Shown: in pieces, positions 1 through 64,000 of the stretch
Layout of the letters: each line of letters starts with the position of its first letter
Position numbering within the stretch: position 1 is the stretch's first letter
Source of the DNA: Klebsiella phage K64-1
Reading direction: 5' to 3' (one strand)
Sequence record: AB897757.1
Length of the DNA stretch: 64,000 bases
The notes under the pieces: model-generated
What the model saw: the letters and a program-made list of their open reading frames with translations, nothing else
What the model was told of the DNA's origin: nothing
Database searches by the model: none
Made by a program: the position numbers and the translations under genes

Positions 1-391
1 TAATTCAGATCGTCATGAAACAGTACTTGCAGTACAGAAATATATTGAAAGCAATCTTCACAAACCGGTTTGGTGTATGGTAAGCACTGAAGAACAACTT
101 GGAATTACTTTTGGTAGTGAAGATGGTTATGTTGCACAATTGATTATGGATTTTAGTACTGAAGAAAAATTCATTTCTTATCGTGATAAAATTTATCAAG
201 CACTATTACGCAGTGGTATCAGTGAAGATCAAGTACCAGAAATTGCACCAATGAAAGATTTTTTCCTTATCCCAAGTGATGAAAAATATGATGCAATGTT
301 TTATAAAATGAATGTGCCAGGTGTTATTGTTGAACATTTTGATGATGATAATACTGAGTGGTTGGACTTGGGTGATGACGAAGACTATTGA
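1..391 (+). CDS. hypothetical protein, 5' partial (first in-window ATG at 77; frame open to window edge)
   Basis: ORF track 77..391; in-frame codons 2..76 have no stop; acidic C-terminus (DLGDDEDY). Confidence 0.4.
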   Translation, partial: NSDRHETVLAVQKYIESNLHKPVWCMVSTEEQLGITFGSEDGYVAQLIMDFSTEEKFISYRDKIYQALLRSGISEDQVPEIAPMKDFFLIPSDEKYDAMFYKMNVPGVIVEHFDDDNTEWLDLGDDEDY

Positions 392-477
392 TGATTTTTA
401 TTGCTTTATAGAAAATACAACTGCACTATTAGAGTATTTTGACAATACTCCTTATCATAAAATATTAGTGCAGGTTT

Positions 478-804
478 ATGATGATCTTTTTTATGAATAT
501 GGTAACTATTTTGATTGGTTCGCACATCTTAGTACATAACTTTTTATTACTTCTTAATAACAAAATACAAATTAACTATATTTTCAGAGATGATCCTTTA
601 TATAAAAATGAAATCTCTGATATATACAAGAATATGACAACTGAAATCTATCATTATTACATGAATAAAAAATTCAAGTGCTATTATATCAAAGGAATTG
701 TAAAACCAGCAAGGTTATATATATGCACTAAAAATGATATGGTGAGTAAAGTTATAGATATCAAAGATTTAAAAGATGAGGTTCTTAGGGATGAGTGGTG
801 TTGA
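478..804 (+). CDS. hypothetical protein (weak; low-complexity N-terminus, start uncertain)
   Basis: ORF track only; alternative ATG at 634. Confidence 0.2.
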   Translation: MMIFFMNMVTILIGSHILVHNFLLLLNNKIQINYIFRDDPLYKNEISDIYKNMTTEIYHYYMNKKFKCYYIKGIVKPARLYICTKNDMVSKVIDIKDLKDEVLRDEWC

Positions 805-1108
805 ATGTGTGAAAAAGAAAATCGAATTTATACAAATGACATGTAAGGTAATTTTCGATTTAGCACACAGTAACAACATGCCAACAGCATTTAAAGAAGT
901 ACTATTATTAAGTACTGAGATTATTTTTGAAGAATATTTCAGTACTAAATTGTATTTATATTATGGTAATTTTTGCAAAATTCACGGCTTTACTATAAGT
1001 AGTTCAAATGGAAGTGTTTATATTTTAACTTCATTTGGTCATTTCGAATTAACAGAAAGTGCTGTAAAAAATTTATATGAATATCCATCAAAAATGAGAG
1101 TAAATTAA
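776..1108 (+). CDS. hypothetical protein
   Basis: ORF track; stop overlaps next start (TAATG at 1106-1110). Confidence 0.3.
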   Translation: MRFLGMSGVECVKKKIEFIQMTCKVIFDLAHSNNMPTAFKEVLLLSTEIIFEEYFSTKLYLYYGNFCKIHGFTISSSNGSVYILTSFGHFELTESAVKNLYEYPSKMRVN

Positions 1109-1308
1109 TGAAAAAATGTTCGTGTTGTGGATCTACTCAAATTGCACGTTTTCGATTAGATTCTGATTGGGCCGTTGGTTGTGGTGATTTCTACCCAGTT
1201 AATGATGATTCAGAATATACTGAAGAACAACTGAAAGATTTTGATAATAGTTGGAGACCAGATTTTGAGTTTCTATATTGTTTGAATTGTAATTCGGTAC
1301 AGGAATGA
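1108..1308 (+). CDS. hypothetical Cys-rich protein (CSCCG ... CLNCNS, zinc-ribbon-like)
   Basis: ORF track; two CxxC-like pairs; ATGA overlap with next gene. Confidence 0.4.
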   Translation: MKKCSCCGSTQIARFRLDSDWAVGCGDFYPVNDDSEYTEEQLKDFDNSWRPDFEFLYCLNCNSVQE

Positions 1309-1574
1309 TTAAACCACATTATCATTGTATTCACTACTTAGGAACGACTATTTGTAATGAATTTACGAAAAATAAACATCATCAATTCAGTACTGTAATA
1401 CGTGATATATTGTTATACATTGAAAAAGAATTAACATTATTTTATAAAAATACCGTATATACTTATTGTAATAAAAAGTACAAAATACTCAATTTATCAT
1501 TTGATGATAGAGGATTTTTATATGTAATGAGTACTGAATATTATACTCATTTGGTTCTGCATACGGATTTATAA
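1305..1574 (+). CDS. hypothetical protein, tandem paralog A
   Basis: ORF track; shares IR.IL..IE.EL..Y core with 1574..1843. Confidence 0.4.
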   Translation: MIKPHYHCIHYLGTTICNEFTKNKHHQFSTVIRDILLYIEKELTLFYKNTVYTYCNKKYKILNLSFDDRGFLYVMSTEYYTHLVLHTDL

Positions 1575-1843
1575 TGAACAAACAATTATTATACTGTAAA
1601 GTGGTTTATTACTTGACTAATTCAGTACTGAATATGAATAACACACATTTTAACTATTCACTATGTATTAGAAGTATTTTAGATAACATAGAAGATGAAC
1701 TAAATGTGTTATATACTGGAAAAACATTCACAAAAAACAATATCCGACACAAATGTAATGGTATTGTTATAACATATGGGCGTATATTTGCTTTATACGG
1801 TATACGTTACACTTGCTATTTTCATAGGGCTAAATTTAAATGA
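1574..1843 (+). CDS. hypothetical protein, tandem paralog B
   Basis: ORF track; similar to 1305..1574; ATGA coupling on both sides. Confidence 0.4.
   Translation: MNKQLLYCKVVYYLTNSVLNMNNTHFNYSLCIRSILDNIEDELNVLYTGKTFTKNNIRHKCNGIVITYGRIFALYGIRYTCYFHRAKFK
1621..1632. repeat. perfect 12-bp palindrome TTCAGTACTGAA (example copy)
   Basis: exact match; other exact copies at 2296-2307, 17426-17437, 23703-23714, 26430-26441, 31466-31477, 33512-33523. Confidence 0.9.
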
Positions 1844-2457
1844 AAACAGATTATTCAAAACTAAGAACAAAACTTTATGGAATTATAGAGGGGCTATCTC
1901 TAATCGATCCAAAGTACTATGAATTGCGTCGTTTACTTGCATTCGCCGAACAATATCATTGTAATACACGAAAAGATGGTTCTGAAGAATTCTCTCATCA
2001 ATTACAAATGCTTGGATTGGCTCTTACGCTTCATGAATCGATGTGTAAGCCGTTTGAAGTATACATGGCAATTGTATCTCATGATTTAATCGAAGACTAT
2101 CCAGAAGCTTCTGAAACGCTTGAGATGTTATTCCCTGATGTAATCCAATATAGTCGCAAACTGGCTAAATTTAAAGATTCAAATACTGATGAAGATTCGT
2201 ACTATGGATACTTTAATCAGCTTTCTAATTGTCAAGTATGTTCAATTGTAAAACTCGTAGATAGAGTGCACAATTTGAGTACCGCACCTGGTGTATTCAG
2301 TACTGAAAAAATTATAAGTTATTGTGATGAAACTGATAAGTATTTCTTTGATATGATAAAAAAATCCAAAGTTATGTTCAATCAACGTTCAGCATATGAA
2401 GTTCTAAAATTCATGTTGAATACCGAAGTCAGTACTATCAGGAATTTATTAAAATGA
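1840..2457 (+). CDS. putative HD-domain phosphohydrolase
   Basis: H...HD...D-like arrangement (FSHQLQM, VSHDLIEDYP, LVDRVHN); 205 aa. Confidence 0.4.
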   Translation: MKTDYSKLRTKLYGIIEGLSLIDPKYYELRRLLAFAEQYHCNTRKDGSEEFSHQLQMLGLALTLHESMCKPFEVYMAIVSHDLIEDYPEASETLEMLFPDVIQYSRKLAKFKDSNTDEDSYYGYFNQLSNCQVCSIVKLVDRVHNLSTAPGVFSTEKIISYCDETDKYFFDMIKKSKVMFNQRSAYEVLKFMLNTEVSTIRNLLK

Positions 2458-2660
2458 AAATAGTTTTAGAATTTGCATTTATTATTTTTGGTTTCATTTG
2501 GTTCACTGCTATTTCAATTTTTGCTGGATATCTCATTATTAAACCGGATATGTTGATTTTCTACTGGATTTTGACTTTAATTGCATTCATCAGTGTTGTC
2601 TATTTGTCTTATAAACTGGTATATCTATATGCAGATGAAATCAAAAAATATAACACTTAG
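2454..2660 (+). CDS. small membrane protein (two predicted TM helices)
   Basis: hydrophobic 68-aa ORF, ATGA overlap with upstream gene. Confidence 0.4.
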   Translation: MKIVLEFAFIIFGFIWFTAISIFAGYLIIKPDMLIFYWILTLIAFISVVYLSYKLVYLYADEIKKYNT

Positions 2661-2693
2661 TTGGTTTTATGTTGAAAAGATTTAAAATCGATA

Positions 2694-2723
2694 TTGAATA
2701 AACATTTCTCCTTGTGATATAAT
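2694..2723 (+). promoter_or_regulatory. sigma70-like early promoter, TTGAAT-18-TGtgaTATAAT
   Basis: -35 ttgaat 2694-2699, extended -10 tgtgatataat 2713-2723, RBS aaggaga 2754-2760 before ATG 2768. Confidence 0.5.
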
Positions 2724-2767
2724 ACTATATGTAAAAGGATTTTACATAAGCACAAGGAGAGTCAAAG

Positions 2768-3496
2768 ATGATAGATAATTTAGCATTTGCATCCGAAATG
2801 GCTAATCAGTTGAACATGAGTAATTTTCAGAGTCTTACACCAGTGATGGCGGAATATGCTGTTGCTCATGCCACCTGTGGTGAACAAGTTGGATCAGCAA
2901 ATTTATTAGCTGATGTATTCAGTACTGTACAAAGTACCCAATACAGTGTTAAAATGTATAGGGATAAGTTTGTACAGTTGTATATGCTTGATGTAATAAA
3001 AGAAGAACCAGAATGGACTGATTTTATTATTGAACGTAGGATTAGTGGTGTTTCTAATCCAGATAAAGATGCAGTACAAGTATTTGATGAAATACTTCAA
3101 GATGTATATAGTAATGAACAAAAAAGTCTAAATCAATACAATGTACGTTCTACCAAGACAGTGCTCGTGGGATTTGATGAAGATGAAGAATATTACTATT
3201 TTCGTTGTACTGAAGTAGATTTTAAATACGAAACTCCCAGTACAGTTAAAGTTAAAGAATTTACTGAAAAGAGTAAAAACTTCAAAAAACATTCTTCTAA
3301 TATTAGTAATATAGTTGGTTATAATAAAGATGGTATTGACATATATCAATGGGTACACCCAAATAACTCAACTTATACCAGATGTTTAAAGAAACGTTAT
3401 AATTTAAAACAAGAAGAATCATTTTATTTTAAGATAAAGAAGCATTCCTATCAACGACCTGATGAATCAGTGTTACTTGGTATGATTTACTTCTGA
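2768..3496 (+). CDS. hypothetical protein
   Basis: 242-aa ORF with its own promoter, strong RBS and terminator. Confidence 0.5.
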   Translation: MIDNLAFASEMANQLNMSNFQSLTPVMAEYAVAHATCGEQVGSANLLADVFSTVQSTQYSVKMYRDKFVQLYMLDVIKEEPEWTDFIIERRISGVSNPDKDAVQVFDEILQDVYSNEQKSLNQYNVRSTKTVLVGFDEDEEYYYFRCTEVDFKYETPSTVKVKEFTEKSKNFKKHSSNISNIVGYNKDGIDIYQWVHPNNSTYTRCLKKRYNLKQEESFYFKIKKHSYQRPDESVLLGMIYF

Positions 3497-3497
3497 T

Positions 3498-3530
3498 TTT
3501 AGTCGTCCAGTACAATATAAGTACTGGACA
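3498..3530 (+). terminator. intrinsic terminator, stem gtccagtac/gtactggac plus T7
   Basis: perfect 9-bp stem, 7-nt loop, T-run 3524-3530; stem arms carry CAGTAC/GTACTG halves of the genome-wide motif. Confidence 0.6.
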
Positions 3531-3547
3531 TTTTTTTAAGGTAAAAA

Positions 3548-3826
3548 ATGAATATATTACAAAAAGTTAATCTATTTGGAAAAGCGTATACAAATGCTTT
3601 TTATGGTATTGATAAACGTTATGAATATGCTAATTTTTTAAATAGAGAAATTGAATTTAGTGGAATGAATAGGTTATTGTCTGGTAAACGTGTAACTATT
3701 GTTTTTAATGGTTATCAGGGATATATTAATCAAATTCGTCATCTAGATGAGAAAATTTTTGCATACGTTTATACTAATAATGGAAATTTATTGATTAATT
3801 TATCTTTTTTGGAATTGATTGAATGA
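3548..3826 (+). CDS. hypothetical protein
   Basis: ORF track; RBS aaggtaaaaaATG. Confidence 0.4.
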   Translation: MNILQKVNLFGKAYTNAFYGIDKRYEYANFLNREIEFSGMNRLLSGKRVTIVFNGYQGYINQIRHLDEKIFAYVYTNNGNLLINLSFLELIE

Positions 3827-4107
3827 AATTAATAGACCAAGTTATTCTTTATAAGAAAGTATTTGATTATATGGAAGATTTTCTTGATGGTACACATTAT
3901 GAATGTTGCATTTATGTTACATGGAAAAAGAATGTAATGGAAATAGAAAAAGCTACCATTTCTAAAATAGTGCGTATAAAAAGCCTTGATACTATTGGTA
4001 CTATTATTGAACTTAATATAGGAAGATATTTTGCATTTTTTGGTGTAAAAGTACCTGAAAACGATTTTGCTCTTATAATTTCATTAGATGATATTGAGTT
4101 TCTTTGA
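3823..4107 (+). CDS. hypothetical protein
   Basis: ORF track; ATGA coupling. Confidence 0.4.
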   Translation: MKLIDQVILYKKVFDYMEDFLDGTHYECCIYVTWKKNVMEIEKATISKIVRIKSLDTIGTIIELNIGRYFAFFGVKVPENDFALIISLDDIEFL

Positions 4108-4136
4108 GTTTTATCTATTTGGTAATATAAAATATT

Positions 4137-4448
4137 ATGGATAAATTACACAAAGCAGTATTATTTTTAAAAGCATATAGCTATGAGTACTTACAAAGTC
4201 ATGGAAAATGGAATGGTAGTTATAAGGATTTATATTCATCTGTTTTTCTTAATGAAGTAAATCTTGTGATATCAGAAGTACAAAAATTATATGAAAGAAA
4301 ACTTGTGCATACGAGATTTGGTATTGGAATTATTATTAGTATATTTTGCTTCACATACGGTTCCTTTTTAGTCGCAATAGAAACAATAGTAGAAGGCAAA
4401 CCACAAACAATAGTATTAGAATTAAGTGAGATATATCTGGATGAATGA
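4137..4448 (+). CDS. hypothetical protein
   Basis: ORF track. Confidence 0.4.
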   Translation: MDKLHKAVLFLKAYSYEYLQSHGKWNGSYKDLYSSVFLNEVNLVISEVQKLYERKLVHTRFGIGIIISIFCFTYGSFLVAIETIVEGKPQTIVLELSEIYLDE

Positions 4449-4713
4449 ACATTTTAATAGAATACAATTAATCACCCAACTTCTACAAATGGTTGATGAC
4501 ACATTTGATGAATTAAAAAATAATCTTATGAATAAGAAAATCAAATGTAAGGTATATATGAATGATGGTGATTATTTCGATATGCGAGAAGTTGAAGTAA
4601 CTGGAATTGTTACTAATATTACTTTATATGAATATGATCTAACTATTACAGTGAAAATCGACGAAGGTCGTGAATATTACGTTTGTAATCAACATATTGA
4701 GGTGGTTGAATGA
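4441..4713 (+). CDS. hypothetical protein (start moved to ATG 4441, 8-nt overlap with upstream gene)
   Basis: ORF 4426..4713; internal Met MNEHF gives a typical coupled start. Confidence 0.35.
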   Translation: MNEHFNRIQLITQLLQMVDDTFDELKNNLMNKKIKCKVYMNDGDYFDMREVEVTGIVTNITLYEYDLTITVKIDEGREYYVCNQHIEVVE

Positions 4714-5855
4714 GTTTAGTAGAAATCTATAATGATTTAATGAATTTAGTACAAAATAATGAAGCATTTGAATATAAAGATCAGCGTTCAATTGGTGGTG
4801 GTTTGTATAGAATCTTTTCTTATCGAATGGCCTCATATACTGATTTCTGTGAACCTAATGCCAAAGAAACACGAGGTTCAATGTGGGAAATCAATGAAGA
4901 TGGTACTATGATTCGTTGTGCAGCCCGTACTATGAATAAATTTTTTAACGCATATGAAAACCCATTCACAATGTTTGATAAAAATATGCTTAGTACTGAA
5001 ATTGAAGTGGCGATGGATAAACGAGACGGTTCTATTATCAGTACTTTCAAGGATAATGACGGAATTATTCGTTGTAAATCTCACACTTCTCTATCTTCAG
5101 AACACGCAATTAATAGTAATGCTATCATGCGTCCTGGTTCTAGTTTATATCAATACGTAGAAGAAGCTGAACTTCAACAATATACCGTGAACCTCGAATA
5201 TACTTCACCTGAATATCGTATTGTATTGCCATATCAGAGCGAGAAACTGACTGTATTGAACGTTCGTCATCGAATCACTGGTGAACTACTGTGTGGTGAA
5301 AAACTGCGTCAGAAGTTTCCTATGCTCGCTATGCGTAGCACTAATATGATAAATGGTCAGAACATTGCAAGTAATTTTCCAATGCGTACTACAGTACTTG
5401 AAACGGTGGAAGCAGTAAAAGGAATGCGAGACATTGAAGGATTTGTGGCAGTACTGAAAGATGGCACAATGTTTAAAATTAAAACAGATTGGTACTGTGC
5501 TTTGCATTTCAATAAGGATAGTATTAATGTTGATTCTAGACTTTACGAATCAGTGCTACAAGGTGCAAGTGATGATTTAAGGCAAATGTTCTCTAATGAT
5601 CAGTATTGTCTTGATAAGATTAAAAGGATGGAAGATTTAGTATTCAGTACTTATAATTCTTTTGAAAAATTTGTTAATGATTTTTACAATGAATTTAAAC
5701 ATTTAGAACGCAAAGAATATGCACTAAAAGTACAGAAACTTCTACCAAAAGAATTAAATCATCAGGGTTATGCTTTCTCTTTGTATAACAATAAACCGTT
5801 TGATTTAAAGGAAAACATGATCAAATACAGCAAAGAAGTATTAAAAGATTTCTAA
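4710..5855 (+). CDS. rnlA: RNA ligase 1 (T4 RnlA family)
   Basis: Blocks recalled from T4 Rnl1: YRIFSY, KFFN.YENPFTM, EGFVAVLKDGTMFKIKTDWY, GASDDLRQMF; 381 aa. Confidence 0.85.
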   Translation: MSLVEIYNDLMNLVQNNEAFEYKDQRSIGGGLYRIFSYRMASYTDFCEPNAKETRGSMWEINEDGTMIRCAARTMNKFFNAYENPFTMFDKNMLSTEIEVAMDKRDGSIISTFKDNDGIIRCKSHTSLSSEHAINSNAIMRPGSSLYQYVEEAELQQYTVNLEYTSPEYRIVLPYQSEKLTVLNVRHRITGELLCGEKLRQKFPMLAMRSTNMINGQNIASNFPMRTTVLETVEAVKGMRDIEGFVAVLKDGTMFKIKTDWYCALHFNKDSINVDSRLYESVLQGASDDLRQMFSNDQYCLDKIKRMEDLVFSTYNSFEKFVNDFYNEFKHLERKEYALKVQKLLPKELNHQGYAFSLYNNKPFDLKENMIKYSKEVLKDF

Positions 5856-5867
5856 TAAGGACACCAA

Positions 5868-6041
5868 ATGAAGAAAAGGAATTCGTGGAGTACTCCTGAA
5901 GAATATAGGAAGATTCAGTGTTATTTTGATACAATACACAAAGAAAAATCCAGTTCAGGAGTACGAAAAAACAGAAATAAAATTAATACTAAAAAGAAAG
6001 AACGTATATATTCTTTAGAACGTCATACAAGAGAAGCTTAA
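5868..6041 (+). CDS. small basic protein (57 aa), sub-threshold ORF
   Basis: ATG 5868 after RBS aagga; K/R-rich; fills the 200-bp gap after rnlA. Confidence 0.3.
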   Translation: MKKRNSWSTPEEYRKIQCYFDTIHKEKSSSGVRKNRNKINTKKKERIYSLERHTREA

Positions 6042-6054
6042 ACGGGAGATTATT

Positions 6055-6267
6055 ATGAAAGTACAAATTCAGCACAGTATTGTTCAAGACATGTCAGTGA
6101 TTAAATTTAACAATCTTCATGATTTTTTTAGATGCATTGACTTTCTCGATAATTCATGTTTAGAATATGATATGATAAAATACAGTTCAGTTCTTGATAC
6201 TGCCAGTATCAGAGTGAATGAATTGGTACTACATAAATTTAGCAAACGTTTCGGGATTGGGAAATGA
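6055..6267 (+). CDS. hypothetical protein
   Basis: ORF track; RBS gggagattattATG. Confidence 0.4.
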   Translation: MKVQIQHSIVQDMSVIKFNNLHDFFRCIDFLDNSCLEYDMIKYSSVLDTASIRVNELVLHKFSKRFGIGK

Positions 6268-6530
6268 TTATGTATGAAAAATTTATATCAACTAAAGAAA
6301 TGCTTCATAGGTTGATTGACGACACTGACAAAGAAATTATAAGGTATTACACTGGAAAAAAAGTACAAATTTCTGCTGAACTCCTTGAGGAACTCGAATT
6401 GGAATCAGAGGATGATATTGTATGGACTATATATGCAGTCACTGTATTCGATGATTGCCTATTTTTTGATGTAGAGCACGGTGATGATGACTTACAAGAT
6501 TTAGAAATAGATGATCTTATATTTCTTTGA
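6264..6530 (+). CDS. hypothetical acidic protein
   Basis: ORF track; ATGA coupling. Confidence 0.4.
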   Translation: MIMYEKFISTKEMLHRLIDDTDKEIIRYYTGKKVQISAELLEELELESEDDIVWTIYAVTVFDDCLFFDVEHGDDDLQDLEIDDLIFL

Positions 6531-6805
6531 GAATAAAAATGAATACAGAACAAGCTATTAGTACTATTGAAAATTTAAATAACACTTTAGTAATTCTTGA
6601 AAAAATTAAGTTAGATGTTGAATATCAAGTACAAAGTTTATTTTTGAATAAGAAAGCATTATTTAAGGATGGCACAGAAGGATATATTGTCGAGTTGTTT
6701 TCTGAAAATGTAAATCTACCTTATGATTTTCAATTTCTTGTTCGTTCAGAAGGTGGATACCTAGATTATATATATGAGGTAAAAGATTTTGTGCAATTCA
6801 TCTAA
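6527..6805 (+). CDS. hypothetical protein
   Basis: ORF track. Confidence 0.4.
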   Translation: MRIKMNTEQAISTIENLNNTLVILEKIKLDVEYQVQSLFLNKKALFKDGTEGYIVELFSENVNLPYDFQFLVRSEGGYLDYIYEVKDFVQFI

Positions 6806-7031
6806 AATAATTAAGCAGTACGAACAATACGTAACTATGCTTGAAACCATGAATGCGGAATTAGAAGTTTCTGCATTTAATTCTGTACATAGATACTTTA
6901 TAAATCGTCCAGTGTTATATAAAAACAATGAATATAAAATTCAAAATGTATTCAGAGATGAAGAAAGTACCATAATTTTCCTACTGTATAATAATATATA
7001 TGTGGATTATACTGAAGTAACGTTTATTTAA
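6789..7031 (+). CDS. hypothetical protein (apparent TTG start after RBS gaggt; alternative ATG 6837)
   Basis: ORF track start 6789 is TTG; gaggt 6776-6780 sits 8 nt upstream. Confidence 0.3.
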   Translation: MCNSSKIIKQYEQYVTMLETMNAELEVSAFNSVHRYFINRPVLYKNNEYKIQNVFRDEESTIIFLLYNNIYVDYTEVTFI

Positions 7032-7042
7032 AGGACATAATA

Positions 7043-7987
7043 ATGCCAACAATCACATTAACAGTTGGACTTCCCGGATGTGGCAAGACTACATGGGCTG
7101 TTGAAGAAGTTCGAAGATCTAAAAGTAAAACAGTAAACATCAACCGTGATGATATGCGAGAAAGCATGGCTGGTTCTCATGAGAATTATAAGTTCAAAGA
7201 TGATAATGAGAAGTACATAGACGCTATGCAAATTGCAGCAGCAGATACAGCAGCAAAGAATAAGTGGAATATTATTATTTCAGATACCAACCTAAAGTTA
7301 TCTATCCGAAAGAAATGGAAAGATTGGGCTAAAGCCAATGGCTATGATTACAAAGAAAAGAATTTCTTTGATGACTTTGTAGCAAAAAGTACTTCAGGTG
7401 CAGATGTTCATCAGTACTTTAAAATTAAAGAATTTGTTAAACAATGCAAATACTATAATTTACTTCGATATAAATCAGTACCGGAATCGGTAATTGATAC
7501 AATGGCAGATTCTTATTTGTATAGTACTATGCCAGTTCCTTCTATTCAGAAAGATTCGATGTACGATTTTAGTACTGAATATATCATTGTTGATATTGAT
7601 GGTACTTTAGCACATAGGGGAAATCGCAACCCATATGATGAAAGTACTGTACTGGAAGATACACCAGATCTTGAAGTTATTCGTTCAGTACTTGCTGAAG
7701 TGAACCATCATAAACGAAAGGTTATTATCATGAGTGGTCGTCATGAAACTTGTGCAAAAGACACTCGTTTGTGGCTTCATGAAAATGGAGTTCCATTTGA
7801 ATATCTTTTTATGCGTTCAGAAAATGATAATCGCCCTGATGATGTGGTAAAATATGAATTGTACATGAAACATGTTGCACCATATTATAATGTTGTTAAA
7901 GTTTATGATGACCGACAACAAGTGTGTACGATGTGGCGTAAATTACTGAAATTGAAAGTTTTTCAAGTTGATTTTGGTAATTTTTGA
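7043..7987 (+). CDS. pseT: polynucleotide 5'-kinase/3'-phosphatase (T4 PseT family)
   Basis: Walker A GLPGCGKTT, NINRDD, ISDTNL, HAD motif DIDGTLA, C-terminal DDVVK..DDR; collinear with T4 Pnk. Confidence 0.85.
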   Translation: MPTITLTVGLPGCGKTTWAVEEVRRSKSKTVNINRDDMRESMAGSHENYKFKDDNEKYIDAMQIAAADTAAKNKWNIIISDTNLKLSIRKKWKDWAKANGYDYKEKNFFDDFVAKSTSGADVHQYFKIKEFVKQCKYYNLLRYKSVPESVIDTMADSYLYSTMPVPSIQKDSMYDFSTEYIIVDIDGTLAHRGNRNPYDESTVLEDTPDLEVIRSVLAEVNHHKRKVIIMSGRHETCAKDTRLWLHENGVPFEYLFMRSENDNRPDDVVKYELYMKHVAPYYNVVKVYDDRQQVCTMWRKLLKLKVFQVDFGNF

Positions 7988-7995
7988 TAATTATT

Positions 7996-8029
7996 GAAGG
8001 GGAACACTTGATCCCCTTCTTTTCTTTTG
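7996..8029 (+). terminator. intrinsic terminator (gaagggga/tccccttc plus T-run)
   Basis: 8-bp stem, 8-nt loop, tttcttttt. Confidence 0.6.
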
Positions 8030-8098
8030 TTAAAATAGAAATACAAATAGAAAAATAACATTCATCTAGATTCAGTAGTTGGGCTTGGGGATAAGAAA

Positions 8099-8365
8099 AT
8101 GAGACAATTTTATGAACACTGGAAAATGTTGTTTAATAGTACAGAGTCGTTGTACTGGAATAGATATTATTCCGTTTGTATCAATGAATTGTATAATCAT
8201 TTTTTATATGAAGCTACTTCATCATTAAAAGGACAAACAGTTCAACACAACGTACTCGGCGAATGTAGAATTACAAGAGTTTATTCTTTTTATGATGATG
8301 AATTATTTTGTACAATATATTCGAATTTATACAGAATGGATGTAAAATTGCGAGATTTAATTTAA
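8099..8365 (+). CDS. hypothetical protein
   Basis: ORF track. Confidence 0.35.
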   Translation: MRQFYEHWKMLFNSTESLYWNRYYSVCINELYNHFLYEATSSLKGQTVQHNVLGECRITRVYSFYDDELFCTIYSNLYRMDVKLRDLI

Positions 8366-8667
8366 TGAATTTATCAGAATGTGTAAAATTGACTAAATTT
8401 TTAGATTCAGTGAATGATCGTATGTTTGAGGAATTTTGTGATAATTCTGAATATTTAAATATAGTAATGGGTATTTTTCATAAACATCTAAATTTGTATA
8501 TTGATGAACTGAATAAAAAACTAAAAAACAGAGAACTTTTCGTGTATGGTTTAGGTTACTGTGTAATTTATGATGTTTATCGTTCGATACGCGGTGAATT
8601 AAAATGTACAGTAACATTTGAAAATGATTATCATAATGTCTATATGAAATACTCAAAACTCGTATGA
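8365..8667 (+). CDS. hypothetical protein (start moved to TAATG-coupled ATG 8365)
   Basis: ORF 8308..8667 has in-frame Met at 8365 overlapping the upstream stop. Confidence 0.35.
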   Translation: MNLSECVKLTKFLDSVNDRMFEEFCDNSEYLNIVMGIFHKHLNLYIDELNKKLKNRELFVYGLGYCVIYDVYRSIRGELKCTVTFENDYHNVYMKYSKLV

Positions 8668-8957
8668 ATAAAATAAAGTCACTTGATATTGTTTATACCC
8701 TATTTTATATCAAAGATCATACAGATGACTCTTTTTATAAAGTTATAGTCGATTATACAGAGAATTTAATACAAGAACTTAATACAATACTTATTGGTAG
8801 TGACTGTATTGTTAAACCATCTGGTGTTGAATTCAAAGCTACAATTGATTCAATATTGTTTAGTTCTATTTCTGGTTTAGTATATAAAGTGACTGAAAAT
8901 ACTAAATCATTTTATAGTTATCGTTATGTTAATCCATTAAAAATTGAGTTCTTATGA
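8664..8957 (+). CDS. hypothetical protein
   Basis: ORF track; ATGA coupling. Confidence 0.35.
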   Translation: MNKIKSLDIVYTLFYIKDHTDDSFYKVIVDYTENLIQELNTILIGSDCIVKPSGVEFKATIDSILFSSISGLVYKVTENTKSFYSYRYVNPLKIEFL

Positions 8958-9229
8958 AATCACTCAAAGAAGATATTAATTTCAAATTATTATCAGTACT
9001 GAAAGAACATACTATTTATAACCAAATATGTCAAGATTTACTTAATTCAATATATTATAATAAAATTACCAAATATGTTGATAGTAAATGTTATTTTATC
9101 CATGACAAAGAAAAAGTATGCTCAACCATAAATGGGTTTTATGTATCAAAAAACGGTGATGTTTTATGTTATTTGTATCATAATAAAACATACAATTTTA
9201 TAGAATTAAAGGATGTATATATTGAATAG
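8954..9229 (+). CDS. hypothetical protein
   Basis: ORF track; ATGA coupling. Confidence 0.35.
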   Translation: MKSLKEDINFKLLSVLKEHTIYNQICQDLLNSIYYNKITKYVDSKCYFIHDKEKVCSTINGFYVSKNGDVLCYLYHNKTYNFIELKDVYIE

Positions 9230-9507
9230 TATTCAGGATGATATAGAAAGGAGAATATACTTCATTGTAGTGTGTTATAAAAGAAAATACACTACGCAGT
9301 ACTATAATTTCTGGAATGCAAGATTAAATTTAGAAATTAAAAACATATTATACTATCAGAGGATATTGTGATGGATTCTTATTTAGATGAATTGATTGCT
9401 GATTTACTAGTTTCTTCAGTACTATCACGTCGCGGCGAACAAAAAGAACGCAAATATAATAAAGAAAAATTTGATGATTATTTGCGTGGTTTTCTGGGAA
9501 GATTCAG

Positions 9508-9693
9508 ATGAATCAACATCAAGATTACAAATATCATAAGCTGCTTGATGAATTCACAGAAAACACAAAAATGTATGGGGTGCTAAAACAGATAGCAACA
9601 AAACATAAAAAAGGAGACTATTTCAATAAAAGATATAATTCAATTATAAATCGATTTGTTACAGAAAGTAATTTTATTATTAAAGGAAAATAA
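9508..9693 (+). CDS. hypothetical protein
   Basis: ORF track. Confidence 0.3.
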   Translation: MNQHQDYKYHKLLDEFTENTKMYGVLKQIATKHKKGDYFNKRYNSIINRFVTESNFIIKGK

Positions 9694-9900
9694 TTTATGG
9701 ATATTGATGATACGTATTTATATAATCTTGAATTAGTGAGAGTTGGTGTATTATTAGTAACTTATTATACTAACTACAAATGTATTAATTCTGTTATAAA
9801 TTCTATACTTGATTCATGGGTACATTATAGTTCCAGATTACTATAATGATTAATTTAAATTTAAGTTACAAAACACATAACTTCGAAAGTATAAAATTTG

Positions 9901-10200
9901 ATGAATAAAATAAATGTTGCATACCATACTTGGGAAATGCTTTTTGACTTAACTGATGATTTTTATCCAAGTAACTATTCAAATGTTTATTATGAAGTAT
10001 ATAAAAATTATTATTCAGAACTTAATAATTATGTCAAAGGAACTAAAGTTGAACTTATATTATTATATTCAGTGAGTCCTTCAAAACTAGGAACTGTTAA
10101 TTCAATAAATGTGACACCATTTGGATTACACTTTGAAATAGAACTGTGCCATAATTCAGTAATCGTTTTCCGTGAATATTGTGAAATAAAAGAATATTAA
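9901..10200 (+). CDS. hypothetical protein (ATG 9901 preferred over TTG 9898)
   Basis: ORF track 9898..10200. Confidence 0.35.
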   Translation: MNKINVAYHTWEMLFDLTDDFYPSNYSNVYYEVYKNYYSELNNYVKGTKVELILLYSVSPSKLGTVNSINVTPFGLHFEIELCHNSVIVFREYCEIKEY

Positions 10201-10214
10201 TATGTGGGGTTATC

Positions 10215-10475
10215 ATGAATTTAAAAACTGATATAGAATATTTCAATTTACTTATGTCATTAGTAAATGAACAATTGGAGCACATGAATAATACTTATAA
10301 AAACACCAATGTATTAATAGATTCACATAAACAGAATTTATATGATGAAGAGGGAAATATTTTATTATTTGATATTTCGGATAAAGACGCTACATTAATG
10401 ATAAGTGTTCAGTACAGTAACGGTTGGTTTGGTCATTTAAACTCAGAATATCATGATTTTGTGATCAAAAAATAA
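10215..10475 (+). CDS. hypothetical protein
   Basis: ORF track. Confidence 0.35.
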   Translation: MNLKTDIEYFNLLMSLVNEQLEHMNNTYKNTNVLIDSHKQNLYDEEGNILLFDISDKDATLMISVQYSNGWFGHLNSEYHDFVIKK

Positions 10476-10550
10476 CAAAAAATATTGCAATGGCTTCTAT
10501 TGTGTTGTATAGTCTGTGTATCGGTCTCACCGGTGGATGTAAAATAAAAA

Positions 10551-10579
10551 TTGAATATTTTTCGTATCAATGATATAGT
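10551..10579 (+). promoter_or_regulatory. sigma70-like early promoter TTGAAT-17-TATAGT
   Basis: ttgaat 10551-10556, tatagt 10574-10579, RBS aaagagga before ATG 10609. Confidence 0.5.
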
Positions 10580-10608
10580 GTTATAAACATATAAAAGAGG
10601 AAATAAAA

Positions 10609-11280
10609 ATGATCGCTATCTGGTTTATTATGGTTATTCTTGTCGGTGTTTGGGCTAATGCATGGGGTCGTAGTGGTATTTTATTCGGTCTGTTGTCACT
10701 AATTTTATCACCACTGATTGGTGCAATCGTGCTTCTTTGTGCTGGTAAAAAAGTTGTTGCAACACAACCACAAAATATGCAACCAATTCAGAACATCGTA
10801 ATTCATACTAACGGTACTGCTCCACCAGAAGTACAAGTAACAACTGATACTACTGTACTGGAAAAAGAAGACGAATCTGATAAAAAAAAAGATCAAAGTC
10901 TTGAACCCGTAGAAGCAACCGAAGTATCTGAAGTAGTAAATGAGGTTGTTGAATCTTCCCCAAAAGAAGATAATACGAAACCAGTACCAGTTACTAAACA
11001 AAAGAGAGCACAACAAGCGAAAAAAGCACGTACTGTTAAAAAGAAATCAAGTACTGTTGGTGCAACTAAACAAACAAAAACAACTAAAACTGTTGTTGAT
11101 GATTTCAGTAATAAAAATACATCAAACAACAATGATATTATTGATAGTACTTCAATCGTACCTGGTGTGGCCGCCGCTGTTATTACAACCCAAATCCTAA
11201 CGGAGAGTAGTTCAGTGGATAGTATCTCTTCATACGATTCTGGAAGTTGTGACAGTTCTTCAAGTTCTTCATGTGATTAA
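10609..11280 (+). CDS. membrane protein with K/S/T-rich low-complexity tail
   Basis: two N-terminal TM helices; own promoter and terminator (monocistronic). Confidence 0.45.
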   Translation: MIAIWFIMVILVGVWANAWGRSGILFGLLSLILSPLIGAIVLLCAGKKVVATQPQNMQPIQNIVIHTNGTAPPEVQVTTDTTVLEKEDESDKKKDQSLEPVEATEVSEVVNEVVESSPKEDNTKPVPVTKQKRAQQAKKARTVKKKSSTVGATKQTKTTKTVVDDFSNKNTSNNNDIIDSTSIVPGVAAAVITTQILTESSSVDSISSYDSGSCDSSSSSSCD

Positions 11281-11288
11281 TAAACAAA

Positions 11289-11316
11289 AGAAGCCCAAAT
11301 AAGGGCTTCTTTTTAT
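11289..11316 (+). terminator. intrinsic terminator (gaagccc/gggcttc plus T5)
   Basis: 7-bp stem, loop aaataa, T-run. Confidence 0.6.
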
Positions 11317-11342
11317 TTAAGTAAAATATATTAAGGATTAAT

Positions 11343-12089
11343 ATGAGACATTATTTACAAGTAACAGTACCGGATGAAAAGGAATTATATATTGTTGGTG
11401 ATATTCATGGTAATGCAAGACTGTGGGATTTAACTAAAAAAGAATTTGGAATCACTGATAATGATGTAGTATTCAGCCTAGGTGATATTGTGGATCGTGG
11501 TAAAAATAATTCCAAATTACTATTTGAATTTCTTTTTCAAGACAATCGTTATATGATTAACGGTAATCACGAATCCATGCTCGTTGATGGATTGACTAAT
11601 CGTGAATGGTATCATTGTCATATGAGTAATGGTGGAGACAAACTATACGAAGAACTTGGTCATACTGGTGTAGAATTCTTTGCTCAGTACTTAAAAGATT
11701 TACCCATGATCATAGAAATACATTATCGTGGTATGAAAATTGGATTAGTACACGGTTGCTGTCCTTTACGTTATACAGACTGGAACGAATTTTTAACTGA
11801 TAGTTCAACGTTATCTCCAAAAATTGTTGAAGAATGCATTTGGTCCAGAAATGATTTTGACTATGCAAAACAAAACAACACTTATCATTCACCAAGAATT
11901 TCCAATATTGATTATGTCATTTCAGGACATTCCCCTGTATTTGATCCACTAATTTATGGAAACCGATGGTGGATTGATTCACAATTTAGTACTGGAGATT
12001 TGACTGTAGTACAACCAAACAGTGGAAAACTGAGATATTTTAGAAGAGAAAAGGATGCATATTCTTTTGATCGTAAACGTGGTTATTAA
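11343..12089 (+). CDS. Ser/Thr protein phosphatase (calcineurin-like metallophosphoesterase)
   Basis: GDIHG, GDIVDRG, GNHE motifs in canonical order. Confidence 0.7.
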   Translation: MRHYLQVTVPDEKELYIVGDIHGNARLWDLTKKEFGITDNDVVFSLGDIVDRGKNNSKLLFEFLFQDNRYMINGNHESMLVDGLTNREWYHCHMSNGGDKLYEELGHTGVEFFAQYLKDLPMIIEIHYRGMKIGLVHGCCPLRYTDWNEFLTDSSTLSPKIVEECIWSRNDFDYAKQNNTYHSPRISNIDYVISGHSPVFDPLIYGNRWWIDSQFSTGDLTVVQPNSGKLRYFRREKDAYSFDRKRGY

Positions 12090-12101
12090 TAAGGATAAAA
12101 T

Positions 12102-12539
12102 ATGAAACTATATCTATTAGTTAACAGTTATTGTACTGGTAAACAAGCATATATTCAGGCAATGCACGCTGGTTTTGATCTACTCATGAAATACCATGAT
12201 GATTCAACCTATGGTACCAAATGTGTTGATATGATCACCGATTGGTACAATAATCATAAAACAGTAGTAGTACTGAATGCTGGTAATTCAGATATGCTTC
12301 ATTATTATGAGACCATTCTTGACGCACAACAAACAGTTCCATACGATGTTTTCTGTGAACCCGGACTGGATGGTGCCATGACTGCAATTGCAGTACTCGC
12401 CAGTACTGAAATGGTGGAAGATATGAAACACATGCGTGATGGTTTATATGATGATGTTCCTGGATTTTTTGGTGTAAAATATGGTTGTGAATTAGAAGAA
12501 ATCCTAACTGACATGAGTACCATGAGAACTGCGGATTAA
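12102..12539 (+). CDS. hypothetical protein
   Basis: ORF track. Confidence 0.4.
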   Translation: MKLYLLVNSYCTGKQAYIQAMHAGFDLLMKYHDDSTYGTKCVDMITDWYNNHKTVVVLNAGNSDMLHYYETILDAQQTVPYDVFCEPGLDGAMTAIAVLASTEMVEDMKHMRDGLYDDVPGFFGVKYGCELEEILTDMSTMRTAD

Positions 12540-13210
12540 TGAAAATTTATAATAAAGAAACTAAACTTTATAATAATGTTATAAAATTGTATAATTCTGA
12601 AATTAATTACTTAAAAAGCAAAGTTAAGAAACTCAAAAACAATCCAGTACTTAGAAATGAAATAAAACGAACCAACGAATTATACATCAAAAAGGCAAAA
12701 ACTGAATTATCAAAAGAACATTACACCGCTTACAGTAACTGGATGGAAGCATCCTTAAATGTAAACAAAATAAAGCACAATTTGGGAATAAAAAGTTATT
12801 TACAACTAATAACCGATTTAGAAACACAAAAGGAATTTGTATTAAAAGAAATAGAAAACCAGTTAGGTTCAGTTTTATTTCATTTGTGTGAATTAGATGG
12901 TAATTCCTCAACGCATTATTCTTTCTTTAGTATGAATGGTGTATACATTTGGATTACCAACATCGCAACATCATATATTTTATATGATAATTTTGATTAT
13001 TACAGTACTGAATTATTTGAGGAACTTATAAAGTACCTTCCCAAGAAAAATTCTGAACTGAAATTCATTTTGCATGGTAAAAATAAGCATATAATTGTAA
13101 AAGATGATATTTTTATTCTTTTTGATGAAGTAAATTTTAACCATTTTAGTACAGGATCACTACAGGAACTATTTGAAGAAATTATAAGGATTAATAATGA
13201 GTATACCTAG
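12539..13210 (+). CDS. hypothetical protein
   Basis: ORF track; TAATG coupling. Confidence 0.4.
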   Translation: MKIYNKETKLYNNVIKLYNSEINYLKSKVKKLKNNPVLRNEIKRTNELYIKKAKTELSKEHYTAYSNWMEASLNVNKIKHNLGIKSYLQLITDLETQKEFVLKEIENQLGSVLFHLCELDGNSSTHYSFFSMNGVYIWITNIATSYILYDNFDYYSTELFEELIKYLPKKNSELKFILHGKNKHIIVKDDIFILFDEVNFNHFSTGSLQELFEEIIRINNEYT

Positions 13211-14411
13211 TAAATTATACGTAGCACGTTCATATGCTGGAACAGATAAAATAAATGGAAGTATAATCGATGCAACAAAAGATCATACTAAAGCATATCA
13301 GGATAAAAAATCCAGAGTAGATCAACGCCACCGACATAATACACTGGCTTCACTTGAACTGGATAATGTCCCAACAAAGGGGTTCAGCGTAGTCAAACAA
13401 TATAGTTATGTCAGCCGTGAATGTTTTTTTTCTATTCATCACCCAAGAGGTTTTGAATTTAATATTTCAGTACAAAATATGATCGATTTGATTGCTAATA
13501 ATAATATAATCAATGGTTCATTTGTTGATGAAATGTACTTCGATGATAAATTACAGCTAATCAACAGTAATACTGAAGCGTTTGAAAAAATGAAAAAACG
13601 CGAAGAAATCAAAGAAAAGAACAAAAATACAAAAGAAAATCTTAAATGTGGTAGTGGTTTTGTTTATCTGAAAAATGAATTCTATTACTGCGGTAAAGTT
13701 CATGCAATTAGTGTTCATGCAAACAAAGATTATGCATTAACTGATAAAAGTCGTTCATATGATTTAGTATATGATATTGGCAAGAAACTCTATTCTTTGT
13801 GTAATGATTTGAGTAAGTACCAAATTGAACAAAGAGCACTTCTTAATACAAAAACTGATTTAGAAACAGAAGTACAGAAAGCAAATACATATTTTCAAAG
13901 TACAGTCAAAAAAGAATATGCACCTCTTTCCGACCAAAGAGAACCAGTACTAATTCATACCAAATCATTCAAGAAATCCGACTTACGTATTCAGTACAAT
14001 GATATTTCTTATTCAGAAATGTCAAACGGTGTAAATTATTTTTGTTCTAATTTATTATACTTAGCAGAATATAATAATAACACATATAGAGTGTTCTTTG
14101 GTCTTAATAAAAACTATAAGCCAGGTGTATACCGACATTATAGTAATGATTATGATATAATCAATTCTGGTAATTTTGAGATTTACTGTGCATACCCATG
14201 TACTGTGTCAGAAAATACATTAGAAATGGATGTTGACATTAATAGTCATTATTCTTTTGCTATGTGGGGTGCATATAAATCACCATTCTATCCACCATCC
14301 AAGCGTTATGACGCATATAGTACCAGTTATAAAAACAAAAAGGAACTAATTCATCTTGATCCATCTAATACAGTACTAAAAGTTGGTCGTTATTATCTAC
14401 AAGGAAAGTAA
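13197..14411 (+). CDS. hypothetical protein (404 aa)
   Basis: ORF track. Confidence 0.45.
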   Translation: MSIPSKLYVARSYAGTDKINGSIIDATKDHTKAYQDKKSRVDQRHRHNTLASLELDNVPTKGFSVVKQYSYVSRECFFSIHHPRGFEFNISVQNMIDLIANNNIINGSFVDEMYFDDKLQLINSNTEAFEKMKKREEIKEKNKNTKENLKCGSGFVYLKNEFYYCGKVHAISVHANKDYALTDKSRSYDLVYDIGKKLYSLCNDLSKYQIEQRALLNTKTDLETEVQKANTYFQSTVKKEYAPLSDQREPVLIHTKSFKKSDLRIQYNDISYSEMSNGVNYFCSNLLYLAEYNNNTYRVFFGLNKNYKPGVYRHYSNDYDIINSGNFEIYCAYPCTVSENTLEMDVDINSHYSFAMWGAYKSPFYPPSKRYDAYSTSYKNKKELIHLDPSNTVLKVGRYYLQGK

Positions 14412-14413
14412 AA

Positions 14414-15817
14414 ATGAGCATTCTGTCCATTCTAAATGAAATTAAAAATACCAGCAGTACTAATGCAAAAAAAGATATCCTAAGAGAAAATAAAAATAAT
14501 ATTTTACTACAAAAGGTAATCAAATACGCATTGGATCCTCTTAAAGTTTATGGATATAAAAAGCTTCCAGAACCAGTCTCAGACGGTTTCAAAATGAGCC
14601 TTAATGATGCACTGGACGCACTTGACCGTATTGCTAGTCGTGAATTTACTGGTCATACTGGCCGTGATTTTATTGCATCAGTCCTTGGTTCAGTTAATGA
14701 AGATGATGCTGAAGTACTACGTAAAGTATTGGTTAAAAATCTAGATAATGGTATTCAAGCAAAAATGGCAAATGCTGTTTTTGGTAATATCGTTCTCGAT
14801 GAAAGTTATATGCGTTGTGATCTACTTACTGCAAAAACGGCAAAAAAAATTAATTTTAAAAAGTTTGGTTATGCAGTTAGTGAATTAAAACATGATGGTC
14901 AATATCTTTCGCATATTATCAAAGATGGAAAAGTCACGAGTACCAGTCGCAACTCCAAAATATATGACTTTTATGGAACTAAAGATGATGATATGCTAAA
15001 ACTTGCTGAACTTATTCAAAGTTCCGACTCTCGTTTTAGTTCCGGTGTTGTTGTGATGGGTGAAGCATTAGTATACAGTACTGACATGATTAACCCAGAA
15101 CCACGAACTACTGGTAATGGTATTATTCAGAAATTTGGTAAAAATGGTGGTACTATTGACGAAGCCCACAGGGTATTCTTTAAACTATGGGATGTTGTTC
15201 CATATGATGCGTTCATTGAAGGTGAGTGGGATGTTATTAGAAAGGAACGCCGAGAACTATTAGAAAATACATTAAATGAATTAAATTCTAACTTTGTTAA
15301 AATGACTGAGTACAGAATCGTTCATTCATTTAAAGAAGCATTTGATTATAATACAGAAGTGATGACACAAGGTTCCGAAGGTACTATCATCAAGTCTGAA
15401 GACAATATTTTCAAATCACATACATCACCAACACAACTTAAAGTCAAACTCAAGATGGAAGTTGATTTGAAAATTGTTGGATTTGAAAAAGGTGTAGGAA
15501 AACGTAAAGGAACACTTGGTTCTATTATTCTACAAAGTGATGATGGTCAATTAGTGACCAACTGTGGGACTGGTTTCACTGATAAAATGCTTGACGAAAT
15601 CTGGAAAAACAGAGATAATCTTCTTTACAAAATCGTAGCAGTTGAAGCAAATGATATAGTACTTGATAAGCGTACAAAAGTTCCAAGTTTATTCTTACCA
15701 GTATTTGTGGAAATTCGTGAAGATAAGGATACTGCTGATACTTATAGTAGAATTCAAGAAATCAAAGAAAGTAGTATTGAAGTATTCAGTACTAAACTAT
15801 TAGAATCAATCAAATAA
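14414..15817 (+). CDS. ATP-dependent DNA ligase (T4 gp30 family)
   Basis: N-terminus ILNEIKNTSSTNAKKDILREN collinear with T4 ligase; adenylation motif KHDG; 467 aa. Confidence 0.85.
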   Translation: MSILSILNEIKNTSSTNAKKDILRENKNNILLQKVIKYALDPLKVYGYKKLPEPVSDGFKMSLNDALDALDRIASREFTGHTGRDFIASVLGSVNEDDAEVLRKVLVKNLDNGIQAKMANAVFGNIVLDESYMRCDLLTAKTAKKINFKKFGYAVSELKHDGQYLSHIIKDGKVTSTSRNSKIYDFYGTKDDDMLKLAELIQSSDSRFSSGVVVMGEALVYSTDMINPEPRTTGNGIIQKFGKNGGTIDEAHRVFFKLWDVVPYDAFIEGEWDVIRKERRELLENTLNELNSNFVKMTEYRIVHSFKEAFDYNTEVMTQGSEGTIIKSEDNIFKSHTSPTQLKVKLKMEVDLKIVGFEKGVGKRKGTLGSIILQSDDGQLVTNCGTGFTDKMLDEIWKNRDNLLYKIVAVEANDIVLDKRTKVPSLFLPVFVEIREDKDTADTYSRIQEIKESSIEVFSTKLLESIK

Positions 15818-15825
15818 GGTATATT

Positions 15826-16119
15826 ATGAAAATTAAATCACTAATTGCAGGTTTTTCATTGGCATCTATTATTTTCATTACTGGTTGTACTGACGCAACT
15901 CAATCACAAATCATGTCACTTGGTAATATTCATCAAGTTAAATGTTATAGTGGTGGAGTAGAAATCTTTAATGATTACAGTACTGGTAAAGTGAATGATG
16001 AAAGTGGTAATGGTATTGGATATGAATCTTACTATACTAAACAATATGTAAACACATATGCAGATTGTATTGTACATACTATGCCAAATAATTTTGTGCC
16101 TCCTTCTAAATCAGAATAA
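15826..16119 (+). CDS. putative lipoprotein
   Basis: signal peptide plus lipobox ITGC. Confidence 0.5.
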   Translation: MKIKSLIAGFSLASIIFITGCTDATQSQIMSLGNIHQVKCYSGGVEIFNDYSTGKVNDESGNGIGYESYYTKQYVNTYADCIVHTMPNNFVPPSKSE

Positions 16120-16132
16120 GGAATATTAAAAT

Positions 16133-16158
16133 AGAGCACTTTGTGCTCTCTAATTTTT
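16133..16158 (+). terminator. intrinsic terminator (agagcac/gtgctct plus T5)
   Basis: 7-bp stem, ttt loop, T-run 16154-16158. Confidence 0.5.
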
Positions 16159-16170
16159 ATGTACATAAAA

Positions 16171-16554
16171 ATGCTAAATTTTAGGAATAATGATTTTATA
16201 TTTACATCAACTGCATCACCACAGTCGTATTTGAATATGAATAATCTACCTTATGGTATTATGTACCATTGTGATGTATCTACAATTTTTGATTCCAATA
16301 ATCCTGAATTTCATTTCGTTGAAAAATCAAGATATAATAACAATGTTGGTATTATCAATGGTGGATTATATGAGTATGCATTTGATTACGATAAAAATTA
16401 TTATGTAGCAATACCAAATAGTAGTTTAGTGTATTCATATATGCTGACTGATATAATTGGATTACCATTCAGTACTAAATTATTGAAATTTGATTTGAGG
16501 GTGATTGAACCAGTACTATTATGGGATTTTATTTTTGCAATGAAATCGCTTTAA
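16171..16554 (+). CDS. hypothetical protein (start uncertain: 16171 or 16237)
   Basis: ORF 16141..16554, but the first codons overlap the terminator hairpin. Confidence 0.3.
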   Translation: MLNFRNNDFIFTSTASPQSYLNMNNLPYGIMYHCDVSTIFDSNNPEFHFVEKSRYNNNVGIINGGLYEYAFDYDKNYYVAIPNSSLVYSYMLTDIIGLPFSTKLLKFDLRVIEPVLLWDFIFAMKSL

Positions 16555-16557
16555 TTC

Positions 16558-16586
16558 TTGACAAATGTAAAAATTTGTGATATAGT
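16558..16586 (+). promoter_or_regulatory. sigma70-like promoter TTGACA-17-TATAGT
   Basis: ttgaca 16558-16563, tatagt 16581-16586; a second TTGACA-17-TATTAT lies at about 16653-16681. Confidence 0.5.
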
Positions 16587-16694
16587 GATTGTAATGATTG
16601 CAGTATTAAAATACGTATATGTAAAATGGAGAATATACTATGATTAATTTGACATAAGAAGAAACTGCTGTTATTATAAAAAAAATAATCAATA

Positions 16695-16718
16695 AGCTCA
16701 CCATAAGGTGAGCATTTT
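16695..16718 (+). terminator. terminator or attenuator hairpin (gctcacc/ggtgagc plus T5) between promoter and next gene
   Basis: 7-bp stem, loop ataa, T-run; sits about 110 nt downstream of the 16558 promoter and 50 nt upstream of ATG 16769. Confidence 0.5.
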
Positions 16719-16768
16719 TGTCTCAAAATACTTACAATTTAATAGATTAAAATATACAAAGGATTTGT

Positions 16769-17593
16769 ATGAAAGTAACAGGAAAGGGAAATCAGAAGGA
16801 TGACCTATTTCATATAGATAAGTTTTTAAATACTGGTAAATTTTTACCAGGAACAATATTTTCTCGTTCAACTACTAGACAAAAGAACAATAAAGGTGTA
16901 ATATCATATCCATATTGGAATTATAAATGCCCCAAATGTTCACATGATGAATTCGTTGAACATGGTTTATGTTCTGGTGTATTCGAAGGTGAATGTCAAA
17001 AACTAAAATTAGGAAAACGTAATTGTAGATGTGCTCCGACATATAGGTGGACACAAGAACAACGAGAATATCAAATACAAAAAGAAATCGATGAACGTGG
17101 TCTAGAAAATTATTTTATTGGATGGGTTGATCCTGAAGGATATAAAAATAATGGAAGTAAAATTATAATTGGATGTATAAATTCAGATGATGATGGTACC
17201 CAACATAAAAGTTATACTATAGCAATAAATGATTTTCTCCATGGACATAAAGGTTGTGCTAAATGTGCCGGTCAAACACAAAAACATGCATATATAAATG
17301 TTGTATATAATGAAAATAAACCAGTAGCTATAAAATTTGGAATTGCAAATGCACCACACATAAGGATTGAATTTCAAAATAGTAAAAATTTATATAAGAT
17401 GGTTCAAACGCACATTTACAAATTTTTCAGTACTGAACAATGTAAAGATGCTGAACGATATTGTAAATCAATTTATAAAAATGTTTTAACAAAAGAACAA
17501 CTATTTGATGGTTATACTGAAACCACACTATTGGAAAATATAGAAAATATTATTCAAATCTATGAAAAATATGGTGGAATCAGAACAAAATAA
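16769..17593 (+). CDS. Cys-rich hypothetical protein (CPKCSHDE, CRCAP, GCAKCAG)
   Basis: 274-aa ORF, several CxxC-like pairs; function unknown. Confidence 0.45.
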   Translation: MKVTGKGNQKDDLFHIDKFLNTGKFLPGTIFSRSTTRQKNNKGVISYPYWNYKCPKCSHDEFVEHGLCSGVFEGECQKLKLGKRNCRCAPTYRWTQEQREYQIQKEIDERGLENYFIGWVDPEGYKNNGSKIIIGCINSDDDGTQHKSYTIAINDFLHGHKGCAKCAGQTQKHAYINVVYNENKPVAIKFGIANAPHIRIEFQNSKNLYKMVQTHIYKFFSTEQCKDAERYCKSIYKNVLTKEQLFDGYTETTLLENIENIIQIYEKYGGIRTK

Positions 17594-17596
17594 TGA

Positions 17597-17624
17597 TTGA
17601 CATTTTATTTGTTTATGTTACAAT
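17597..17624 (+). promoter_or_regulatory. sigma70-like promoter TTGACA-16-TACAAT
   Basis: ttgaca 17597-17602, tacaat 17619-17624; RBS gagga before ATG 17663. Confidence 0.45.
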
Positions 17625-17662
17625 GTCTCTATAAATTGATTAATAAACACGAGGAAATACAA

Positions 17663-18364
17663 ATGCTAGATCAATTCACATTCGGTGGTTACTCATCCGG
17701 TACACAAATTACTAACTACAGTGTTCCAATTGTGGTAGAAAAAGAAAATGGGCAAGAGCGTTCTTATGACTTGTCTTCTCGTATGATGAAAGAACGTATT
17801 ATTTTCATCGATTCTGATTTCAATCCACAAATGGCACACATTCTAAAAATGCAACTACTTTGGCTTGACTCACAGGATGATGCACCAATTGTATTGTATG
17901 TATCATCACCTGGTGGTTCTGTTCATGATGGTCTAGGTATTGCTGACGTTGCGAAATACTGTCGCTCTCCAATTCGTACTATTGTAATGGGATACGCCGC
18001 CAGTATGGGTGCGTTTACACAAAGTACAGTAGGTACTCCAGGTCATCGTTTTGCTGGTGAATCTGCTATGATTATGTGTCACCAAGTATCTTCAGGCACT
18101 AAAGGTCTAATTACTGATCAGAAGATTGCTCTAAAGCATACTGAACGCCTTAATGAACTACTGATGAAACGCATTGCTGAAAGTGTTGGTGTTTCATATG
18201 AACAACTACTTGAAGATGCTGACCGTGACTTGTGGCTAAATGCTGAAGAGTCACTAAATTATGGTACTAAAGGTTTCATTGATGGTATTATTCTTAGTGC
18301 TAAAAATGAAAAAGGTGAATTCCTAGTTCGTCGTCGCGGTGGCGTAGAAGAGTGGGTCAAATAA
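17663..18364 (+). CDS. ClpP-family serine protease
   Basis: SSPGGSV and GYAASMGA motifs, catalytic His region MIMCHQ; start moved from 17597 to 17663 (promoter lies inside the longer ORF). Confidence 0.7.
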   Translation: MLDQFTFGGYSSGTQITNYSVPIVVEKENGQERSYDLSSRMMKERIIFIDSDFNPQMAHILKMQLLWLDSQDDAPIVLYVSSPGGSVHDGLGIADVAKYCRSPIRTIVMGYAASMGAFTQSTVGTPGHRFAGESAMIMCHQVSSGTKGLITDQKIALKHTERLNELLMKRIAESVGVSYEQLLEDADRDLWLNAEESLNYGTKGFIDGIILSAKNEKGEFLVRRRGGVEEWVK

Positions 18365-18385
18365 TTTAGTACTGAATAATTAAAA

Positions 18386-18407
18386 CCCTCCAATTGGAGG
18401 GTATTTT
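18386..18407 (+). terminator. intrinsic terminator (ccctcc/ggaggg plus T-run)
   Basis: 6-bp GC stem, loop aatt, tatttt. Confidence 0.55.
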
Positions 18408-18421
18408 GTATAGAGAGTAAT

Positions 18422-18703
18422 ATGAAACAATTAATTCGAAACAATACAAATGAAGAATCCGAAATTCTAGATGATACTGAATTTCTCAGTACTGCATTAG
18501 AACAGATCAGTACTACTGCATTAAATCTCAAAGAAGTTGATGCAACTGATAAATTGCTTGATGGTTTTTCAGATATTCTTGAACTTCTTAGTGAAGTACT
18601 TCTTAAAAATAATATCAATCCAAAAAATGCTTTTATTCATGCAGAAAATCTACGTCAAGAAAAGGGGACTTTTCATGACAAGAAAGCAATTAATAAAGAC
18701 TAA
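18422..18703 (+). CDS. hypothetical acidic protein
   Basis: ORF track. Confidence 0.35.
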   Translation: MKQLIRNNTNEESEILDDTEFLSTALEQISTTALNLKEVDATDKLLDGFSDILELLSEVLLKNNINPKNAFIHAENLRQEKGTFHDKKAINKD

Positions 18704-18726
18704 CATCAATTAAAAGGAATTAGAAT

Positions 18727-19191
18727 ATGTCACAACAAGAACAATATGAACTAGGTAAAGTATCTTTCAACAACGGTATTGTATATACTCAGGAAGAACT
18801 TAAACAATGTAATCCACTATTTCGTACTGGATATAAGGCTGCACAACAAGCAGCGATGCTACGAAATAACAACATTTTCCCCACTGTACTCTTCGATGTT
18901 CCAAAACGTCCAGAAATTTTCAAACCAACATGGGTTGATATCATGAGTGCAATGAAACGCCCACGATACCATCGCTTACATAGTAATGAAGGCCGTTGGT
19001 TGATGTTTGGTATTGCTAAGCATATTGAAACACGTACAAGTGAAATCAAGCGTTATAAAGACGTGCTCACTATGGTGGATGAAGCATTTGACTATGTTCT
19101 CCAATATGGTTATGATGAAGGTGTATTAACGGCACAGGATTGTGAGCAATATAATTACACACCAAAGCCAGTAATTGCAAATAAAGAATAA
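18727..19191 (+). CDS. hypothetical protein
   Basis: ORF track; RBS aaggaattagaatATG. Confidence 0.4.
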   Translation: MSQQEQYELGKVSFNNGIVYTQEELKQCNPLFRTGYKAAQQAAMLRNNNIFPTVLFDVPKRPEIFKPTWVDIMSAMKRPRYHRLHSNEGRWLMFGIAKHIETRTSEIKRYKDVLTMVDEAFDYVLQYGYDEGVLTAQDCEQYNYTPKPVIANKE

Positions 19192-19240
19192 AATAGATCC
19201 AGTACTACACTCTATGTGGTATTTTTGAGGTAATTGTAAT

Positions 19241-19600
19241 ATGCGTAAAATTATTTGTGTTGATATGGATTATTCCGCTGACCCTCTGTGGTTAGGAATT
19301 GAAGATGTAGATGAACCAGAAAGTATTTCATTCATCAATGAATGTTTGACTGATTACGAGGATGTTTTGAGTAATGAAGTACTACACAGTTTAACTCTAT
19401 TCCAATCCACATGGGAAAGTTTTCACAGTTCAAAATACAAATCTGTATTTTCTGCATATTCTTTTCCTGGATCATTCAGTACCAAAGAATACCTGAGTAC
19501 TTTAGCTTTTTTGTGTGCTTCACAAATTAAAAAAGAACACCCAGAATGGCGTGTATTTTATACCTCAATGTATGATTATGAAAGGACTGAATTAAAATGA
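19241..19600 (+). CDS. hypothetical protein
   Basis: ORF track. Confidence 0.4.
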   Translation: MRKIICVDMDYSADPLWLGIEDVDEPESISFINECLTDYEDVLSNEVLHSLTLFQSTWESFHSSKYKSVFSAYSFPGSFSTKEYLSTLAFLCASQIKKEHPEWRVFYTSMYDYERTELK

Positions 19601-20145
19601 AATTAAAAAATGCAGATGTAAAAAACATTAGTACTAAAATTGAATACTTGCATAAGCGTAGAATTGAACTTGCATATGAAATTAGTACTAAAGCATATAA
19701 TTTAGTTAAAGGGTTATATGCCGAATATGAAAAAAATTTCAAATATAGTATTTTAAATACACTTCAATTCAAACCACAATCTTTTGATAGTTTTGAGAAA
19801 GATTTGTTTGGTGGTGGAGGATTCTATAGTACCAAAAAGAAAATTGTACTTGATGTAGTTAATCAGACCAATCCAGGTGTTACTAGGGTGATATTTGTTG
19901 ATGCTTTGTGGTTTAAAGTCAAATATACTATAACCAACGAAAAGGATGATGATTTTATTCATCGTGCTGATACAGTAGGTCAAATTTTTGTAGATCACAA
20001 TAAAGACTTTGATTTTTATAAAAAATTCCGTATTATTTCTGAATTGGGTGATATCGTATATGAAGATTCAGATTTATCCCGAATTACACGTTGGGAAAGA
20101 GAGATTGATAATATGGAATCAATTTTAGCGGATTACAATAAATGA
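19597..20145 (+). CDS. hypothetical protein
   Basis: ORF track; ATGA coupling. Confidence 0.4.
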   Translation: MKLKNADVKNISTKIEYLHKRRIELAYEISTKAYNLVKGLYAEYEKNFKYSILNTLQFKPQSFDSFEKDLFGGGGFYSTKKKIVLDVVNQTNPGVTRVIFVDALWFKVKYTITNEKDDDFIHRADTVGQIFVDHNKDFDFYKKFRIISELGDIVYEDSDLSRITRWEREIDNMESILADYNK

Positions 20146-20669
20146 TATATCATTTAACTGAAGAACAAAGTACTGAATACTTTAACAATTTAGAAGCGGT
20201 TCTGGACTATCATAAAAAAATTCATACAGATGCATGTAATATTTTAAATTCTTGGTATACTTTTTATAAATTGAATTTTAATAACCTACCGTGGTATATG
20301 AAATTTGGTGTTTTATCATATAAAAAGTTTTTAGCATCTATTGCTAACGATACTGGGTTAGAAATAAGAAATAAAATGTATCAATATGTAACACCACGCA
20401 ATATGTCTGGATGGGTTTATAAATTAAAAATTAATAAAATCCAAAAATTAACTGGTATTGATTTAAGTACCGAAAGTATAAATTTGGTAATTCATGCAAT
20501 GCATTTTGGTTTACAATATGATAGTATGTATGATTTGTATAGAACATTAGAAAAAATAAAAAAATATGGTTCAATTCCATATACTATTGATGAATATGAT
20601 TTGAAAATTTTTGAACATGTATCATTTTTAGTACAACATTATAATATAGAGAAATATAATGAAGCATAA
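20142..20669 (+). CDS. hypothetical protein
   Basis: ORF track; ATGA coupling. Confidence 0.4.
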   Translation: MIYHLTEEQSTEYFNNLEAVLDYHKKIHTDACNILNSWYTFYKLNFNNLPWYMKFGVLSYKKFLASIANDTGLEIRNKMYQYVTPRNMSGWVYKLKINKIQKLTGIDLSTESINLVIHAMHFGLQYDSMYDLYRTLEKIKKYGSIPYTIDEYDLKIFEHVSFLVQHYNIEKYNEA

Positions 20670-21129
20670 AACATGGTTAAATATTGCTAAAGCGGTTGCC
20701 GAGGAAAGTAAATGTATTTCACACAAAGTTGGTGCAGTAATTGTAAAGAATAACAGGATTCTCAGTACTGGGTATAATGGTACAAGTTCTGGAGCAGTTA
20801 ATTGTTGTGATGCGAATAGTCATTTAATTCATAATAATGAATTTCAAAATTGGGTATCAGATGAAGCTAAACATGAACATCATGAGTGGAGTAATATTCA
20901 TGAAATTCACGCAGAAATGAATGCTTTATTATATAGCTCTCCACAAGAACGACAGGGTGCAACTCTTTATAGTACAATGCAACCCTGCTATACCTGTTCT
21001 AAATTAATTGCAGGGAGTGGTATTACTAATGTAATTTATGAAAAAGAATACCCACGTACACCACCCGAAGCAATTGAAGTTTTAAAAGATGCTGGTATTA
21101 CAGTTAATAAATTATCAGATTTGGAATAA
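20659..21129 (+). CDS. cd: dCMP deaminase
   Basis: zinc motifs HAEMNAL and PCYTCSKLI; 156 aa. Confidence 0.8.
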   Translation: MKHKTWLNIAKAVAEESKCISHKVGAVIVKNNRILSTGYNGTSSGAVNCCDANSHLIHNNEFQNWVSDEAKHEHHEWSNIHEIHAEMNALLYSSPQERQGATLYSTMQPCYTCSKLIAGSGITNVIYEKEYPRTPPEAIEVLKDAGITVNKLSDLE

Positions 21130-21201
21130 TTATTTTAACATAATAAATGCACTTTTGGATTATATACAATTAGTATCTTTTGAGTTAAAATAATACAAAA
21201 A

Positions 21202-21230
21202 AGGAGAACTATAAAGTTCTCCTTAATTTT
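21202..21230. terminator. bidirectional terminator (aggagaac/gttctcct) between convergent cd and minus-strand gene
   Basis: 8-bp stem, loop tataaa, T-run on plus strand and A-run upstream. Confidence 0.55.
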
Positions 21231-21234
21231 TAAA

Positions 21235-21873
21235 TTATTCTACTGTGACTTCAACAGTATCAGTTTTGTTTCCATCATTGGTGGTTACAGTTATAGTTGC
21301 AGTACCAGCAGCTACATATGAAACTAGTCCAGTACTATCTACAGTACAAACACCCACTGCACTGGAAGACCATGTAACAGATTTATCGGTTGCATCCAAT
21401 GGTAGTACTGAAACGCTTAGTTGCTCGGTACCACCGACTGCACCAGTAAGAGTTTTTGGTGAAACAGTAACGCTTTCTACATGAACGACTGGTGGTTTTA
21501 CGTTAGTGCGTCTAAAGATAAATCCACCATTATCCAACTTGACTTTGTTGAGTTGGTAGAGTATACTGAATCCCTCGACACCGGTTTTTGGGTCAGATTC
21601 TTTGATACAAAAGGTATTTACTGCTAGTGAATCAGCAATATCTTCGTCAGCATCGGAATATTTTAGTGCTACCAGATTTGAATCGCGGTGAACTAGTCTA
21701 ATAAATGTATAAACAGTTCCATCTGTGGAAATCAAATCATACACATCAAAAGTTCTTTGTTTGTATACAAATAGGTCGCCAACATGAACTGTACCATTAA
21801 CATTTGCCGCAGTGACTTTCAATCCATCAACAACAAACGGATAATGGTTTTGTTTTGCGATAACACGTGCCAT
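21235..21873 (-). CDS. bacterial Ig-like (BIG2-type) domain protein; likely virion decoration or fibre protein
   Basis: C-terminal VTVSP..GGTEQL..V.P..AT...V.W.SS....TVD..G.V..VAAGTATITV pattern typical of Ig-like group 2; only minus-strand gene in the early block; TATAAAAG about 12 nt upstream. Confidence 0.55.
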   Translation of the reverse strand: MARVIAKQNHYPFVVDGLKVTAANVNGTVHVGDLFVYKQRTFDVYDLISTDGTVYTFIRLVHRDSNLVALKYSDADEDIADSLAVNTFCIKESDPKTGVEGFSILYQLNKVKLDNGGFIFRRTNVKPPVVHVESVTVSPKTLTGAVGGTEQLSVSVLPLDATDKSVTWSSSAVGVCTVDSTGLVSYVAAGTATITVTTNDGNKTDTVEVTVE

Positions 21874-21972
21874 TATTTTCTCCCTTTTATAAAAACTTGT
21901 AAACGTTATTAAATTTATGTTTATTATAAAATTTTATATAACCTTACTATTATTTACCAATTTAGAGGAAAT

Positions 21973-22569
21973 ATGTTTATTGTACTAAAAGAATTTTTAT
22001 ATAATACATTAATTGCTTTTTCACTTATTTTCCCATCACATGATATTCAACAGAATGTAACTGTAAACGATAGTAACGTGTTAATTTTTAATACTAAAAT
22101 AAACGACGAATCAGTACAAAGAGCGGAAACATTATATAAGAAATATAAGTACAAAACCATTTCTATTACCTCACCTGGAGGTGATGTGAATTCTGGTTTT
22201 GAATTAGCAGTCTTTGCTTCTGACCATAATATTAAAGTTAATGTACCGAAGTACTGTGCAAGTGCATGTACAGTTATATTTTTTGCTGCTGATAAACAAA
22301 ACAGAGTTATGGATAAAGATGCTATTATTGCTATTCATAATGTTTCGGTTGTGGCTAATAATGATATTTCTGGTAATGAAACCATATCTATCAATACTGC
22401 CATGGATTTAATGAAAGATACATCAGAAATTGTAGCAGCTATGTATAGTTTATATGCATATGTTGGTATTCCAGGTGAAATCCTGATGAGAACAAGCACT
22501 ATGCACGGAGCTGATTCTTATCAAATAACAAAAAAACAACTCCAAATGTGGGGCATTTTAGAAAAATAA
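21973..22569 (+). CDS. secreted ClpP/SppA-like serine protease homolog
   Basis: N-terminal hydrophobic segment; TSPGGDVNSG and CASACT motifs resemble the ClpP/S49 fold. Confidence 0.4.
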   Translation: MFIVLKEFLYNTLIAFSLIFPSHDIQQNVTVNDSNVLIFNTKINDESVQRAETLYKKYKYKTISITSPGGDVNSGFELAVFASDHNIKVNVPKYCASACTVIFFAADKQNRVMDKDAIIAIHNVSVVANNDISGNETISINTAMDLMKDTSEIVAAMYSLYAYVGIPGEILMRTSTMHGADSYQITKKQLQMWGILEK

Positions 22570-22572
22570 ATC

Positions 22573-22600
22573 TGTACAAGAATATCATTTGTGATATAAT
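22573..22600 (+). promoter_or_regulatory. promoter with extended -10 (tttgTGATATAAT), weak -35
   Basis: same TGTGATATAAT element as at 2713-2723. Confidence 0.4.
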
Positions 22601-22656
22601 AATTAAACAGAGAGTGATGTAGCTCTCTTTTATATAGCTTAGGGAGTACTAAGACA

Positions 22657-23721
22657 ATGAAAGAAAAAGTTTATGTATATATTGGACGTTTCCAAATTCC
22701 ACATATTGGTCATGAAGAAGTCCTCAAACATGCGATCAAAATTGCAGATCGTGTTATCATTCAGGTCGGTTCAAGTGAACTGGCTCGTGATCCAAAAAAT
22801 CCATTCACGTTTGAAGAACGTAAGTCAGTACTAGAAGAAATTACAAAACGTGTAGCTCAAGATGAATGGAATAAAGGTCGAACTGTTAAAATCGATATTA
22901 TGCCATTACATGATTATGTATATGATAATAATGCATGGCTAAAAGAAGTACAGGATAATGTTAAAACATGTACTTCAAGTAATGATATTACTATTACCGG
23001 TTGTCGTAAAAATGGTGATACTAGTACTGAATATCTTAACTATTTTCCTCAATGGAAAAATGACTTCATTAACGAAGTACAAAGTAATGCAAAGGGTACT
23101 ATTAGTAGTACTGAACTACGCGAAGCTTTCTTTGTCTCTGGTAAAGTTCCAACTGAATTTGTTTCAAAAGAAACAACAGAATTTCTAGAAAATTTTGTCA
23201 GTACTAAACCGGATGTATTCGATAATCTTATTAAAGAATATGAATTCATTAATCGTTATATTGAACAAATGAAAGAAGCACTACCTTATGATATTCCATT
23301 TTTAACAGCAGATAACATCGTCGTCAGTTGTGGTCACGTTCTTCTTATTCGTAGAAGAACATATCCAGGAAAAGGATTATTAGCTATGCCGGGTGGATAT
23401 TTTCAATGTTGGGATGATAAAGACCAGATTGATACTGCAATTCGTGAATTAAAAGAAGAAACTAAAATCGATGTACCTGAAAAAGTGCTTCGTGGTAATA
23501 TTGTTAGTGCAACAGACTTTACTGACATGAATAGAAGTCTTCGCTGGCGAATTCTAACTAAAGCTGTTCATATTCAATTACCTGACGTCACTCTACCTAA
23601 AGTTAAAGGAAGTGATGATGCAGAAAAAGCTCAGTGGATTCCACTAAGCGATGTAGAAAAATATCGTGATCAGTTCTTTGAGGACCATTATTCTATTTTG
23701 GCTTCAGTACTGAAACTATAA
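22657..23721 (+). CDS. natV: bifunctional NMN adenylyltransferase / Nudix ADP-ribose pyrophosphatase (NatV/NadM-Nudix type)
   Basis: N-terminal GRFQIPHIGH nucleotidyltransferase motif; C-terminal Nudix box GGYFQ...IRELKEETKID. Confidence 0.8.
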   Translation: MKEKVYVYIGRFQIPHIGHEEVLKHAIKIADRVIIQVGSSELARDPKNPFTFEERKSVLEEITKRVAQDEWNKGRTVKIDIMPLHDYVYDNNAWLKEVQDNVKTCTSSNDITITGCRKNGDTSTEYLNYFPQWKNDFINEVQSNAKGTISSTELREAFFVSGKVPTEFVSKETTEFLENFVSTKPDVFDNLIKEYEFINRYIEQMKEALPYDIPFLTADNIVVSCGHVLLIRRRTYPGKGLLAMPGGYFQCWDDKDQIDTAIRELKEETKIDVPEKVLRGNIVSATDFTDMNRSLRWRILTKAVHIQLPDVTLPKVKGSDDAEKAQWIPLSDVEKYRDQFFEDHYSILASVLKL

Positions 23722-23796
23722 AGAATTATTACACAGAGTAATAATAAATCAGAGAACGTAGTAGTTCTCTAACTTAAACTAAGGGAGTCTTAGAAA

Positions 23797-25269
23797 ATGA
23801 AAAACGTAAATCCAAATGTAAACTTTATTTTAAACTGCGACAGCTATAAGATTCAACACAGAAAAATGCTCAAAAAGCATGTTGATGGTTATTACAGTAC
23901 TATTGTACCTCGTAAAAGCTCTCCACATAGCAACCATGTAGTTGTGGCTGGTTTGCAATACACAATTAATACCTATATCAATATTCAGATTACCAAAGAA
24001 GATGTTGATGAAGCTGAAATTGAAATTCGTGAACAAGGTTCACGTTTTGATAGAACTATTTGGGATAAAATCGTCAATGAGTTTGGTGGTAAAGTTCCAG
24101 TAAAAATTAGTGCTATTAAAGAAGGTACAGTTGTTCCAGTTCAATCAGTAGTTTGTGTTGTTGAAGCTAAAGATGAGTTTGCATTTTTGGCTAGTTATAT
24201 TGAAACTTGTATTCAACGTGGTGTATGGTATAGCAGTACTGTAGCATCTGAATGTCGTGCAATGAAAAAAATTCTTGCTGATGTAATGCAACGTCATGCT
24301 GGTCATAAGAATGTAGATTATCATTTCCACAACTTTGGAGATCGTAGTGCAACTTGTTTTGAACATGCATATGTAGCTGGTATGGCACATGCAATTATGT
24401 TCAATGGTTCGGATAGTTTAACTTCAAATCGTTATATTAAAGCTCACTATAATACTACCAAAGCGTATCTGAGTTCAGTTGACGCTACTGAACATAGCGT
24501 TATGTGCAGTAATAGTGATGCTGAACATCGCAATGATTATGGTGCAGCAGTAATGGCGGTAGATCATTGGGAAGAACAAGTTACAATGTGGGAAGAAGAT
24601 GGATTAGGTGTACCAGTAACTTCATGTGTTATTGATACTTATAATGATTATCGCTTTGTCCGTGACTTTATCGGTACTAAATTAAAAGACCGTATTGTTG
24701 AAATTGGCAAACGAGGTGGTCGCTTTGTTCTTCGTCCTGATTCACGAATTCCTAAAGAAATTTGTATTGATGTAATCGAAATTCTAATGGAAAAGTTTGG
24801 TTATACTATTAACGAACATGGTTACAAAGTACTACCACCATATATTGGAGTAATTCAAGGTGATGGTGTTAATTTCGATAGTATTCATGAAATTCTAGAT
24901 ATTCTTGATGAAAAGAAATTATCCCTTGAAAACATTGTATTTGGTTGTGGTACCAAATTGGTTAACCCTGAACGTGGTCGTGATCTTTATAGTTGGTCAA
25001 TGAAAGGTACTGCACAACATGTCGAAGATGAACGTGAATGGCAAGACCTATTCAAAGATCCAGCAGGTGAACCAGGCAAACGTTCACATAAAGGGCGTGT
25101 AGTAACCTGGAAATGTAAAGTATCTGGTAAGATTTTTGTTGATCGTGATGATCTTGATAAAATTAATCATTTCATTGAAAATCTACTTGTACCAATGTAT
25201 GACTGCGGTAAAATTATGAATTTCAGTACTTTTGATGAAGTTCGTGAGCGTGCTAACGCAGGTATCTAA
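23797..25269 (+). CDS. nadV: nicotinamide phosphoribosyltransferase (Nampt/NadV)
   Basis: 490-aa NAPRTase-family protein; size, position next to NMNAT and overall similarity to T4-like phage NadV. Confidence 0.75.
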   Translation: MKNVNPNVNFILNCDSYKIQHRKMLKKHVDGYYSTIVPRKSSPHSNHVVVAGLQYTINTYINIQITKEDVDEAEIEIREQGSRFDRTIWDKIVNEFGGKVPVKISAIKEGTVVPVQSVVCVVEAKDEFAFLASYIETCIQRGVWYSSTVASECRAMKKILADVMQRHAGHKNVDYHFHNFGDRSATCFEHAYVAGMAHAIMFNGSDSLTSNRYIKAHYNTTKAYLSSVDATEHSVMCSNSDAEHRNDYGAAVMAVDHWEEQVTMWEEDGLGVPVTSCVIDTYNDYRFVRDFIGTKLKDRIVEIGKRGGRFVLRPDSRIPKEICIDVIEILMEKFGYTINEHGYKVLPPYIGVIQGDGVNFDSIHEILDILDEKKLSLENIVFGCGTKLVNPERGRDLYSWSMKGTAQHVEDEREWQDLFKDPAGEPGKRSHKGRVVTWKCKVSGKIFVDRDDLDKINHFIENLLVPMYDCGKIMNFSTFDEVRERANAGI

Positions 25270-25277
25270 TATATTTT

Positions 25278-25307
25278 GGAGAGTCATTATGGCTCTCCAT
25301 TCTTTTT
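25278..25307 (+). terminator. terminator hairpin after nadV (ggagag/ctctcc plus T5)
   Basis: 6-bp stem, 9-nt loop, T-run 25303-25307. Confidence 0.45.
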
Positions 25308-25332
25308 AATTAAAGTAATAAAGGTATATAAT

Positions 25333-25509
25333 GTGCTTATTGGTTTTAAAATAGTTATTATCTTCTTTATATGGTTTATTACATATCAAATAATTGAAGA
25401 AATCAGTACTAAATTCTCTTCAAATAATTTCTTAGTAGACGTTTGTTTATTATCCATTGCGGTACTGGGATTTTTGATCATACCGGTTATATTTTCATAT
25501 TTTATATGA
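25333..25509 (+). CDS. small membrane protein (start uncertain, GTG 25333 assumed)
   Basis: ORF 25276..25509, but the first codons lie inside the nadV terminator hairpin. Confidence 0.25.
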   Translation: MLIGFKIVIIFFIWFITYQIIEEISTKFSSNNFLVDVCLLSIAVLGFLIIPVIFSYFI

Positions 25510-25515
25510 AAAATG

Positions 25516-25544
25516 TTGACATTTTTTTCTTCATAAGATATAGT
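25516..25544 (+). promoter_or_regulatory. sigma70-like promoter TTGACA-17-TATAGT
   Basis: ttgaca 25516-25521, tatagt 25539-25544. Confidence 0.5.
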
Positions 25545-25577
25545 ATAGATATTAACAATTAATAACGGATATCAAAA

Positions 25578-25844
25578 ATGTTCCAACATCTTTTGGATTT
25601 TTTCTGTACTGTAAACATTGAAAAACAAGCTAAGTTCATTATTGTAGAACTGGTCTGGTTTTACTTAGGTGGCCTGGTAATTACACTGTGTGCATTTTTA
25701 CATAGTGATATTAATCTTGGTATTTCCTATGCAAAAAGTGAGAATAAACCATCATTACTACTCAAGTTTATTAGATGTTTATTGTACTTAGCGTATATCT
25801 TATATATTGTTGGATTTTTTGGTGTATATTATGTAATTCATTAG
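25578..25844 (+). CDS. small membrane protein
   Basis: hydrophobic 88-aa ORF. Confidence 0.35.
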   Translation: MFQHLLDFFCTVNIEKQAKFIIVELVWFYLGGLVITLCAFLHSDINLGISYAKSENKPSLLLKFIRCLLYLAYILYIVGFFGVYYVIH

Positions 25845-25854
25845 GAATTAATCG

Positions 25855-26592
25855 ATGATTAGTACTAAATTCATTAAAAAAGCTGGTGATAAAAGATTAC
25901 TAATCATTTCTGGAAATGGATTGTCAATGGATAGTGGTTTTGACTTATATGACATTCCTGATAATTTTCAGATAAATGATGTATGTAATATTGCCAGTTT
26001 AGGTACAAAATATCACGTAGTTCATTCTTATTATAATACTCTTAGAGTTAAATTAAAAGATATTGAACCAAACGAAATGCATTACTATATTAAATCATTA
26101 CAAGATGAGTATGGTGATAACTTTTTACACATGACCAGTAATGTAGATGATTTATATACAAGAATTGGTGGCACTGAATTAAAATTACATGGTAATATTA
26201 AAGAGGTTATAGAAAACTACACCGCTGATGGTTCTGAAATAGAAATAAAAGAATTAGGTTATGAACCATATATTCCATGTAGTGGTATTTTTTCTAAACC
26301 AGGTGTTACATTAATTGGTGAGTTCCATAGTTATTTTTATGGATATAAAATCCCAATTTATGAAGAACGAAATGAAATACTAAAATCATTAAATGAAAAT
26401 GATACTGTAGTAGTAATTGGAAGTTCTGATTCAGTACTGAAATGGAGCCATTTAATAAATGAGAAATGTTACACAGTACTAATCAATATAAGAAAAAATG
26501 AAAACGATCATCGTTTCAATGAACGAATTTATAAATCTTGTTCCAAATCTGTATTAGATTTATCTGGAATAATTTCAAAAAGGATGGTATAG
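25855..26592 (+). CDS. Sir2-like (sirtuin fold) protein lacking the Zn ribbon
   Basis: LIISGNGLSMDSGF (compare GAGIS.ESGIP), NVDDLYTRIGGTELKLHGN (compare N.D.LH.RAG...ELHG), VVVIGSSDSV (compare IGTSL.V); no CxxC pairs. Confidence 0.55.
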   Translation: MISTKFIKKAGDKRLLIISGNGLSMDSGFDLYDIPDNFQINDVCNIASLGTKYHVVHSYYNTLRVKLKDIEPNEMHYYIKSLQDEYGDNFLHMTSNVDDLYTRIGGTELKLHGNIKEVIENYTADGSEIEIKELGYEPYIPCSGIFSKPGVTLIGEFHSYFYGYKIPIYEERNEILKSLNENDTVVVIGSSDSVLKWSHLINEKCYTVLINIRKNENDHRFNERIYKSCSKSVLDLSGIISKRMV

Positions 26593-27146
26593 TGGAAAAA
26601 ATTGATTTCGGTACAAGAAGTACCAGAGCCGATTTTGCTTTTTGTTGGATTTTTGCCCGAGATTGTACTCCATACTCTGGATATGATGATCAACTTGGAA
26701 TTGATAAAGTAAATTTAGTACTAGCACAATTACGTTTTGATGGTTGCATTGGGGCGTGTGGTGGTATGGTGGAAAGTGATGATAATTCATTAGAAGAAGC
26801 TGTACAGCGTGAAGTACTGGAAGAAATTGGTTATACTGTTGATTTAACACATTTAAAACCACTTCTAAGCTTGCGTTTACCATCAGGCAGCCATTGCCAT
26901 AGCTATAGTTATGAAGTTGATTACAATGAATTACAAAGCATTAGAGATGGTGCTTATAGAGGAATACATTTCAATCCAGAATGTGCTGGTGTGAATCTTT
27001 TACATATTTCAAGATACACAAAAGGTTATGGAAACGAATGTGGATATAATGTATTATTAGAACAACACTGGAGTGGTACATCAAAAGAAGAATTTATGTA
27101 CCTTGTAGAGACAGAAAATCTATTAATTAGTTATTTGAAGGAATGA
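26538..27146 (+). CDS. Nudix hydrolase (true start may be GTG 26592 overlapping the upstream TAG)
   Basis: Nudix box GGMVESDDNSLEEAVQREVLEEIGY; ORF-track start at 26538 is TTG. Confidence 0.6.
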   Translation: MFQICIRFIWNNFKKDGIVEKIDFGTRSTRADFAFCWIFARDCTPYSGYDDQLGIDKVNLVLAQLRFDGCIGACGGMVESDDNSLEEAVQREVLEEIGYTVDLTHLKPLLSLRLPSGSHCHSYSYEVDYNELQSIRDGAYRGIHFNPECAGVNLLHISRYTKGYGNECGYNVLLEQHWSGTSKEEFMYLVETENLLISYLKE

Positions 27147-27478
27147 TAATGGGATACCAGTTATTTTTAGATGATATTCGTTACCCATCAAAATATTATA
27201 GTACTGAAATGGTACTATGTAGATCTTATGATGAAGCTGTCAAATATGTAGAAGAACATGGAATTCCAGAATTTATCAGTTTTGACCATGACCTTGGAGA
27301 TACTTCTGATAATGAAAAAACTGGTTATTCATTTGCTAAATTTTTGATTGATTATATGATTGATAATGGCATCAGTAATGAATTCAAATATAATATTCAT
27401 AGCTCAAATCCAGTAGGTGCAGATAATATCGATTCTTATCTAAAAGCTGGTTTTAAATATCTAAGAGAAAATATGTAA
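27143..27478 (+). CDS. hypothetical protein (LFLDDIRYP ... ISFDHDLGD motif)
   Basis: ORF track; ATGA coupling. Confidence 0.4.
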   Translation: MIMGYQLFLDDIRYPSKYYSTEMVLCRSYDEAVKYVEEHGIPEFISFDHDLGDTSDNEKTGYSFAKFLIDYMIDNGISNEFKYNIHSSNPVGADNIDSYLKAGFKYLRENM

Positions 27479-27795
27479 TGAAGATTGGTAATCATATTTT
27501 TGCATGTTTTATTAGTATATGTATCTGTTCGGTTGTTGCTGGATTGTGGTATAATTCAATGAGGTACGAAAAACACAATATTAGATATAATTCAGTTAAA
27601 GTTGTTGGTATTGGTCAATGTTCTAATAAAAGTTCGAGTACCGAGTGTTCTTTTTGGTACGAAGATGGAAATTCTACCCAATTTGCAATTTCAGATAATC
27701 CAGTTTCAATTGGTCAAATTGTTTATCAAATGTGCTGGACAGAAAAGGCTCGTGGTGATAGATGTTATGTAAATTACCAAACGAGTAAGCAGTAA
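27478..27795 (+). CDS. small membrane or secreted protein
   Basis: N-terminal hydrophobic helix, several Cys. Confidence 0.4.
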   Translation: MKIGNHIFACFISICICSVVAGLWYNSMRYEKHNIRYNSVKVVGIGQCSNKSSSTECSFWYEDGNSTQFAISDNPVSIGQIVYQMCWTEKARGDRCYVNYQTSKQ

Positions 27796-27872
27796 AAAAG
27801 TTGTATTTTAGCAGTTCTAAATACATATGAGAACAACATAATATTCTCCCCAACTAAGATAAGGAATATCTT

Positions 27873-29312
27873 ATGAAAAAATATACTATTGACACTAACG
27901 TAGTACTTTCTGATCCAAATGCAATCACTGCGTTTGATGGTACATCTGTTATTCTTCCATTTAAAGTACTAGAAGAACTAGATTCTATTAAAAGTCGCAA
28001 TGTTGACGTATCTCGTGATGCACGTTTTGCAATCCGAAATATTGATGCAATTCTAGCTGATGCAACTTATGAAGAGATTAGAAATACTGGTGTTGATATT
28101 TCAAAAGTACATACGAATATGAGTGCTTCCAGTAAATTATTTGTAATTACCGATGAAGAAGCAGAAGCTTTAATTCGTACACAAGATAAAGAAGAAAAAT
28201 TAGTCACTCTTCTAAAAAGTACAGTTCCTGATGATAAAATCATTTTAGTAGCACTAGCAACTGATTCAGTACTAGTTACAAAAGATATCAATATGCGTCT
28301 AAAAGCACTATCTTATGGTGTTGAGGTTCAAGATTATCGTCATGATGTAGTACTAGAAGATAGTGATCTTATTCATGTCGGTCAACATCATCTTGACATT
28401 GATTTTTGGGAAATGTTTAAAGATATTCCTGATGCAGAAATTAAATCCAATCAAATTGGTAGAAAATTGTATCACTATATCAGTACTGAACTATTAAAAG
28501 ATTCGTTACCAACAAATATGTATATTGGTGATTATTTGTATGATAATTCTGATGTATTGTTTGTATATGATGGTATTGTTGAGCTTGATGATTCAGAAGG
28601 TAATGCAATTGAAGGTGAGTTTTTTGTATTTCAAGATGTAGGACAATCGGTTGCTTTACGTGCTAAAGTTTGGGATATTAAATCAAAAAATATCCAACAA
28701 TCATTAGCAATTAATAGTATTCTCGATCCTGACGTACATCTTACTGTACTTCTTGGTTCTGCTGGTACTGGTAAAACACTAATTACAATTGCAAGTGCAC
28801 TTGAATTAGTACTAGAGAAGAAAAAATATTCTCGTATTATTTTCTCAAAAACTCAAGATTCACAGTTTGAAGATATTGGTTTCCTACCAGGATCAGAAAG
28901 TGAAAAAGTAATTCCTTTCTGTGGTGCAGCAATTGATGCATTAGAGTTTTTACATCGTGATGACCGCGATCCACAAGGTAGTATTGAAGAAATTATGAAA
29001 CGTAATGTTATTCAATTTAAAGCATTGAACTTCGTTCGTGGTCGTAGTTTCACTGATACAATTCTTGTTATCGACGAATTCCAAAATATTTCACCCGCAC
29101 AAGCGAAGACAATCTTGACACGTGCTGGACAAAACTGTAAAGTAATCATTATGGGAAACCTATCACAAATTGATAATAAATTTATTAGTGCAGTGAATAG
29201 TGGTTTAACATATGTTACTGAAAAATTTAAAGATTGGTCCGGTTGTCGTATCATCGAGTTAGAAGGTGTTGTGCGTTCACCATTAGCCGAATTTGCTGAG
29301 AAAAATATGTAA
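27873..29312 (+). CDS. phoH: PhoH-like ATPase with N-terminal PIN domain
   Basis: PIN acidic residues (IDTNVVLSD ... EELD); Walker A LLGSAGTGKT; Walker B ILVIDEFQN. Confidence 0.8.
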   Translation: MKKYTIDTNVVLSDPNAITAFDGTSVILPFKVLEELDSIKSRNVDVSRDARFAIRNIDAILADATYEEIRNTGVDISKVHTNMSASSKLFVITDEEAEALIRTQDKEEKLVTLLKSTVPDDKIILVALATDSVLVTKDINMRLKALSYGVEVQDYRHDVVLEDSDLIHVGQHHLDIDFWEMFKDIPDAEIKSNQIGRKLYHYISTELLKDSLPTNMYIGDYLYDNSDVLFVYDGIVELDDSEGNAIEGEFFVFQDVGQSVALRAKVWDIKSKNIQQSLAINSILDPDVHLTVLLGSAGTGKTLITIASALELVLEKKKYSRIIFSKTQDSQFEDIGFLPGSESEKVIPFCGAAIDALEFLHRDDRDPQGSIEEIMKRNVIQFKALNFVRGRSFTDTILVIDEFQNISPAQAKTILTRAGQNCKVIIMGNLSQIDNKFISAVNSGLTYVTEKFKDWSGCRIIELEGVVRSPLAEFAEKNM

Positions 29313-29317
29313 TAATA

Positions 29318-29349
29318 TTTTCGGTACTGAACAACACTCAGTACCGAAA
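29318..29349 (+). terminator. hairpin (tttcggtactga/tcagtaccgaaa) after phoH, weak U-tract
   Basis: 12-bp perfect stem, 7-nt loop; arms are TTCGGTACTGA variants of the genome-wide motif. Confidence 0.4.
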
Positions 29350-29372
29350 TTTAAAATAATTAAAAAAAACAT

Positions 29373-29401
29373 TTGACATATCAATCGTTGTATCCTATAA
29401 T
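29373..29401 (+). promoter_or_regulatory. consensus sigma70-like promoter TTGACA-17-TATAAT
   Basis: ttgaca 29373-29378, tataat 29396-29401; RBS aaagagga before ATG 29449. Confidence 0.6.
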
Positions 29402-29448
29402 AATCTCATCAACACGAAACACAGAAACAATAAAAGAGGAAATAAAAA

Positions 29449-29745
29449 ATGGCTAAACAAGCAAAGAAAAAAGTTCAAGAAGCTCCAGTTAAAGTTAAAA
29501 AAGCAAAAACCGAAAAACTGTCCAAAGAAGAACGCGTAAGTGCACTGTACAAAGCCGAAGCACAAACAACTCTCCAAACCCTACGTAAGAAAGGTGTGTT
29601 GACCCGCCGCCAACAACGCATGATTGCGTACACAAAAGGTCTTGGTGGTGTCAAAGGTGTACCACTGGTAAATACCTATGAAGTGGAGAAAAAAGGCGAC
29701 AAAAAAGTTGTAGTTCACAAACTCCAACAATGGCATCGTATCTAA
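29449..29745 (+). CDS. small lysine-rich basic protein, compositionally GC-richer than its neighbours
   Basis: monocistronic: consensus promoter, strong RBS, terminator; KKK-rich N-terminus; no AGTACT copies inside. Confidence 0.5.
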   Translation: MAKQAKKKVQEAPVKVKKAKTEKLSKEERVSALYKAEAQTTLQTLRKKGVLTRRQQRMIAYTKGLGGVKGVPLVNTYEVEKKGDKKVVVHKLQQWHRI

Positions 29746-29790
29746 TATAATTTTATAGTACTGTAATTATATTACAATACTTCACATTAA

Positions 29791-29813
29791 ATCCCCACTT
29801 TGTGGGGATTTTC
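29791..29813 (+). terminator. intrinsic terminator (atccccac/gtggggat plus T-run)
   Basis: 8-bp stem, ttt loop, tttcc. Confidence 0.55.
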
Positions 29814-30036
29814 CTTATATAAGGACAATGAGTATGCACCATTTATTTGAAGCTTTTTTGGATATTGTTACCTGTGTTATTCCATCTACTAAGAAAGGTA
29901 CTATCATTTTTCTTGGTATTATCCTATTATTGACAATTGGCTATTTCCTCACTGCATAAGGAGTTATAATGAAAAAATTAATCAGAGGTAGAATGACATT
30001 TCATTAAGTTAAACTAACTTAATGGAGATCATATAC

Positions 30037-30585
30037 ATGTTTTTCAACCAAACTTTCGTTTTGTATCATGACAACGGTAATGTAGAAATTACTGATGATT
30101 TATTAAAAACAGTACAGAAATATGGTGGCTCAGAAAAATTTCATAGTCTAATGAAATTTAATCTAGGTTCTTTTGAAGAACGAAAAAGAAAGTATTATCG
30201 TCCTAACGGATATTTTGATTATGAATTCACAAATCATATAGGCTTTTTTCTTTGTAATGAAAAAGGATTACTTATTTCTCCTGATTTATTTTATGGTGAA
30301 TATGAAGTAATCTGGAATAAGTACTGGGAACAGAGAAATCATACTCGTACTATGCATTTCAAACATAATAGATCATGGGTTCATAAACACAATAACACTC
30401 GTTATAAACACCCGCAAACAATGAATGCTCGTAGAGCATCATGTGCAGTATTAAAAGAAGAAGGTGAACCTGAATTTCGAGGTAAACGTAAGGTACGTTC
30501 TATTCCAACGTTGTGGGATGATAAAAAAACTCGTCACGGTACTGGATGGAAGTATAGTACAAAACGCAAACATCAATACAAATAA
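30037..30585 (+). CDS. hypothetical protein with basic C-terminus (start ATG 30037 after RBS ggaga)
   Basis: ORF 30022..30585; ATG 30022 has no RBS. Confidence 0.4.
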   Translation: MFFNQTFVLYHDNGNVEITDDLLKTVQKYGGSEKFHSLMKFNLGSFEERKRKYYRPNGYFDYEFTNHIGFFLCNEKGLLISPDLFYGEYEVIWNKYWEQRNHTRTMHFKHNRSWVHKHNNTRYKHPQTMNARRASCAVLKEEGEPEFRGKRKVRSIPTLWDDKKTRHGTGWKYSTKRKHQYK

Positions 30586-30620
30586 TCCAAAAGGAGAACA
30601 TTTACGTTCTCCTTTTTCTA

Positions 30621-30986
30621 TTGGACAATTCAATGTCAAAATATAAAAAGAAAATTTTATCAAAAATAATTCATACTGAATCACTTGAAGATGATAATTT
30701 GGATGATATTATTTCAGTACTACTACACTGGAAAGAACAATACCCAAATGAAGAATTACGTGTTGAATATGGTTCTTGTGGTTTAGACCCTTATGGTGGA
30801 TATGATGAATATTATATTATCCGTGATTGTTTAGAAACTGATGAAGAATTTAATACAAGAGTTCAGTACGAAGAAGATAAATTAAGAACTAAAGAACAAA
30901 AAGAAATGGAACGTTTATTAAGATGTAAAACTTTAAACGAATCAAACAAAGAAAAGTTAATCAAATATATCGAGAAATATAAATGA
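30621..30986 (+). CDS. hypothetical acidic protein
   Basis: ORF track. Confidence 0.4.
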   Translation: MDNSMSKYKKKILSKIIHTESLEDDNLDDIISVLLHWKEQYPNEELRVEYGSCGLDPYGGYDEYYIIRDCLETDEEFNTRVQYEEDKLRTKEQKEMERLLRCKTLNESNKEKLIKYIEKYK

Positions 30987-31843
30987 ATCATATTACTGAA
31001 GAAAAAATTCTATATCACGCATTACATAATGGATCATTTACTTTACAAAGTTGTGATTATATTGGTCATACTCAGACATGTATTGATAATCTTTTGAAGT
31101 GTAAATTTCTTACATGGGAAACTAATAGTTTATGGAGTGATTATAAACATAATGATAGTTCTGAATATTATGACATAGCATTTCATCAGTATAAAATCAC
31201 CGAAACAGGTGAAGTTCGTTTAGCCATTTATCGTTTAGCTTATGCACATAAGAATCACAGAGATACTTCTAAACATGTGAAAAGGATGGAACAATTAACA
31301 AAAGTATTGAAACAGTATTCTCTGGATATTGATAACTTCAAAAAGAATTGTACTAAAAATGAAGTGAAAGCAATTAATTATTATAAAGAAAACTATAATA
31401 AAACGGTTGATATTGAAGAAGCGAAAGCTGTCGGTGATGCATTAAAACAAGCTATTCATCCAGTATTCAGTACTGAAAAAATTCAATACAAAAATTCTCA
31501 TCTAAATGATATTGATTTCGGTGATGCAGTACTTAATAATATGTTCCAAATGAGTTCTATGCTTGGTGAAAAAGGTTATGATAAATCCAGAACATGGGAT
31601 TATGTTCTTCGTAAAATTAATGAAGAATTAGGTGAAATGACACTTGAAATGAATGTAGCAGATGGGTTATCATATAAAGAAGCAGGGAAAGATGGCGTAA
31701 AAGGTGAAGCCGTTGATTTAGCAATTTGTGCTATGGATATGTTTGCGTTAGAATGTCCAGGTATGAGTGCTGAAGAAATTGAGCGTGAATTTTTAACATA
31801 CATGAACATCAAACTAGCTAAATGGAGAAAATCAATACAATGA
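30983..31843 (+). CDS. hypothetical protein with MazG-like NTP-pyrophosphohydrolase C-terminal region
   Basis: EELGEMTLEMNVADG...GEAVDLAICAMDMFA resembles the MazG EExxE/ExxD helix pair. Confidence 0.4.
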   Translation: MNHITEEKILYHALHNGSFTLQSCDYIGHTQTCIDNLLKCKFLTWETNSLWSDYKHNDSSEYYDIAFHQYKITETGEVRLAIYRLAYAHKNHRDTSKHVKRMEQLTKVLKQYSLDIDNFKKNCTKNEVKAINYYKENYNKTVDIEEAKAVGDALKQAIHPVFSTEKIQYKNSHLNDIDFGDAVLNNMFQMSSMLGEKGYDKSRTWDYVLRKINEELGEMTLEMNVADGLSYKEAGKDGVKGEAVDLAICAMDMFALECPGMSAEEIEREFLTYMNIKLAKWRKSIQ

Positions 31844-32142
31844 ATAAATTTATTTTTGGCATGGTCTTGATTGGTACAGTACTGTTAAGTGGTTGTGTTA
31901 GTTATTTTGAATGTGATACTTATACACAATACTTACCATTTACTGCTAATGTTCCAGAAAATTGTTATCTTGTGAATAGCGAGATTACTGTTATTAATGG
32001 TATTCCTTCGTTTGAATATATTTGCAATAAAGGAGAAGAATTACAAGAAGGTTCATCTCGTTCTCAATATTTAACTGGTTCTACCCCATATAAATGGCCT
32101 GTAAGTACTAAAGATATTATATTCATAGGTGGTGAAGAATAA
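31840..32142 (+). CDS. putative lipoprotein (ATGA-coupled start 31840)
   Basis: MNKFIFGMVLIGTVLLSGC signal peptide plus lipobox; ORF 31822..32142. Confidence 0.45.
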   Translation: MNKFIFGMVLIGTVLLSGCVSYFECDTYTQYLPFTANVPENCYLVNSEITVINGIPSFEYICNKGEELQEGSSRSQYLTGSTPYKWPVSTKDIIFIGGEE

Positions 32143-32516
32143 TGCGTAAAATTGATTATGTAGCATTTTTATTAAAGGATGGTACTGTAATTGAAAAGCA
32201 CATTATTCGTATGCCAGCGTATAATGAGAAGGGATGGTATAATAGTGTAGTTAGTATTGATGCATTCAACAATCGTGAGTCCGAACGATTTTATCAAATT
32301 AGATGCGTTAAAAAGAAACCACTTCTTGGTTTATTATGCCATTTATATAGATTAACTGAATGGGAACGTGATACACAGTTATCAACTAATCGTATGAAAA
32401 AGTATGATCCTTCATATGAACACCCTTACAATTTAGTACCATGCATTGAGCATCAAAATGTGTTTGACTTTTATAAACACATCGGGTATGATTATAAAAA
32501 GAAGCGATACATTTAA
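32142..32516 (+). CDS. hypothetical protein
   Basis: ORF track; TAATG coupling. Confidence 0.4.
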   Translation: MRKIDYVAFLLKDGTVIEKHIIRMPAYNEKGWYNSVVSIDAFNNRESERFYQIRCVKKKPLLGLLCHLYRLTEWERDTQLSTNRMKKYDPSYEHPYNLVPCIEHQNVFDFYKHIGYDYKKKRYI

Positions 32517-32527
32517 AGGTAAATTTA

Positions 32528-33730
32528 ATGAAACTTTGTAAGCATTGCCAGAAACCAAAATTCAAACATCAACGTGAAACACTGAATTGTCCAAGTCCAA
32601 CTCGTTCATTGGCTGCGAATTTTAATAGTACAACTGTATATGATGAATATGAATCCGATCCAGTACATTATGCTATTGCACAAGTACAATTGAAAGCTGA
32701 TATTGCTGAAATTACTGCTGGTCTTGATGAACTTCTTGCTAAAGGTGATATTAACGAACAATCATATAAAATGAATTTAGCAAATGCAACTGCCAATCTT
32801 ACTCGTATTGCTGAAAATAGTAAGCGACCAGAAATTACAGAATCTAATTCAGTACTGTATGTTTCTTTTAACGATGTGGTGTATTTTTATGATGCACAAT
32901 GGGAAGGAAATGCAGTACTAGAAGGTGAAAAAGCAGTAGAAGATTTATATTTTTCTAATAAATTCAAAGAATATTATGATGCTGGTATTGTACCAGTATT
33001 AGAAGTGCTAGATAATGAAAGCACTGAAATGATTAAAGTAATTTATAATGAAGAACGTGCTGAATTTATTTCTGATATTAGTCGTGATGAACATTTGAAA
33101 GAAAGAGATACAAAACAAGAAGAAGTATCTTTATCTGATTTGAATAATGATGATTTTGTACTTCCATTGCATGATAAACAATGGGTACTAAATACTATTC
33201 GAAAAAATTCTGACGATGATTGTGATGTTGAAGAACTTGAATGTGCATTGAAAAGCTGTGATGGATCTGTTGTTCTTGGTAAACCAGATACAGAAAACGA
33301 TGGAACTTATCTAATGCTTGGTATGAAAACCAACGATGGTTTCCTTGAAAATGATTACTGTCTTCTTGATAGCATTTTGCTTAAAGAATGGAGTGTACTT
33401 GAAAATTCAGGGTTGATTGAAATTGGTACTTTTGAAAGCCACATTGACATTGATGAAAGCAAAAATAAAGGCATTACTACTTTTATGTCTGAAGTAATTG
33501 CACGTTCATTATTCAGTACTGAAGCATTGGATATCAAAAGTACTTCTGATTGTAAAGAATTCTTGAAATCAGAATACAATGTACAAAAAGCAAAACGCAT
33601 CAAGAAAGAAAAATGGGGTAAAATTGAGTACCGAATCTTTGAAGATGATAATGGTGAACAGTATACTATTGTCACTTACTGTGATAAGTTGATTTCACAT
33701 TATCCATTTGCTTACAATGAGGATTATTAA
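32528..33730 (+). CDS. hypothetical acidic protein (400 aa), N-terminal CxxC...C
   Basis: ORF track. Confidence 0.45.
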   Translation: MKLCKHCQKPKFKHQRETLNCPSPTRSLAANFNSTTVYDEYESDPVHYAIAQVQLKADIAEITAGLDELLAKGDINEQSYKMNLANATANLTRIAENSKRPEITESNSVLYVSFNDVVYFYDAQWEGNAVLEGEKAVEDLYFSNKFKEYYDAGIVPVLEVLDNESTEMIKVIYNEERAEFISDISRDEHLKERDTKQEEVSLSDLNNDDFVLPLHDKQWVLNTIRKNSDDDCDVEELECALKSCDGSVVLGKPDTENDGTYLMLGMKTNDGFLENDYCLLDSILLKEWSVLENSGLIEIGTFESHIDIDESKNKGITTFMSEVIARSLFSTEALDIKSTSDCKEFLKSEYNVQKAKRIKKEKWGKIEYRIFEDDNGEQYTIVTYCDKLISHYPFAYNEDY

Positions 33731-33948
33731 TGATCATCTATGCTGTTCAGGAAATTGATTTTTATACTGAAGAATACGACAATCAAAAAATTCGTAAATT
33801 ATTTTTAAATTTAGACGATGCACTTAATTATGTAAAAACTACATATGATATTAAAATTACTAACGTTAATACATGTAAAACATATATAGAAAATGATGAA
33901 GAACGTGGAGAAGTTTCCGTTGGTATTTATGAAATGAGTGTGTTATAA
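33730..33948 (+). CDS. hypothetical protein
   Basis: ORF track. Confidence 0.35.
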   Translation: MIIYAVQEIDFYTEEYDNQKIRKLFLNLDDALNYVKTTYDIKITNVNTCKTYIENDEERGEVSVGIYEMSVL

Positions 33949-33969
33949 TTAAATAATTTTTAACAAACA

Positions 33970-34095
33970 AGAAAGTACTGTCGCCGTGCATCTGGGTAAA
34001 ATCAGTATAAGTCCGTAAAGCACAATGCCAATACTCAACCATCTCCCTACTCCTTGAGATCTACCAAAGTTGAGGGTGGTAGTACTTTCACCTTT
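33970..34095 (+). ncRNA. candidate structured small RNA or regulatory element in a GC-rich 150-bp gap
   Basis: no ORF of 60 aa or more on either strand; GC-richer than flanks; bounded by inverted gaaagtact...agtactttc (9 bp) followed by a T-run. Confidence 0.2.
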
Positions 34096-34099
34096 TTAG

Positions 34100-34345
34100 A
34101 TGAGAAATATTATGATTTTATTAATTATTACAGTACTGTTAGGATTTTTTAATTGTTTGATTTATTTAAGAATTGAAAAGAAAGAAGGATATTGCTTTCA
34201 TAGTACAAAAGATGGTAAATTAGTTTCAATGTTTAGTATAGAATCTCCATCAATTTGTAAATTCTTTATTCTTTTACAATTCATCCCGTTTGTTAATATT
34301 GTTTTCGCACTTTTATATTTCGTAGATATTCTTAATGGACATTAA
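34100..34345 (+). CDS. small membrane protein
   Basis: hydrophobic ORF. Confidence 0.35.
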   Translation: MRNIMILLIITVLLGFFNCLIYLRIEKKEGYCFHSTKDGKLVSMFSIESPSICKFFILLQFIPFVNIVFALLYFVDILNGH

Positions 34346-34347
34346 TA

Positions 34348-35004
34348 ATGAATATTAAAACAACAGCAGATAAGTACTGGTTCATTATGAACCACCCAAA
34401 ATTTGTAAATAAAAATTACATTGTACCAAAAATCGAAATTGAACCACATAACGTATGTCCACAAACCAACAGAATTGAATCGTATGAATATTTGAATACA
34501 AAAGTCCAGTACTGGATTGAATTTTATATCCCAGTGCAAGAAGATGGGAAATGGGAAATTGCACATGATTACAAACTCGATTGTGGTGGCGACACCATAG
34601 ATGAAGCAATTGACTGCTTATATAATTCAGTACTAAATGAATATGGAAATTATACACAAGAAGAACTTGACAAAAAGGAGGATGAAGTATATAATTACAA
34701 CAAATCCAAGTTTGGTAGTGCAACAATGTCATATATTTTATCTAAAATTCATGAAGACATGTTTGAATACGTAAATGATAAAATTTTGCCAGATGAAGAA
34801 GCGGAATGCTATAATCATAACACGGTTGGTTATTATGAAAAAAAAATTAAAGAATTAAAAGGAACTTTAAATTCATTGATCGAATTCAAAAGAAATTCAC
34901 CAAAAGAAATGCACAAAGTAATTGACAAAGATATAAAAAACGTAGAACATGACATTTTTGCGAATGAAATGAGTATTAAATTTATGGTGGATTTGGATCT
35001 ATGA
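34348..35004 (+). CDS. hypothetical protein
   Basis: ORF track. Confidence 0.4.
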   Translation: MNIKTTADKYWFIMNHPKFVNKNYIVPKIEIEPHNVCPQTNRIESYEYLNTKVQYWIEFYIPVQEDGKWEIAHDYKLDCGGDTIDEAIDCLYNSVLNEYGNYTQEELDKKEDEVYNYNKSKFGSATMSYILSKIHEDMFEYVNDKILPDEEAECYNHNTVGYYEKKIKELKGTLNSLIEFKRNSPKEMHKVIDKDIKNVEHDIFANEMSIKFMVDLDL

Positions 35005-35369
35005 ATAAAGATCTTTCAAAATTAGTTGAAGACCTACGGAATATGCCGAAAATTGAACAAGTTGGTTCGTTTAAACGTTTCTTAGTTATTGCACGTGCAT
35101 TAGATAAAAAGGGACGTGTACTCAGTACCAAAACCAATTCATACACACAAACACATCCAGTACAGAAGAAGTTTGCAGTTAGGGCTGGACGGTGTGAAGC
35201 TGTATGGCTCCATGCAGAAATTCGTTGTTTGTTAGCTGCAAGAAAAGATGTTCATACATTACTAATTGCCAGAATTAACAAAGAAGGTCTTCCTGTTCCC
35301 GCAAAGCCATGTTCTGTTTGTGAACTGGCTATAAAAGAATATGGTGTAAAAAGGGTGATTTATACATGA
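35001..35369 (+). CDS. cytidine/deoxycytidylate deaminase-fold protein (second CDA-like gene)
   Basis: zinc ligand motifs HAEIRCL and PCSVCELAI; 122 aa. Confidence 0.55.
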   Translation: MNKDLSKLVEDLRNMPKIEQVGSFKRFLVIARALDKKGRVLSTKTNSYTQTHPVQKKFAVRAGRCEAVWLHAEIRCLLAARKDVHTLLIARINKEGLPVPAKPCSVCELAIKEYGVKRVIYT

Positions 35370-35539
35370 AAAATATTTTTAAAAAAGAATATGATGGTGA
35401 AAGCCTTTGTGATGTTCAACGAGATGTTGTTGAAGCATTCAGTACAGTATTCAATCCAGAAATGATTGATATCCCAGTCGATGAATACGGATTTCAGGAA
35501 GGTACATTTGTTGTAAGTATTAAATGGAAGCCAGAATAA
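35366..35539 (+). CDS. small hypothetical protein (57 aa, sub-threshold)
   Basis: ATGA coupling to the upstream gene; the next 42-aa membrane peptide (35539..35667) is TAATG-coupled. Confidence 0.3.
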   Translation: MKNIFKKEYDGESLCDVQRDVVEAFSTVFNPEMIDIPVDEYGFQEGTFVVSIKWKPE

Positions 35540-35666
35540 TGCGTGATCTTATTATGTTCTTTTCTGCAATCATAGGATTATGTACTTATTATTTTTCCAA
35601 TCATTATATTATAGCTATGGTATTTGCTATTATATATATTGCACTTTACAGTACTGACGACGAATA

Positions 35667-35690
35667 AAAGCACCCCAGCGGTGCTTTTTG
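35667..35690 (+). terminator. intrinsic terminator (aaagcacc...ggtgcttttt)
   Basis: GC stem plus T5. Confidence 0.5.
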
Positions 35691-35822
35691 TATTTGTACA
35701 AAATATAATCTAAGTGACTTTTTATTGATTTAAATCAAGAATAAAATCACCTTTTAGTGATATAATATGTTACGTAGCATTTAAATAAATCTACCACATA
35801 ATAAAAAAATCAAGGAAGAAAA

Positions 35823-37628
35823 ATGAATTCAAATAAATTATATGAAGATATTGAAAATTTTATTAATAATACAAATAAAGATATTACTACTGAAAATGCT
35901 AATAAAGATGCCAAAGTAGTTAATACACATAGAGATTTATTTGCTGGTATCCTTTCTAAACATTACGCCCAAGATACTATCCCAGAAGAATTTATTAAAT
36001 GGCACAATGATGGTTATGGACACTGCCACGATTTAGATTACTGGATCTCACCACTAACAAATTGCTGCCTTATTAATTATCCAGATATGCTTAGAAATGG
36101 TTTTAAAATTGGTAGTGCTAACATTGAAGAACCAAAAAGTTTTTCTGTGGCTTGTACGGTACTAACACAGATTGTGCAAGCGGTTGCAAGTTCACAATAT
36201 GGTGGACAATCATTAGCTCACATTGACAAATATTTAGAACCATATGTTCAAATGTCATGGAATAAACTATTAGAAAAACAAAAGAAATATAATTTAAGTA
36301 CCGAATTCATTGAAGACGAATTAAAAAAAGAAGTTTATGATGGGTGTCAAACATTTTTATATCAATTAAACAGTACTGTGTCCGTGTCAGGTCAAACCCC
36401 TTTCATATCTATTAGTTTAGGTTTAAGTACTACTAAATTTGGACGTTTAATTACTGAACAATATTTAAAAGTTCATGAAAAAGGTTTAGGTAAAGATGGC
36501 ATTACTCCAGTATTTCCGAAAGTTATTTTCTTTTTAGAAGATGGTATTAATACTAATAGTACTGATCCAAATTATGATTTAAAACAACAAGCATTACATT
36601 GTAGTTCTAAAAGAATTTATCCTGATTTCGTTAGTGTTACATTGAATAAAGAAACCACAGGTAGTACTTCTGAAGCTGTTACTCCAATGGGTTGTCGTTC
36701 ATTCCTTTCCAAATGGATAAATGAAGATGGTGAAGAGCAATATAATGGCCGTTGTAATTTAGGGGTGGCATCAATCAACCTACCGTTAATTGCTCTTGAA
36801 AGTACGTCAGACGCCGTTTTCTTTGACAAGTTACACCATCACATGGACATGGCATACCGCTTCTTATCACTTCGTGTAGAGCGTTTAAAAGACACAAAAG
36901 CCCGACAGAATCCAGTACTGTACATGTACGGAGCCTTAGCTCGTTTAGATCCAGATGAGACTATTGAGCAACTATTTTACAATGGTAGAAGTTCCATTAG
37001 TATTGGGTATGTTGGTTTATCTGAATGTTCTGAAATTCTTAAAGGAAAAATAGACAAAGATTTTGGATTAAAAGTACTAAAATATATGCAAATGAAATGC
37101 AATCAATATAAAGAAGAAACTAATATCGCATATAGTTTATATGGAACACCAGCCGAGAGTTTGTGTTATAAATTTGCAAAAGCTATAAATGAGAAATACC
37201 CCTCTGTATTGAATAGAGATTACATTAGTAATTCATTCCATTATCCAGTTCATTATGATATTTCAATTTTTGATAAATTTCAATATGAAAGTTTATTTGG
37301 AAATATCAGTTCAGGTGGTAATATTAGTTATGTTGAAACTCCAAATCTTTCTAATAATTTAAAAGCATTAGAAACAATAGTTGATTATGCTAGTACGAAA
37401 GTACAATATTTCGGTATAAATCAACCAGTGGATCACTGCTATGAATGTGGATATGATGGACAATTCAACGTAGATAAAAATGGATATAATTGCCCACACT
37501 GTGGTAATAATGATGAAAGTACTATATCAGTTATTAGACGTGTTTCAGGTTATCTTGGTGCACCAAATAGTCGTCCGTTCAATAAGGGAAAACAAGCCGA
37601 AGTAATTGAAAGAATTAAACACCAATAA
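35823..37628 (+). CDS. nrdD: anaerobic ribonucleoside-triphosphate reductase
   Basis: 601 aa; C-terminal Zn ribbon CYECGY...CPHCG and glycyl-radical motif RRVSGYLG. Confidence 0.9.
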
Positions 37629-37638
37629 GGAGTCAATT

Positions 37639-38001
37639 ATGACAATTAAAGCAAAACAAATTTTATCCGGCGAACATACTGGAACAATCTTTTTACACGA
37701 TGATGAATATGCACGTATTTTAGTATCAAAAACATTTTCAGAAGATGATGAAGTATTATTCAGTACTTTTGAAAATGAAGAAATGCGTGAAGTTGATATT
37801 CAAGAACAACCAAAAATTGAAGGTGGTCAACATTTAAATGTAAATGTATTATCACGTTCTCAATTAGAAGAAGCACAGAAATTTCCTGAAAAATATCCTC
37901 AACTTACTATTCGTGTTTCTGGATATGCAGTTCGTTTTAATTCTCTTACGAAAGAACAACAAAATGATGTAATTTCACGAACTTTCACTACTAAGTTCTA
38001 A
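37639..38001 (+). CDS. grcA: autonomous glycyl-radical cofactor (GrcA/YfiD-like spare-part protein)
   Basis: C-terminal half [11 protein letters not shown]...[30 protein letters not shown] is nearly identical to E. coli GrcA; start moved to ATG 37639 (RBS ggag). Confidence 0.75.
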
Positions 38002-38005
38002 TCTA

Positions 38006-38353
38006 ATGTTTTTTGAATATGATGATGAAAATATATATCCAATTGTGGTTAATAAGTATAAAGAACCATATGATGTATATATTGGAAGAGGTTCAAAATG
38101 GGGTAATCCGTTTACTCACATAAAAAATCGTGATACGAAAGCTGAGTTTATTGTCAATACCAGAGAAGAATCTATTTCAAAATATAGAGAATGGATATTT
38201 AATAAAATTGAAAATGGTGAAATTACCATTGATGAGTTACTAGAATTATCTGGTAAAAAATTAGGATGTTTTTGTAAGCCTAAATCATGTCATGGTGATG
38301 TTCTTGTGGAAATAGTGAGTGCGTTATTAGATGAATTATCAAACAATAATTAA
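38006..38353 (+). CDS. DUF4326-like conserved hypothetical protein
   Basis: YDVYIGRGSKWGNPF ... LGCFCKP..CHGDVL signature. Confidence 0.4.
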   Translation: MFFEYDDENIYPIVVNKYKEPYDVYIGRGSKWGNPFTHIKNRDTKAEFIVNTREESISKYREWIFNKIENGEITIDELLELSGKKLGCFCKPKSCHGDVLVEIVSALLDELSNNN

Positions 38354-38801
38354 AGATGACTTAATAAATGGGGAGGGAGTTAGATGCTCCCTTTTTGTTT
38401 CGGGTTGTTCAATGGGTTGTAAAAATTGCTACAATGAAAAAGCATGGGATTATAGAAGCGGTACTGAATTCGGTACTGAACATGTCGAGCTTATACTAAA
38501 CGAATTATCTAAATCATATATATCAGGATTATCATTACTTGGTGGTGATCCACTTATGCCTAAAAATTTCAGTACTGTGATTGAACTTTGTAAAATTGTT
38601 AAAGAACAGTATCCTGACAAAAATATTTGGTGTTGGAGTGGTTACACACTTGATGAAATTATAAATAATCATGCGGCCCCTGTATTAGAATATATTGATG
38701 TTCTAATTGATGGAAAATTCAAAGAAGAACTAAAAGATTTATCTCTACCATATAGAGGCTCTAGAAATCAACGTATTTTATATAAAGGGAAAGATTTTTG
38801 A
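38331..38801 (+). CDS. nrdG: anaerobic RNR activating enzyme (radical SAM)
   Basis: CSLFVSGCSMGCKNCYN radical-SAM cysteine motif; size 156 aa. Confidence 0.8.
   Translation: MNYQTIIKDDLINGEGVRCSLFVSGCSMGCKNCYNEKAWDYRSGTEFGTEHVELILNELSKSYISGLSLLGGDPLMPKNFSTVIELCKIVKEQYPDKNIWCWSGYTLDEIINNHAAPVLEYIDVLIDGKFKEELKDLSLPYRGSRNQRILYKGKDF
38460..38480. repeat. tandem variant GGTACTGAA-TTC-GGTACTGAA
   Basis: direct duplication of the TTCGGTACTGAA variant (also forms the 29318-29349 hairpin arms), inside nrdG. Confidence 0.8.
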
Positions 38802-38962
38802 TGAAATATAGTGATCTAATTACTGAAAAAATTCGTAAACGTGGTGATAAATGGGAAGTGACCGATAGTACTGGTAAAAAGGTATTAGGTACACACCCAA
38901 CACGTGAAGAAGCACTTAAACAACTCCGTGCAGTAGAATGGTCTAAGCACAGTGGTAAATAA
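38801..38962 (+). CDS. small hypothetical protein (53 aa, sub-threshold)
   Basis: TGATG coupling to nrdG; ends just before the bidirectional terminator. Confidence 0.3.
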   Translation: MKYSDLITEKIRKRGDKWEVTDSTGKKVLGTHPTREEALKQLRAVEWSKHSGK

Positions 38963-38966
38963 TAAA

Positions 38967-38990
38967 AGCCTCCATATGGAGGCTTTTTTA
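38967..38990. terminator. bidirectional terminator (agcctcc/ggaggct plus T6) between early block and convergent tailspike block
   Basis: 7-bp stem, atat loop, A-run upstream and T-run downstream. Confidence 0.65.
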
Positions 38991-41201
38991 TTAGCTATTG
39001 AATGATATTACATAATCAAAATCAGCGTGGAAAGAAAAATCAAAAGTTCCTGCTGGATGTGAAAATGAGGTTCCTGCACTATCTTTTAAAATTGTTAATA
39101 CATCAGTACTTGGAGTAACTAATGGTATTAATGTCACACCAGTTGCCTGTGGAGTAAACACACTACCTTTTGTATATCCAGTTTGAATTGAGCTTGAAAT
39201 AAATGGTAAACCAGATATTCTAAATGGTCCAGCCGTATTAATAGTCAAATTACTATTTCTCAATCTTATATGTATTCTGATTATATCACCGAATCTGTGA
39301 TATATACCAGTTGCTTCCGTTAGAGTTATATAACTTCCTGCAATTTGAAGTACAGGAGTAAATGTTCCATAATCATATTTAAATTGTGCATTTGATGAAG
39401 TGAATACCAACGGTTGAACAAATGCATATGAACTATTGAAAACGTATTTGCTTACCCAACTATTTTTAAACTCCTGAAGGGTTAACATTGAATAACTACT
39501 AGTATCATCTGATCTTCTATATTGTCTATGTATTTGACCACCAGTAACAATTGGGTTTATTTCATTTGAGACTGATTGTTGAACATGTCCAGATCTAGTA
39601 ACATCCATACAACCAATATTACCTCTACATACCATTGCTGGGAAGAAATTTTGTGAAGGATCCCAAGGGTCTACGTTATCTACATTAAAACGATTACCGG
39701 TTGTATTACCGGCAGCATAATTGATTATACCAACTCTTTCTAAAATTACATTTCCTATTTTACTATTACCTACCCATGAACCTGATTGTGATGTATGATA
39801 AAATGGAGTTCTCGGAGACCACATTATTTTGGCTTCTAAAATATTACAATTTAATATTTCACGACCATATCTTGAATATACAGTTTTGGCACGACCTGTT
39901 ATTCCTTTATATTCACCCAACGGCCATACACCAGTTTGTTTATTATTTGATAATCTACCACCATTTGCGGTTGTTATGGAATTAGCAGTTTTAAAAAAAT
40001 ATGTATTAAAAAAATTATCCAGTGAAGAATATGCAGTATGCGTGAAATTAAGACTTGTATCACCATAATAGTGATATTTTTCAGTGAAACTAGAATCATT
40101 CCATCCTGCTCTATAAATGTCTGATGCAGGATATGGTGGTAAATAAGTTGATGCATAAGCATAGTTTCTTGTTAGCCATTGCCCACCAAATACATCACCT
40201 GCTATATTATACCATAATTTAATAAATCCTCTTTCAACTGCGTCTTCACCTTGAAATATCCCGGTTATTCCACAACTTGAAATTTGTAAATTATCCTCAG
40301 TTGAAAATGCACTAATTCCTTCACATAATCTACCAATCATAAATCCTGATATATTTAAATCATGCATATGATATCTTACATAACCATCTTTTCCAGAATC
40401 ACCAGAAATAAAAACACCAATTGTTCCATTTAAATCATATGGCCCACTAGTTTTGCTCCAATTACCACGAATACCAGTAGTTTGCATATTTGTTCCAATT
40501 ATAACAGAATCGTTGTATAGTCTAATTGCTGCCCTCATTGTATAAATTGGTTCTGGATCTATATTTTGATCAGTTCCGGCAGTTATCCATCCCGGATAAA
40601 CAGTACCGTCATCTCTTGGTAATTCATAAGTTTGTGGAAATGTTATACATGGATATCTTTGTGACAATACAACTGGTAAATTATTAGTTTTTCCATAATC
40701 AATTGCCGCTTGTAAATAAGGAACTGCATCTAATGTAGTTCCATGTATATATTTTTCATTATTAATGACAAACATTTCTGGAGTTATAAATTTTAATGCA
40801 TCTTTTAATACTCCACCAGTATCAAGTGTTATATTATTTGAAATATTATCCAAATTTTTTTGTACTGATAACCCGTTACTAGTTCCAATTTTACCAGCAG
40901 CATCATCATTAGAAAGAATAATTTGTTCTAAAATATTAATTTGATATGATGATATATTAGTTACTATAATAATAGTTGATTCATCTACAATATTCCAAGA
41001 ATCAACCATCCCTGTTTCATTCCCATTAAGTTTCCAAATTGTTTCAGTACTGGAATCATATACAAATTTTAAACCAGCAATATCTAGTCCATCTTCTAAA
41101 TATTTTACTTCCTCAATTTTTGACCCAGTAATTCTTGCTATGCTTTGTATATTAGTTTCTTTAGAAACTGAACCTTTCGGTTGTATTAAACTATTTGTCA
41201 T
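38991..41201 (-). CDS. tailspike/tail fibre protein, anchor family A (N-terminal LIQPKGSVSKETN)
   Basis: conserved N-terminal 55 aa shared with four other minus-strand genes; G/N/T-rich beta-helix-like body; TATAAATA late promoter upstream. Confidence 0.75.
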   Translation of the reverse strand: MTNSLIQPKGSVSKETNIQSIARITGSKIEEVKYLEDGLDIAGLKFVYDSSTETIWKLNGNETGMVDSWNIVDESTIIIVTNISSYQINILEQIILSNDDAAGKIGTSNGLSVQKNLDNISNNITLDTGGVLKDALKFITPEMFVINNEKYIHGTTLDAVPYLQAAIDYGKTNNLPVVLSQRYPCITFPQTYELPRDDGTVYPGWITAGTDQNIDPEPIYTMRAAIRLYNDSVIIGTNMQTTGIRGNWSKTSGPYDLNGTIGVFISGDSGKDGYVRYHMHDLNISGFMIGRLCEGISAFSTEDNLQISSCGITGIFQGEDAVERGFIKLWYNIAGDVFGGQWLTRNYAYASTYLPPYPASDIYRAGWNDSSFTEKYHYYGDTSLNFTHTAYSSLDNFFNTYFFKTANSITTANGGRLSNNKQTGVWPLGEYKGITGRAKTVYSRYGREILNCNILEAKIMWSPRTPFYHTSQSGSWVGNSKIGNVILERVGIINYAAGNTTGNRFNVDNVDPWDPSQNFFPAMVCRGNIGCMDVTRSGHVQQSVSNEINPIVTGGQIHRQYRRSDDTSSYSMLTLQEFKNSWVSKYVFNSSYAFVQPLVFTSSNAQFKYDYGTFTPVLQIAGSYITLTEATGIYHRFGDIIRIHIRLRNSNLTINTAGPFRISGLPFISSSIQTGYTKGSVFTPQATGVTLIPLVTPSTDVLTILKDSAGTSFSHPAGTFDFSFHADFDYVISFNS

Positions 41202-41227
41202 CTACTTAACCTCATATGTAATTGCAA

Positions 41228-41235
41228 TATTTATA
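41228..41235 (-). promoter_or_regulatory. T4-type late promoter TATAAATA (minus strand)
   Basis: tatttata on plus equals TATAAATA on minus, about 26 nt upstream of ATG 41201 with RBS gaggt. Confidence 0.55.
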
Positions 41236-41252
41236 ATTCATCAAAACCTTAA

Positions 41253-43208
41253 TTATATTAAAAATAGTCTAATATAACATCTTGTTATTGTTGGTGTTAT
41301 TGGTGATGCTGTTGGATTATATAATGTTACATAAAAAGAGCCATTAATATTATTAGAAACAACTGAACATAGTAAACCATTAATATTTCCATCAAATTTA
41401 GGTTGTGAAAATGATTGTATTAAACCAGTGACACCAATCGTATCAGTGTAACTTTGTAATGCAGATGTGATGGATGCACCAGCGGCAATAGCCCCTGGAT
41501 TAAATGCAAAGTTCCAATCAATATATTTTGAACGTTGTATATATATGCCATCAAATAATATAGAAACGGTACCTGAATTTATGAAACGTAAACTTCCTGC
41601 TCCAATTTGTGATGGTTTTAACTGAAATGTTATAAGTTGCCAACCAGTAGATGCTGTTATAGTACTAGAACCAATATCAGTCGTACCATCAATATTTAAT
41701 TTTAATTCACCATTAGTTCCAGCAGTATCTACACATTTTACACGAGCTTGAATTGTCAATACTGTGTTAGAATCTAAATATTGTTTACCCAATTGAAATC
41801 TTCTAATTTCAACCAATGATGGTACATTCATTGTCGTGTACAATGATGCCATGGTGTCAGTTTGAAACATATTATTACTAGTACCAAACATGTTATGTGC
41901 TGAAATAAAATTTGGATCAATATAATCACCAACAGATGTTATGTTTCCATTACTAGTAAAACAAATAACAGGCTCTATACTTTGCGGTCTAGTACTTGTA
42001 ACATTAAATTGCATATTACCGCTGGCGACCACACCTCTATTATAAAAATTTCCAGATGCTTGTAATTTTCCACCTTCAACTGAACCAAAATATCCAGAAC
42101 AAGATAATGCGTCATTATCAATTAATTTAGTAAGATAAGCACATCCCGAACGCATACGTAATATGCCTTCATAATTATTATGATCAGTTGTGAAATGTGT
42201 AAAACCATTATTTGTTATTCTACATCTTGACATTTGCCCAAAGTCAATAACCGCTTTAGGGGTAATATTAGCACTTGTTGGTGTACCATCCCATTCGAAC
42301 TTATTACGTTCAATCCATATTAAATCTGGATTTGAATTAGTTGATGATTTAATCCAATTCCCACTACTATAACCTAATGTATTATTAGAAAAATGAAAAT
42401 TATTTACATTACTATTTGGAGTTCCAATATAATCATCCATTAATAAAATACCAGTAGTATCACTACCTATTCTTCTGAATAATGTATATTCACATGATGA
42501 TTCCATCATATCACGAGCAATAATTCCCCAGTCAGATATATTTTGAATAGCACAATTATTGATTCTCATATACGACCACGAAGTAACTTTAATTAAAGGT
42601 CCAGTATCAGTACTTGATTCACCTCGAACTTGTAAATTAAATAAACCACCACCCATTGGCCTTGTAGTTTGACCAGTACCATTAAAATGTATACCATAAC
42701 TTGCTGATGCTATTTTTTTAATAGTACTGCCGCCCGTATTAATATTAGAACCAGAATCTCCCCACAAACGTAATGTAGATGTAATATCTAATTCACCTAT
42801 CATAACATCTTTATAAATTTCACGAGGAGGAATATATAAAGATTCTGTCCCAGCTAAAATAGCTTTTTTAAATCTAGTGCTATCATCCGTAGCTGAATCT
42901 GAATCATAATCTAATAAATTTGGTATATTTTTAGTTAAACCATATGAAAATAGAGTATATGTCCCACTTGATGTTGTTAATATACATTTTACTGGATCTG
43001 AAACCCATGAAATCACATTACCATTAATAAAATTTCCGACATATGGTATTTGTGTATTATTATCAATAAAAACTTTTATGGTGGATGTATCAAGTCCAAC
43101 ACTAATATATTGTACTTCATCTATTTTAGTATTAAATTCAATTGCACATGATTTTCTAGATGTGTATCTTGATGTTGAACCTTTTGCTTGTGTTAATTCA
43201 GTAGACAT
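41253..43208 (-). CDS. tailspike/tail fibre protein, anchor family A (divergent N-terminus MSTELTQAKGSTS)
   Basis: N-terminal similarity to the IQPKGS family; beta-helix-like repeats. Confidence 0.7.
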   Translation of the reverse strand: MSTELTQAKGSTSRYTSRKSCAIEFNTKIDEVQYISVGLDTSTIKVFIDNNTQIPYVGNFINGNVISWVSDPVKCILTTSSGTYTLFSYGLTKNIPNLLDYDSDSATDDSTRFKKAILAGTESLYIPPREIYKDVMIGELDITSTLRLWGDSGSNINTGGSTIKKIASASYGIHFNGTGQTTRPMGGGLFNLQVRGESSTDTGPLIKVTSWSYMRINNCAIQNISDWGIIARDMMESSCEYTLFRRIGSDTTGILLMDDYIGTPNSNVNNFHFSNNTLGYSSGNWIKSSTNSNPDLIWIERNKFEWDGTPTSANITPKAVIDFGQMSRCRITNNGFTHFTTDHNNYEGILRMRSGCAYLTKLIDNDALSCSGYFGSVEGGKLQASGNFYNRGVVASGNMQFNVTSTRPQSIEPVICFTSNGNITSVGDYIDPNFISAHNMFGTSNNMFQTDTMASLYTTMNVPSLVEIRRFQLGKQYLDSNTVLTIQARVKCVDTAGTNGELKLNIDGTTDIGSSTITASTGWQLITFQLKPSQIGAGSLRFINSGTVSILFDGIYIQRSKYIDWNFAFNPGAIAAGASITSALQSYTDTIGVTGLIQSFSQPKFDGNINGLLCSVVSNNINGSFYVTLYNPTASPITPTITRCYIRLFLI

Positions 43209-43239
43209 TATATAATTTCTCCAAATATAATCTTAATAA

Positions 43240-43247
43240 TATTTATA
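43240..43247 (-). promoter_or_regulatory. late promoter TATAAATA (minus strand)
   Basis: inside a conserved 38-bp promoter/UTR cassette also present at 45394-45431. Confidence 0.55.
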
Positions 43248-43249
43248 AA

Positions 43250-43278
43250 GAAAAAGCCCCCAGAGAGGGGGCTTTATT
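43250..43278. terminator. terminator hairpin (agccccc/gggggct)
   Basis: 7-bp GC stem flanked by A/T runs. Confidence 0.55.
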
Positions 43279-43284
43279 GTTAGT

Positions 43285-45393
43285 TTATCCAGCTAATATA
43301 AAAGAAACCATTCTAGAAACATTAATATTTCCAGTAAATCCAGATACTTGCCATCTTGGTTTACATTTTACAGCACCCACTGGGGCATTGAATGTCCTAG
43401 ATGGTGTAGCAATATATCTACTATTACCATCTGAATAGTTTGGTAATGTTGTATCATTAAAAACAGTTCTCATATTTATTGATGAAGCAGATGAAGTTGA
43501 AATTAAATTGTCATTTACATCATACCAAGCAACTGAAAAAGTACACTGAATATTTCCAGTACTATCTAGTGCCGACAATGATAAATATAGACCTAATCTA
43601 TTTTTTACTGTAACAGGAATAAATGATTTAGTGGCTAAGTTAAAATAACCACCGGCACCAGTGACTTGTAATTGAGTTCCAGCAGTTCCACCTGTTATAA
43701 CTGTAGCAGACATGGCATTTCTATCTACACATGTATAACGTGTGAGTGCATCTAATGTTGCAGTACTGTTTACCACGGTGCCTACAACTTCATCACCCAT
43801 ATTATAACCTTTATTAAGTATCATTGTGTTAGATGGTAGTTGGAAGTAAGGATCTTTAATATATCCATTAATATATAATATAGTTTCATCTGAACACATT
43901 AAACAATCTTCTAGGTAAGGAGTTACTTCATGTCTTTGGTCTAGCCCATTGATATATACTGGGGTAGATTTTGCATCAATATGCAATCTACTAGATGAGT
44001 TAGTTCCAGTCGTATTGCTTCTTAACCTACTCAAATTAGTTATATTGTTCATAATAATAGATCTGTTGGAACCTACACTAGAACTTTGTGGACTTTCTGC
44101 TGAAAGAAGTAAACCATTGTATCCTTCCATATGACAACTCGTAAAGCTTACTTTAGAATATCCCCAAGTTGAAGTTCCATAAAAAACATTACCACTCGTA
44201 AAATCAAAAGAGCAATTAGTGAAATTTACATCAAAACCAGGCTGACTAATTTGAATGTGATTAGTTCTAGAACCACCAATTGTACAATCATTAAAAGTCA
44301 TCCTTTCGCCAGAGTTAGAACTCGTAGTATTAGGTACATAAATTCCAATTATTGTACTTTCTATATGGCAATCGGTTGCTGTAAATAAATAGGTATTTAT
44401 TGAACCAAAGGTTAAACCGTATCTTACCCCTCCTATAGATACACCATATAGAATGACATTTCTAACATCACTCATATTACTGGTATTACCAACAAAAATA
44501 CCATCTACATTTCCATCAAGGGTATTACCTAATACGCGGAAAGTACCTCCAATAGAACCTAGATTCCAACCTTTGTGATATGTTGTACTTATTCCTGACA
44601 CCTTATTTATTATTCTTATAACATAACTATTATCAGGCATACCTGAGCCATCAATTGTCACATTACCAATAGCAACAACAGAAACATAAGAGGGAATATC
44701 AAGTTGTCTTGATGGTTTGTAGGTTCCAGCCTTTAAATAAATAGCTTTTCTCCCATAAAAACCAACATTGGATACATAATTACTAACAATGGCAACAGCA
44801 GCATCCCATGCATCTGAAAAATCAACTGCTGGATTAAGAGCACCAAACCAAGCCATATCGATATAGTTCTCTGGTCTTTTCCATCTTTTTCCTGTTGCAG
44901 TGACAATAACAGTATATCCATCATCGATGGAAGTTACATCAGAAGAATCATAACAAAATATACCACCAGTAGTTGTACCTAATGTTGAATTTATTTGATT
45001 TAAAATAATTTGTTGACCATTTGTGGTTGGTTCTATTGAACGCAGCGAAGTTACAGATGATACTTTTCCTATATTACTATATCCTACTTCTCCTGTAATT
45101 TCTTGTCGCAAGTTAATATCTACTTGAGTTTTAATCAAAGCGAATTGCCCAGATGTAGTTTGTAATGTCAGTGAACCATTAGTAATAATCCATGAAATTG
45201 GAGTTCCAGTGGCTGTACCACGATACCAACAAGTTTCTGTACTTTCATCATATAAAATTGTATAAGGATCTATAAGTACTGAAGTAGATATATATCCTAC
45301 CGCAGTTTTTTTAATTCCAAAAAGACGAGCTATCGCTTCTTTATTTGTTTCTTTTGATATAGAACCTTTTGGCTGTGTTAATTTATTTGCCAT
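43285..45393 (-). CDS. tailspike protein, anchor family A (MANKLTQPKGSISKETN)
   Basis: conserved N-terminus; beta-helix-type repeats rich in N/G/T/S. Confidence 0.75.
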   Translation of the reverse strand: MANKLTQPKGSISKETNKEAIARLFGIKKTAVGYISTSVLIDPYTILYDESTETCWYRGTATGTPISWIITNGSLTLQTTSGQFALIKTQVDINLRQEITGEVGYSNIGKVSSVTSLRSIEPTTNGQQIILNQINSTLGTTTGGIFCYDSSDVTSIDDGYTVIVTATGKRWKRPENYIDMAWFGALNPAVDFSDAWDAAVAIVSNYVSNVGFYGRKAIYLKAGTYKPSRQLDIPSYVSVVAIGNVTIDGSGMPDNSYVIRIINKVSGISTTYHKGWNLGSIGGTFRVLGNTLDGNVDGIFVGNTSNMSDVRNVILYGVSIGGVRYGLTFGSINTYLFTATDCHIESTIIGIYVPNTTSSNSGERMTFNDCTIGGSRTNHIQISQPGFDVNFTNCSFDFTSGNVFYGTSTWGYSKVSFTSCHMEGYNGLLLSAESPQSSSVGSNRSIIMNNITNLSRLRSNTTGTNSSSRLHIDAKSTPVYINGLDQRHEVTPYLEDCLMCSDETILYINGYIKDPYFQLPSNTMILNKGYNMGDEVVGTVVNSTATLDALTRYTCVDRNAMSATVITGGTAGTQLQVTGAGGYFNLATKSFIPVTVKNRLGLYLSLSALDSTGNIQCTFSVAWYDVNDNLISTSSASSINMRTVFNDTTLPNYSDGNSRYIATPSRTFNAPVGAVKCKPRWQVSGFTGNINVSRMVSFILAG

Positions 45394-45421
45394 TATAATT
45401 CTCCAAATATAATTATAATAA

Positions 45422-45429
45422 TATTTATA
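45422..45429 (-). promoter_or_regulatory. late promoter TATAAATA (minus strand)
   Basis: in the conserved cassette; RBS ggag. Confidence 0.55.
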
Positions 45430-45432
45430 AAT

Positions 45433-45459
45433 AAAAAGCCCCGATATTGGGGCTTTTTA
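45433..45459. terminator. terminator hairpin (aagcccc/ggggctt plus T5)
   Basis: GC stem plus T-run. Confidence 0.55.
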
Positions 45460-45464
45460 TTTAA

Positions 45465-48400
45465 TTAACCAGACACTTGAATATTAAATGTCATATTAGT
45501 AGTCGGTGCAACATCAACATATATAGTAACTGTAGTTCCAGAAACAACCGTCCAATATTTTGTTGGGCCACTATATGTTCCTTGTGGGGTTACTTGAACA
45601 GAAAATGCAGAAATAGAACCAATAAAAGTTGATGATAAATCATATCCAATACTAGTTTGACCAGCAGGAATTGACCATTGATTTCTATAAAAAGAATAAT
45701 CTCTTCCAGTAGATGTATTAATTACATTTGATAACATTTTCATCGTTATGGATGTTGCAGTTACTGGTGTCGTTGTTCCATCAAATTCGGTATTAGCTAT
45801 TTTCAATTTATTAATTGATGTTGAATTTCTAGCATATATTTTTTTAATTATGCCATAACAATTAGTCATAGATAAATTAACTAAATTGTTAAATGTCCCA
45901 ATAGTATAATTTGTTGTCGAATTAAATTTACAATTATTAAAACTAACTCTAGTATTTGATGTATATTCGTTTTGACCAATATAGTCAACAACCGCACTAT
46001 TACCTGTTATAGTTGAATCAAATTGACAATTATCAAATGATATATCACGCAATACATATGTTAACTGTAATCCAGTCGTTGGTAATGTAAACTTACAATT
46101 AATATATTTTAATGTCTTACCATCTTTAAACACAGTATTAGATTGATCATTACTTACATCTATTCTACCAAAATGACAATCTCTATATACATCAAACAAT
46201 TGTGAATTTATTTGTGAATATGCATTTGGCATTATAATATTTTCAGCAACCCAATATGTTTGTACTATATTAGATGAATTTGGGTATGTATATACCAATG
46301 GAACACCACTAGTAGTGTCAAGTGAATATCCATTTGACACTTTCATATATTCACATGTACCAAGTGGTGAAATTATACCACCTACATTTTTTCCAACTTG
46401 AAAATTCTTGATATCAAAATGGACACAATCACCATTAACTACTACAATAACAGCATATCCAGGAGTTTGAGTTTGTTTAAAAGTCAATCCATCAATACAA
46501 AAATAATCATTAAGACCAATTGTTTGTGATGATTTAACAACTGCACATGCATGACTAGCAATAGAATTATTTGGATTAACTCCAATAGAATCAATCATCA
46601 TATTTTTAAATAAAATATTTTTATTATTTCCACCACCATTCCCAGAAATATAAAATAAATGTTCACCTATATTATCTGCATATATTCCATCTAATACAAT
46701 ATTAGATATATTATTACCCCATTGACTTCCACAATATAAAGAATTAACCATAGTAGTATTTTGAAAATATACAAACGTTGAATTATTTCCCAATCTCCAA
46801 TTTATCACTCTACCATACCAAGGATTCGTTCCTGATGTATCAATAATATTACTTCTATTACCATCAGTATATAATCCTGATACGGTAGAATAACTTAAAC
46901 TGTTAAAACGAATCATATCGCTATCTAATGGAGTTGCTCCATCAGGTAATTTAAATATAGTTCCATCAAATTTAAAAGTCATACCTTTTAATGTAGGTAT
47001 TACTACTGTTGTTATTAAAATTGTTCCAGTTGGTGTTATATATGTCATTCCAGACGTTAATGAATTAACTTCACTTTGCATTAGTGCTGTTTGATCTTGT
47101 GTTGAATTTGGTATTAATTTACTTATCAATACTTTACTATCAGTAAATTGTTTTTTTATATTATCTATTTCTGCTTGAACACTTAGACCACTTGAAGTAC
47201 CTACAATGCTAGATCCATTATTTGATGATAATAGTACTGAATTTACTTTATTGTTAAGAGTTTGCTGTAAATTGTTTCCATCAGATGTACCAACCATTAA
47301 TGAACCAGTATTTGATGATAAATCAGATTTACTAACAAATTGACCATTAGCAGTTTCATAAGTCAAATATGGATTAGTATTAAGAATTAATTTTCCTAAT
47401 ATTGCAACTAAATTATCTCCAATATTCAACGAACCATTAAGATCTATGTATTGACCATTATAAGTATAATGTCCTAATTCGATATTTTGTAATACACCAT
47501 TAATAAAAATATTAATACTTCCAAAATTATATGGAACAAAAATTCTGTTAATATTATCACTAGTTGCGGTATATGTCCAAGTAATAACATCTTTATTGGA
47601 GTCCAATTTATAAAACGGAGTAGAAGGTACATTTCCTAATGTACCAATACCAGACCAGACTGTACCATCTACCGGATATAACCAGTACTGATTTATTGTT
47701 GAAGTATTACCTGCTTTCCAAATTTTTAATGATCTTCGTGGTAATCCAAATGCTACTTCAATACTAGGTAAATGTGGTTGCCATTTTAAATTAATACCCT
47801 CAGCTTTTAATGAATCTTTTAATAAGTTCAATTCAGTAATTGATGCATAAGAACTTAAATCAGCTTTAGTAACTATATTGTCATCTTGTATAGGAGAATT
47901 ATATACAATAACGTGTATATCATCACCTTCTTGTAGTGGTGAACTTAATGTTACTTCTGTTCCATTTAAATCATAAGCTCCATTATCTGGATTTTGTAGA
48001 ATACCATTAATAAAAACCTGTAATTCACTAAAATGGAAATAAGGAATATTTATTTTATTACTGTTATTTACATCATCAATTACACTATTATACTCGGTAT
48101 TAATATTGTCAATTAAATTTAAACTATCCAAGAAAACTAATACTTCATCTCCTGCAAAAAGCTTACTTACGAATGATAATGTATTTCCTGATATTGTATA
48201 ATGTGTATCATATTGTAAAACCCCATTAATATATACAACTGGATCTATTATTGTACCTGTTATAGTAAAATCAGTTTGGTCTTGTATTGCTACTGCTGTG
48301 TAATTAGGCACAATCTTATCATTACTTAATACAAATATATTATCATCTTGTTGCATTGAAGAATTCAATGTAATAGTATTGTTTACTATTGTAAATGAAT

Positions 48401-49046
48401 TTGGGTATTGTAAAACACCATTTATGAATAAGTAATTACTATTTTTTTCATATGGTAAAATAATAGTTGTTTGATTATCTAATGCAGTACTAATATATTG
48501 TGTGTTAGTTGTATTATCTGAATCTTCACCAACAACAATATAAACATTATCACCAGCTTGTAGAGAATTCGAGAATGTTACAGTACCACCAAATGTTTGA
48601 TATGATATACCAGGATATTGCAAAATTCCATTAATATAAATTATTGCTTTTTTGAAATCCAAATTAGGAACAGTAAAAACAGTTTGTCCGGCTGATGCAA
48701 TTGAACTCCATGTGACGGTTGTTTTAGTAGAATCAAATATAGTAACCCAGTCAGAATCATTACTATTATTAACCACTCGCATCATAAGTTTAACTGGTGC
48801 TGAATTATTATTTTCCCAATCACCTGTGTTAAAAGATAGCATCCCAGCAACATTATCTTGTTTTCCAAAATTTGTCACTAATGTATTACTAGCAAGATCA
48901 GTAGTACTTGAATTATCAATTTCATTAATTGTGAATTTACCTTCAGGCATATTTTTAGAATCTGGTAATTTTTCATTATCAAATTTCACACCACCTTTAA
49001 GTGTAGCATCAACCGCTGATAGTGAGCCTTTAAATTTAAATGCCAT
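45465..49046 (-). CDS. large tail fibre protein (1193 aa) with tandem FINGVLQ-type modules and the HLP.VEVA.GL shared module
   Basis: at least five about 75-aa repeats containing [IV][FY]ING[VI]LQ ... GD.[IV].V; internal module [16 protein letters not shown]...YWLY.DGTVW shared with 53300, 56315 and 59378 genes. Confidence 0.7.
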
Positions 49047-49095
49047 GTCATAATTCCTTTTAAATTAAAAATCTATAAAGTATTTAATAAAAAAT

Positions 49096-49120
49096 AAAGC
49101 CCAAGCTGGGCTTTATTTTT
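49096..49120. terminator. terminator hairpin (agccca/tgggct plus T-run)
   Basis: 6-bp stem plus tttattttt. Confidence 0.45.
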
Positions 49121-49126
49121 AATCTT

Positions 49127-50881
49127 TTATGCACCTCTAATATAAGCTTGTATTTGTCTATTTCTTGTATCCATAGATACTAAGTTGATAGTAATAGTAG
49201 AACCATCAGATGTTGTACTAACAGATACTTGAACCCCAGTAGGTGTATTTGTACTTGGACCCCATACATTGTCTGGATATGTATCTAATTTCGATGATAT
49301 CATATTAATTACGGGTACGGTGCTTTCCCATGAACACAATAGAGGTACTGTAAAATATTCAGCTCTTCCACCTATAGTATCTCTTGCTGATATCTCAAGA
49401 ACTATTTTTTGTGGAATCATATATTGTGTCATTGCTGGTCTGCTTAATGATAATGTTAATGTTCCATTTGATGCTGCTGGCGGTAATGTTCCAGTAGATG
49501 TATTCCCCATTTTAACCAAACCAGATGATTTTTGATATGTCCCTGTATTAACTATATCAGGTAAACCATAGTTTCCGGTTATTACTTTATTAGCTATAGT
49601 TACTTCTTTCATATAGCCTAAGTTTCCACCCGAAAACGAATTTCCTGAAGCAATAAGGATTTTTCCAGTACCACCAGCACATATAATATCATAATCTGGT
49701 GTTAATACACCAGTACCACCGTCATCTACACCAGAAGTAAATCTATTACCATTTAATAAAATTATCCCAGAATCATTAATTAATATATTAGCCCCATTAT
49801 TTGTATTAGAGGATATTCTTCCGTTTCGTTGTATTGAGCAGGTTGTAACTGATACACTTGCACCATCGGCAACAGTAATTCCTGCATATCCGTTACGGTC
49901 AATCAATTCCCCAGTAATTACATTACCTACTGATTGATAAAAATAAAAACCATCGGTTCCATTCCATTCTACTCGGCACCCAACCCATGCATTATTATTA
50001 GCTCCTGTTCGCATCGCAATGCCACGAGAGACTTGTGCATTTATTGTACAATCGACTGCACGAGAGTCAATCCAGTCTTGCATTGCTGTATTATTACCAC
50101 TAAAATTACAACCACGAGCATAAACGGTTGCTACATACCCACTAGTTCTTCCTAAACCAATACCCCATCTATAAAATCCACATTTTTCGAATCTACACCC
50201 AGAAACTTGTGATGTAGCATTCATAGAACCCACTGTGTTGTTTCTACCATCAAATACAATATTGTCGAAAGTATGTCTCCCTGAAAGAACAAAAATACCA
50301 GGCGAACCAGATGCTAATCTAATAACAGTACCGCAATTATTAAATGATGCATCATTCGAAACAGTGTATGGTTTTCTACTTTGACCATACATATTGAATC
50401 CTGATGGTAATGTACATACATTACTATGTACATATATACCTTTAGATGGTGGATAATAAATTGACATTAATCCAGAATTTATTGCTTTTTGTAAAGCATA
50501 ATCAACATTAATTTCAATCCCAACTACATTTTTTATGTTGTAAATATCATCAGATGTCATAAAATTATATATAGAATTTGCGGTTGTTGTTGAAGTAGAA
50601 ACAGAAATTTTTCTTAATGTTAAAGTGCCATTAGTAGTTAATACAGTCATAATTTCGCCAGTACTATCTATACTCCATGATGAAATTGTTCCAGTTTCTA
50701 AACTTGAAATAGTTCCCCATATATATTGAGTATTTGGATCAATAAGAAGTTTTAAACCATTAACTGAAAGATTTTGTTTTATAAAATCTATTTCAGAATA
50801 ATTTATTGAATAAGTTTTAGATAAAATTTCTCTAGCGATTTCAGTAGAAGTTGAACCTTTAGGTTGTATAAAATTTCCCAT
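49127..50881 (-). CDS. tailspike protein, anchor family A (MGNFIQPKGSTSTE), right-handed beta-helix
   Basis: PbH1-like repeats (GCRFEKCGF..GCNFSGN..CTINAQ..GCRVEWNG); translationally coupled to the upstream gene (9-nt gap). Confidence 0.75.
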   Translation of the reverse strand: MGNFIQPKGSTSTEIAREILSKTYSINYSEIDFIKQNLSVNGLKLLIDPNTQYIWGTISSLETGTISSWSIDSTGEIMTVLTTNGTLTLRKISVSTSTTTANSIYNFMTSDDIYNIKNVVGIEINVDYALQKAINSGLMSIYYPPSKGIYVHSNVCTLPSGFNMYGQSRKPYTVSNDASFNNCGTVIRLASGSPGIFVLSGRHTFDNIVFDGRNNTVGSMNATSQVSGCRFEKCGFYRWGIGLGRTSGYVATVYARGCNFSGNNTAMQDWIDSRAVDCTINAQVSRGIAMRTGANNNAWVGCRVEWNGTDGFYFYQSVGNVITGELIDRNGYAGITVADGASVSVTTCSIQRNGRISSNTNNGANILINDSGIILLNGNRFTSGVDDGGTGVLTPDYDIICAGGTGKILIASGNSFSGGNLGYMKEVTIANKVITGNYGLPDIVNTGTYQKSSGLVKMGNTSTGTLPPAASNGTLTLSLSRPAMTQYMIPQKIVLEISARDTIGGRAEYFTVPLLCSWESTVPVINMISSKLDTYPDNVWGPSTNTPTGVQVSVSTTSDGSTITINLVSMDTRNRQIQAYIRGA

Positions 50882-50890
50882 ATTTTAATC

Positions 50891-53230
50891 CTATTTTTGT
50901 AATTGTTTTTCAATTCTATCAAGTTTTCTACGCTGATAGGCCATTTCCACTGCTAAACACTCTTCCATTCTGAGCATATATATTTCTCCCTCGGCTTTAT
51001 ATGGAGATAATACATTACCATTTTGATCATATGTTTCTTCTGATTCTATCCATGATTCATAAGTTATTAAGCCATAATCTTGCCAATTTAATCCTGCATT
51101 TTCTAACACTGATTTAATTTTTTGTGCTATATACCCAACATGCCATCTTGCATCGGTTATCCCTTTTACATTGATTGCAGCTTTCATTTTCCACATATTA
51201 AATTCAACATTTTCCCATGCATCAAGAAGTTCATCTGGTATTTTTTGTATATTGGATTTGTAATTTTCATCTGAAACAACAGTTACTGGATTTTGAACAT
51301 ATAAATTGTTAACCGTCAATGATGGTGAACCTATTGAATAAACAGATGTTGTTGTTGGTGTTATTGCATTACTACCAAAGACCCATTCTTGTGAACCATT
51401 AAATGAACGTATATATAATCTTCCTGAGCTATCAACCAAAATCCTAGCCATTGATGTTGTTTTGTCACCATTAGAATAAAAATCAATACTTTTTGAACCG
51501 GCGGTTCCGTTATAAATTCCAAGCTGAATACTACCATTGGTTTTTATTTGTCCGGTATTAGTAAAAGACAAAATATCTGTAGGTGTAACACTATAATCAG
51601 TTGATGTAGTGTAACTGACAACCAATTCACCATTATCATTCACAGTTAATATATGATTTTTATTGCATATATTTTTATTCGAAATTGAAATCTTTGAAGT
51701 TATATTTCTATTTGTATATGTATTAAATGTGCAATTAATTACCAAATAAGAATCATCCAGTACAGTTGCGGTGTCTGAATCGATATTATACGATGGTCCT
51801 TTATTGTATGTGTTAAGACTGTAATACGGGTTAATAAAATGGTTATTATCAAAAATGATGTTTTTACTGTTTCCTGTTATTTTAATTGATTTAACGTCAG
51901 TACTTGAATAAGCAGTTAAGCGATTCGTTGTTACTTGGCGGCAATTTTTGAAATTTATATTATAACAAGCTTCGATATAACCTAATCGATAATTGGTATC
52001 AACTGCCGAACCATTTTGTGAAAATATAGTTCCATAAAAATTAACATTAAAACAGTTTTTTAAATTATAACATTTAGCTTTTAAATTATGAGTTTCTATA
52101 TGCCCACCAAATACATTTATTGCATGATGTGGATAAGTACTATTAATTGATGAAGCATTGAATAAAATTGCATTATCAGCATTCGAGGTTTCAATTGTTG
52201 GTCTAATAAACGTTATTTGGTTTGAATCATCTCCACTACCATCACCAGTTGTACCACCATTTGCTGGGCCAGTATAAACTTCAAAAGTAAATCCATAAGA
52301 AACATCAGATGTTGATTGCATATTTGAAATATTTTGTATAAAGATATCTTCAAAAGTACTATCAAATAATAAATTAGCTACTACACCTCGTGCAAATCCA
52401 GAAAAACCTACACAACGCCAATTACTATGTACCACTGGCAGCCAGGCAGTTGAACTTCCTAGTACTGCACCAGTTTGATATGAAGCACCAGATCTAAATC
52501 CAATATTAATTAAATTTATTTTACATTGTGTTGCAGTAAAAGCATTTTGACCTTGTGTAATTGGTTGTAGAACAGTAGAAGTCATACCAGAACCAATTAA
52601 AGTATAACATGTACTCAAAGATCCAGTACTGTTTAAATATTTTGTGAATTTCATTTCAGTACTGTACTGAAAAACTCCAGGAGGAAAAACGATTGGCATT
52701 ACACCGTACATTTGTGAATTCACCGCTGTTTGTGGAATATATGATTGTACATAAGAAATAGCAGCATCCAATGCAGGAGACCAATCCCAAGTTTCCATAT
52801 CATTTAAATTTGGTTTACTTGTAATTAAATGTTGGAATTCCATAATAGACACAAAATTGCTATTCATATAACCAGCAACTGATTCGATTGATGATAAAGA
52901 ATCATTAATTTTTTTTCTTTGGTATCCTATTTTAAGGGAAGTATCTGGATTACTTAATCCTATTTTTAATAAAGTATAAGTACTGAAATCAGTGGTTAAT
53001 ATCAAATTACCATCACTATTCAGATTCCATGTTTGTGGATTTCCTTTAGCATTCCCAACATAAAAAACCATCTCAGAAATAGGATCAAAAACAACAATAT
53101 ATGTATCAATTAATATTTCAGTACTTAAATATTCAACTTCGGAAAATTTTAATCCCAAACTTAATGCTATGCTATTTTTATTTGTTTCTTTAGAAACAGA
53201 GCCTTTTGGTTGAATTAATCCGTTTATCAT
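50891..53230 (-). CDS. tailspike protein, anchor family A, with C-terminal intramolecular chaperone (peptidase S74-like) domain
   Basis: N-terminus MINGLIQPKGSVSKETN; C-terminal VSDENYKSNIQKIP ... YGLITYESWIE ... LRMEECLAVEMAYQRRKL resembles the endosialidase/T5 L-fibre autocleaving chaperone. Confidence 0.75.
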   Translation of the reverse strand: MINGLIQPKGSVSKETNKNSIALSLGLKFSEVEYLSTEILIDTYIVVFDPISEMVFYVGNAKGNPQTWNLNSDGNLILTTDFSTYTLLKIGLSNPDTSLKIGYQRKKINDSLSSIESVAGYMNSNFVSIMEFQHLITSKPNLNDMETWDWSPALDAAISYVQSYIPQTAVNSQMYGVMPIVFPPGVFQYSTEMKFTKYLNSTGSLSTCYTLIGSGMTSTVLQPITQGQNAFTATQCKINLINIGFRSGASYQTGAVLGSSTAWLPVVHSNWRCVGFSGFARGVVANLLFDSTFEDIFIQNISNMQSTSDVSYGFTFEVYTGPANGGTTGDGSGDDSNQITFIRPTIETSNADNAILFNASSINSTYPHHAINVFGGHIETHNLKAKCYNLKNCFNVNFYGTIFSQNGSAVDTNYRLGYIEACYNINFKNCRQVTTNRLTAYSSTDVKSIKITGNSKNIIFDNNHFINPYYSLNTYNKGPSYNIDSDTATVLDDSYLVINCTFNTYTNRNITSKISISNKNICNKNHILTVNDNGELVVSYTTSTDYSVTPTDILSFTNTGQIKTNGSIQLGIYNGTAGSKSIDFYSNGDKTTSMARILVDSSGRLYIRSFNGSQEWVFGSNAITPTTTSVYSIGSPSLTVNNLYVQNPVTVVSDENYKSNIQKIPDELLDAWENVEFNMWKMKAAINVKGITDARWHVGYIAQKIKSVLENAGLNWQDYGLITYESWIESEETYDQNGNVLSPYKAEGEIYMLRMEECLAVEMAYQRRKLDRIEKQLQK
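52655..52671. repeat. compound 17-bp palindrome TTCAGTAC-T-GTACTGAA
   Basis: two overlapping motif halves around a central T, inside the tailspike gene 50891..53230. Confidence 0.85.
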
Positions 53231-53259
53231 TACATTAACCTCAATTTACAATATACTAA

Positions 53260-53267
53260 TATTTATA
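53260..53267 (-). promoter_or_regulatory. late promoter TATAAATA (minus strand)
   Basis: about 30 nt upstream of ATG 53230, RBS gaggt. Confidence 0.5.
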
Positions 53268-53270
53268 ATA

Positions 53271-53299
53271 AAAAAGCCCCCATAAGGAGGCTTTTTTTA
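53271..53299. terminator. terminator hairpin (agccccc/ggaggct, one mismatch) plus T7
   Basis: GC stem plus T-run. Confidence 0.45.
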
Positions 53300-56220
53300 T
53301 TATAATGATATTTGCCAATATATAGTAGATGCATCTAAATTATTAGAACTTGTTATAGTGAAAGATACACCATTAACGATATTAGAAATTGATAATGTTC
53401 CTATATTAGAAGATGATAATATTCTTTTAAGATCTATATTAGATACATATCTTAAAGTGCTCGCTGTACTAGATGTAGATAATTTAACAGCAGATGTATT
53501 AATGGTGGCAGTGCCTGCTGTTAATGTTACCATACCAGATGTTGGTGCGGTTGTTGAATTTATATCTAAAGTGTTGTTATTTAACATTGGTGACAATGGC
53601 TGTGATGAATATCCACCCAACAAATACCATAAGTTCCCATATCCTGCCATATTAGTATTTTTAACACTAACTAGTTCTGGTCTAATACCAGACGAGCCTC
53701 TAAAATATAAACATCTTGTTTGAATCGTACTGTAAGGAAAATCACAATTGTCAATATAAAGTGAAAATTGATTTGCAGGATCTGAATTAGAGCCACAATC
53801 GACACATGCACTTGAATTATCAATTCCTCTTGAATTTATAATCCTTCCGCCCAACATAGCATATCCATATTGATTGTTAAGAGCTTCACAATCTTCAATA
53901 TTTCCACCTTCCCATACTAAACTGAATCCGTTTCTACCATTATTAGTTGCTTTGCACCCAATGAGTCTAGTATTGATCGCACCGTCACCCTGACCGAATC
54001 CATCTAATGTTGAATAATCAGCCAAACAATTAATATATTTTACATTTCTTGCTCTTATTTGGAATCCATCATCACCAGATTTATATGCACGACAATTTGA
54101 AAATGTTATATTTCTTCCAATATCATGAGTATCAAAACCTGACAATGTTGACGACGTTGAAGTACAATCATTTATTAATATACCATTTGGTTCTCCATAT
54201 ATGGATGACCAATTTATAGAAACTCCATGTCTACAATCATCAAAAAAGCATTTATCAACAGTAACTTCTTCTGAATATCCTAAGATTTCTACACCATACC
54301 ACCCCTGATGATATGCATTACAATTTTCAATTAATACATTTCTACAACTGTTTATTTTTAATGCAGTTCTTCCGCTAACATCACCTGTGTATTTTTCTTT
54401 AGAACCATATAATTGTGTATTTTTAATAACGATATTATCACAATATACCATATTCATTGTTATTGGGAATAACGTAGTATAATTGATATTATTGAATGTT
54501 AAACCATCAATATTTACATTTTTCACAATATCCATTTTAGAAATTAATGTATTATCACTTATTGTAAAATCATAAAGGGCAATTTTATCAATATATAATT
54601 GATTAGCATCAATCTTCGTTATTTGTCTCATTATTCCAATTTTAACACCTTGAGCATTAACCCCTTCAACCAATTTTTCAGAACGAATTTCTACATAATC
54701 ACCAACTGAAAATTTAGATGCATCAGTAACATTAACAATAAAAGATGAACTAGACACGTCACTTGTTAATGTTGTTGTTATTGTAGTTGATACTGAACCA
54801 GAACAAATCAGACCTTGAATCGTTGGTCCAGATGGGAAAAGGAAAACATCTTTATTAAAATATAAATTTGTATTACTTTTTATAGTTAGTGCTTTAGTTA
54901 AAGTTAAATTAGAATCAAATCTCAACGATACGTTACCAGTAGATAAAAATGTATTAATACCATCAATAGTAGTAAACCATGATGATAATGCTGGACCAAT
55001 ATATCTTCTTTTAATCCTTTTATTATTAATGACGAAACATGTTCCACCATCTTCAACGGTAATGGTGTCATTATTGTCATAATAAAAATAACCAGCACCC
55101 TCCGTTGTGTTTAATGTTTTACCACAAACGAAAATCTCATTAATTTCATCCCAATTTATATTTTTTATATCTGAATAAATTATTTTAGATATACTATTAC
55201 TATTATATAATATATCAAATTCTTCTTGTATAGAATTTCCAGATTTAGTATTAATATATGAAGATGCATTTACATCCAATAATTCTTGTTTTAAAACATA
55301 TTCATCACTTTGGATAATAATATCACCAAGCATTATAATAATTTCGTCATCTTGATATAATTCTTCAGAAAAAGTGATGATTCTATCAGCACCAATACTA
55401 TAAGCAGTAATGGGATTCTGCAAAACACCATTAATATAAACAATTGCAGTACTGAAATCATATGGCACTTGAATTGTTGTTTGGCCTTGCATTGCATTAG
55501 CTGTATAAATTCTATTAAGTTTATCATTAGTACTGATATTCGGATTGCCAATAAAAACATATAATAAATCACCAGCTTCTAATTCAGTAGTGAATGTTAA
55601 TGTGCTACCAGATACGGTGTAATTCAACCCAGGTAATTGAATTGAACCATTAACAAATACAGTTATAGTACTGAATGTGAATGGAATATTAAAATCAGTT
55701 TGACCATCAGTTGCTGATGCAGAATATGTTTTAATACTTGCATTAAAATTCGGAGTAATTTTTTCAAAACCAGTACTGGTTTCGGGATTATTACCAAGGA
55801 CACCAACCCCATTCCACACTGTACCATCAGTGTATAACCAATAATCATCTGATGTTGCAGTAGTACCAGATTTCCACATTTTTAATGAATTTTTAGTTAG
55901 TCCATAAGCAACTTCAACAGTAGGTAGATGTGCGTTCCAGTCCAGAGTTAAACCCTCTGTTTCCATTTTTTCTTTTAATTTGCTGTATATAACCGGAACC
56001 CAAGCAGTATCTGAAATACCACCATCAGTATTTGGATTATTAGTACTGGTAATATGAGGTAATGTACCTTTCCATACATATCCAGTTTTAATTGAAGTTA
56101 CTGGATCTGTATAATATAAAATTTGGTTGTTTGATACTAATCGTTTGTTAATAACAAAGTCACCAGCATCAATTAGTGCACCTGAAATATTTGTTGCAAA
56201 CTTAAATTGTTCAATGACAT
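53300..56220 (-). CDS. tailspike protein, anchor family B, with apparent frameshift in the first about 15 codons
   Basis: ORF track 53300..55966 starts at an internal Met; the same frame stays open to 56221 and encodes the family-B N-terminal domain (QILYYTD...GYVWKGTLPH...NPNTDGGISDTAW), but ATG 56220-56218 (MSLNNLS...) is in another frame and stops after 15 codons; pectate-lyase-like beta-helix body. Confidence 0.55.
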
Positions 56221-56274
56221 ATTAAACCTCATCTAAAAGTTTATGTATAGTATTATTTATGATGCACATTAGAA

Positions 56275-56282
56275 CTAAATAC
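56275..56282 (+). promoter_or_regulatory. putative late promoter variant CTAAATAC
   Basis: same CTAAATACAT element precedes the 59378 gene; about 30 nt upstream of ATG 56315 with RBS agagg. Confidence 0.35.
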
Positions 56283-56314
56283 ATGAAAGCAAATGCAAAC
56301 TAAGAGGTTTTGAC

Positions 56315-59305
56315 ATGTCTTTAAGTAATTTAAGCTCAAGTAACAGTAATGGGGCATTTCTTGATTATGGAGAATTCAGAAGTGGTGTTTACATCCAAAC
56401 ATCAAATCAGATTTTATACTTCACTGATGAAAATGGAAATAAAGTAGGTTATCAGTGGAAGGGACTTTTGCCTCACACAACAACAACAAATGATCCAAGC
56501 ACGGATGGTGGTATTTCGGATACTGCTTGGTGTAGTATTGTTGGCAGTGGATTTATTGAAAAATTATCAAAAGAGGGGATTGATTTAAGTTGGAAAGCAC
56601 ACTTACCAACAGTTGAAGTTTCTTACAATTTACCGCATAAATCACTAAAAATATGGGAAGAAGGTACGAATAGTACTGATAATGATTATTGGTTATACCC
56701 AGGTGATGGTACCGTGTGGAATGGGATTGGTGTTCTTGGTGATATACCAGATGCACCTTTTAAGCAAATTGTACCACAAAATAATGTAATAGAATGGAGT
56801 GCAATTGCAACAGAAGGACAAAACCAATTTACTGTACCGTATGAATTCACAAATATATCAGTTTTTATTAATGGATTATTACAGAATAAAAGTACTGGTG
56901 GATATGTAGTTAATGGTAGTACTGTTACATTAAATGGTTCATTAAAAGCTGGTGATGACATTCACGTAGTAATATCAAATATCCCTATTAAAAATATAAA
57001 TTATATTACTGATGTTGAATTATCACAACCCGATGCAGCACAAAAAATTGGATTATTGCATGGTGGAAATATACAAAATTTACAAAATTTTCTTTCTTTT
57101 GATATGTTTAATATTGATAAAACTGGTTCAACTGATGTAACTAGTCAAATAAATAATATTTTTTCATTAGCAAATCAATTAAATATTCCAATAAAACAAC
57201 ATGATGGTACATATTTAGTTTCTGGCTCCACTATATTTACAATAAACACGGATTGTGATCTATCCGGCGTAACAATTTTACCATCTTCTAATTTTACTGG
57301 ATATTTTCTATATACACAAAATGAACAGCCAACAACATATAATTCATCTTCATCATTGGTCACTTTAATAAATTCAGCAACAATTAATGCAAATGATTCA
57401 ATATTATATGGATTAATAAATGATACCACATTGGATGGTAATGCTATTTTTATGAAAGGCAATGATCCTCTATATGTTGCTCGTGGCACAACAAAAAATT
57501 GGTGGTGTAATACGAGAATATCAAATCGAGGTAAAATGGATGATTATTTAAAATATGGGGTATCAGGTATAAATGAAGTTATTTCATTACCTATATCAAA
57601 AAAAGTAACTACAATAAAATTACCAAATTGGGATTTTATAAATCAACCTGCTAATAATGGCGTAATAAGATTTAATAATATTTCTAGATATAGAATACAC
57701 GGTGGTAGTGTTTTTAATAGGCCACTTAATGATATAAATAAAGATCCAGTTATAATTAGTATAAATTATGCATATGATATAATACTTCAAGATTTTTATG
57801 ATGAATATCCATCTTGGCCATTAGTAGGTGGCTCTATTGCTTATGCATATACTATAAATTTCAACTATATTAATCGTGTTACATTTAAAGATATTAATTC
57901 ACAAGGTTATGGTTGGGGAATTGTTGGGGGGCAACTAGCAACTAATATTACATATCTTCGTTGTAATATTAATAGAGTTGATATGCATGATCCATTTATG
58001 GGGTATTTAAAAATTTTAGACTGTGATTTGGGATATTATGGCGTATCTGCAACTGGTATGGGAGATATGTATATTGAAAGAACTACTTTTAATATTGATG
58101 ATCTAGCATTTAATGGTTGGAGAGAAGTTGATGGTATAATAAACACTAGACCGGATTTTGGTGGGTGGTTTGATGGTGGTGTATATATAAAAGATATTAC
58201 AATTATTGGAGATGCATCCAAATTTAGAGAAATTAATAATCGCGGAGTTTCTTTATTTTCAGCATATTCATATAATGCAACATTAAGTTATATTCCGAAT
58301 GGATCACCAGTCGAACCGTGGGGATTTAAAGAAATTATAGTTAATGGATTACGATGCACTAAACCTATAACAGGAAAAAGATTTTCATCACTAGTATATG
58401 CTGCTTCTGTACAAAATGTAGATTATTTTCCAAGACATGTAAAATTTAATAATTGTGATTTTAATTCTTCTGATGTTGAATGTATAGATTTACATGGATG
58501 GAAAATAACACCAGACAATTCAAGTAAAACATCAATATCAAATACTATGAATTTTAAATCAACAAATTTTATAGAATTCACTGATTGTTCATTTGTGGGG
58601 TTAGAAATTTTAAGACCATATTCTTCATATGATTATATGAATTTAGAGTTAAAACTTAATAATTGTAAATATATTGGTTCAAACATTTCTCCTATTAGTT
58701 TTTACACTGATCAAGTTGGAAATTACGAGTTTACAAACTGTGATATCAATTTTATTAGTGATACTACAAAGAGTACTTCAAGTTTATCAAATAGACAGTC
58801 ATCATTTGTAATAAATGGTGGTCAGATAAATTCTGTATCAGTACCATTTTCAATATTATATAATAGTGGTTATTCGACTCCAGTTTTAGTTAATAATACA
58901 ATTTTTAAAGGTTCATTTTCACAATCATCAGTGACTTCTATTAATTTAAATGTGGCAGAATTCGCACAATTATCAAATTGTAGATTTTATAGTAATGTGA
59001 ATAATTCTTATATATCACCAGCATTATGGCTAGGTAGTACTTCGAACTCAGCAACATCAATAACTGTTATGCGTGGAAATAAAATTAATACAGTTATAAC
59101 CAATACCACAACTGTTAGTGGTATATCCATAAAAACTGATATAATTCCATTTGGAGTTGCATCTGGACACATAAATGGGTCTTTTTATGTTGATGCTACT
59201 GGAACAACTGGAACATACCAATTGTATTTAAATTCGTTGAATTTGAAATCACAAATTGGAAAAATTGTTTCAAATGGTACAATATCAGGAATTTATTTAC
59301 AGTAA
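56315..59305 (+). CDS. tailspike/tail fibre protein, anchor family B (996 aa)
   Basis: N-terminus MSLSNLSS...QILYFTD...GYQWKGLLPH...TDGGISDTAW shared with 53300, 59378 and 61710; HLPTVEVSYNL module; one FINGLLQ module. Confidence 0.75.
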   Translation: MSLSNLSSSNSNGAFLDYGEFRSGVYIQTSNQILYFTDENGNKVGYQWKGLLPHTTTTNDPSTDGGISDTAWCSIVGSGFIEKLSKEGIDLSWKAHLPTVEVSYNLPHKSLKIWEEGTNSTDNDYWLYPGDGTVWNGIGVLGDIPDAPFKQIVPQNNVIEWSAIATEGQNQFTVPYEFTNISVFINGLLQNKSTGGYVVNGSTVTLNGSLKAGDDIHVVISNIPIKNINYITDVELSQPDAAQKIGLLHGGNIQNLQNFLSFDMFNIDKTGSTDVTSQINNIFSLANQLNIPIKQHDGTYLVSGSTIFTINTDCDLSGVTILPSSNFTGYFLYTQNEQPTTYNSSSSLVTLINSATINANDSILYGLINDTTLDGNAIFMKGNDPLYVARGTTKNWWCNTRISNRGKMDDYLKYGVSGINEVISLPISKKVTTIKLPNWDFINQPANNGVIRFNNISRYRIHGGSVFNRPLNDINKDPVIISINYAYDIILQDFYDEYPSWPLVGGSIAYAYTINFNYINRVTFKDINSQGYGWGIVGGQLATNITYLRCNINRVDMHDPFMGYLKILDCDLGYYGVSATGMGDMYIERTTFNIDDLAFNGWREVDGIINTRPDFGGWFDGGVYIKDITIIGDASKFREINNRGVSLFSAYSYNATLSYIPNGSPVEPWGFKEIIVNGLRCTKPITGKRFSSLVYAASVQNVDYFPRHVKFNNCDFNSSDVECIDLHGWKITPDNSSKTSISNTMNFKSTNFIEFTDCSFVGLEILRPYSSYDYMNLELKLNNCKYIGSNISPISFYTDQVGNYEFTNCDINFISDTTKSTSSLSNRQSSFVINGGQINSVSVPFSILYNSGYSTPVLVNNTIFKGSFSQSSVTSINLNVAEFAQLSNCRFYSNVNNSYISPALWLGSTSNSATSITVMRGNKINTVITNTTTVSGISIKTDIIPFGVASGHINGSFYVDATGTTGTYQLYLNSLNLKSQIGKIVSNGTISGIYLQ

Positions 59306-59334
59306 AAATAAAAGCACCTTCGGGTGCTTTTATT
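59306..59334 (+). terminator. intrinsic terminator (aaagcacc ttcg ggtgcttt)
   Basis: 8-bp stem, 4-nt loop, T-run. Confidence 0.6.
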
Positions 59335-59338
59335 TTTA

Positions 59339-59346
59339 CTAAATAC
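59339..59346 (+). promoter_or_regulatory. putative late promoter variant CTAAATAC
   Basis: between terminator and ATG 59378 (RBS cgagg). Confidence 0.35.
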
Positions 59347-59377
59347 ATAATAAAATCTTTATAACGAGGTTTATTAA

Positions 59378-61681
59378 ATGTCATTAATTCAACTTTCACC
59401 AAGTAATGGTGATTTATTATTAATAAATTCCGGCTCATTTAGTACTGGTAAAGTTATAAGAACTAGAAATGAACTTGTTTTTTATACTGATCAATATGGT
59501 AACAGCACTGGATATCGCTGGTTAGGTAATTTACCTCACGTGATTAATGGTAATTCACCACAAACTGATGGTGGTATTTCAAGTACATCATGGGAATCTT
59601 ATATTACTTCAAATTTATATGATAAATTAAAATCAGAAAATATAACTCTATCAGGTACCGCCCATTTACCTACTGTTGAAGTTGCTTATGGACTGAAAAA
59701 AGGATCATTAAAAGTTTGGTCTGCTGGATTAGTCAGTTCATCATCACAGTACTGGTTATATACCGATGGGACTGTATGGAGTGGTGTTGGTGTGTTAGGA
59801 ACTGAACCAGATGTTCCATTCACACAAATACATCTACAACGAGATATTATAAAATATAATTATATTGTTCAAACAGATGGTGAAACACTAATTAATATAC
59901 CATATGATTTTACATCTATCGATGTTTTTATTAATGGTGTATTACAAAATTCGAATTCAGGTTCTTATAAAATTATTCAAAGTACAATTCAGTTTAGCGA
60001 CGTATTGAATAAAGGTGATAATATTCAATTCTATCTTTCTAATGTTCCAATTTCGAGTGTTCGCTTTGCTTTATCTAGTGATTTAACTAATTATGTTTTA
60101 AAATCAGACCTTTCTAATACATCAGGTGCGAATAACGTTGGGTTTTATCCAGGCGGGACTGTTCAAGATGCAATCGTATATACTACACCTGAAATGTTTG
60201 GTGCAATTGGAGATGGTATTACAGATGATACTAATGCATTACAAAATGCAATTAATTTTTCAAAAAATAAAACATTACTTTTTAGTAATGGTAAAAAATA
60301 TAGAACAAAAAATTTAATAGTACCACATCCAATGACATTTAAAGGTTTAGGTAGAAGACAAGATGGTGCTATTATTCCATACGGAAATGTTTCATCTGAA
60401 TCATTCATTCATACTGGAACATTAATATTATTAACTACTTCTAGTACAGTAACATTCTATGATCTTACAGTTGATGCAAGAGGAATAACTCTATCATTCG
60501 TTGATGGACAAAGATTAACTGGAGTTGGTGCAGCAGACAATAACAGTGGTGTATATCAATCTGGTCTTCAAATGTATAATTGTAATGTTTCTGGATTTAG
60601 TGGGAATAATTTATACGGCGGCGGGTCAAAATCATTTGGTATCCTAAAAGATTGCCAATTTGAAAGTTCGGGTAAATCATGTGTTAGAATAGATGGTGTA
60701 GATTGGAGAATTTCACATTGTGCAATTGGTAGATCATTAGAATCTTATGGTATTGAAATTCTAAATGAGAATAACTTTGTTTCTAATTGTGATTCTTATT
60801 TCAATAAACTTTCTGGTATTTTTTATCAACAACCAACTGGAATGGCTTTTATTAAATTAATAGGGAACACTATTAACAGTAATGGTCAACATGGTATTTC
60901 TTGTTCATTACCATATGCCCAGCCAGCAGGTACCGTAATTACGAACAATATTTTTTGGAATAATAGTACAGAATTGACAGGAACTTATCATAATATTGAT
61001 TTAAATTATGGTCGAGGACATATAGTTGAAAATAATGTTCATAAAGCATATCAAGCCACTGCTGGTTCTGATTCTGCGAGATGTGGTTACTGCATAAATT
61101 TGAGAAACGGGGCAACACTATCTGGATTCATTAATGATGCAATAGATCCATTATACTCATATGTTATCGATAAGATAAATGTAAATTCCCAAAATTTTGC
61201 TAACCAAAATGAAATATCAATTGGTACAGGTTTATCATTAACAAAAACCGTATCTTCAGATACATCAATAGGAATAAAACTTAATATAAATTCAGAAAGC
61301 TATGATAGAGTTCAAATAAATCCTGGTAAAATTTTATTAGGAAATGGTTCAGCAGAACCAACACATGGTATACAACAATTAGCAGCGTATCCTGGAATAA
61401 CAATGGGAGTACTAGGATTAGGTGTTGTTGGAAATTATTCTTCATCAGTTTTTCGTATAGGGACACATCGTATATGGTCTGGTGGCGATAACACACTGAG
61501 AACCAAATATGGGGCAGATCCTACATCAGCAACAGATGGAAATATATTATCAGTAAAAGTGTCAGTCCCATCTACCGCTACAAGTACTGGTATAGTTGGA
61601 CAATGGGCAGCCGATGATACATATTTATATATATGTACAGCAGCTAACACATGGAAGAGGGTATCTATAAATACTTGGTAA
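59378..61681 (+). CDS. tailspike protein, anchor family B, pectate-lyase-fold depolymerase-like
   Basis: family-B N-terminus; HLPTVEVAYGL module; FINGVLQ module; MFGAIGDGITDDTNALQNAIN pectate-lyase-3-type motif; beta-helix repeats. Confidence 0.75.
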   Translation: MSLIQLSPSNGDLLLINSGSFSTGKVIRTRNELVFYTDQYGNSTGYRWLGNLPHVINGNSPQTDGGISSTSWESYITSNLYDKLKSENITLSGTAHLPTVEVAYGLKKGSLKVWSAGLVSSSSQYWLYTDGTVWSGVGVLGTEPDVPFTQIHLQRDIIKYNYIVQTDGETLINIPYDFTSIDVFINGVLQNSNSGSYKIIQSTIQFSDVLNKGDNIQFYLSNVPISSVRFALSSDLTNYVLKSDLSNTSGANNVGFYPGGTVQDAIVYTTPEMFGAIGDGITDDTNALQNAINFSKNKTLLFSNGKKYRTKNLIVPHPMTFKGLGRRQDGAIIPYGNVSSESFIHTGTLILLTTSSTVTFYDLTVDARGITLSFVDGQRLTGVGAADNNSGVYQSGLQMYNCNVSGFSGNNLYGGGSKSFGILKDCQFESSGKSCVRIDGVDWRISHCAIGRSLESYGIEILNENNFVSNCDSYFNKLSGIFYQQPTGMAFIKLIGNTINSNGQHGISCSLPYAQPAGTVITNNIFWNNSTELTGTYHNIDLNYGRGHIVENNVHKAYQATAGSDSARCGYCINLRNGATLSGFINDAIDPLYSYVIDKINVNSQNFANQNEISIGTGLSLTKTVSSDTSIGIKLNINSESYDRVQINPGKILLGNGSAEPTHGIQQLAAYPGITMGVLGLGVVGNYSSSVFRIGTHRIWSGGDNTLRTKYGADPTSATDGNILSVKVSVPSTATSTGIVGQWAADDTYLYICTAANTWKRVSINTW

Positions 61682-61709
61682 TTAATAAAATAAATAGGAT
61701 TTATCAATT

Positions 61710-63869
61710 ATGTCATTAACTAATTTAAACTCAACAAACTCAAAAAGTATGTTGATTAATTCAGGAACATTTAGAAGTGGGGTGTATATAACCTCACCTA
61801 ATCAATTTCTATCATATACTGATAATAATGGAATGAATGCTGCATATTATTATACTGGTGTTTTGCCATATACAACTTCATCAAATACCCCAACATCAGA
61901 TAGTCCATTATGGAAAATATTATACATCGCCGATAAGTTTTCTTATCTTAAAACCGATATTGTACCAATTACAAGTGGTGGTACTGGTGCAAACACTGCA
62001 CAAAATGCAAGAACTAATTTAGGATTAGGAACTGCAAATACTCCTACATTTTCAAATATTGAATTAAGTTCTTTAACACCATATATAGATTTTCATTTTA
62101 ATAACAGTTCATCTGATTATACTACTAGGTTAATAGAGAATTCAAGCGGTGAATTAACATTAGTTGGTTCATTAAGATTGAATAACAATTTGGTGGTTAC
62201 AGGAAACACCACACTAGTAAATGCATTACCTATAGCAAGTGGTGGTACTGGTTCTAATACAGTTGCTGCCGCCAATACTGCATTTGGATTAGGAACAGGA
62301 GACAGTCCAACATTCCAAGGATTAAATATTCAATACGTTGGAAATGAACCAAGAATAAATTTGAATAATTCAGTGTTTAGATCTAATGCAGGTAATGCAC
62401 TGGTTATAAGTGCTTTACAAGGAATTTATTTAAGGCCAGCAGGTGATAATGTATCAACACCACAAATTTTATATTCAACGGCTGGTACATTGACAATGAC
62501 TGGTACTAATGTAAGTATAAGTGGTAGTTTGACACTTGGTACTGCATTGTCTATATCAAGTGGTGGTACCGGAGCAATCGATGCACCAACAGCAAGAACT
62601 AATTTAGGATTAGGAACATCAGCTACTGTAAATACTGGAACATCTGGTGCAACGATACCTTTATTAAATGCGGCAAATACATGGTCATCTACACAAACAA
62701 TACAGGGAAATCTTGCAGTAGGTACTGTTGGTACTACTTCTACTATTACCCTTGGAGGTTCTTCATTTGCACGAGATAATGGTTCAAAAGCATTAATAAT
62801 CACTTCATCCTCGGCGTCAGATGCATCACCTGCCGGAATTTATTTAAGACCAATGGGCGATACTGTAAGTACTGTACAAATTTATGGTAATTCAACTGGA
62901 TGGTCTATTAATGGAAATACGTTAGTTTCTGGTACTTTGTCCAACACCGGTGCTGCTAGTTTTCTTAATAATGTGTATACTGTGGATAGTACTGGATTTT
63001 ATTCATCTACTACAGGTAAAGTACTAGGTTCATCAACTAACCCTTGGTCAACAAATTATAGTAATTCAGTTACATCAGGTACTTCAACTGCATTATCATT
63101 AAATGGTACATCAAATAGTATAAATTTACAAATTGGAGGCACAACATTAATTCAACTTGGAACATCTGGATTTGTATCAAACAACAATGTAAGTTATCGT
63201 TCTAAAAATACTACTGGAACATCATTGGATATTTGTAAAATTGATACTAGTAATATTACACAAATTGGTAATATTACTATACCAACTAACATAAATTCTT
63301 CAGTACATCCAACAGTAAACGTGGCTGGTACTTCTTATACACTTTATAGTACTGGAAACAAACCTACGGTAAGTGCATTTAGAGCAAGTTATTTAACCAC
63401 CGCTGGTTCTGATTCTAAACAAACATTAACTGCATCTAATACACCACAGACTTTATTGGTCAATACCATAACTGCTGCATCGAGTATCATAACTGCTAAC
63501 ACCAGTACTGGAACATTCTTATCAAATGTCACACAAGGAATGATGTTATGTATAAGTGCTCAAATCATTAGAGAAGTAACTGGTGGTGGTGATGTTTATT
63601 GGATGATGTTTTTGGAAACAAGTCCTGATGGAACGACATGGACACCAGTTACAGGTTCAAATAGAATAGTTACATTAAGTTCTAGTACTACAAATGAAAT
63701 GAAACAAGTAGATTTTTCAGTAGCAATACAATCTACAGCGGGAACATATCTTAGAATTCGACATGCATGTACAGATAGTACTAAAACCGTTTCTGTAATT
63801 TCTAAAGATTCGTTATTTGCAGGTGTTCCAATTTCATCTGGTTTGATAGTAAGTTTCTTAACTATATAA
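61710..63869 (+). CDS. tail fibre protein, anchor family B, with phage tail-fibre repeats (SGGTGA..A..AR.NLGLG)
   Basis: three copies of the [PS]I[AST]SGGTG[AS] ... NLGLGT repeat typical of distal tail fibres; family-B N-terminus. Confidence 0.75.
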   Translation: MSLTNLNSTNSKSMLINSGTFRSGVYITSPNQFLSYTDNNGMNAAYYYTGVLPYTTSSNTPTSDSPLWKILYIADKFSYLKTDIVPITSGGTGANTAQNARTNLGLGTANTPTFSNIELSSLTPYIDFHFNNSSSDYTTRLIENSSGELTLVGSLRLNNNLVVTGNTTLVNALPIASGGTGSNTVAAANTAFGLGTGDSPTFQGLNIQYVGNEPRINLNNSVFRSNAGNALVISALQGIYLRPAGDNVSTPQILYSTAGTLTMTGTNVSISGSLTLGTALSISSGGTGAIDAPTARTNLGLGTSATVNTGTSGATIPLLNAANTWSSTQTIQGNLAVGTVGTTSTITLGGSSFARDNGSKALIITSSSASDASPAGIYLRPMGDTVSTVQIYGNSTGWSINGNTLVSGTLSNTGAASFLNNVYTVDSTGFYSSTTGKVLGSSTNPWSTNYSNSVTSGTSTALSLNGTSNSINLQIGGTTLIQLGTSGFVSNNNVSYRSKNTTGTSLDICKIDTSNITQIGNITIPTNINSSVHPTVNVAGTSYTLYSTGNKPTVSAFRASYLTTAGSDSKQTLTASNTPQTLLVNTITAASSIITANTSTGTFLSNVTQGMMLCISAQIIREVTGGGDVYWMMFLETSPDGTTWTPVTGSNRIVTLSSSTTNEMKQVDFSVAIQSTAGTYLRIRHACTDSTKTVSVISKDSLFAGVPISSGLIVSFLTI

Positions 63870-63872
63870 TAA

Positions 63873-63905
63873 TAAAAAAAAGCCGCAATTTATGTTGCGG
63901 CTTTT
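63873..63905 (+). terminator. intrinsic terminator (agccgcaa/ttgcggct plus T7)
   Basis: 8-bp stem, 6-nt loop, T-run. Confidence 0.65.
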
Positions 63906-63956
63906 TTTACATTATGATATTATTACATCATTCTAAATCCATTTAAAAATCTTTTA

Positions 63957-63985
63957 TTGACAAAGGATCTATTTTAAGTTAAAAT
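63957..63985 (+). promoter_or_regulatory. sigma70-like promoter TTGACA-17-TAAAAT
   Basis: ttgaca 63957-63962, taaaat 63980-63985. Confidence 0.4.
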
Positions 63986-64000
63986 GCAAAAATAACTATC

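Follow-up and report, generated by a model that had tools for sequence, protein, structure and literature searches.

Why is the palindromic hexamer AGTACT so frequent in this DNA? The genome is that of a RaK2/Muenster-type Klebsiella jumbo phage (Alcyoneusvirus), and the window is the whole 64,000-nt stretch analysed here. By exact count, the window contains 158 copies of AGTACT (2.5 per kb). The initial annotation had tallied 26 copies in positions 1-7700, where there are 27, and its projected total of about 200 for the window was an overestimate. The excess that it described as roughly tenfold is real, and its size depends on the null: 10x against dinucleotide-preserving shuffles (n = 100; 15.4 +/- 3.7, maximum 24), but only 7.3x against base composition (21.6 expected) and 3.1x against synonymous-codon shuffles, while an order-3 Markov model predicts 69 copies. 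Restriction sites are normally lost by phages, and the contrast drawn with such avoidance holds, since 23 of the 64 palindromic hexamers have zero copies in the window. In a complete close relative of 347 kb, which has 945 copies of AGTACT (117 expected), 19 palindromic hexamers are missing entirely. GCGC is wholly absent from the same genomes that multiply AGTACT. The lower density noticed in the tailspike genes was also found, with 7 copies in the 8 kb from 44001 to 52000, within a minus-strand tail-fibre/tailspike cluster, as compared with about 12 per 4 kb elsewhere. The long genes poorest in AGTACT in the close relative include minus-strand tail-fibre-region genes (G+C of about 0.42).

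AGTACT as a DNA-level signal

Is the excess a matter of the proteins or of the DNA? Of the 158 copies, 94 are read as AGT-ACT, 42 as xxA-GTA-CTx, and 11 as xAG-TAC-Txx, and the other 11 lie outside the gene calls, although two of these (at 26717 and 26813) fall in a NUDIX ORF missed by the gene caller. Synonymous-codon shuffling gives 47 +/- 5.7 in-gene copies (maximum 62) instead of 147, and each reading frame is 3-5-fold above this null. The two frames named in the initial annotation are indeed used; however, the third frame, thought to be excluded, also holds the hexamer and is barred only to the full 12-bp palindrome. Among the Ser-Thr codon pairs, solely AGT-ACT is inflated (94 observed, 24 expected). 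The dipeptides matching the three frames are inflated as well (Ser-Thr 1.74x, Val-Leu 1.49x, Gln-Tyr 1.68x), while Thr-Ser is not enriched (1.04x). Intergenic copies had been reported and were borne out. They are found at 18368..18373 (tttAGTACTgaa, between the ClpP stop codon and a terminator hairpin), 19201..19206 (tccAGTACTaca), 29757..29762 (tatAGTACTgta), and 3520..3525, immediately upstream of a ribosome-binding site. Copies are as dense between genes as within them; over the genome outside the terminal repeat, there are 2.39 copies per kb in coding and 2.54 in non-coding DNA, with a uniform distribution along genes.

Thus, the AGTACT enrichment resides at the DNA level, and the suggestion of a selected DNA signal, due neither to chance nor to a preference for Phe-Ser-Thr-Glu, is supported by the codon-shuffle, Ser-Thr pair, and intergenic counts. 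It is extremely improbable that the excess comes from a Ser-Thr protein motif or from an AGT-ACT codon pair favoured by phage tRNAs, even though 94 of the 147 in-gene copies are read in that way and RaK2 encodes tRNA-Ser and tRNA-Thr (PMC3622015). The remaining two frames exceed the codon-shuffle null 4-5-fold, neither the other Ser-Thr codon pairs nor Thr-Ser are enriched, T4 orthologues of the same genes have no AGTACT excess, and the non-coding DNA of the terminal repeat has 14.5 copies per kb. As the sole explanation, a protein or translation preference is refuted by the frame and intergenic counts.

The perfect 12-bp palindrome TTCAGTACTGAA occurs at 1621..1632, 2296..2307, 17426..17437, 23703..23714, 26430..26441, 31466..31477, and 33512..33523, all seven exactly where the initial annotation placed them. 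The 17-bp compound copy TTCAGTACTGTACTGAA is likewise present at 52655..52671 and consists of one AGTACT and an overlapping GTACTG. It was an overstatement, though, that AGTACT usually lies inside the 12-mer: 7 of the 158 copies are in TTCAGTACTGAA and 36 in CAGTACTG, while 107 have no palindromic extension. The numbers of the longer palindromes match the expectation for independent half-sites (36 vs 37 for CAGTACTG, 7 vs 7.0 for TTCAGTACTGAA). The flank bias itself is real, with C at -1 in 49% and G at +1 in 48% of the copies, and the half-site flank TTC is 8.8-fold enriched beside AGTACT genome-wide. The strength of the flanks varies between genera, whereas the core is constant. The half-sites are symmetric and independent, with dyad symmetry around a 4-bp core. 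The word is strict at its GTAC centre and tolerant at the two outer positions of the hexamer (GGTACT/AGTACC 3.6x, TGTACT/AGTACA 2.1x enriched), while inner one-mismatch variants stay at about 1.1-1.7x (AATACT/AGTATT 1.07x, AGCACT/AGTGCT 1.67x). The specificity is therefore dyad-symmetric and graded.

Distribution in the RaK2-like lineage and in predicted early promoters

Is this common in other phages? An 8-9-fold excess of AGTACT is shared by Asteriusvirus, Mimasvirus, Eneladusvirus, and phage Munch. Phages 121Q, GAP32, Munch, and Yen9-04 have 69-80 copies per 25 kb (8.5 expected), and XbC2, whose recorded host is Xanthomonas, has 55 (6.4 expected); the hosts of the RaK2-like group are mostly Enterobacterales. 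No excess was found in T4 (7 vs 17 expected), a Kuttervirus (3 vs 14.6), or E. coli (11 vs 12.6), and the site density of the phage DNA is about 12 times that of host DNA. The excess is thus a trait of the whole RaK2-like jumbo-phage lineage. At 52-57% protein identity, 20-33% of the AGTACT sites share an identical aligned position (about 0.1 expected), and 71-86% of conserved Ser-Thr pairs are spelled AGTACT, where the codon usage of the window would predict about 11%. According to these alignments, AGTACT has been maintained over a long time across the RaK2-like phages. For about 70-80% of the sites, no counterpart lies at the same position in another genus, a sign of turnover. In a comparison of close relatives (about 2.9% divergence), the per-base conservation of dispersed in-gene copies did not exceed that of control hexamers; thus, no short-timescale, site-by-site selection is demonstrated on the copies in the window. 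The spacing of AGTACT along the genome is even and Poisson-like (CV 1.08).

Outside the window, the density of AGTACT triples in the 20-kb terminal repeat, where 14 copies lie in the left-most 1.3 kb and 21 pairs are spaced exactly 20 bp apart. AGTACT stands 1-2 nt before the -10 element in 18 of 24 (Muenster) and 15 of 21 (fEgEco12) strong sigma-70 promoters, all of which are consensus predictions. A second copy often lies 20-22 bp upstream of the -10-proximal one, abutting the -35 element. Other jumbo contigs have the same layout, and the following base is G or T; the constant element is therefore AGTACT itself and not the TG of an extended -10. The -10-proximal AGTACT is the most conserved element of the predicted promoters, with 0 changes in 126 bases, compared with 22 in 189 in the adjacent spacer and 8 in 126 in the -10 hexamer. 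Non-coding AGTACT bases diverge by 4.3% and other non-coding bases by 7.0% (p = 0.011). AGTACT is thus built into the predicted early sigma-70 promoters, and, judging from these substitution counts, its promoter copies are evidently under purifying selection.

What may read AGTACT

AGTACT looks like an undescribed DNA signal, present in genes, between genes, and in early promoters; no earlier description of the excess was found in the literature. I tentatively favour the idea, without holding it to be probable, that AGTACT, with the degenerate extended consensus TTCAGTACTGAA, is a double-stranded DNA recognition word, most likely for a dimeric sequence-specific protein made by the phage. Its reader would be a protein rather than an enzyme, would be phage-encoded, and would repress by binding. 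The terminal repeat is probably the first part of the genome to enter the cell. A protein sitting on the promoter copies would cover RNA polymerase contacts, which would suit an early-gene switch, most simply shut-off. The approximately 800 further copies, Poisson-like over the rest of the chromosome and including all 158 in the window, might each be a lone site of low affinity, serving to mark, load, or titrate the same factor; a benefit from so many weak intragenic sites is postulated. Thus, among the mechanisms listed in the initial annotation, a binding site is preferred, a modification target keeps some probability, and a general hairpin-promoting role is argued against. A strict-core six-base palindrome is equally what a type II methyltransferase or nuclease reads, which is a point against binding. 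No reader protein was identified among the candidates examined. The conserved small proteins of the terminal repeat have no recognisable DNA-binding domain, a homologue of the HTH_37 protein of CBB was not detectable in Alcyoneusvirus, and a "DNA binding protein" encoded beside the Dam-type methyltransferase gene is a mobile HNH homing endonuclease.

It is possible, if rather doubtful, that AGTACT is instead methylated by an orphan DNA methyltransferase of the phage, just as cyanobacterial orphan methylases act on HIP1. Methylation at the -35/-10 edges would then couple the early promoters to virion-derived versus newly replicated DNA, and the dispersed copies would label the whole genome epigenetically, as self or for protection. 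The strict six-base palindromic core has an adenine in each half, and RaK2 has a gene for an N6-adenine methyltransferase of the Dam family (PF05869) with conserved counterparts in Asteriusvirus (63% identity) and Erwinia jumbo phages (45%), although GATC is the classical target of this family. RaK2 is reported to have two methyltransferases and DNA that only methylation-insensitive enzymes cut (PMC3622015), and orphan methylases have been linked to HIP1 (PMC4390886). However, methylation alone gives no reason why more sites should be advantageous, and the graded near-cognate words and genus-drifting 12-bp flanks are unexpected from a strict-hexamer enzyme. The complete avoidance of 19 other palindromic hexamers also implies that the genome does not rely on broad protective modification. 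An enzymatic DNA transaction at AGTACT is unlikely. It might involve a phage enzyme that nicks or cleaves DNA, a Chi-like exonuclease attenuator, or a type II topoisomerase, for which a cut A^GTAC^T would give the 4-base stagger that such enzymes make. Many evenly spread copies might help replication, recombination, decatenation, or survival of linear ends, in keeping with the Poisson-like spread, the cluster in the left-most 1.3 kb, and the dyad symmetry around a 4-bp core. The phage has T4-type replication and recombination enzymes, with a DNA ligase and a polynucleotide kinase encoded in the window. Nevertheless, the fixed place at the -35/-10 edges and the invariance of the -10 copy are left unexplained, Chi, KOPS, and similar signals are polar whereas AGTACT is not, and AGTACT cannot be linked to any candidate enzyme.

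Still less credible is that the excess arose, without any function, from a mutation or repair bias peculiar to the lineage, such as very-short-patch-like correction toward AGTACT. The low density in the G+C-richer, recently-acquired-looking genes of the tail-fibre region and a few others resembles amelioration, and site turnover and the ordinary conservation of dispersed copies fit as well. Amelioration is equally expected under selection, though, none of the one-mismatch neighbours shows the depletion expected of a donor pool, and such a bias does not yield fixed promoter positions or an invariant promoter copy. It is very unlikely that the copies are weak sites of the host nucleoid-occlusion protein SlmA (GTGAGTACTCAC), with the phage DNA activating or soaking up SlmA and so blocking host division. 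AGTACT does form the core of the SlmA site consensus, some positions of which may vary (PMC3020112); the hosts are mostly Enterobacterales, and T at position 2 is mildly preferred (1.25x). Because its flanks do not fit, AGTACT is not a SlmA site: SlmA needs G at position 1, which shows no enrichment (0.77x), and a purine at position 3, where C stands instead (3.07x; G 0.37x, A 0.61x), GTG and GTA flanks are depleted (7 vs 16.4 and 16 vs 35), and full matches number just 2 in 347 kb, with the same flank picture across all five genera. Moreover, XbC2 retains the enrichment, and E. coli SlmA sites are not in promoters (PMC3020112), unlike the phage copies.

Comparison with known systems

The SlmA site of E. 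coli and relatives is nevertheless similar in form to the phage site, being a 12-bp palindrome with the identical core, scattered over the chromosome and recognised by a helix-turn-helix dimer (PMC3020112). The phage consensus has TTC and not GTG, and there are about 950 copies per 347 kb in the phage and about 50 SlmA sites per 4.6 Mb in E. coli. The ScaI-type restriction site is the identical hexamer; unlike the sites that phages normally lose, AGTACT has been multiplied eightfold while 19 other palindromic hexamers were eliminated. Chi, DNA uptake sequences, and KOPS are also selected words over-represented throughout coding DNA, where they bias codon and amino-acid usage, but they are asymmetric, orientation-dependent, and cellular, whereas AGTACT is palindromic and viral. 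Their readers are known (RecBCD, the uptake machinery, and FtsK), and none is known for AGTACT. Operators of dimeric phage repressors over -35/-10 elements (lambda and P22-type) and LexA boxes share with AGTACT the dyad symmetry, the graded half-sites, and two sites per promoter about two helical turns apart that overlap RNA polymerase contacts. In contrast, they are confined to a few promoters, while more than 80% of AGTACT copies are inside genes far from promoters, and no cognate repressor is known for AGTACT. By analogy, the closest counterpart is HIP1 of cyanobacteria (GCGATCGC). Both are short perfect palindromes, many-fold over-represented genome-wide in and between genes, with lineage-wide conservation, evidence of selection, and orphan methyltransferases as suspected partners (for HIP1, PMC4390886 and PMC5861425). 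AGTACT differs in being another word, six bases long with an A+T-rich core, and in belonging to a virus and not to a cell. Its spacing is Poisson-like whereas that of HIP1 is quasi-periodic, its methyltransferase link is only a candidate, and, unlike HIP1, it has a fixed role inside predicted sigma-70 promoters.

Size and anatomy of the AGTACT excess

The ScaI-type hexamer AGTACT occurs 158 times in the window. The expected number is 15.4 ± 3.7 (maximum 24) in dinucleotide-preserving shuffles, 21.6 from base composition, and 69 in an order-3 Markov model, which itself absorbs part of the AGTACT signal. In the window, the word is over-represented 7-10-fold. It is the sole enriched palindromic hexamer, with GGTACC coming second at 2.1-fold, and the most over-represented hexamers of any kind are CAGTAC and GTACTG. 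The enrichment claimed in the initial annotation is thus real and survives these null models. The perfect 12-bp form TTCAGTACTGAA was also found at the seven positions claimed (1621, 2296, 17426, 23703, 26430, 31466, and 33512), together with the compound copy at 52655-52671. It was overstated that the hexamer usually lies inside the 12-mer, as the perfect 12-mer accounts for only 7 of the hexamers and CAGTACTG for 36. These longer palindromes are as frequent as independent half-site preferences predict (36 vs. 37, and 7 vs. 7.0).

The GTAC centre of the word is strict: words in which one of the four inner bases is changed occur at 0.24-1.7 times the expected number. These variants are near baseline except AGGACT/AGTCCT, whose deficit is already accounted for at a lower Markov order. 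The outer A/T positions tolerate change (GGTACT/AGTACC, 3.6-fold; TGTACT/AGTACA, 2.1-fold). At position -1, C is found at 3.1 times and G at 0.2-0.4 times the background, and the half-site flank TTC is 8.8-fold enriched genome-wide. The flanks are symmetric under reverse complementation (77 CAGTACT and 76 AGTACTG), while 70% of the coding DNA lies on one strand. This symmetry points to recognition of duplex DNA, not RNA.

Does the word result from a preference at the protein or codon level? Among the Ser-Thr dipeptides of the window, AGT-ACT is the only inflated codon pair (94 vs. 24 expected from codon usage in other contexts). In genes, the copies are distributed over the three frames as 94, 11, and 42, whereas a synonymous-codon shuffle within genes gives 33.9, 2.1, and 11.2. 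The in-gene total of 147 far exceeds the shuffled 47 ± 5.7 (maximum 62), which bears out the earlier claim of a DNA-level signal. The frames of the complete relative OU509535.1 are 394/75/236. The density in non-coding DNA equals that in coding DNA both in the window (2.7 vs. 2.45 per kb) and genome-wide outside the terminal repeat (2.54 vs. 2.39 per kb). Thus, the frame, intergenic, and codon-pair counts rule out the protein- or codon-level explanation. Ser-Thr, Val-Leu (GTA-CTN), and Gln-Tyr (CAG-TAC) dipeptides are over-represented 1.74-, 1.49-, and 1.68-fold, with Thr-Ser at 1.04. Since these are the three frame readings of AGTACT, the DNA word bends the proteins and not the reverse. Repair-driven conversion was also rejected, because there is no depleted one-mismatch neighbour serving as a donor pool. 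A hairpin-promoting element was rejected as well: 107 of the 158 window copies lack any palindromic extension, and only 9 have arms of at least 3, although a few 18-22-bp palindromes are present in the terminal repeat. The dispersed sites have no helical periodicity but only a 3-base periodicity, which is expected from the frame bias.

Distribution of AGTACT in the lineage

The Klebsiella jumbo phages Muenster and RaK2 (Alcyoneusvirus, about 346 kb) are 98% identical to the first 20 kb of the window, and approximately 57.9-123 kb of Muenster is the counterpart of the window, allowing 1-kb indels. The window genes were called with a simple ORF-based gene finder, in broad agreement with the Muenster annotation. 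Small accessory genes and enzymes on the plus strand (RNA ligase, polynucleotide kinase, DNA ligase, ClpP, NAD salvage enzymes, and NrdD/G) are followed by a tail-fibre/tailspike cluster on both strands. A small ORF at 1108-1308 is the counterpart of Muenster gene 146, whose annotation lists HHpred matches to zinc ribbons of the TFIIS/RPB9 type, a fold that is unusual among phage accessory genes. Muenster carries a 1-kb EDxHD homing-endonuclease gene (locus positions 23732-24739) between the adenylyltransferase/NUDIX and nicotinate phosphoribosyltransferase genes, and this gene is missing from the window at about 23720-23800. This mobile gene is polymorphic, being present in some phages and absent from others. 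Only approximately 41-42 kb of the 64-kb window can be aligned to close relatives at megablast stringency. The tail-fibre/tailspike cluster (40200-64000) aligns poorly, and AGTACT density is low in a part of it (44-52 kb), which is consistent with a recent swap of receptor-binding modules. In the close relative, two minus-strand genes lack the word altogether, and the density is also lowest in some G+C-richer (about 0.42) minus-strand genes of the tail-fibre region and in a few others. These low-density genes fit recently acquired DNA that has yet to accumulate the word.

The excess is common to the whole phage lineage. OU509535.1 (347,546 bp) has 945 copies vs. 117 expected and 31 perfect 12-mers vs. 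0.04, with a Poisson-like spacing (CV 1.08). The window-syntenic regions of 121Q (E. coli, Asteriusvirus), GAP32 (Cronobacter, Mimasvirus), Munch (Salmonella), and fHe-Yen9-04 (Yersinia, Eneladusvirus) have 69-80 copies per 25 kb vs. 8.5 expected, and Xanthomonas phage XbC2 (Mimasvirus) has 55 vs. 6.4. The enrichment is 8-9-fold in five genera. The DNA ligases of the AGTACT-rich relatives are 52-60% identical to that of the window, while those of the next phages in the collection fall to 32%. In contrast, the word is depleted in T4 (7 vs. 17, in a region with homologues of several window enzymes) and in a Kuttervirus (3 vs. 14.6). E. coli K-12 has 11 copies vs. 12.6 expected, or 0.22 per kb, and the phage chromosome has 12 times the site density of the host.

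In orthologous genes, 13/40, 7/37, 8/36, and 9/35 of the window sites are found at the exact aligned position in other genera. At random, about 0.1 would be expected, compared with this sharing of 20-33% at 52-57% protein identity. Where a Ser-Thr pair is conserved, its codons read AGTACT in 71-86% of cases vs. about 11% expected from window codon usage. Since the majority of sites are unshared between genera, the sites turn over around a maintained density. Among close relatives, third-position change at the window's own sites is 2.4% vs. 5.5%, and their per-base variability equals that of control hexamers; on this short timescale, better conservation of the dispersed sites than of control words could not be demonstrated.

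Terminal-repeat promoters and candidate readers

In one 20-kb stretch of the complete relative, AGTACT density triples to 76-82 copies per 10 kb. The stretch corresponds to the direct terminal repeat of Muenster predicted by PhageTerm, and is packed with tiny genes, each having its own promoter-like spacer. Its non-coding DNA has 14.5 copies per kb, with 21 pairs exactly 20 bp apart, and the promoter consensus is aAAAAGTACTTGACa-N-ATTCAGTACTGTATAATg. The upstream AGTACT shares its last T with the -35 element TTGACA, and the downstream one ends 1-2 nt before the -10 element. A promoter scan of the Muenster repeat revealed 14 perfect 12/12 sigma-70 consensus sites. AGTACT lies just before the -10 element in 18 of the 24 strong predicted plus-strand promoters, and also at the -35 edge in 11. 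The E. coli phage fEgEco12 is arranged alike: 138 copies lie in its 20,993-bp repeat vs. 16 in the next 9 kb, and 15 of the 21 strong predicted promoters have AGTACT before the -10 element. An IMG/VR scan for the promoter form yielded 38 stretches, AGTACT-rich (7-23-fold) only in RaK2-like jumbo contigs. As the base after AGTACT is G or T in these contigs, the constant element is AGTACT itself and not an extended -10 TG.

When the repeat of Muenster is compared with that of the complete relative (4.7% divergence), the -10-proximal copy has changed at 0/126 bases, while the spacer has changed at 22/189, the -10 hexamer at 8/126, and the upstream copy at 7/126. In non-coding DNA, AGTACT bases diverge by 4.3% vs. 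7.0% for other bases (p = 0.011). Thus, like an operator, the terminal-repeat copy is a dyad site whose fixed position overlaps the -35 and -10 contacts, conserved above neighbouring non-contact bases. In the window, neither 20-bp AGTACT pairs nor AGTACT-flanked promoters were found. All 158 copies are of the dispersed type, and the idea of promoter fragments in the window was rejected, because no such arrangement exists there. In the CBB paper, an "UP-like element" is described in front of the RpoD-like promoters, and TGAAAC has been reported as a "middle promoter" motif for CBB and GAP32; no link of AGTACT to this motif was found. On inspection of the terminal-repeat promoter sequences, resemblances to LexA and TrpR half-sites were rejected, because they do not match in spacing and orientation.

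Other features of the Muenster repeat (L014) may be mentioned. Its leftmost 1.3 kb (1-1300) has no annotated gene and 14 copies (about 11 per kb), the first lying 48 bp from the predicted genome end. Perfect 18-22-bp AGTACT-centred palindromes, such as GGGAATCAGTACTGATTCCC, lie at 3924-3941, 10079-10102, 11630-11647, and 14541-14562, approximately 30 nt upstream of start codons and adjoining ribosome-binding sites. They could be operators or 5′-UTR hairpins with a GUAC loop.

What reads the word? The mechanism proposed here is a reasoned hypothesis. The dyad symmetry, the strict centre with graded and independent half-sites, the 12-bp footprint whose flank strength varies between genera around a fixed core, and the two copies about two helical turns apart over polymerase contact points favour the site of a dimeric, sequence-specific binding protein over the target of a strict-hexamer enzyme. 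A protein occupying AGTACT at the early promoters would occlude the sigma-70 contacts, which suggests an early-gene switch, and the dispersed copies might be weaker single sites marking or titrating the same factor. Alternatively, the word may be a site of DNA modification. This model is kept alive by a Dam-family methyltransferase (PF05869), which is present and conserved in part of the group. Without modification of the site, ScaI is predicted to make about 950 cuts in the DNA. The gene next to that of the Dam-type methyltransferase is annotated as encoding a DNA-binding protein, but its product is a mobile HNH homing endonuclease; it is not conserved and was rejected as the reader. The search for the binding protein covered part of the proteome. 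Pfam scans found no DNA-binding domain in 10 conserved small terminal-repeat proteins, and an HTH_37 protein of CBB was rejected because it has no Alcyoneusvirus homologue.

The terminal repeat also encodes a full-length H-NS-like protein (5709-6209 in Muenster; 6069-6551 in the fEgEco12 locus, L016). It has an N-terminal H-NS oligomerisation domain (PF22470) and a C-terminal domain resembling the H-NS DNA-binding domain, in which a KGN/RGN loop replaces QGR. By tblastn, it was found only in Alcyoneusvirus- and Asteriusvirus-type records, apart from one weak match in an unclassified jumbo contig. It is a binder of the minor-groove type and an unlikely reader of a strict hexamer. Possible roles are those of a phage counter-silencer or of a silencer for the phage's own genome of 31% G+C.

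Absence of GCGC and comparison with known systems

GCGC is absent from the window (0 vs. 36 expected), from the complete 347-kb relative (0 vs. 224), and from every RaK2-like locus checked (L002-L005, L007-L013, L016, L020-L022, L029, L031, L054, L058, and L059), whereas it is found 64 times vs. 51 expected in T4 and at 7.1 per kb in E. coli. That phages of different hosts have all lost GCGC completely suggests that the site is lethal; the phages may, for example, encode a nuclease that is specific for GCGC and directed against host DNA. The initial annotation's premise that phage genomes avoid palindromic restriction-type sites holds to an extreme here, with 23 of the 64 palindromic hexamers having no copy in the window and 19 having none in 347 kb. 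In the complete relative, CTTAAG is found 0 times vs. 117 expected, and CAGCTG, CTGCAG, GAGCTC, and GCATGC are each found 0 times vs. 26. Since AflII (CTTAAG) is reported to cut fEgEco12 DNA, a part of the avoidance is genus-specific. The 347-kb relative has 16 plus-strand and 4 minus-strand copies of the E. coli-type Chi octamer GCTGGTGG (less than 1 expected on each strand), and the window has a single copy, on the minus strand at 49671. TGGTGG, GGTGGT, and CTGGTG rank high among the enriched hexamers, which is due in part to GGT-GGT glycine codons.

It can be speculated, although I regard it as rather improbable, that RaK2-like phages recognise their own versus the host chromosome by sequence alone, with AGTACT as a self-mark and GCGC as a negative mark. 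Then AGTACT, at 2.7 per kb in the phage vs. 0.22 per kb in E. coli, would be the mark; a dedicated phage protein would read it and shut off the terminal-repeat early promoters; and a phage nuclease would destroy host DNA by attacking GCGC (0 in the phages, 7 per kb in E. coli). If true, a virus would be telling self from non-self by two words and without any modification. Whatever its reader, the word lies at the heart of early promoters, is so strong that it reshapes hundreds of proteins at the amino-acid level, and is conserved across at least five genera infecting major pathogens, phages which are candidates for phage therapy. Naming the reader would open early-gene control in this 350-kb phage group. 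High AGTACT with zero GCGC is also a simple metagenome signature, which picked the jumbo contigs among the 38 pattern matches.

No mention of AGTACT enrichment or of the promoter form AGTACTTGAC was found in open-access papers, and the signal is apparently undescribed. A hyper-abundant short word of the Chi, uptake-sequence, KOPS, or HIP1 kind is not known to have been described for any phage lineage.

The host nucleoid-occlusion protein SlmA binds GTGAGTACTCAC, whose core is the same as the phage word (PMC3020112). AGTACT fits the core A4-G5-Y6-R7-C8-T9. At position 1, where G is strongly required (C at 12), the phage has G at 0.77 times the background and prefers T (1.47 times), and at position 3, where a purine is required (pyrimidine at 10), C is at 3.07, G at 0.37, and A at 0.61 times. 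SlmA-type flanks are depleted (GTG, 7 vs. 16.4; GTA, 16 vs. 35), and only two full pattern matches exist in 347 kb. Judging from these flanks, the copies do not qualify as SlmA-binding sites, and SlmA may bind them weakly. A word under ScaI-type restriction avoidance is depleted, whereas AGTACT is enriched. Chi, uptake sequences, and KOPS share the logic of a selected abundant word, and each such word, like HIP1, has pointed to some DNA-handling machinery; but those words are polar, while AGTACT is palindromic with symmetric flanks. The closest analogue in kind is HIP1 of cyanobacteria, a hyper-abundant selected palindrome with orphan methylases as suspected partners. The words differ (GCGATCGC in HIP1, and CGATCG has 0 copies in the window), but like a HIP-type word, AGTACT is in many-fold excess over composition- and codon-aware nulls, lies in all coding frames and in non-coding DNA, and is abundant lineage-wide with orthologous sites retained.

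Follow-up and report, generated by a model that had tools for sequence, protein, structure and literature searches.

Gene content and boundaries of the locus

The window, that is, the whole stretch of 64,000 nucleotides of Klebsiella phage K64-1 that was analyzed (AB897757.1), is 96-98% identical to the Klebsiella phages RaK2, RCIP0023 and Muenster, in which the genes of the block described here are annotated. The source phage is a RaK2-type Klebsiella jumbo phage. The following genes and signals were recognized:

22657..23721, + strand: NatV/NadM-type bifunctional NMN adenylyltransferase-Nudix protein, NARP2 enzyme 2 (Pfam, PHROG and NCBIfam profiles)
23797..25269, + strand: NadV/Nampt nicotinamide phosphoribosyltransferase, NARP2 enzyme 1 (Pfam, PHROG)
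25277..25307, + strand: intrinsic-terminator-like hairpin (25277-25299) with U-run, 8 nt past the NadV stop
25516..25544, + strand: sigma70-type promoter TTGACA-N17-TATAGT (11 of 12 consensus matches)
25578..25844, + strand: two-TM membrane protein, 88 aa, first gene past the promoter (ORF)
25855..26592, + strand: zinc-less sirtuin of a phage-specific clade (PF02146, phrog_2162, AF2 model)
26592..27146, + strand: NUDT16/X29-like Nudix hydrolase (PF22327, phrog_9999, PDB matches)
27143..27478, + strand: cREC (cyclic-phosphate-processing receiver-like) domain protein (PF20274, phrog_1479)
27478..27795, + strand: membrane protein, 105 aa, N-terminal TM helix and Cys-containing tail (phrog_14661)
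27873..29312, + strand: PIN-PhoH (PhoH2-like) RNA helicase/endoRNase, which closes the conserved neighbourhood (PIN_4, PhoH)
29319-29349, called on the minus strand: terminator-like hairpin after PIN-PhoH (hairpin search)

The cREC, membrane-protein and PIN-PhoH genes, the terminator and the promoter had been missed by the initial annotation.

The first two genes form the NAD+ salvage pair. NatV matches the Pfam families CTP_transf_like (E 2.6e-11) and NUDIX (E 1.9e-10), phrog_395 (E 2.3e-82) and the NCBIfam model of the bifunctional NMNAT/Nudix enzyme (NF003786, E 5e-84), and is 92% identical to RaK2 ORF498. NadV, which combines NAMPT_N and NAPRTase (Pfam), matches phrog_448 (E 6e-143) and is 99% identical to RaK2 ORF500. 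The pair had been said to rebuild NAD+ from nicotinamide and ADP-ribose; its assignment holds, as a pair of the NARP2 type, but the starting materials of NARP2 are nicotinamide, PRPP and ATP, whereas ADP-ribose is the substrate of NARP1.

The sirtuin and Nudix genes had been read as an extension of this salvage module, a view that the signals between NadV and the sirtuin block contradict. The hairpin after NadV has a 10 bp stem with 5 GC pairs, followed by TTCTTTTT, and a predicted RNA fold with a dG of -14.9 kcal/mol (z -4.85 versus shuffles); transcription of the NARP2 unit probably ends here. Both hexamers of the promoter are kept in RaK2, Muenster and a divergent relative (L033), with a different spacer in L033. 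This promoter is the probable start of the sirtuin operon, and its sigma70 type suggests early expression dependent on the host RNA polymerase. The sirtuin block is considered separate because of this terminator and promoter, because Asteriusviruses (121Q, slurp01) have Sir2-Nudix-cREC-membrane-PIN-PhoH without NatV/NadV, and because the NARP2 and sirtuin blocks show sharply different divergence against a relative. In KVP40-type phages, moreover, the same sirtuin is found elsewhere in the genome, unlinked to NadV/NatV. NatV is a neighbouring module outside the sirtuin operon. For the 88-aa protein, no family was found in Pfam or PHROG; the Muenster record labels its counterpart a 2-TMD membrane protein, and it is weakly conserved among other jumbo phages.

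The zinc-less sirtuin

Profiles and structure prediction placed the 25855 product inside the Sir2 fold, as had been proposed. It matches PF02146 (E 2.7e-11; 44 bits, cut-off 24) and phrog_2162 (E 2.5e-63), and E. coli CobB is both the best fold match of its AF2 model (pLDDT 90.4, pTM 0.88; TM 0.75-0.83, E 1e-16) and, at E 5e-14, the PDB entry closest to it in sequence. The SGNGLS, TSNVDD and LHG motifs are present, and the alignments show that the catalytic His112, N96 and D98 are kept and the GSS motif is intact. The segment from HG to KPGV contains one Cys and no CxxC pair, in agreement with the earlier description of a protein without zinc-ribbon cysteines; the ribbon is missing across the whole phage clade. 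In addition, the peptide loop VYP of CobB reads VLK. The loss of the ribbon, which shapes the peptide cleft, together with the altered loop would be compatible with a non-peptide substrate. Y60 and R64 are invariant in the clade; we take them to lie at or beside the anion-binding Tyr/Arg of CobB that characterizes class III sirtuins.

These features bear on the possibility that the sirtuin is a CobB-like deacylase of host or phage proteins, while the Nudix enzyme destroys O-acyl-ADP-ribose or ADP-ribose and NadV clears and recycles the inhibitory nicotinamide. Nudix enzymes hydrolyse O-acetyl-ADP-ribose; the best sequence and structure matches are E. coli CobB, Sir2Af1 and SIRT5, all NCBIfam matches are to CobB-type models, and the catalytic His and the class III Tyr/Arg pair are retained. 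A deacylase hypothesis has also been published, with expression data, for KVP40-like phages, the phage sirtuin being proposed to activate acetyl-CoA synthetase (Skliros et al., PMC5107563). We nevertheless regard this reading as unlikely: the whole clade lacks the ribbon, the peptide-binding loop is not conserved, the NCBIfam score of 63 bits is far under the CobB equivalog cut-off of 318, the host already has CobB, and a deacylation cycle offers no place for the conserved cREC, 2H, RNA ligase, HAD-SAK and PIN-PhoH partners.

In the RaK2 lineage, the cofactor loop carries YD in place of FR and a deletion of about 6 residues. Conservation of F32, R33 and W35 across the clade is 90% or higher, whereas the window and the relative nearest to it have Y, D and a deletion at these positions. 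Because this loop has lost Phe-Arg and Leu-Trp, and as the 2H partner has been lost too, the RaK2-lineage sirtuin might be a catalytically impaired pseudo-enzyme or binding protein, leaving Nudix and cREC as the only working enzymes of the block. This is quite improbable in view of the intact His, Asn, Asp and GSS motifs, the confident AF2 model (pLDDT 90) and a dN/dS of 0.17 versus L033 over 245 codons, comparable with that of the Nudix gene (0.15). All genes of the block have values from 0.11 to 0.31, that is, they are under purifying selection.

The initial annotation had also considered a phage NADase kept in check by neighbouring genes, and Sir2 domains do serve as NADase effectors in ThsA, DSR and SIR2-HerA. 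A toxin of this kind is hardly credible here. There were no PADLOC defence-SIR2 matches at E <= 0.01, the Pfam match is SIR2 (PF02146) with none to SIR2_2 at E <= 1, defence SIR2 proteins are absent among the best 50 structural matches, where the nearest are CobB/SIRT5-type deacylases, and the gene has no sensor or antitoxin-like partner and lies in a conserved early operon of lytic phages.

Gene coupling, neighbourhood and candidate functions

The sirtuin, Nudix, cREC and membrane-protein genes overlap by 1-4 nt. The translational coupling of sirtuin and Nudix hydrolase noted previously is read directly from the sequence: the TAG stop (26590-26592) overlaps the GTG start (26592-94), with an AAGGA Shine-Dalgarno motif upstream. 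The cREC start overlaps the Nudix stop (ATGA), and the start of the 105-aa gene overlaps the cREC stop (TAATG). The Nudix protein matches PF22327 (Nudt16-like, E 7.8e-16) and phrog_9999 (E 1.3e-87), has human NUDT16 and Xenopus X29 as its best PDB matches, and carries an invariant box GG...E...REx2EE with REx2EE intact. cREC matches PF20274 (E 1.9e-24) and phrog_1479, and its residues D10, D11, D48, D50, H86 and N89 are invariant. In 10 of the 18 related loci one ORF encodes both Nudix and cREC, which are separate genes in the window; hence the Nudix hydrolase, previously called stand-alone, is half of a Nudix-cREC unit. The 105-aa membrane protein (phrog_14661, E 1.9e-38) occupies the position after cREC in all complete jumbo-phage loci that were examined. 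PIN-PhoH (PIN_4, E 1.1e-21; PhoH, E 7.3e-44; NCBIfam RNA 5'-3' helicase PhoH2, E 1.1e-47, below cut-off) is likewise syntenic in all complete loci.

All 15 complete jumbo-phage loci drawn from public records and IMG/VR share the order Sir2-Nudix-cREC-membrane-PIN-PhoH, even at Sir2 identities of 33-62%. This order, together with the Nudix-cREC fusion, argues for a functional linkage of the block genes, which form a conserved early operon in hundreds of virulent phages. In 14 jumbo loci a 2H phosphoesterase lies immediately upstream; no 2H/Acb1 gene was found in the window, and the RaK2 lineage lacks it. The same sirtuin clade is preceded by an Rnl1-type RNA ligase and cREC in rV5-like phages (ligase, cREC, Sir2) and adjoins a HAD "Swiss-army-knife" RNA-repair phosphatase in T5-like phages. 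The ligase, the phosphatase and the 2H protein beside the sirtuin clade provide the link to RNA. Iyer et al. (PMC9503650) distinguish three neighbourhood types, and these settings match them.

Most likely, the core of the operon is an NAD+-consuming zinc-less sirtuin with a two-enzyme clean-up unit of NUDT16-like Nudix and cREC. The reading that we prefer, with a probability of roughly 40% for its parts taken jointly, is that 25516-29349 forms an early operon separate from NARP2 and that sirtuin and clean-up unit act on RNA ends. Gene identities, coupling, the limits of the operon, synteny, fusion and selection are established by the present analysis; every catalytic step and the RNA substrate we infer as follows. 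The sirtuin would transfer ADP-ribose to a damaged-RNA phosphate, like KptA/Tpt1 on the RNA 2'-phosphate (after Iyer et al., 2022), releasing nicotinamide and an ADP-ribose derivative, for example ADP-ribose-1'',2''-cyclic phosphate. cREC would open or remove the (cyclic) phosphate, Nudix would cleave the pyrophosphate of ADP-ribose to give AMP and a phosphoribose, and PIN-PhoH2 would contribute an RNA-handling activity. As a separate module, NadV and NatV could re-use the freed nicotinamide and replenish NAD+, so that the adjacency of the two blocks would be metabolically sensible, not obligatory. In line with a role at RNA ends, human NUDT16 strips ADP-ribose that TRPT1 (a KptA homologue) or PARP10 has set on RNA terminal phosphates (PMC6582358).

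Several observations count against RNA ends as the target. The closest sequences and structures are those of CobB and SIRT5, which are bona fide protein deacylases, and 2H is missing in the RaK2 lineage. Cyclic-phosphate ends are not among the products of PIN nucleases, which depend on metal ions. The complete T4-type Pnkp and Rnl1 repair kit that this lineage carries 18-21 kb upstream needs no 2'-phosphotransferase. The chemistry of the RaK2-lineage sirtuin, whose NAD+ loop no longer has the Phe-Arg that is otherwise near-invariant, may not be the one used by the rest of its clade. The 105-aa membrane protein is left unexplained by RNA-end processing.

Furthermore, the 2H protein beside Sir2 in the 14 related loci belongs to the Acb1 family (E 1.2e-15; anti-CBASS), which points to the degradation of immune signals rather than RNA healing. 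In a reading as anti-defence scavenging, Nudix-cREC, with the Acb1-like 2H in relatives, would degrade NAD+-derived or nucleotide messengers and toxic products (gcADPR isomers, ADPR-1''P, ADPr>P, cyclic oligonucleotides), the sirtuin would make, modify or compete for such molecules, and the block would complement NARP2 against Thoeris, CBASS or RES-type defences. The early-type promoter and the adjacency to NARP2, a proven counter-defence, would fit, accessory ADPr-processing enzymes are known to extend NARP1 operons, and Iyer et al. argue that soluble ADPr derivatives are the main targets of the Nudix, Macro, NADAR and cREC proteins of phages. However, no clear job would be left for the sirtuin, which is more constant than any other member across three phage lineages, the window lacks Acb1/2H, the block is separable from NARP2 transcriptionally and evolutionarily, and its families go unmentioned in the anti-defence literature retrieved. 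We assign this alternative a rather low probability.

Comparison with known systems

The initial annotation had taken the gene combination to be undescribed. The block is real and already known from comparative genomics, its function being hypothetical. Iyer et al. (2022; PMC9503650, sec. 3.7.3; Viruses 14:1977) described the jumbo-phage neighbourhood of sirtuin, 2H, Nudix, cREC and PIN and proposed KptA/Tpt1-like, NAD+-dependent RNA-end repair, Skliros et al. (2016; PMC5107563) described a zinc-less phage Sir2/CobB with nicotinamide recycling by NAMPT, and the RaK2 GenBank record annotates the genes. In the literature searched we found no mention of the 2H loss in the RaK2 lineage, of the split of Nudix and cREC that are fused in 10 of 18 loci, or of the degenerate FR loop under purifying selection, and no biochemical or genetic tests of any phage sirtuin, cREC or this Nudix.

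The closest described case is Serratia phage BF (AQW88637.1; type 1 of Iyer et al.; L020 in our synteny table), which shares the sirtuin clade, Nudix, cREC, PIN-PhoH, gene order and phage group, and has NatV and NadV upstream, as in the window. Unlike type 1, the window lacks 2H, has Nudix and cREC as two overlapping genes instead of one fused gene, and encodes a sirtuin with a degenerate cofactor loop; the conserved membrane protein of the block goes unmentioned by Iyer et al. (PMC9503650).

With NARP2 of Vibrio phage KVP40 (Nampt and Nmnat), which defeats Thoeris and DSR2 via NAD+ rebuilding, NadV and NatV share the two-enzyme architecture (Osterman et al., 2024); NARP2 by definition comprises two genes, and the sirtuin block is no part of it. 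ThsA, DSR1/2 and SIR2-HerA belong to the Sir2 superfamily, as does the phage sirtuin, and would have the NAD+ substrate in common with it; the phage sirtuin differs in belonging to PF02146, not SIR2_2, in lacking a sensor domain and a PADLOC match, and in having deacylases as its closest structures. With CobB and the class III sirtuins SIRT5 and Sir2Af1 it shares the Rossmann fold, the GxG, N-D and His-Gly motifs and the Tyr/Arg on the same helix, whereas the zinc-ribbon Cys are absent, the Gln of QNID is replaced by Ser, Thr or Ala across the phage clade, jumbo-phage sirtuins have an 8-residue insertion past the GE motif, and the RaK2 lineage has YD for FR.

The phage Nudix resembles NUDT16/X29 in a Nudt16-like domain over residues 41-178 and in the box LRxDGxxGxxGGxV...REx2EE, and differs in its 29% identity, an N-terminal extension of about 40 residues and its fusion to cREC in relatives. 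The ADP-ribose that NUDT16 cleaves may be attached to proteins or to RNA phosphate ends (PMC6582358). The likeness to KptA/Tpt1 that is proposed lies in the reaction: ADP-ribose from NAD+ would be moved onto an RNA phosphate, and nicotinamide and ADPr>P would be released. Both KptA/Tpt1 and the phage sirtuin also have 2H, RNA ligase and Nudix enzymes among their partners. KptA has an ART fold and the phage protein a sirtuin fold; the two are unrelated, and the parallel is one of analogy, not homology.

Gene content and boundaries of the two modules

The window encodes both an Nmnat and a Nampt homologue, NatV and NadV, the combination within one phage by which NARP2 is recognized, and the sirtuin block follows downstream:

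22657-23721, NatV: cytidylyltransferase-like NMNAT domain plus Nudix domain (NCBIfam bifunctional NMNAT/Nudix, E 5e-84)
23797-25269, NadV: NAMPT-type enzyme (phrog_448, E 6e-143)
25855-26592, Sir2: 245 aa (Pfam SIR2 PF02146, 44.2 bits against a cut-off of 24; PHROG 2162, E 2.5e-63)
26592-27146, Nudix: NUDT16-like (PF22327, 58.9 bits against a cut-off of 27)

These four open reading frames, as well as the coupling of Sir2 to the Nudix gene by overlap of a TAG stop codon (26590-92) with a GTG start codon (26592-94), were found as described in the initial annotation. The Nudix stop codon overlaps (ATGA) the start of a gene for a 111-aa cREC protein, which had been overlooked, and the cREC stop codon in turn overlaps (TAATG) the start of the gene for a 105-aa membrane protein (phrog_14661); a PIN-PhoH (PhoH2-like) gene begins 77 nt after the latter. 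The gene block is real and well conserved; it had been observed correctly, but delimited incompletely. The Nudix domain is of the NUDT16/X29-like rather than the ADPRase-like type, with invariant G57, G58, E68, R73, E74, E77 and E78. The cREC domain (Pfam cREC_REC, PF20274; E 1.9e-24, 86.5 bits against a cut-off of 27) has invariant D10, D11, D48 and D50, and no kinase partner for it is present among the neighbouring genes. Nudix and cREC, which are separate genes in the window, are fused into one ORF at 10 of 18 loci.

From 22657 to 27800, the nucleotide identity to the Klebsiella jumbo phages RCIP0023, RaK2, KP13-7 and Muenster (Alcyoneusvirus) is 96-98%. In those records, the genes are labelled cytidyltransferase/NMNAT-Nudix, nicotinamide phosphoribosyltransferase, Sir2-like protein, Nudix hydrolase (nudE_1) and PhoH-like protein. 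A homing-endonuclease gene of about 1 kb (HNH/EDxHD, DUF723) lies between NatV and NadV in RaK2, Muenster and the metagenomic relative L033 (coordinates 5084-6109 in the relatives' locus L001, 5084-6091 in L002 and 4755-5660 in L033), and the corresponding intergenic region of the window (23722-23796) is free of it, as in RCIP0023. The homing endonuclease within NARP2 is a presence/absence polymorphism of a mobile gene. Two ClpP-like protease genes (17597-18364 and 21973-22569) were also found; one is canonical (CLP_protease, E 2.5e-45), and the divergent one (phrog_26024, weak ClpP/SDH match) lies directly upstream of NatV and is syntenic in Asteriusvirus. The 274-aa product of 16769-17593, labelled 'endonuclease' in RaK2, contains two CapR homology domains (PF21817, E 1e-13). 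At 21235-21873, on the minus strand amid plus-strand early genes, lies a lone Ig-like (Big_2) domain gene, labelled 'major tail protein' in RaK2 and flanked by a bidirectional terminator in Muenster. The negative GC skew at about 40000-56000 corresponds to the minus-strand tail fibre/tailspike gene cluster annotated in RaK2.

A stable hairpin with a U-run is located 8 nt past NadV (dG -14.9 kcal/mol, z -4.85), and a promoter, TTGACA-N17-TATAGT, is found at 25516-25544, ahead of the genes for the 88-aa membrane protein and the sirtuin; both hexamers are kept in a relative with a diverged spacer and diverged flanks. Because of this terminator hairpin and the conserved promoter, the sirtuin block looks, at the sequence level, like an early transcription unit of its own, extending from about 25516 to a hairpin at 29319-29349, downstream of PIN-PhoH. 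Right after that hairpin, a 12/12 sigma70 consensus promoter (TTGACA-N17-TATAAT, 29373-29401) presumably marks the next early transcription unit. Rfam RNA elements were not found in the region from 20 to 31 kb, nor tRNAs in the window.

Divergence from the closer relative L033, a Logan metagenome contig used for the divergence and selection analyses, is mosaic. NatV-NadV (22700-25400) and PIN-PhoH (27800-29300) are 90-99% identical to L033 at the nucleotide level, with dS values of 0.13-0.32, whereas identity is only 58-85% in the intervening region (25400-27700), from the 88-aa to the 105-aa membrane-protein gene. There, dS is 0.6-1.7 for Sir2, Nudix, cREC and the 105-aa membrane protein, a divergence similar to that of the flanking genome. 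Purifying selection acts on all genes in this comparison, with dN/dS values of 0.17 (Sir2), 0.15 (Nudix) and 0.11 (cREC). This mosaic implies that NARP2 and the sirtuin block differ in their recent history, and it suggests that exchange or sweeps have recently affected the NARP2 and PhoH segments.

Distribution and gene neighbourhoods in other phages

With tblastn, members of the sirtuin clade were detected in T5-like, rV5-like, Mydo/Hena-like, KVP40-like and jumbo phages, 967 records in all. When the clade alignment was used to scan 185,579 species genomes, no cellular homologues were found, so that the clade looks phage-restricted at the sensitivity of that scan. Among 16 jumbo-phage loci drawn from public records and IMG/VR, 14 share the order dCMP deaminase ... 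NatV ... NadV ... (1-4 kb) ... 2H - Sir2 - Nudix - cREC - membrane - PIN-PhoH, including those of Serratia phage BF, Cronobacter phage GAP32, Pectobacterium phage CBB, Yersinia phage fHe-Yen9-04 and Erwinia phage Kaldavass. The 2H gene directly upstream of Sir2 in these 14 loci was located by tblastn with the 2H protein of the jumbo-phage locus L015 (copy at 9534-9980); the same query had no match in the RaK2 locus, the 121Q locus or anywhere in the 64 kb of the window, and the idea of a 2H/Acb1 gene hidden elsewhere in the window was rejected on this basis. The 2H gene is missing from the RaK2 and Asteriusvirus lineages. The product of 33149-33727 is 38% identical to a 223-aa protein that in other jumbo phages is encoded between NadV and the sirtuin (6634-7305 in L015); this indicates gene shuffling around the module.

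In the Asteriusviruses 121Q and slurp01, Sir2-Nudix-cREC-membrane-PIN-PhoH is retained and NatV/NadV are missing from the locus; among NadV matches down to 31% identity, no Asteriusvirus copy was found elsewhere in the genome either. In KVP40-like ValKK3, too, the sirtuin has neither NadV nor NatV within 8 kb. The initial annotation had viewed the sirtuin and Nudix genes as an extension of the salvage module. A single NARP2-sirtuin operon was rejected in favour of separate modules on four grounds: the terminator, the promoter, the gene arrangement in Asteriusviruses and the mosaic pattern of divergence.

A zinc-less sirtuin with an altered cofactor loop

Assignment of the 25855-26592 product to the Sir2 fold was upheld by the profile search (PF02146 above threshold) and by structure prediction. 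The AlphaFold2 model (34 homologues) reached a pLDDT of 90.4 and a pTM of 0.88, and all of the 50 top Foldseek matches were sirtuins. The best PDB match was E. coli CobB (TM 0.75-0.83), followed by Sir2Af1 and SIRT5, and CobB likewise ranked first in the sequence comparison (E 5e-14). GxG, N96, D98 and His112 are all kept, in agreement with the motifs noted before. H112 and N96 do not vary in either sirtuin alignment, A1 or A2; for D98 the same holds in A1, and its conservation in A2 is at least 90% (NVSD in KVP40-like ValKK3); the Gln of (Q)NID is changed to Ser in the window and to Ser, Thr or Ala across the clade. The lack of zinc-ribbon cysteines was likewise borne out, as a single Cys is present between HG and KPGV, where sirtuins have the Cys4 ribbon. 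None of the aligned phage-clade sirtuins contains a CxxC pair, whereas CobB does.

The initial annotation had also considered a phage NADase held in check. However, no PADLOC family matched at E <= 0.01, defence-type SIR2 models included, no SIR2_2 Pfam match was obtained, and the fold neighbours are deacylase sirtuins only. On these grounds, a defence-type SIR2 or toxin identity was rejected, and we consider a NADase toxin barely credible.

The Tyr/Arg pair of class III sirtuins binds anionic acyl groups. In the phage clade, Y60 and R64 are invariant and align at or beside this pair in CobB. A CobB-like deacylase cycle could be built on this pair and on the CobB-like fold; the best score against the CobB-type deacylase equivalogs of NCBIfam was 63 bits, far below the cut-off of 318, and we consider such a cycle unlikely.

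The jumbo-phage sirtuin consensus has the canonical GAGLSAESGISTFR..ALW cofactor loop, in which F, R and W are each at least 90% conserved. In the window, the loop reads SGNGLSMDSGFDLYD, followed by a deletion of about 6 residues; FR is changed to YD, and GNGLS is retained. This departure is confined to the window lineage, the nearest relative being altered in a similar way. It could mean that the sirtuin is impaired in this lineage, but the gene with the altered loop is still constrained (dN/dS 0.17 against L033), and we regard impairment as quite improbable.

Proposed function and comparison with known systems

NAD+ is central to the conflict between phages and bacteria. Osterman et al. demonstrated that NARP2 acts as a counter-defence; restoration of NAD+ and overcoming of an NAD+-depleting defence were demonstrated for the KVP40 genes only, and the NARP3 and aRES papers treat other enzymes, namely PnuC/NadR and Macro phosphatases. 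Several further enzymes, among them a T4-type RNA repair kit made up of Rnl1 and Pnkp, are encoded 10-21 kb upstream of the sirtuin block:

4710-5855, same strand as the sirtuin block: Rnl1 (T4-type RNA ligase)
7043-7987, same strand: Pnkp (kinase-phosphatase)
11343-12089, same strand: calcineurin-like phosphoesterase
14414-15817, same strand: ATP-dependent DNA ligase

Apart from the sirtuin, no obvious phage-encoded consumer of NAD+ was found in the window, as the DNA ligase of the phage depends on ATP. We propose, with a probability of about 0.6, that the sirtuin is an NAD+-consuming enzyme of ADP-ribosyl transfer, that Nudix and cREC form a dedicated unit dismantling its product, which contains ADP-ribose, and that the adjacent NARP2 replenishes NAD+ and consumes nicotinamide.

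More tentatively, and by analogy with KptA, the acceptor may be phosphorylated RNA ends. This version draws its best support from the recurrent RNA-repair partners and the NUDT16-type Nudix. In rV5, the order is Rnl1-type RNA ligase, cREC, Sir2, and in a T5-like phage the sirtuin adjoins a HAD 'Swiss-army-knife' RNA-repair phosphatase; NUDT16 takes ADP-ribose off RNA phosphate ends once TRPT1, a KptA homologue, has modified them (PMC6582358). The version is weakened here, as 2H is missing, the Pnkp/Rnl1 pathway is complete, and the 2H of the relatives is Acb1-like: it matches Pfam Acb1 (anti-CBASS protein 1, a phosphodiesterase family) with E 1.2e-15. The latter match would fit degradation of an immune signal; we judge this alternative, too, to be unlikely.

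In the RNA-end version of the ADP-ribosyl-transfer reading, the sirtuin would use NAD+ to ADP-ribosylate the phosphate on cleaved RNA and then remove it, Nudix-cREC would turn the ADPr cyclic-phosphate by-product into AMP and phosphoribose, and phosphoribose could re-enter PRPP and the NadV/NatV salvage, so that the sirtuin block and NARP2 would close an NAD+ cycle in infection. That the zinc-less phage clade represents the first sirtuins acting on nucleic acid, with a closed NAD+ cycle across both modules, is a doubtful proposition. If shown, the new elements would be the demonstration itself and the finding that the RaK2 lineage dispenses with 2H and uses a rebuilt cofactor loop. The clade occurs in hundreds of virulent phages of therapy and research use (T5, rV5, RaK2 and KVP40 relatives); whether it serves RNA repair, protein deacylation or immune interference would alter the view of host take-over, and the answer could also uncover new sirtuin chemistry.

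The combination of genes had been taken to be undescribed. However, the genes are annotated in relatives, and both the neighbourhood and the zinc-less Sir2 have been published. Skliros et al. 2016 (PMC5107563) reported a Sir2/CobB without a zinc site in KVP40-type phages, linked it to nicotinamide recycling by NAMPT and proposed a deacetylase role. The cREC domain was defined through its linkage to NAD+/ADPr enzymes by Iyer et al. 2021 (PMC7824862). Iyer et al. 2022 (PMC9503650) described a type-1 phage sirtuin RNA-repair neighbourhood, together with rV5/Mydo and T5-like variants, and predicted that the sirtuins remove RNA 2'-phosphates with NAD+, like KptA/Tpt1, and that partner enzymes process the cyclic phosphate or ADPr>P product. 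Thus, both an annotation of the block and its description as a predicted system already exist, and no new system is added. The literature searched contained no experiments on phage sirtuins, cREC or phage NUDT16-like Nudix, nor any description of the altered sirtuin loop, the absence of 2H from the window and from the RaK2 and 121Q loci, the Acb1 affinity of the relatives' 2H, the NUDT16/X29-type Nudix, the invariant Y60/R64 or the Rnl1, Pnkp, calcineurin-like phosphoesterase and ATP-dependent DNA ligase genes of the window. Unlike type 1, the window contains no 2H phosphoesterase; like type 1, it carries sirtuin, Nudix, cREC and PIN in order at 25855-29312, with overlapping junctions and in synteny with Serratia phage BF (L020).

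Follow-up and report, generated by a model that had tools for sequence, protein, structure and literature searches.

The gene studied here occupies positions 37639-38001 of a 64,000-nt stretch of Klebsiella phage K64-1 DNA (AB897757.1; the whole stretch is referred to below as the window), within a (+) strand unit that encodes an anaerobic ribonucleotide reductase (RNR), NrdD, and its activase, NrdG (Table 1). RaK2-group Klebsiella jumbo phages (Alcyoneusvirus) match positions 35800-38970 of the window at 97% nucleotide identity. An earlier note on this DNA had placed the gene between nrdD and nrdG, directly before the latter; the first part of that description held, but a DUF4326 gene (38006-38353) was found to intervene before nrdG.

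Gene order and boundaries of the nrdD-grcA-nrdG unit

Table 1. Positions of features in the window and, in the last five lines, of genes from other genomes that were compared with them.
Feature	Position	Strand	Remarks
Terminator-like hairpin and T-run	35666-35688	+	9-bp stem, 4 GC pairs; ends the upstream transcription unit
Extended -10-like element TGaTATAAT	35758-35766	+	In the 156-nt gap 5′ of nrdD; read by eye
nrdD, class III (anaerobic) RNR catalytic subunit	35823-37628	+	NF006732, 768 bits, above cutoff
Ribosome-binding site AAGGAG	37627-37632	+	6 nt 5′ of the grcA ATG; overlaps the nrdD stop codon
grcA, orthologue of T4 vs.6 (Y06I)	37639-38001	+	ATG start, 120 aa, TAA stop at 37999-38001; 10-nt gap after nrdD
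grcA N half, residues 1-60	37639-37818	+	Diverged GrcA N-terminal region
grcA C-terminal glycyl-radical domain, residues 61-120	37819-37998	+	Corresponds to PflB 700-759
Codon of radical glycine G95	37921-37923	+	Within RVSGYAV
DUF4326 gene, like T4 NrdA.1 (phrog_464)	38006-38353	+	4-nt gap after grcA
nrdG, radical-SAM activase of NrdD	38331-38801	+	TIGR02491, 193.5 bits (cutoff 126.1); 23-nt overlap with the DUF4326 gene
54-aa ORF, TTG start	38798-38962	+	4-nt overlap with the nrdG stop; last gene of the unit
Palindromic terminator-like hairpin	38964-38987	.	10-bp stem, 5 GC pairs
T4 vs.6 (NC_000866.4; locus L088)	5558-5920	-	
Shfl2 vs.6 (locus L005)	4001-4363		
E. coli grcA (locus L001)	4067-4450	-	
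Intervening ORFs, Asterius-like relative (locus L009)	4917-5996, 6368-6814		
Intervening ORFs, Asterius-like relative (locus L010)	5583-5999, 6368-7579		

The terminator-like hairpin upstream of nrdD sets the limit of the nrdD-grcA-nrdG unit on its 5′ side, and the palindromic one downstream separates this (+) unit from a (-) tail-spike gene, which runs toward it and ends at 38991. Five terminator-like sites were found, against 0.9 expected. A scan for sigma-70 promoters returned 16 matches, fewer than were obtained with shuffled sequence (24), and the two-hexamer scan did not pick up the TGaTATAAT element at 35758-35766. Because the sigma-70 scan performed more poorly than shuffled sequence, we made no promoter call other than this -10-like motif, which we list as a candidate promoter with low confidence. 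The grcA product and its jumbo-phage homologues have their first residues, MTIK(A/S), in common. The 54-aa ORF that closes the unit is kept in phages (phrog_3684, 4.7e-20), and its match to DUF2188 was weak.

Just upstream of the unit, at 35001-35369 on the (+) strand, we observed a dCMP deaminase-like gene (Pfam dCMP_cyt_deam_1, 1.2e-6), the counterpart of which is annotated in Muenster as deoxycytidylate deaminase. The neighborhood is thus a block of nucleotide-metabolism genes. Ten large ORFs (584-1193 aa) were also present in the window, seven on the (-) strand at 38991-55966 followed by three on the (+) strand at 56315-63869, and the two ORFs adjoining the operon are tail fiber/spike proteins in the Muenster annotation. 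In the RaK2 genome paper (PMC3622015), gp522 was assigned to a subunit of the aerobic reductase, 'NrdA.' Since gp520 is NrdD and gp523 is NrdG in the RaK2 gene order, gp522 corresponds to the 115-aa DUF4326 protein, and its 'NrdA' label is probably a mis-assignment.

Family identity and the two halves of the protein

Judged by its sequence, the grcA product belongs to the autonomous glycyl radical cofactors of the GrcA/YfiD/Y06I family, as one of its phage representatives, in agreement with the GrcA/YfiD-type identity that the earlier note had proposed. GrcA TIGR04365 was the top NCBIfam model (9.5e-40, residues 16-119 aligned), Pfam Gly_radical (PF01228) was matched at 1.8e-16 with 61 bits (cutoff 22.2), and a PDB search returned E. 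coli GrcA (6owr) first (2.5e-32) and PflB next (2.4e-25). Among phage sequences, residues 3-119 aligned to positions 1-120 of the 121-position profile phrog_1209 (3.1e-54), and T4 Vs.6/Y06I was 66% identical over 117 aa in a collinear alignment (E 2e-51). The protein is free-standing: its 120 residues do not include the catalytic barrel of a glycyl radical enzyme, and its gene has its own ribosome-binding site, its own stop codon and separate flanking genes.

With 135.8 bits, the product missed the equivalog cutoff of TIGR04365, which is set at 170 bits. We therefore calibrated the model with other family members, obtaining 234 bits for E. coli GrcA, 151.1 for T4 Vs.6, 137.4 for the homologue of fENko-Kae01, 121.6 for a T5-like homologue and 105.5 for that of Aeh1. 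As the validated T4 protein and the other phage homologues tested all fall under 170 bits, the cutoff delimits bacterial GrcA rather than the functional family.

Comparisons with host proteins were made with E. coli and not with Klebsiella sequences. Of the 60 residues of the C-terminal domain (C-domain), which corresponds to YfiD 61-127, 48 (80%) are identical to E. coli GrcA, so that the domain is indeed similar, although the description 'almost identical' given earlier was an overstatement; 46 of 60 (77%) are identical to the E. coli PflB C-terminus, and the similarity of the grcA product to PflB reached E 2e-31. Forty-five positions are invariant across all three proteins, and E. coli GrcA and PflB themselves disagree at nine of the 12 positions where the domain departs from the former. 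The RVSGYAV loop is exact, and the radical glycine, the conservation of which had been named as a point to be checked, is conserved in it as G95; R92, S94, G95, Y96, and A97 are invariant in 60 homologues. An AF2 model built with 60 homologues (mean pLDDT 81) matched 6owr (E 1.7e-5; TM 0.77, normalized to the target) as well as structures of the PFL C-terminus.

The N-terminal 60 residues had been described as phage-specific. They are diverged, matching E. coli GrcA at 28% identity and the Vs.6 of Shigella phage Shfl2, which is of the T4 type, at 47%, but they are not unrelated to GrcA: the TIGR04365 alignment covers residues 16-119, and the motifs M-x-K-[GA]-x-Q-I, ARxxVxK, ED, and REVxxE are common to bacterial and phage N halves in our alignments. 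We therefore regard this part of the protein as a GrcA N half that has diverged, not as a phage-only region. Residues 1-60 of YfiD, disordered according to NMR, are required for binding to cleaved PFL and for efficient installation of the radical (PMC8683613). For the phage N half, AF2 predicted a confident beta-rich fold of five strands (pLDDT 85-91). We considered that this might represent a phage-specific folded domain, but a bacterial-type GrcA modeled with a nearly identical alignment gave an equally confident, beta-rich N half, so that the prediction is not peculiar to the phage protein. Foldseek searches with the N half returned weak KOW/SH3-like matches (E about 0.1). A bound-state conformation might explain why the predicted fold departs from the NMR disorder of YfiD, or the alignment may have produced this fold as an artefact.

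Knowledge of this family and of its phage members goes back to 2001, and the protein is already annotated, so that its identity brings little that is new. Identical proteins in GenBank are named 'pyruvate formate-lyase' in K64-1, 'hypothetical protein' in RaK2 and, correctly, 'autonomous glycyl radical cofactor' in Muenster, and the T4 RefSeq record calls vs.6 GrcA. Of 50,697 phage records searched by tblastn, 1588 contained a homologue (compared with 2910 for NrdD), most of them from T4-like, T5-like, and jumbo enterobacterial phages; a full-length homologue was present in at least 1207 records, across three phage groups. According to the account of Wagner et al. (2001) given in PMC8683613, the radical is put on both YfiD and T4 Y06I by PFL-AE, and both reactivate oxygen-cleaved PFL. 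These two are the spare-part proteins validated so far (PMC8683613; restated in a 2026 review, PMC13450708), and PFL is the one glycyl radical enzyme for which a spare part has been demonstrated (PMC8683613, PMC13450708).

Selection, origin, and linkage to nrdD and nrdG

When grcA was compared with its jumbo-phage relatives, the C-domain gave dN/dS values of 0.09-0.13, and the N half was less constrained, with values of 0.37-0.62. grcA is thus a functional gene under purifying selection. Its GC content is 0.30 (0.31 for the window), and across the 183-nt region of the C-domain it shares only 65% DNA identity with E. coli grcA, values that mark it as an old resident; a recent capture of the K64-1 gene from a host was considered and is ruled out by the same two values.

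A different picture was seen in T4-type vs.6 genes, in which the 3′ ~170 nt are nearly base-for-base E. coli grcA, with sharp borders. The match amounts to 180 of 183 nt in Shfl2, and in T4 to 30 of 30 nt in each of four consecutive 30-nt blocks. The GC content of the patch is host-like (0.50, vs. 0.32 in the 5′ half), and it looks like the result of recent recombination with, or gene conversion from, the host gene. No such host-derived patch is present in K64-1 grcA. Since T4 Y06I carries an E. coli-like C-domain, the reactivation of E. coli PFL by this protein does not independently establish what the diverged K64-1 C-domain, with 12 of 60 residues different, can do.

We then considered the genomic context of grcA homologues. 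Both nrdD and nrdG were found within 6 kb of the homologue at 4 of 80 IMG/VR loci, namely RaK2, two jumbo phages of ~355 kb and one 235-kb contig with the order nrdD-nrdG-grcA, as in Aeh1. Among 80 bacterial grcA loci, none had nrdD or nrdG within 5 kb. With 4 of 80 viral and 0 of 80 bacterial loci linked, a general linkage of grcA to nrdD/nrdG was rejected. The gene order is nrdD-grcA-nrdG in fENko-Kae01 and nrdD-nrdG-vs.6-nrdC-nrdH in Aeh1; in T4-type and T5-like phages grcA is far from nrdD/nrdG. In jumbo relatives with 64-72% protein identity, the order nrdD...grcA...nrdG is kept while the intervening genes change. The linkage is therefore real, conserved, phage-only, and confined to a few lineages.

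In Asterius-like relatives, ORFs of 138, 169, and 148 aa and one of 247 aa lie between nrdD, grcA, and nrdG, and there is no DUF4326 gene. The DUF4326 gene is thus a variable filler in the nrd operon. We also asked if the Ser of NrdD RRVSGYL tracks the grcA-nrd linkage, which might have hinted at a shared activase. This was rejected, as Aeh1-type phages have the linkage yet carry RRVCGYL.

Target enzyme, activase, and comparison with known systems

The NrdD of this phage is of the T4/E. coli formate type, with conserved TNCC, PMGC, and Asn, a Zn-ribbon, and G576 within RRVSGYLG, and it scored 593 bits against T4 NrdD (1h78). When the grcA product was compared with this NrdD by BLASTP, 12 of 25 residues were identical, around the glycine only (E 0.059), and 15 of 55 residues were identical between the C-domain and the NrdD tail. 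The CxxC...CxxC Zn-ribbon that precedes the glycine loop of NrdD is absent from the grcA product, which beyond GY has the PFL-type AVRFN and not the NrdD-type LGAPN. A match restricted to the glycine region and the absence of the Zn-ribbon indicate that grcA is neither a duplicate of nrdD nor a plausible spare part for NrdD. The possibility that the 3′ end of nrdD was duplicated in truncated form, which the earlier note had already thought unlikely, is ruled out by the same findings.

Our analysis points to host PFL as the most likely target of the grcA product. This was one of two options raised previously, and homology argues for it (66% identity to T4 Vs.6, the RVSGYAV loop, and the 45 of 60 residues invariant with GrcA and PflB). 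Given the exact PFL-type loop, host PflA is the most likely activase.

We consider it probable that the phage GrcA re-arms oxygen-damaged host PFL, and we suggest a possible formate-based reason for its link to the nrd genes. Under low or fluctuating oxygen during infection, host PflB would be cleaved at its radical glycine. The phage protein would bind the cleaved enzyme, with its N half aiding the interaction, and its residues 61-120 would substitute for the lost PflB C-terminus. The RVSGYAV loop would then receive its glycyl radical, on G95, from host PflA, and conversion of pyruvate to acetyl-CoA and formate would restart. We infer both the activation by PflA and the rescue of PFL from the characterized T4 and E. 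coli homologues.

PFL is the cell's source of formate. Formate is the electron donor of the class III RNRs of E. coli and T4 (PMC4390871). As a NrdD of the T4/E. coli type uses formate and PFL makes it, co-expression of grcA with the two nrd genes would safeguard the supply of reductant for making dNTPs anaerobically. The operon would in this way co-express the reductase, its activase, and the upkeep of formate and ATP (via acetyl-CoA) after shutdown of host gene expression. This rationale for the position of grcA in the nrdD-nrdG operon is a suggestion of our own; our literature search found no paper that discusses phage GrcA together with NrdD or formate. Because the linkage is absent in most phages that have GrcA, the rationale is independent of adjacency, and adjacency is no proof of it. 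If it is correct, the phage guards a host enzyme in order to feed its own nucleotide synthesis, and the K64-1 protein provides a naturally diverged spare part for comparison with YfiD.

A more specific, and more doubtful, proposal is that GrcA was recruited as a partner within the RNR operon, in RaK2-/Asterius-like phages and independently in Aeh1-like phages, where it may sustain the PFL formate used by NrdD; in a stronger form of the proposal, NrdG itself would place the radical on GrcA. The conserved linkage and the known biochemistry of the homologues are what suggest this. If true, GrcA, NrdD, and NrdG would constitute a self-contained module with which the phage could make deoxynucleotides while oxygen levels fluctuate.

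Alternatively, host PFL may be the target while the radical comes from phage NrdG instead of host PflA, which would make the operon independent of the latter. The translational coupling of the operon with nrdG would be consistent with this, as would the occurrence of the linkage in two gene orders and two phage lineages but at 0 of 80 bacterial grcA loci, and the presence of RVSGY in both substrates. However, NrdG is a typical member of its family (193.5 bits on the NrdG model TIGR02491 vs. 40.6 on that of PflA) and shows nothing that resembles the specificity region of PflA; the loop after GY is of the PFL type (AVRFN) and not LGAPN; T4 Y06I is activated by PFL-AE, in the account cited above; and nrdG is unlinked in most phages with GrcA. 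Taken together, these observations make NrdG an unlikely activase.

It is also conceivable that the protein is a modulator or decoy that binds the PflA of the host, or its PFL in intact or cleaved form, and redirects or damps fermentation. The N half, which governs PFL binding in YfiD (PMC8683613), is only 28% identical to that of bacterial GrcA and is under weaker constraint. We nevertheless regard this as very unlikely, because the radical glycine and the activase-recognition loop are invariant in 60 homologues, as expected of a catalytic cofactor, and because the T4 homologue restores PFL activity, as reported in PMC8683613.

The other option raised in the earlier note, repair of the phage's own anaerobic RNR, fared poorly. 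Here NrdD would be cleaved by oxygen at G576, its C-terminus would be replaced by the grcA product, and the radical would be supplied by NrdG. The place of grcA between nrdD and nrdG across the jumbo clade, and beside nrdG in Aeh1-type phages, might be read in this way; the jumbo-clade NrdD has RVSGY in common with GrcA and PFL, and reviews leave room for spare parts that serve further glycyl radical enzymes (PMC8683613, PMC13450708), although neither reports one as demonstrated. Against this, the C-domain is of the PFL type, being 77-80% identical to PflB/GrcA, whereas its similarity to the phage's own NrdD is limited to the 12 of 25 residues around the glycine (E 0.059), and the four-Cys Zn-ribbon is missing. 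Moreover, the Aeh1-type phages combine the linkage with RRVCGYL, so that the shared Ser does not follow synteny, and the two genes are far apart in most phages that have both. We therefore consider a spare part for NrdD extremely unlikely. Finally, although the gene covers only the C-terminal part of PFL and several records call it 'pyruvate formate-lyase' or 'hypothetical protein,' the notion that it is the 3′ end of a host pflB or grcA gene, captured and now decaying without a function, is already effectively refuted by the intact ORF with its strong ribosome-binding site, the C-domain dN/dS of about 0.1, the fully phage-like base composition, and the full-length homologues in at least 1207 records of three phage groups.

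Rescue of host PFL, with the radical supplied by host PflA, thus appears to be the best explanation for the gene. Beyond the known family assignment, the present analysis contributes the setting aside of NrdD repair on sequence grounds, the recognition of a conserved, phage-only linkage, and a testable formate rationale.

Comparison with known systems places the K64-1 protein closest to the spare parts of PFL. The C-terminus of NrdD (T4 NrdD, 1h78) resembles it in the generic RVxGY and a few following residues only, and differs in its Zn-ribbon and loop context, with no significant similarity overall (E 0.059). The C-terminus of PflB (~693-759; 1h16/2pfl), which is the piece that a spare part replaces, has the same loop and helices as the C-domain (46 of 60 residues identical), but PflB also has a catalytic barrel and the Cys418/Cys419 pair, both absent from the free-standing 120-aa protein. 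E. coli GrcA (YfiD, 6owr) shares RVSGYAV, the radical glycine, the predicted fold, and the N-half motifs, and differs in its length (127 vs. 120 aa), in its TIGR04365 score (234 vs. 135.8 bits), and in an N half that is 28% identical. T4 Vs.6 has the same length of 120 aa, the same arrangement of an N half and a PFL-type C-domain, and the same family profile, phrog_1209, and both phages encode NrdD and NrdG. The C-domain DNA of T4 vs.6 is nearly identical to that of E. coli grcA, whereas the K64-1 version is diverged and AT-rich (80% amino acid and 65% nucleotide identity). The two genes also differ in location, as vs.6 belongs to the vs/regB region, well away from nrdD/nrdG, while the K64-1 gene lies inside the nrdD-nrdG operon.

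Follow-up and report, generated by a model that had tools for sequence, protein, structure and literature searches.

How one Klebsiella phage can attack many capsule types is the question raised by a locus of ten spike and fibre genes at positions 38991-63869 of the window, i.e., the 64,000-nt stretch of the Klebsiella phage K64-1 genome (AB897757.1) analyzed in this work. The first-pass annotation had placed ten tailspike/fibre genes here, and exactly these were present: ten contiguous ORFs encoding proteins of 584-1193 aa. The minus strand carries seven of them and the plus strand three, with the divergence point at 56221-56314. All ten showed 100% DNA identity over their full length to the K64-1 deposits S1-2, S1-3, S1-1, and S2-1 to S2-7, and the cluster is syntenic with gp526-gp534 of phage RaK2, which bore out the suggested placement in a RaK2/K64-1-like group. 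It adjoins nrdD/nrdG, downstream of which the order is a minus-strand block, the divergent promoter, and a plus-strand block. We are highly confident that this region is the long-tail-fibre (receptor-binding protein) gene cluster of the Klebsiella jumbo myophage K64-1 (genus Alcyoneusvirus), explained by a branched fibre. The sequence identity, domain content, and mosaic pattern of the cluster are direct observations. The cluster is real and not new, as it has already been published and biochemically characterized: K64-1 S1/S2 depolymerase genes (genome NC_027399) are described by Pan et al. (2017, J Virol 91:e02457-16). The ORFs analyzed here do not differ from those genes in any respect, and the published specificities transfer directly; unlike the other S1/S2 genes, S2-8 (identical to RaK2 gp098) is located outside the window.

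Five minus-strand genes share an N-terminal module (family A), as had been proposed, with the difference that the alignment spans ~95 aa and not 55 aa. These genes, each 100% identical to its deposit, encode depolymerase spikes: S1-2 (38991-41201, 736 aa, KN4, LC121098; adaptor at 40917-41201), S1-3 (41253-43208, 651 aa, K21, LC121099; adaptor at 42924-43208), S1-1 (43285-45393, 702 aa, K11, LC121100; adaptor at 45109-45393), S2-2 (49127-50881, 584 aa, K25, LC121102; adaptor at 50597-50881), and S2-3 (50891-53230, 779 aa, K35, LC121103; adaptor at 52946-53230). The alignment contains 11 invariant columns, with 27-42% identity to its first sequence and pairwise BLASTP E-values of 1e-6 to 1e-22, and the predicted structure reaches a pLDDT of 80-90 across aa 20-90. 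In Foldseek, the model matched the N-terminal head regions of CBA120 TSP3, TSP1, TSP4, and TSP2, G7C gp63.1, and Shigella phage B2 gp48 (E ~1e-5, 27-38% identity; structures matched include 5w6f, 4oj5, 5w6h, and 4qnl), and phmmer gave direct matches to TSP3 aa 3-89; the N-termini of S1-2 and S1-1 match the same protein. The family-A adaptor is the CBA120-type D1 head domain on client spikes. It occurs in 318 phage records; many of these are ~155-160 kb long and come from phages of Salmonella, Klebsiella, Escherichia, Dickeya, and Serratia, presumably largely Ackermannviridae. The bodies behind the adaptor, previously described as unrelated, are largely so, apart from weak similarities between S1-1 and S2-3 (27% over 426 aa) and between S1-3 and S2-2.

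The idea of two N-terminal anchor classes had to be replaced by three, as S2-1 (45465-49046, minus strand, 1193 aa, LC121101, 100% identity), a root fibre and KN5 depolymerase, has a putative baseplate anchor of its own. This unique anchor (aa 1-105, 48732-49046) is followed on the same strand by four XD units (47889-48728), an HLP module (47577-47798), a fifth XD (47385-47597), and then a neck and beta-helix, and the HMM census accordingly counted one root module, five XD, and one HLP. S2-1 also has a Pfam DUF4183 match, and its XD region matches S2-4 (9k4a) and two other tail proteins, Gp44 (8es4) and the tail fiber gp9 (23sh), in the PDB.

A family-B N-terminus had been claimed for four genes. 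It spans ~80 aa, is of the D2 type, and its profile matches CBA120 TSP1 aa 102-162 and TSP4 and, weakly, Pfam Tail_spike_N. Three plus-strand genes, again 100% identical to their deposits, align over it: S2-5 (56315-59305, 996 aa, K64 depolymerase, AB897513), with the adaptor at 56315-56554, HLP at 56576-56797, and XD at 56777-56989 according to the HMM census; S2-6 (59378-61681, 767 aa, K30/K69 depolymerase, LC121105), with the corresponding modules at 59378-59617, 59639-59857, and 59837-60052; and S2-7 (61710-63869, 719 aa, LC121106), a non-enzymatic fibre in which the adaptor (61710-61949) is followed by SGGTG...NLGLGT fibre repeats. The S2-7 gene is kept in six of six relatives, and Pfam and PDB searches found no beta-helix or lyase body domain in its product. 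The claim failed for the fourth gene, S2-4 (53300-55966, minus strand, 888 aa, K1 lyase, LC121104, 100% identity), which starts with METEGL and lacks the module, the latter being encoded upstream at 55967-56220. As annotated, S2-4 comprises HLP (55739-55954), two XD (55313-55744), and then K1-lyase rider, beta-helix, and C-terminal domains (Pfam K1-lyase_Rider and K1-lyase_C).

Two further modules noticed earlier were both confirmed. HLP (HLPTVEVAYGL) occurs in S2-1, S2-4, S2-5, and S2-6 with 28 invariant columns, its AlphaFold confidence being low (pLDDT 36-57), and the FINGVLQ motif ([FYVI][FYIV]NG.[LI]Q) was found nine times in exactly those four genes (5, 2, 1, and 1 units, respectively), compared with an average of 0.02 occurrences in shuffles. 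Foldseek related the XD region to the N-terminal fragment of CBA120 TSP4 (residues 1-335, 7rfo/7rej) and to a chain of the T4 baseplate-tail tube complex (5iv5), and HHpred probabilities of 90-96% were given for T4 gp10-like XD domains by Latka 2019. The FINGVLQ units are T4 gp10-like XD branching domains.

The expectation that the heads would be mostly unassignable or uncharacterized was not upheld, since capsule types have been assigned by experiment to all but one of the ten proteins, most bodies have solved homologues, and the S2-4 structure itself is solved (9k4a/9k4b). The assigned types are K11, KN4, K21, KN5, K25, K35, K1, K64, and K30/K69 (Pan 2017, as relayed in PMC11652154); S2-7 is reported as inactive and the other nine as active on capsule (Latka 2019; Pan 2017, through the same secondary source). 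Depolymerase-type bodies were recognized by Pfam (Beta_helix, K1-lyase, Peptidase_S74) and by PDB homologues (9m4c, 6tku, 7xy1, 9k4a, 8x8m). The S1-2 body matches 9m4c/9m4d (E 1e-88), of which 9m4c is a KN1-specific depolymerase, S1-3 matches KP32gp38 (6tku, E 5e-115), S2-5 matches 8x8m (E 1e-233), and S2-2 combines a Beta_helix match with similarity to the Kp9 fibre 7xy1, while S2-3 contains a C-terminal intramolecular chaperone (Peptidase_S74, PF13884 at aa 653-714; PDB 3gud, 3gw6). For S1-1, S2-1, and S2-6, no Pfam or PDB match above threshold to a characterized depolymerase body was obtained, and they are counted as depolymerases by literature assignment only (PMC11652154).

Most spike genes lie in their own cassette of terminator, TATAAATA late promoter, and Shine-Dalgarno sequence. 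A terminator hairpin follows S1-2 (38964-38987, minus strand), similar hairpins are located at 43253-43275, 49090-49120, 53277-53289, and 63875-63908, and in several of these gaps the TATAAATA late-promoter box of the next gene comes after the hairpin. The divergent control region between S2-4 and S2-5 (56221-56314, 94 nt) is 98-99% conserved among relatives. S2-2 sits just 9 nt past S2-3, and its upstream sequence contains no separate promoter box.

The HMM census of six alcyoneusviruses revealed one root, four family-B, four HLP, and nine XD modules in every genome, and 3-5 family-A modules. The distribution of XD units is also identical in the six genomes, with a root combining a genus-specific N-terminal anchor with five XD, and 2+1+1+0 across the B-type proteins. 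In blastn comparisons a mosaic was visible, in which the 5' adaptor-coding parts are conserved and the head-coding parts are replaced. The long tail fibre of RaK2 (Simoliunas 2013; Noreika 2023, PMC10253068) shares with K64-1 the gene order, the five-XD root protein, the four B-type proteins, and the adaptor families, and the RaK2 counterparts of S2-2, S2-3, and S2-6 show 90-99% identity to them (Latka 2019), whereas the heads of S1-2, S1-1, S2-1, S2-4, and S2-5 are replaced. K64-1 differs further in an extra A-type spike, S1-3, for which Table 5 of Latka 2019 gives no RaK2 counterpart, and thus has nine clients for nine XD domains; the RaK2 model leaves root XD1 unused (Noreika 2023).

D1-type and D2-type head domains and T4 gp10-like XD domains are likewise found in the TSP1-4 complex of CBA120/Ackermannviridae and in the G7C gp63.1-gp66 pair. 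The CBA120 complex has four proteins versus ten in K64-1, and the order of domains is XD followed by D1-D2, in contrast to D2-type, HLP, and XD in the K64-1 B-type proteins. Moreover, the S2-1 anchor is not homologous to the baseplate anchor of TSP4 (a PDB sequence search with S2-1 aa 1-97 found no homologue among solved structures), and no homology to the latter is reported for the RaK2 gp528 anchor (Noreika 2023, PMC10253068). K64-1 thus works like CBA120, yet it falls outside that system at the baseplate interface, because the TSP4-type anchor is absent. The hyperbranched tail fibres of phiKp24 (Ouyang 2022, PMC9700779), a different phage, are alike in concept, i.e., many depolymerase fibres off a jumbo myovirus baseplate.

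These domain homologies and the published branched multi-spike models (Latka 2019; Noreika 2023) agree with the initial proposal of a branched multi-receptor-binding-protein system with constant N-terminal adaptors and differing heads. Judging from homology and the RaK2 model, S2-1 would be the root, fixed to the baseplate by its unique 105-aa N-terminus, and its five T4 gp10-like XD domains would be off-axis docking sites. The four B-type proteins (S2-4 to S2-7) may dock via the D2-type head domain, S2-4, S2-5, and S2-6 adding a second tier of docking sites with HLP and one or two XD, and the five A-type spikes (S1-1, S1-2, S1-3, S2-2, and S2-3) may dock via the D1 head domain; the pairing of docking partners in the K64-1 fibre is predicted by analogy. 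As the depolymerase of each spike differs, a single fibre of trimeric spikes, each with a different beta-helix, would strip K1, K11, K21, K25, K30/K69, K35, K64, KN4, and KN5 capsules and so give K64-1 its multi-capsule host range, which would change by swapping head-coding 3' parts behind conserved adaptor-coding 5' parts. That the proteins are instead soluble, non-virion depolymerases released at lysis is very improbable: some phages do have free depolymerases and the recombinant S-proteins are active alone (PMC11652154), but the docking domains are homologous to structurally defined virion adaptors, PHROG 'tail' families take in all ten proteins, and antisera and immunogold labelling placed the RaK2 orthologues in the long tail fibres (Noreika 2023, PMC10253068).

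The branched fibre as proposed does not explain S2-4, which in the deposited sequence has no D2-type docking domain. The orphaned 5' part (55967-56220, minus strand) consists of 84 codons of the family-B adaptor that are in frame with the annotated ORF but without a start codon. The true ATG is at 56218-56220, with a GAGG Shine-Dalgarno sequence and a CATAAATA box upstream of 56220, and nothing comparable was found upstream of the annotated start at 55966. A TT insertion (A-run, plus strand, 56198-56200) puts the adaptor out of frame with this ATG, which leads to a stop at 56173-56175; DNA alignments show a single A at the same site in RaK2, RCIP0023, Muenster, and KP13-7. The deposited gene record and the construct used for the solved structure both begin with METEGL, the record not including the frameshifted adaptor, and no mention of the frameshift or the 5' adaptor was found in the published accounts consulted. 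The annotated start is probably wrong or reflects the frameshift.

On balance, we lean towards an error of sequencing or assembly in the K64-1 deposit, the real phage then making a K1 lyase of 972 aa whose B-type adaptor is intact, as in its relatives. None of the four relatives has the TT, and all are identical in the surrounding sequence; the 84 upstream codons are still open and ~99% identical to those of relatives, and the Shine-Dalgarno sequence and promoter-like box precede 56220 and not the annotated start. In addition, S2-4 is K1-active and a K1 host range is reported for K64-1 (Latka 2019; PMC11652154), so S2-4 is expected to be mounted on the virion. A change from T to TTT outside a homopolymer is, however, atypical as a platform error, and the deposit looks generally accurate, since only one other uncompensated frame-breaking indel in coding sequence was found in ~54 kb aligned with RaK2. 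This scarcity of coding indels favors a genuine frameshift, which is possible though somewhat doubtful; a truncated K1 lyase starting from Met85 would then be assembled via HLP and XD or be partly free enzyme, or the adaptor would be rescued by non-canonical decoding. The 888-aa product keeps HLP and both XD domains, and it proved soluble, active, and amenable to structure determination. Against it stand the missing signals before 55966, the absence of any in-frame ATG, GTG, or TTG upstream of that position, the failure to find an X_XXY_YYZ slippery heptamer by manual inspection of the 15-codon overlap, and an adaptor (aa 1-84, including the peptide ATNISGALIDAGDFVINK) without decay. We consider it unlikely that a genuine frameshift removes the D2-type docking domain and that all nine XD domains, including the first of the root, are in use. 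If the frameshift is genuine, every biochemical and structural study has used a truncated S2-4 of 888 aa, and the phage mounts the spike via HLP/XD or non-canonical decoding.

The cluster is a textbook case of host range broadened by mounting numerous capsule depolymerases on a single branched fibre, with relevance to phage therapy and to therapeutic enzymes directed at hypervirulent or carbapenem-resistant Klebsiella of types K1 and K64; as both aspects are already published, the finding of the cluster itself adds nothing new. Useful additions may be the S2-4 start/frameshift, which matters to engineering or modelling of S2-4 spike attachment, the per-gene cassettes, which fit modular exchange, and the comparative XD count, as a constant nine-XD scaffold with 3-5 exchangeable A-type spikes constrains assembly models.

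The spike cluster of K64-1 occupies positions 38991-63869 and is a contiguous run of ten long ORFs. They diverge from a 94-nt gap (56221-56314), with seven minus-strand ORFs (38991-55966) on one side and three plus-strand ORFs (56315-63869) on the other. The GC content is about 31% across the region and the sign of the GC skew follows the direction of transcription. In megablast searches of the phage collection, all ten ORFs were 100% identical, end to end, to separately deposited K64-1 genes, i.e., the ORFs at 38991 (S1-2), 41253 (S1-3), 43285 (S1-1), 45465 (S2-1), 49127 (S2-2), 50891 (S2-3), 53300 (S2-4), 56315 (S2-5), 59378 (S2-6), and 61710 (S2-7). This identity, together with the synteny of the cluster with gp526-gp534 of phage RaK2, showed that the window belongs to K64-1 itself and that the assignment to the RaK2/K64-1 group, made with caution in the first-pass annotation, was correct. 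The nrdD and nrdG genes are localized directly upstream of the cluster in K64-1, RaK2, Muenster, RCIP0023, and KP13-7. RaK2 differs in having an extra gene between nrdG and gp526, namely gp525 (570 aa; minus strand, 4681-6393 of RaK2 locus L001), which has no counterpart in K64-1 and carries none of the adaptor modules. Upstream of the spikes there is also a plus-strand block (4710-37628) with RNA-repair and NAD-salvage genes, including those for Rnl1 RNA ligase (4710-5855), PNKP (7043-7987), DNA ligase (14414-15817), NMNAT/Nudix (22657-23721), NAMPT (23797-25269), PIN-PhoH (27873-29312), and NrdD (35823-37628), all on the plus strand. The interval between the NMNAT and NAMPT genes holds an inserted endonuclease in RaK2 (HNH type) and in Muenster (EDxHD homing endonuclease), whereas K64-1 has no insert of this kind. 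The tRNA and Rfam scans of the whole window gave zero matches.

The ten-gene feature is real, its location was given rightly, and its interpretation as a branched multi-spike system with shared adaptors was right in essentials. This is essentially the model that Noreika et al. (2023; PMC10253068) presented for RaK2, and the finding is therefore already known as the published K64-1 depolymerase cluster. For precisely this set of proteins, Latka et al. (2019) had reported T4 gp10-like domains, conserved N-terminal peptides, and an anchor. Noreika et al. (2023) produced models of all the RaK2 orthologues, identified D1-like, D2-like, and XD domains, and placed the RaK2 proteins in the fibre by means of antisera and immunogold labelling. 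In their proposal, the S2-1 orthologue gp528 serves as the root; gp531-gp533 dock on it and act in turn as platforms for the remaining spikes.

The spike heads, previously described as mostly unassignable from sequence alone, are for the most part readily assigned through Pfam and PDB matches, and their specificities have been published. The S2-4 body contains the Pfam K1-lyase rider and C-terminal domains and has been solved as 9K4A/9K4B (construct start METEGL; a literature search for a paper on 9K4A returned nothing relevant). The bodies of S2-5, S1-3, S1-2, and S2-2 match 8X8M (E 1e-233), the K21 depolymerase KP32gp38 (6TKU, E 5e-115), 9M4C/9M4D (9M4C being a KN1-specific depolymerase), and the Kp9 fibre 7XY1, respectively. 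The C-terminus of S2-3 is an intramolecular chaperone (Peptidase_S74), and S2-7 carries fibre repeats and no enzymatic domain. According to a review table (PMC11652154) and Latka et al. (2019), the A-type spikes, i.e., those bearing the CBA120-type D1 adaptor, target K11 (S1-1), KN4 (S1-2), K21 (S1-3), K25 (S2-2), and K35 (S2-3), the other specificities are KN5 (S2-1), K1 (S2-4), K64 (S2-5), and K30/K69 (S2-6), and S2-7 is inactive.

The N-terminal module shared by the five A-type proteins (family A) held up in alignment, although it spans about 95 residues rather than 55. Across the five sequences 11 columns are invariant, those of the QPKGS.S motif among them, and pairwise BLASTP E-values range from 1e-6 to 1e-22. 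The AlphaFold model (pLDDT 80-90 for residues 20-90) matches the N-terminal heads of CBA120 TSP3, TSP1, TSP4, and TSP2, G7C gp63.1, and Shigella phage B2 gp48 (E about 1e-5, 27-38% identity), and a plain sequence search likewise links the family to residues 3-89 of CBA120 TSP3. The second module (family B) aligns over about 80 residues of S2-5, S2-6, and S2-7, but it is absent from the annotated S2-4 ORF (53300-55966), to which it had also been ascribed. Its profile matches residues 102-162 of CBA120 TSP1, and also TSP4, a region that, by analogy with the RaK2 orthologues of Noreika et al., we equate with the D2 head domain; the match of Pfam Tail_spike_N was below threshold. As revealed by tblastn against the phage collection, family A is present in 318 phage records, many of about 155-160 kb and mostly from Salmonella, Klebsiella, Escherichia, Dickeya, and Serratia hosts, and family B in 88, which include many Escherichia phages of about 145-150 kb. 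Both families are general-purpose docking modules.

Two internal modules were recovered in the gene set originally proposed (S2-1, S2-4, S2-5, and S2-6). The HLP module (HLPTVEVAYGL...YWLY.DGTVW.G.G.LG) has 28 invariant columns, and the AlphaFold model of this region is too poor for a judgement based on fold. The corresponding RaK2 domain was termed D1-like by Noreika et al. (2023; PMC10253068). When HLP was tested as a diverged copy of the family-A D1 domain, hhalign gave a probability of 0.2%, and a relationship is thus undetectable at the sequence level. The FINGVLQ motif occurs in nine copies (five in S2-1, two in S2-4, and one each in S2-5 and S2-6), compared with a mean of 0.02 in shuffled proteins, and no reading frame of the window contains a further copy. 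These units match Pfam DUF4183, and the N-terminal 320 residues of S2-4 match both the XD-bearing fragment 1-335 of CBA120 TSP4 and a chain of the T4 baseplate-tail tube complex; the FINGVLQ units are gp10-like XD branching domains. The root protein S2-1 belongs to neither family A nor family B. Its residues 1-105 form a separate anchor with zero solved homologues, followed by four XD domains, one HLP, and a fifth XD. Within S2-1, the HLP+XD cassette of the B-type proteins recurs at residues 378-598 (47385-47900), with about 40% identity to residues 54-260 of S2-5 and S2-6, which suggests that the root may have originated when an anchor and XD array were fused onto a B-type spike.

The absence of family B from S2-4 is explained by the 5' end of the gene. 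The annotated ORF starts METEGLTLDWNAHLP, and the D2-type docking module is encoded by 84 codons directly upstream (55967-56220, minus strand), in the ORF frame, in which it has no start codon. A genuine ATG at 56220 reads MSLNNLS in a different frame and meets a stop after 15 codons. The K64-1 window carries a unique 2-nt insertion here (coding strand AAG[TT]TGCAAC, in the plus-strand A-run 56198-56200) that RaK2, RCIP0023, Muenster, and KP13-7 all lack in the alignment. Deleting both bases yields a 972-aa S2-4, residues 1-259 of which resemble RaK2 gp531; the adaptor region, where translated, would give peptides such as ATNISGALIDAGDFVINK and GTLPHITSTNNPNTDGGISDTAWVPVIYSK. The family-B call for S2-4 in the first-pass annotation was evidently a read-through of this frameshift. 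The promoter-like box CATAAATA and a GAGG Shine-Dalgarno sequence precede 56220, and neither a Shine-Dalgarno sequence nor a promoter box was found upstream of the annotated start at 55966, which supports 56220 as the probable real start. The frameshift was not mentioned in the published accounts of K64-1 fibre genes that we found; the 888-aa form of S2-4 appears in review tables (PMC11652154) and was used for the deposited structure.

Programmed frameshifting is unlikely, since neither an X_XXY_YYZ slippery heptamer in the 15-codon overlap nor an alternative canonical start was found. As a gauge of how prone to error the deposit is overall, the approximately 54 kb of the window that aligns to RaK2 was compared; there are only two uncompensated frame-breaking coding indels, this one and a poly-A difference at 10882. 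A genuine TT insertion, leaving a truncated protein, is possible at a lower probability than an error in the deposited sequence, which we consider the likelier reading, because the S2-4 adaptor is free of decay and K64-1 infects K1 hosts. At 10882 (ORF 10609-11280, plus strand), K64-1 and RaK2 differ as A8 versus A9, and a single 223-aa ORF in K64-1 stands against two small ORFs (ORF480 and ORF481) in RaK2; this is probably a frameshift or an error in one of the two deposits.

To what was already published, the present analysis adds a scaffold census, a mosaic pattern, and gene cassettes. HMMs built from the window's own modules and run on six alcyoneusvirus clusters, K64-1 included, revealed a scaffold constant in all six: one root, four B-type proteins, four HLP, and nine XD domains. 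The number of A-type spikes varies: Muenster and KP13-7 have three, and RaK2, RCIP0023, and GBH019 have four. K64-1 has five, and it alone of the six has as many clients as XD domains (nine of each). In the RaK2 model (Noreika et al. 2023; PMC10253068) the first XD of the root is unused, which gives only eight sites; we infer, from counts and not from binding, that the nine clients of K64-1 exceed them. KP13-7 also carries a truncated 294-aa A-type remnant (15844-16728 of its locus L007), and strings of tiny ORFs resembling decayed cassettes lie between the Muenster spike genes. In blastn comparisons with five relatives, the 5' adaptor-coding parts and the divergent control region were 70-95% conserved and the head-coding parts were replaced; S2-7 was conserved over its whole length.

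Over the window as a whole, the T4-type late-promoter box TATAAATA is rarer than expected, at 12 copies versus 20.8. Five of these copies are candidate late promoters that lie, correctly oriented, 34-44 nt upstream of S1-2, S1-3, S1-1, and S2-3 (exact matches on the minus strand at 41228-41235, 43240-43247, 45422-45429, and 53260-53267) and S2-7 (exact match on the plus strand at 61666-61673). TAAATAC-like variants occur at S2-1, S2-5, and S2-6, and a sigma-70 promoter scan of the window gave results at chance level. At S1-3, S1-1, and S2-3 the box comes immediately after the hairpin that terminates the preceding gene. This arrangement of box, hairpin, and Shine-Dalgarno sequence fits an exchange of spike genes that would proceed cassette by cassette.
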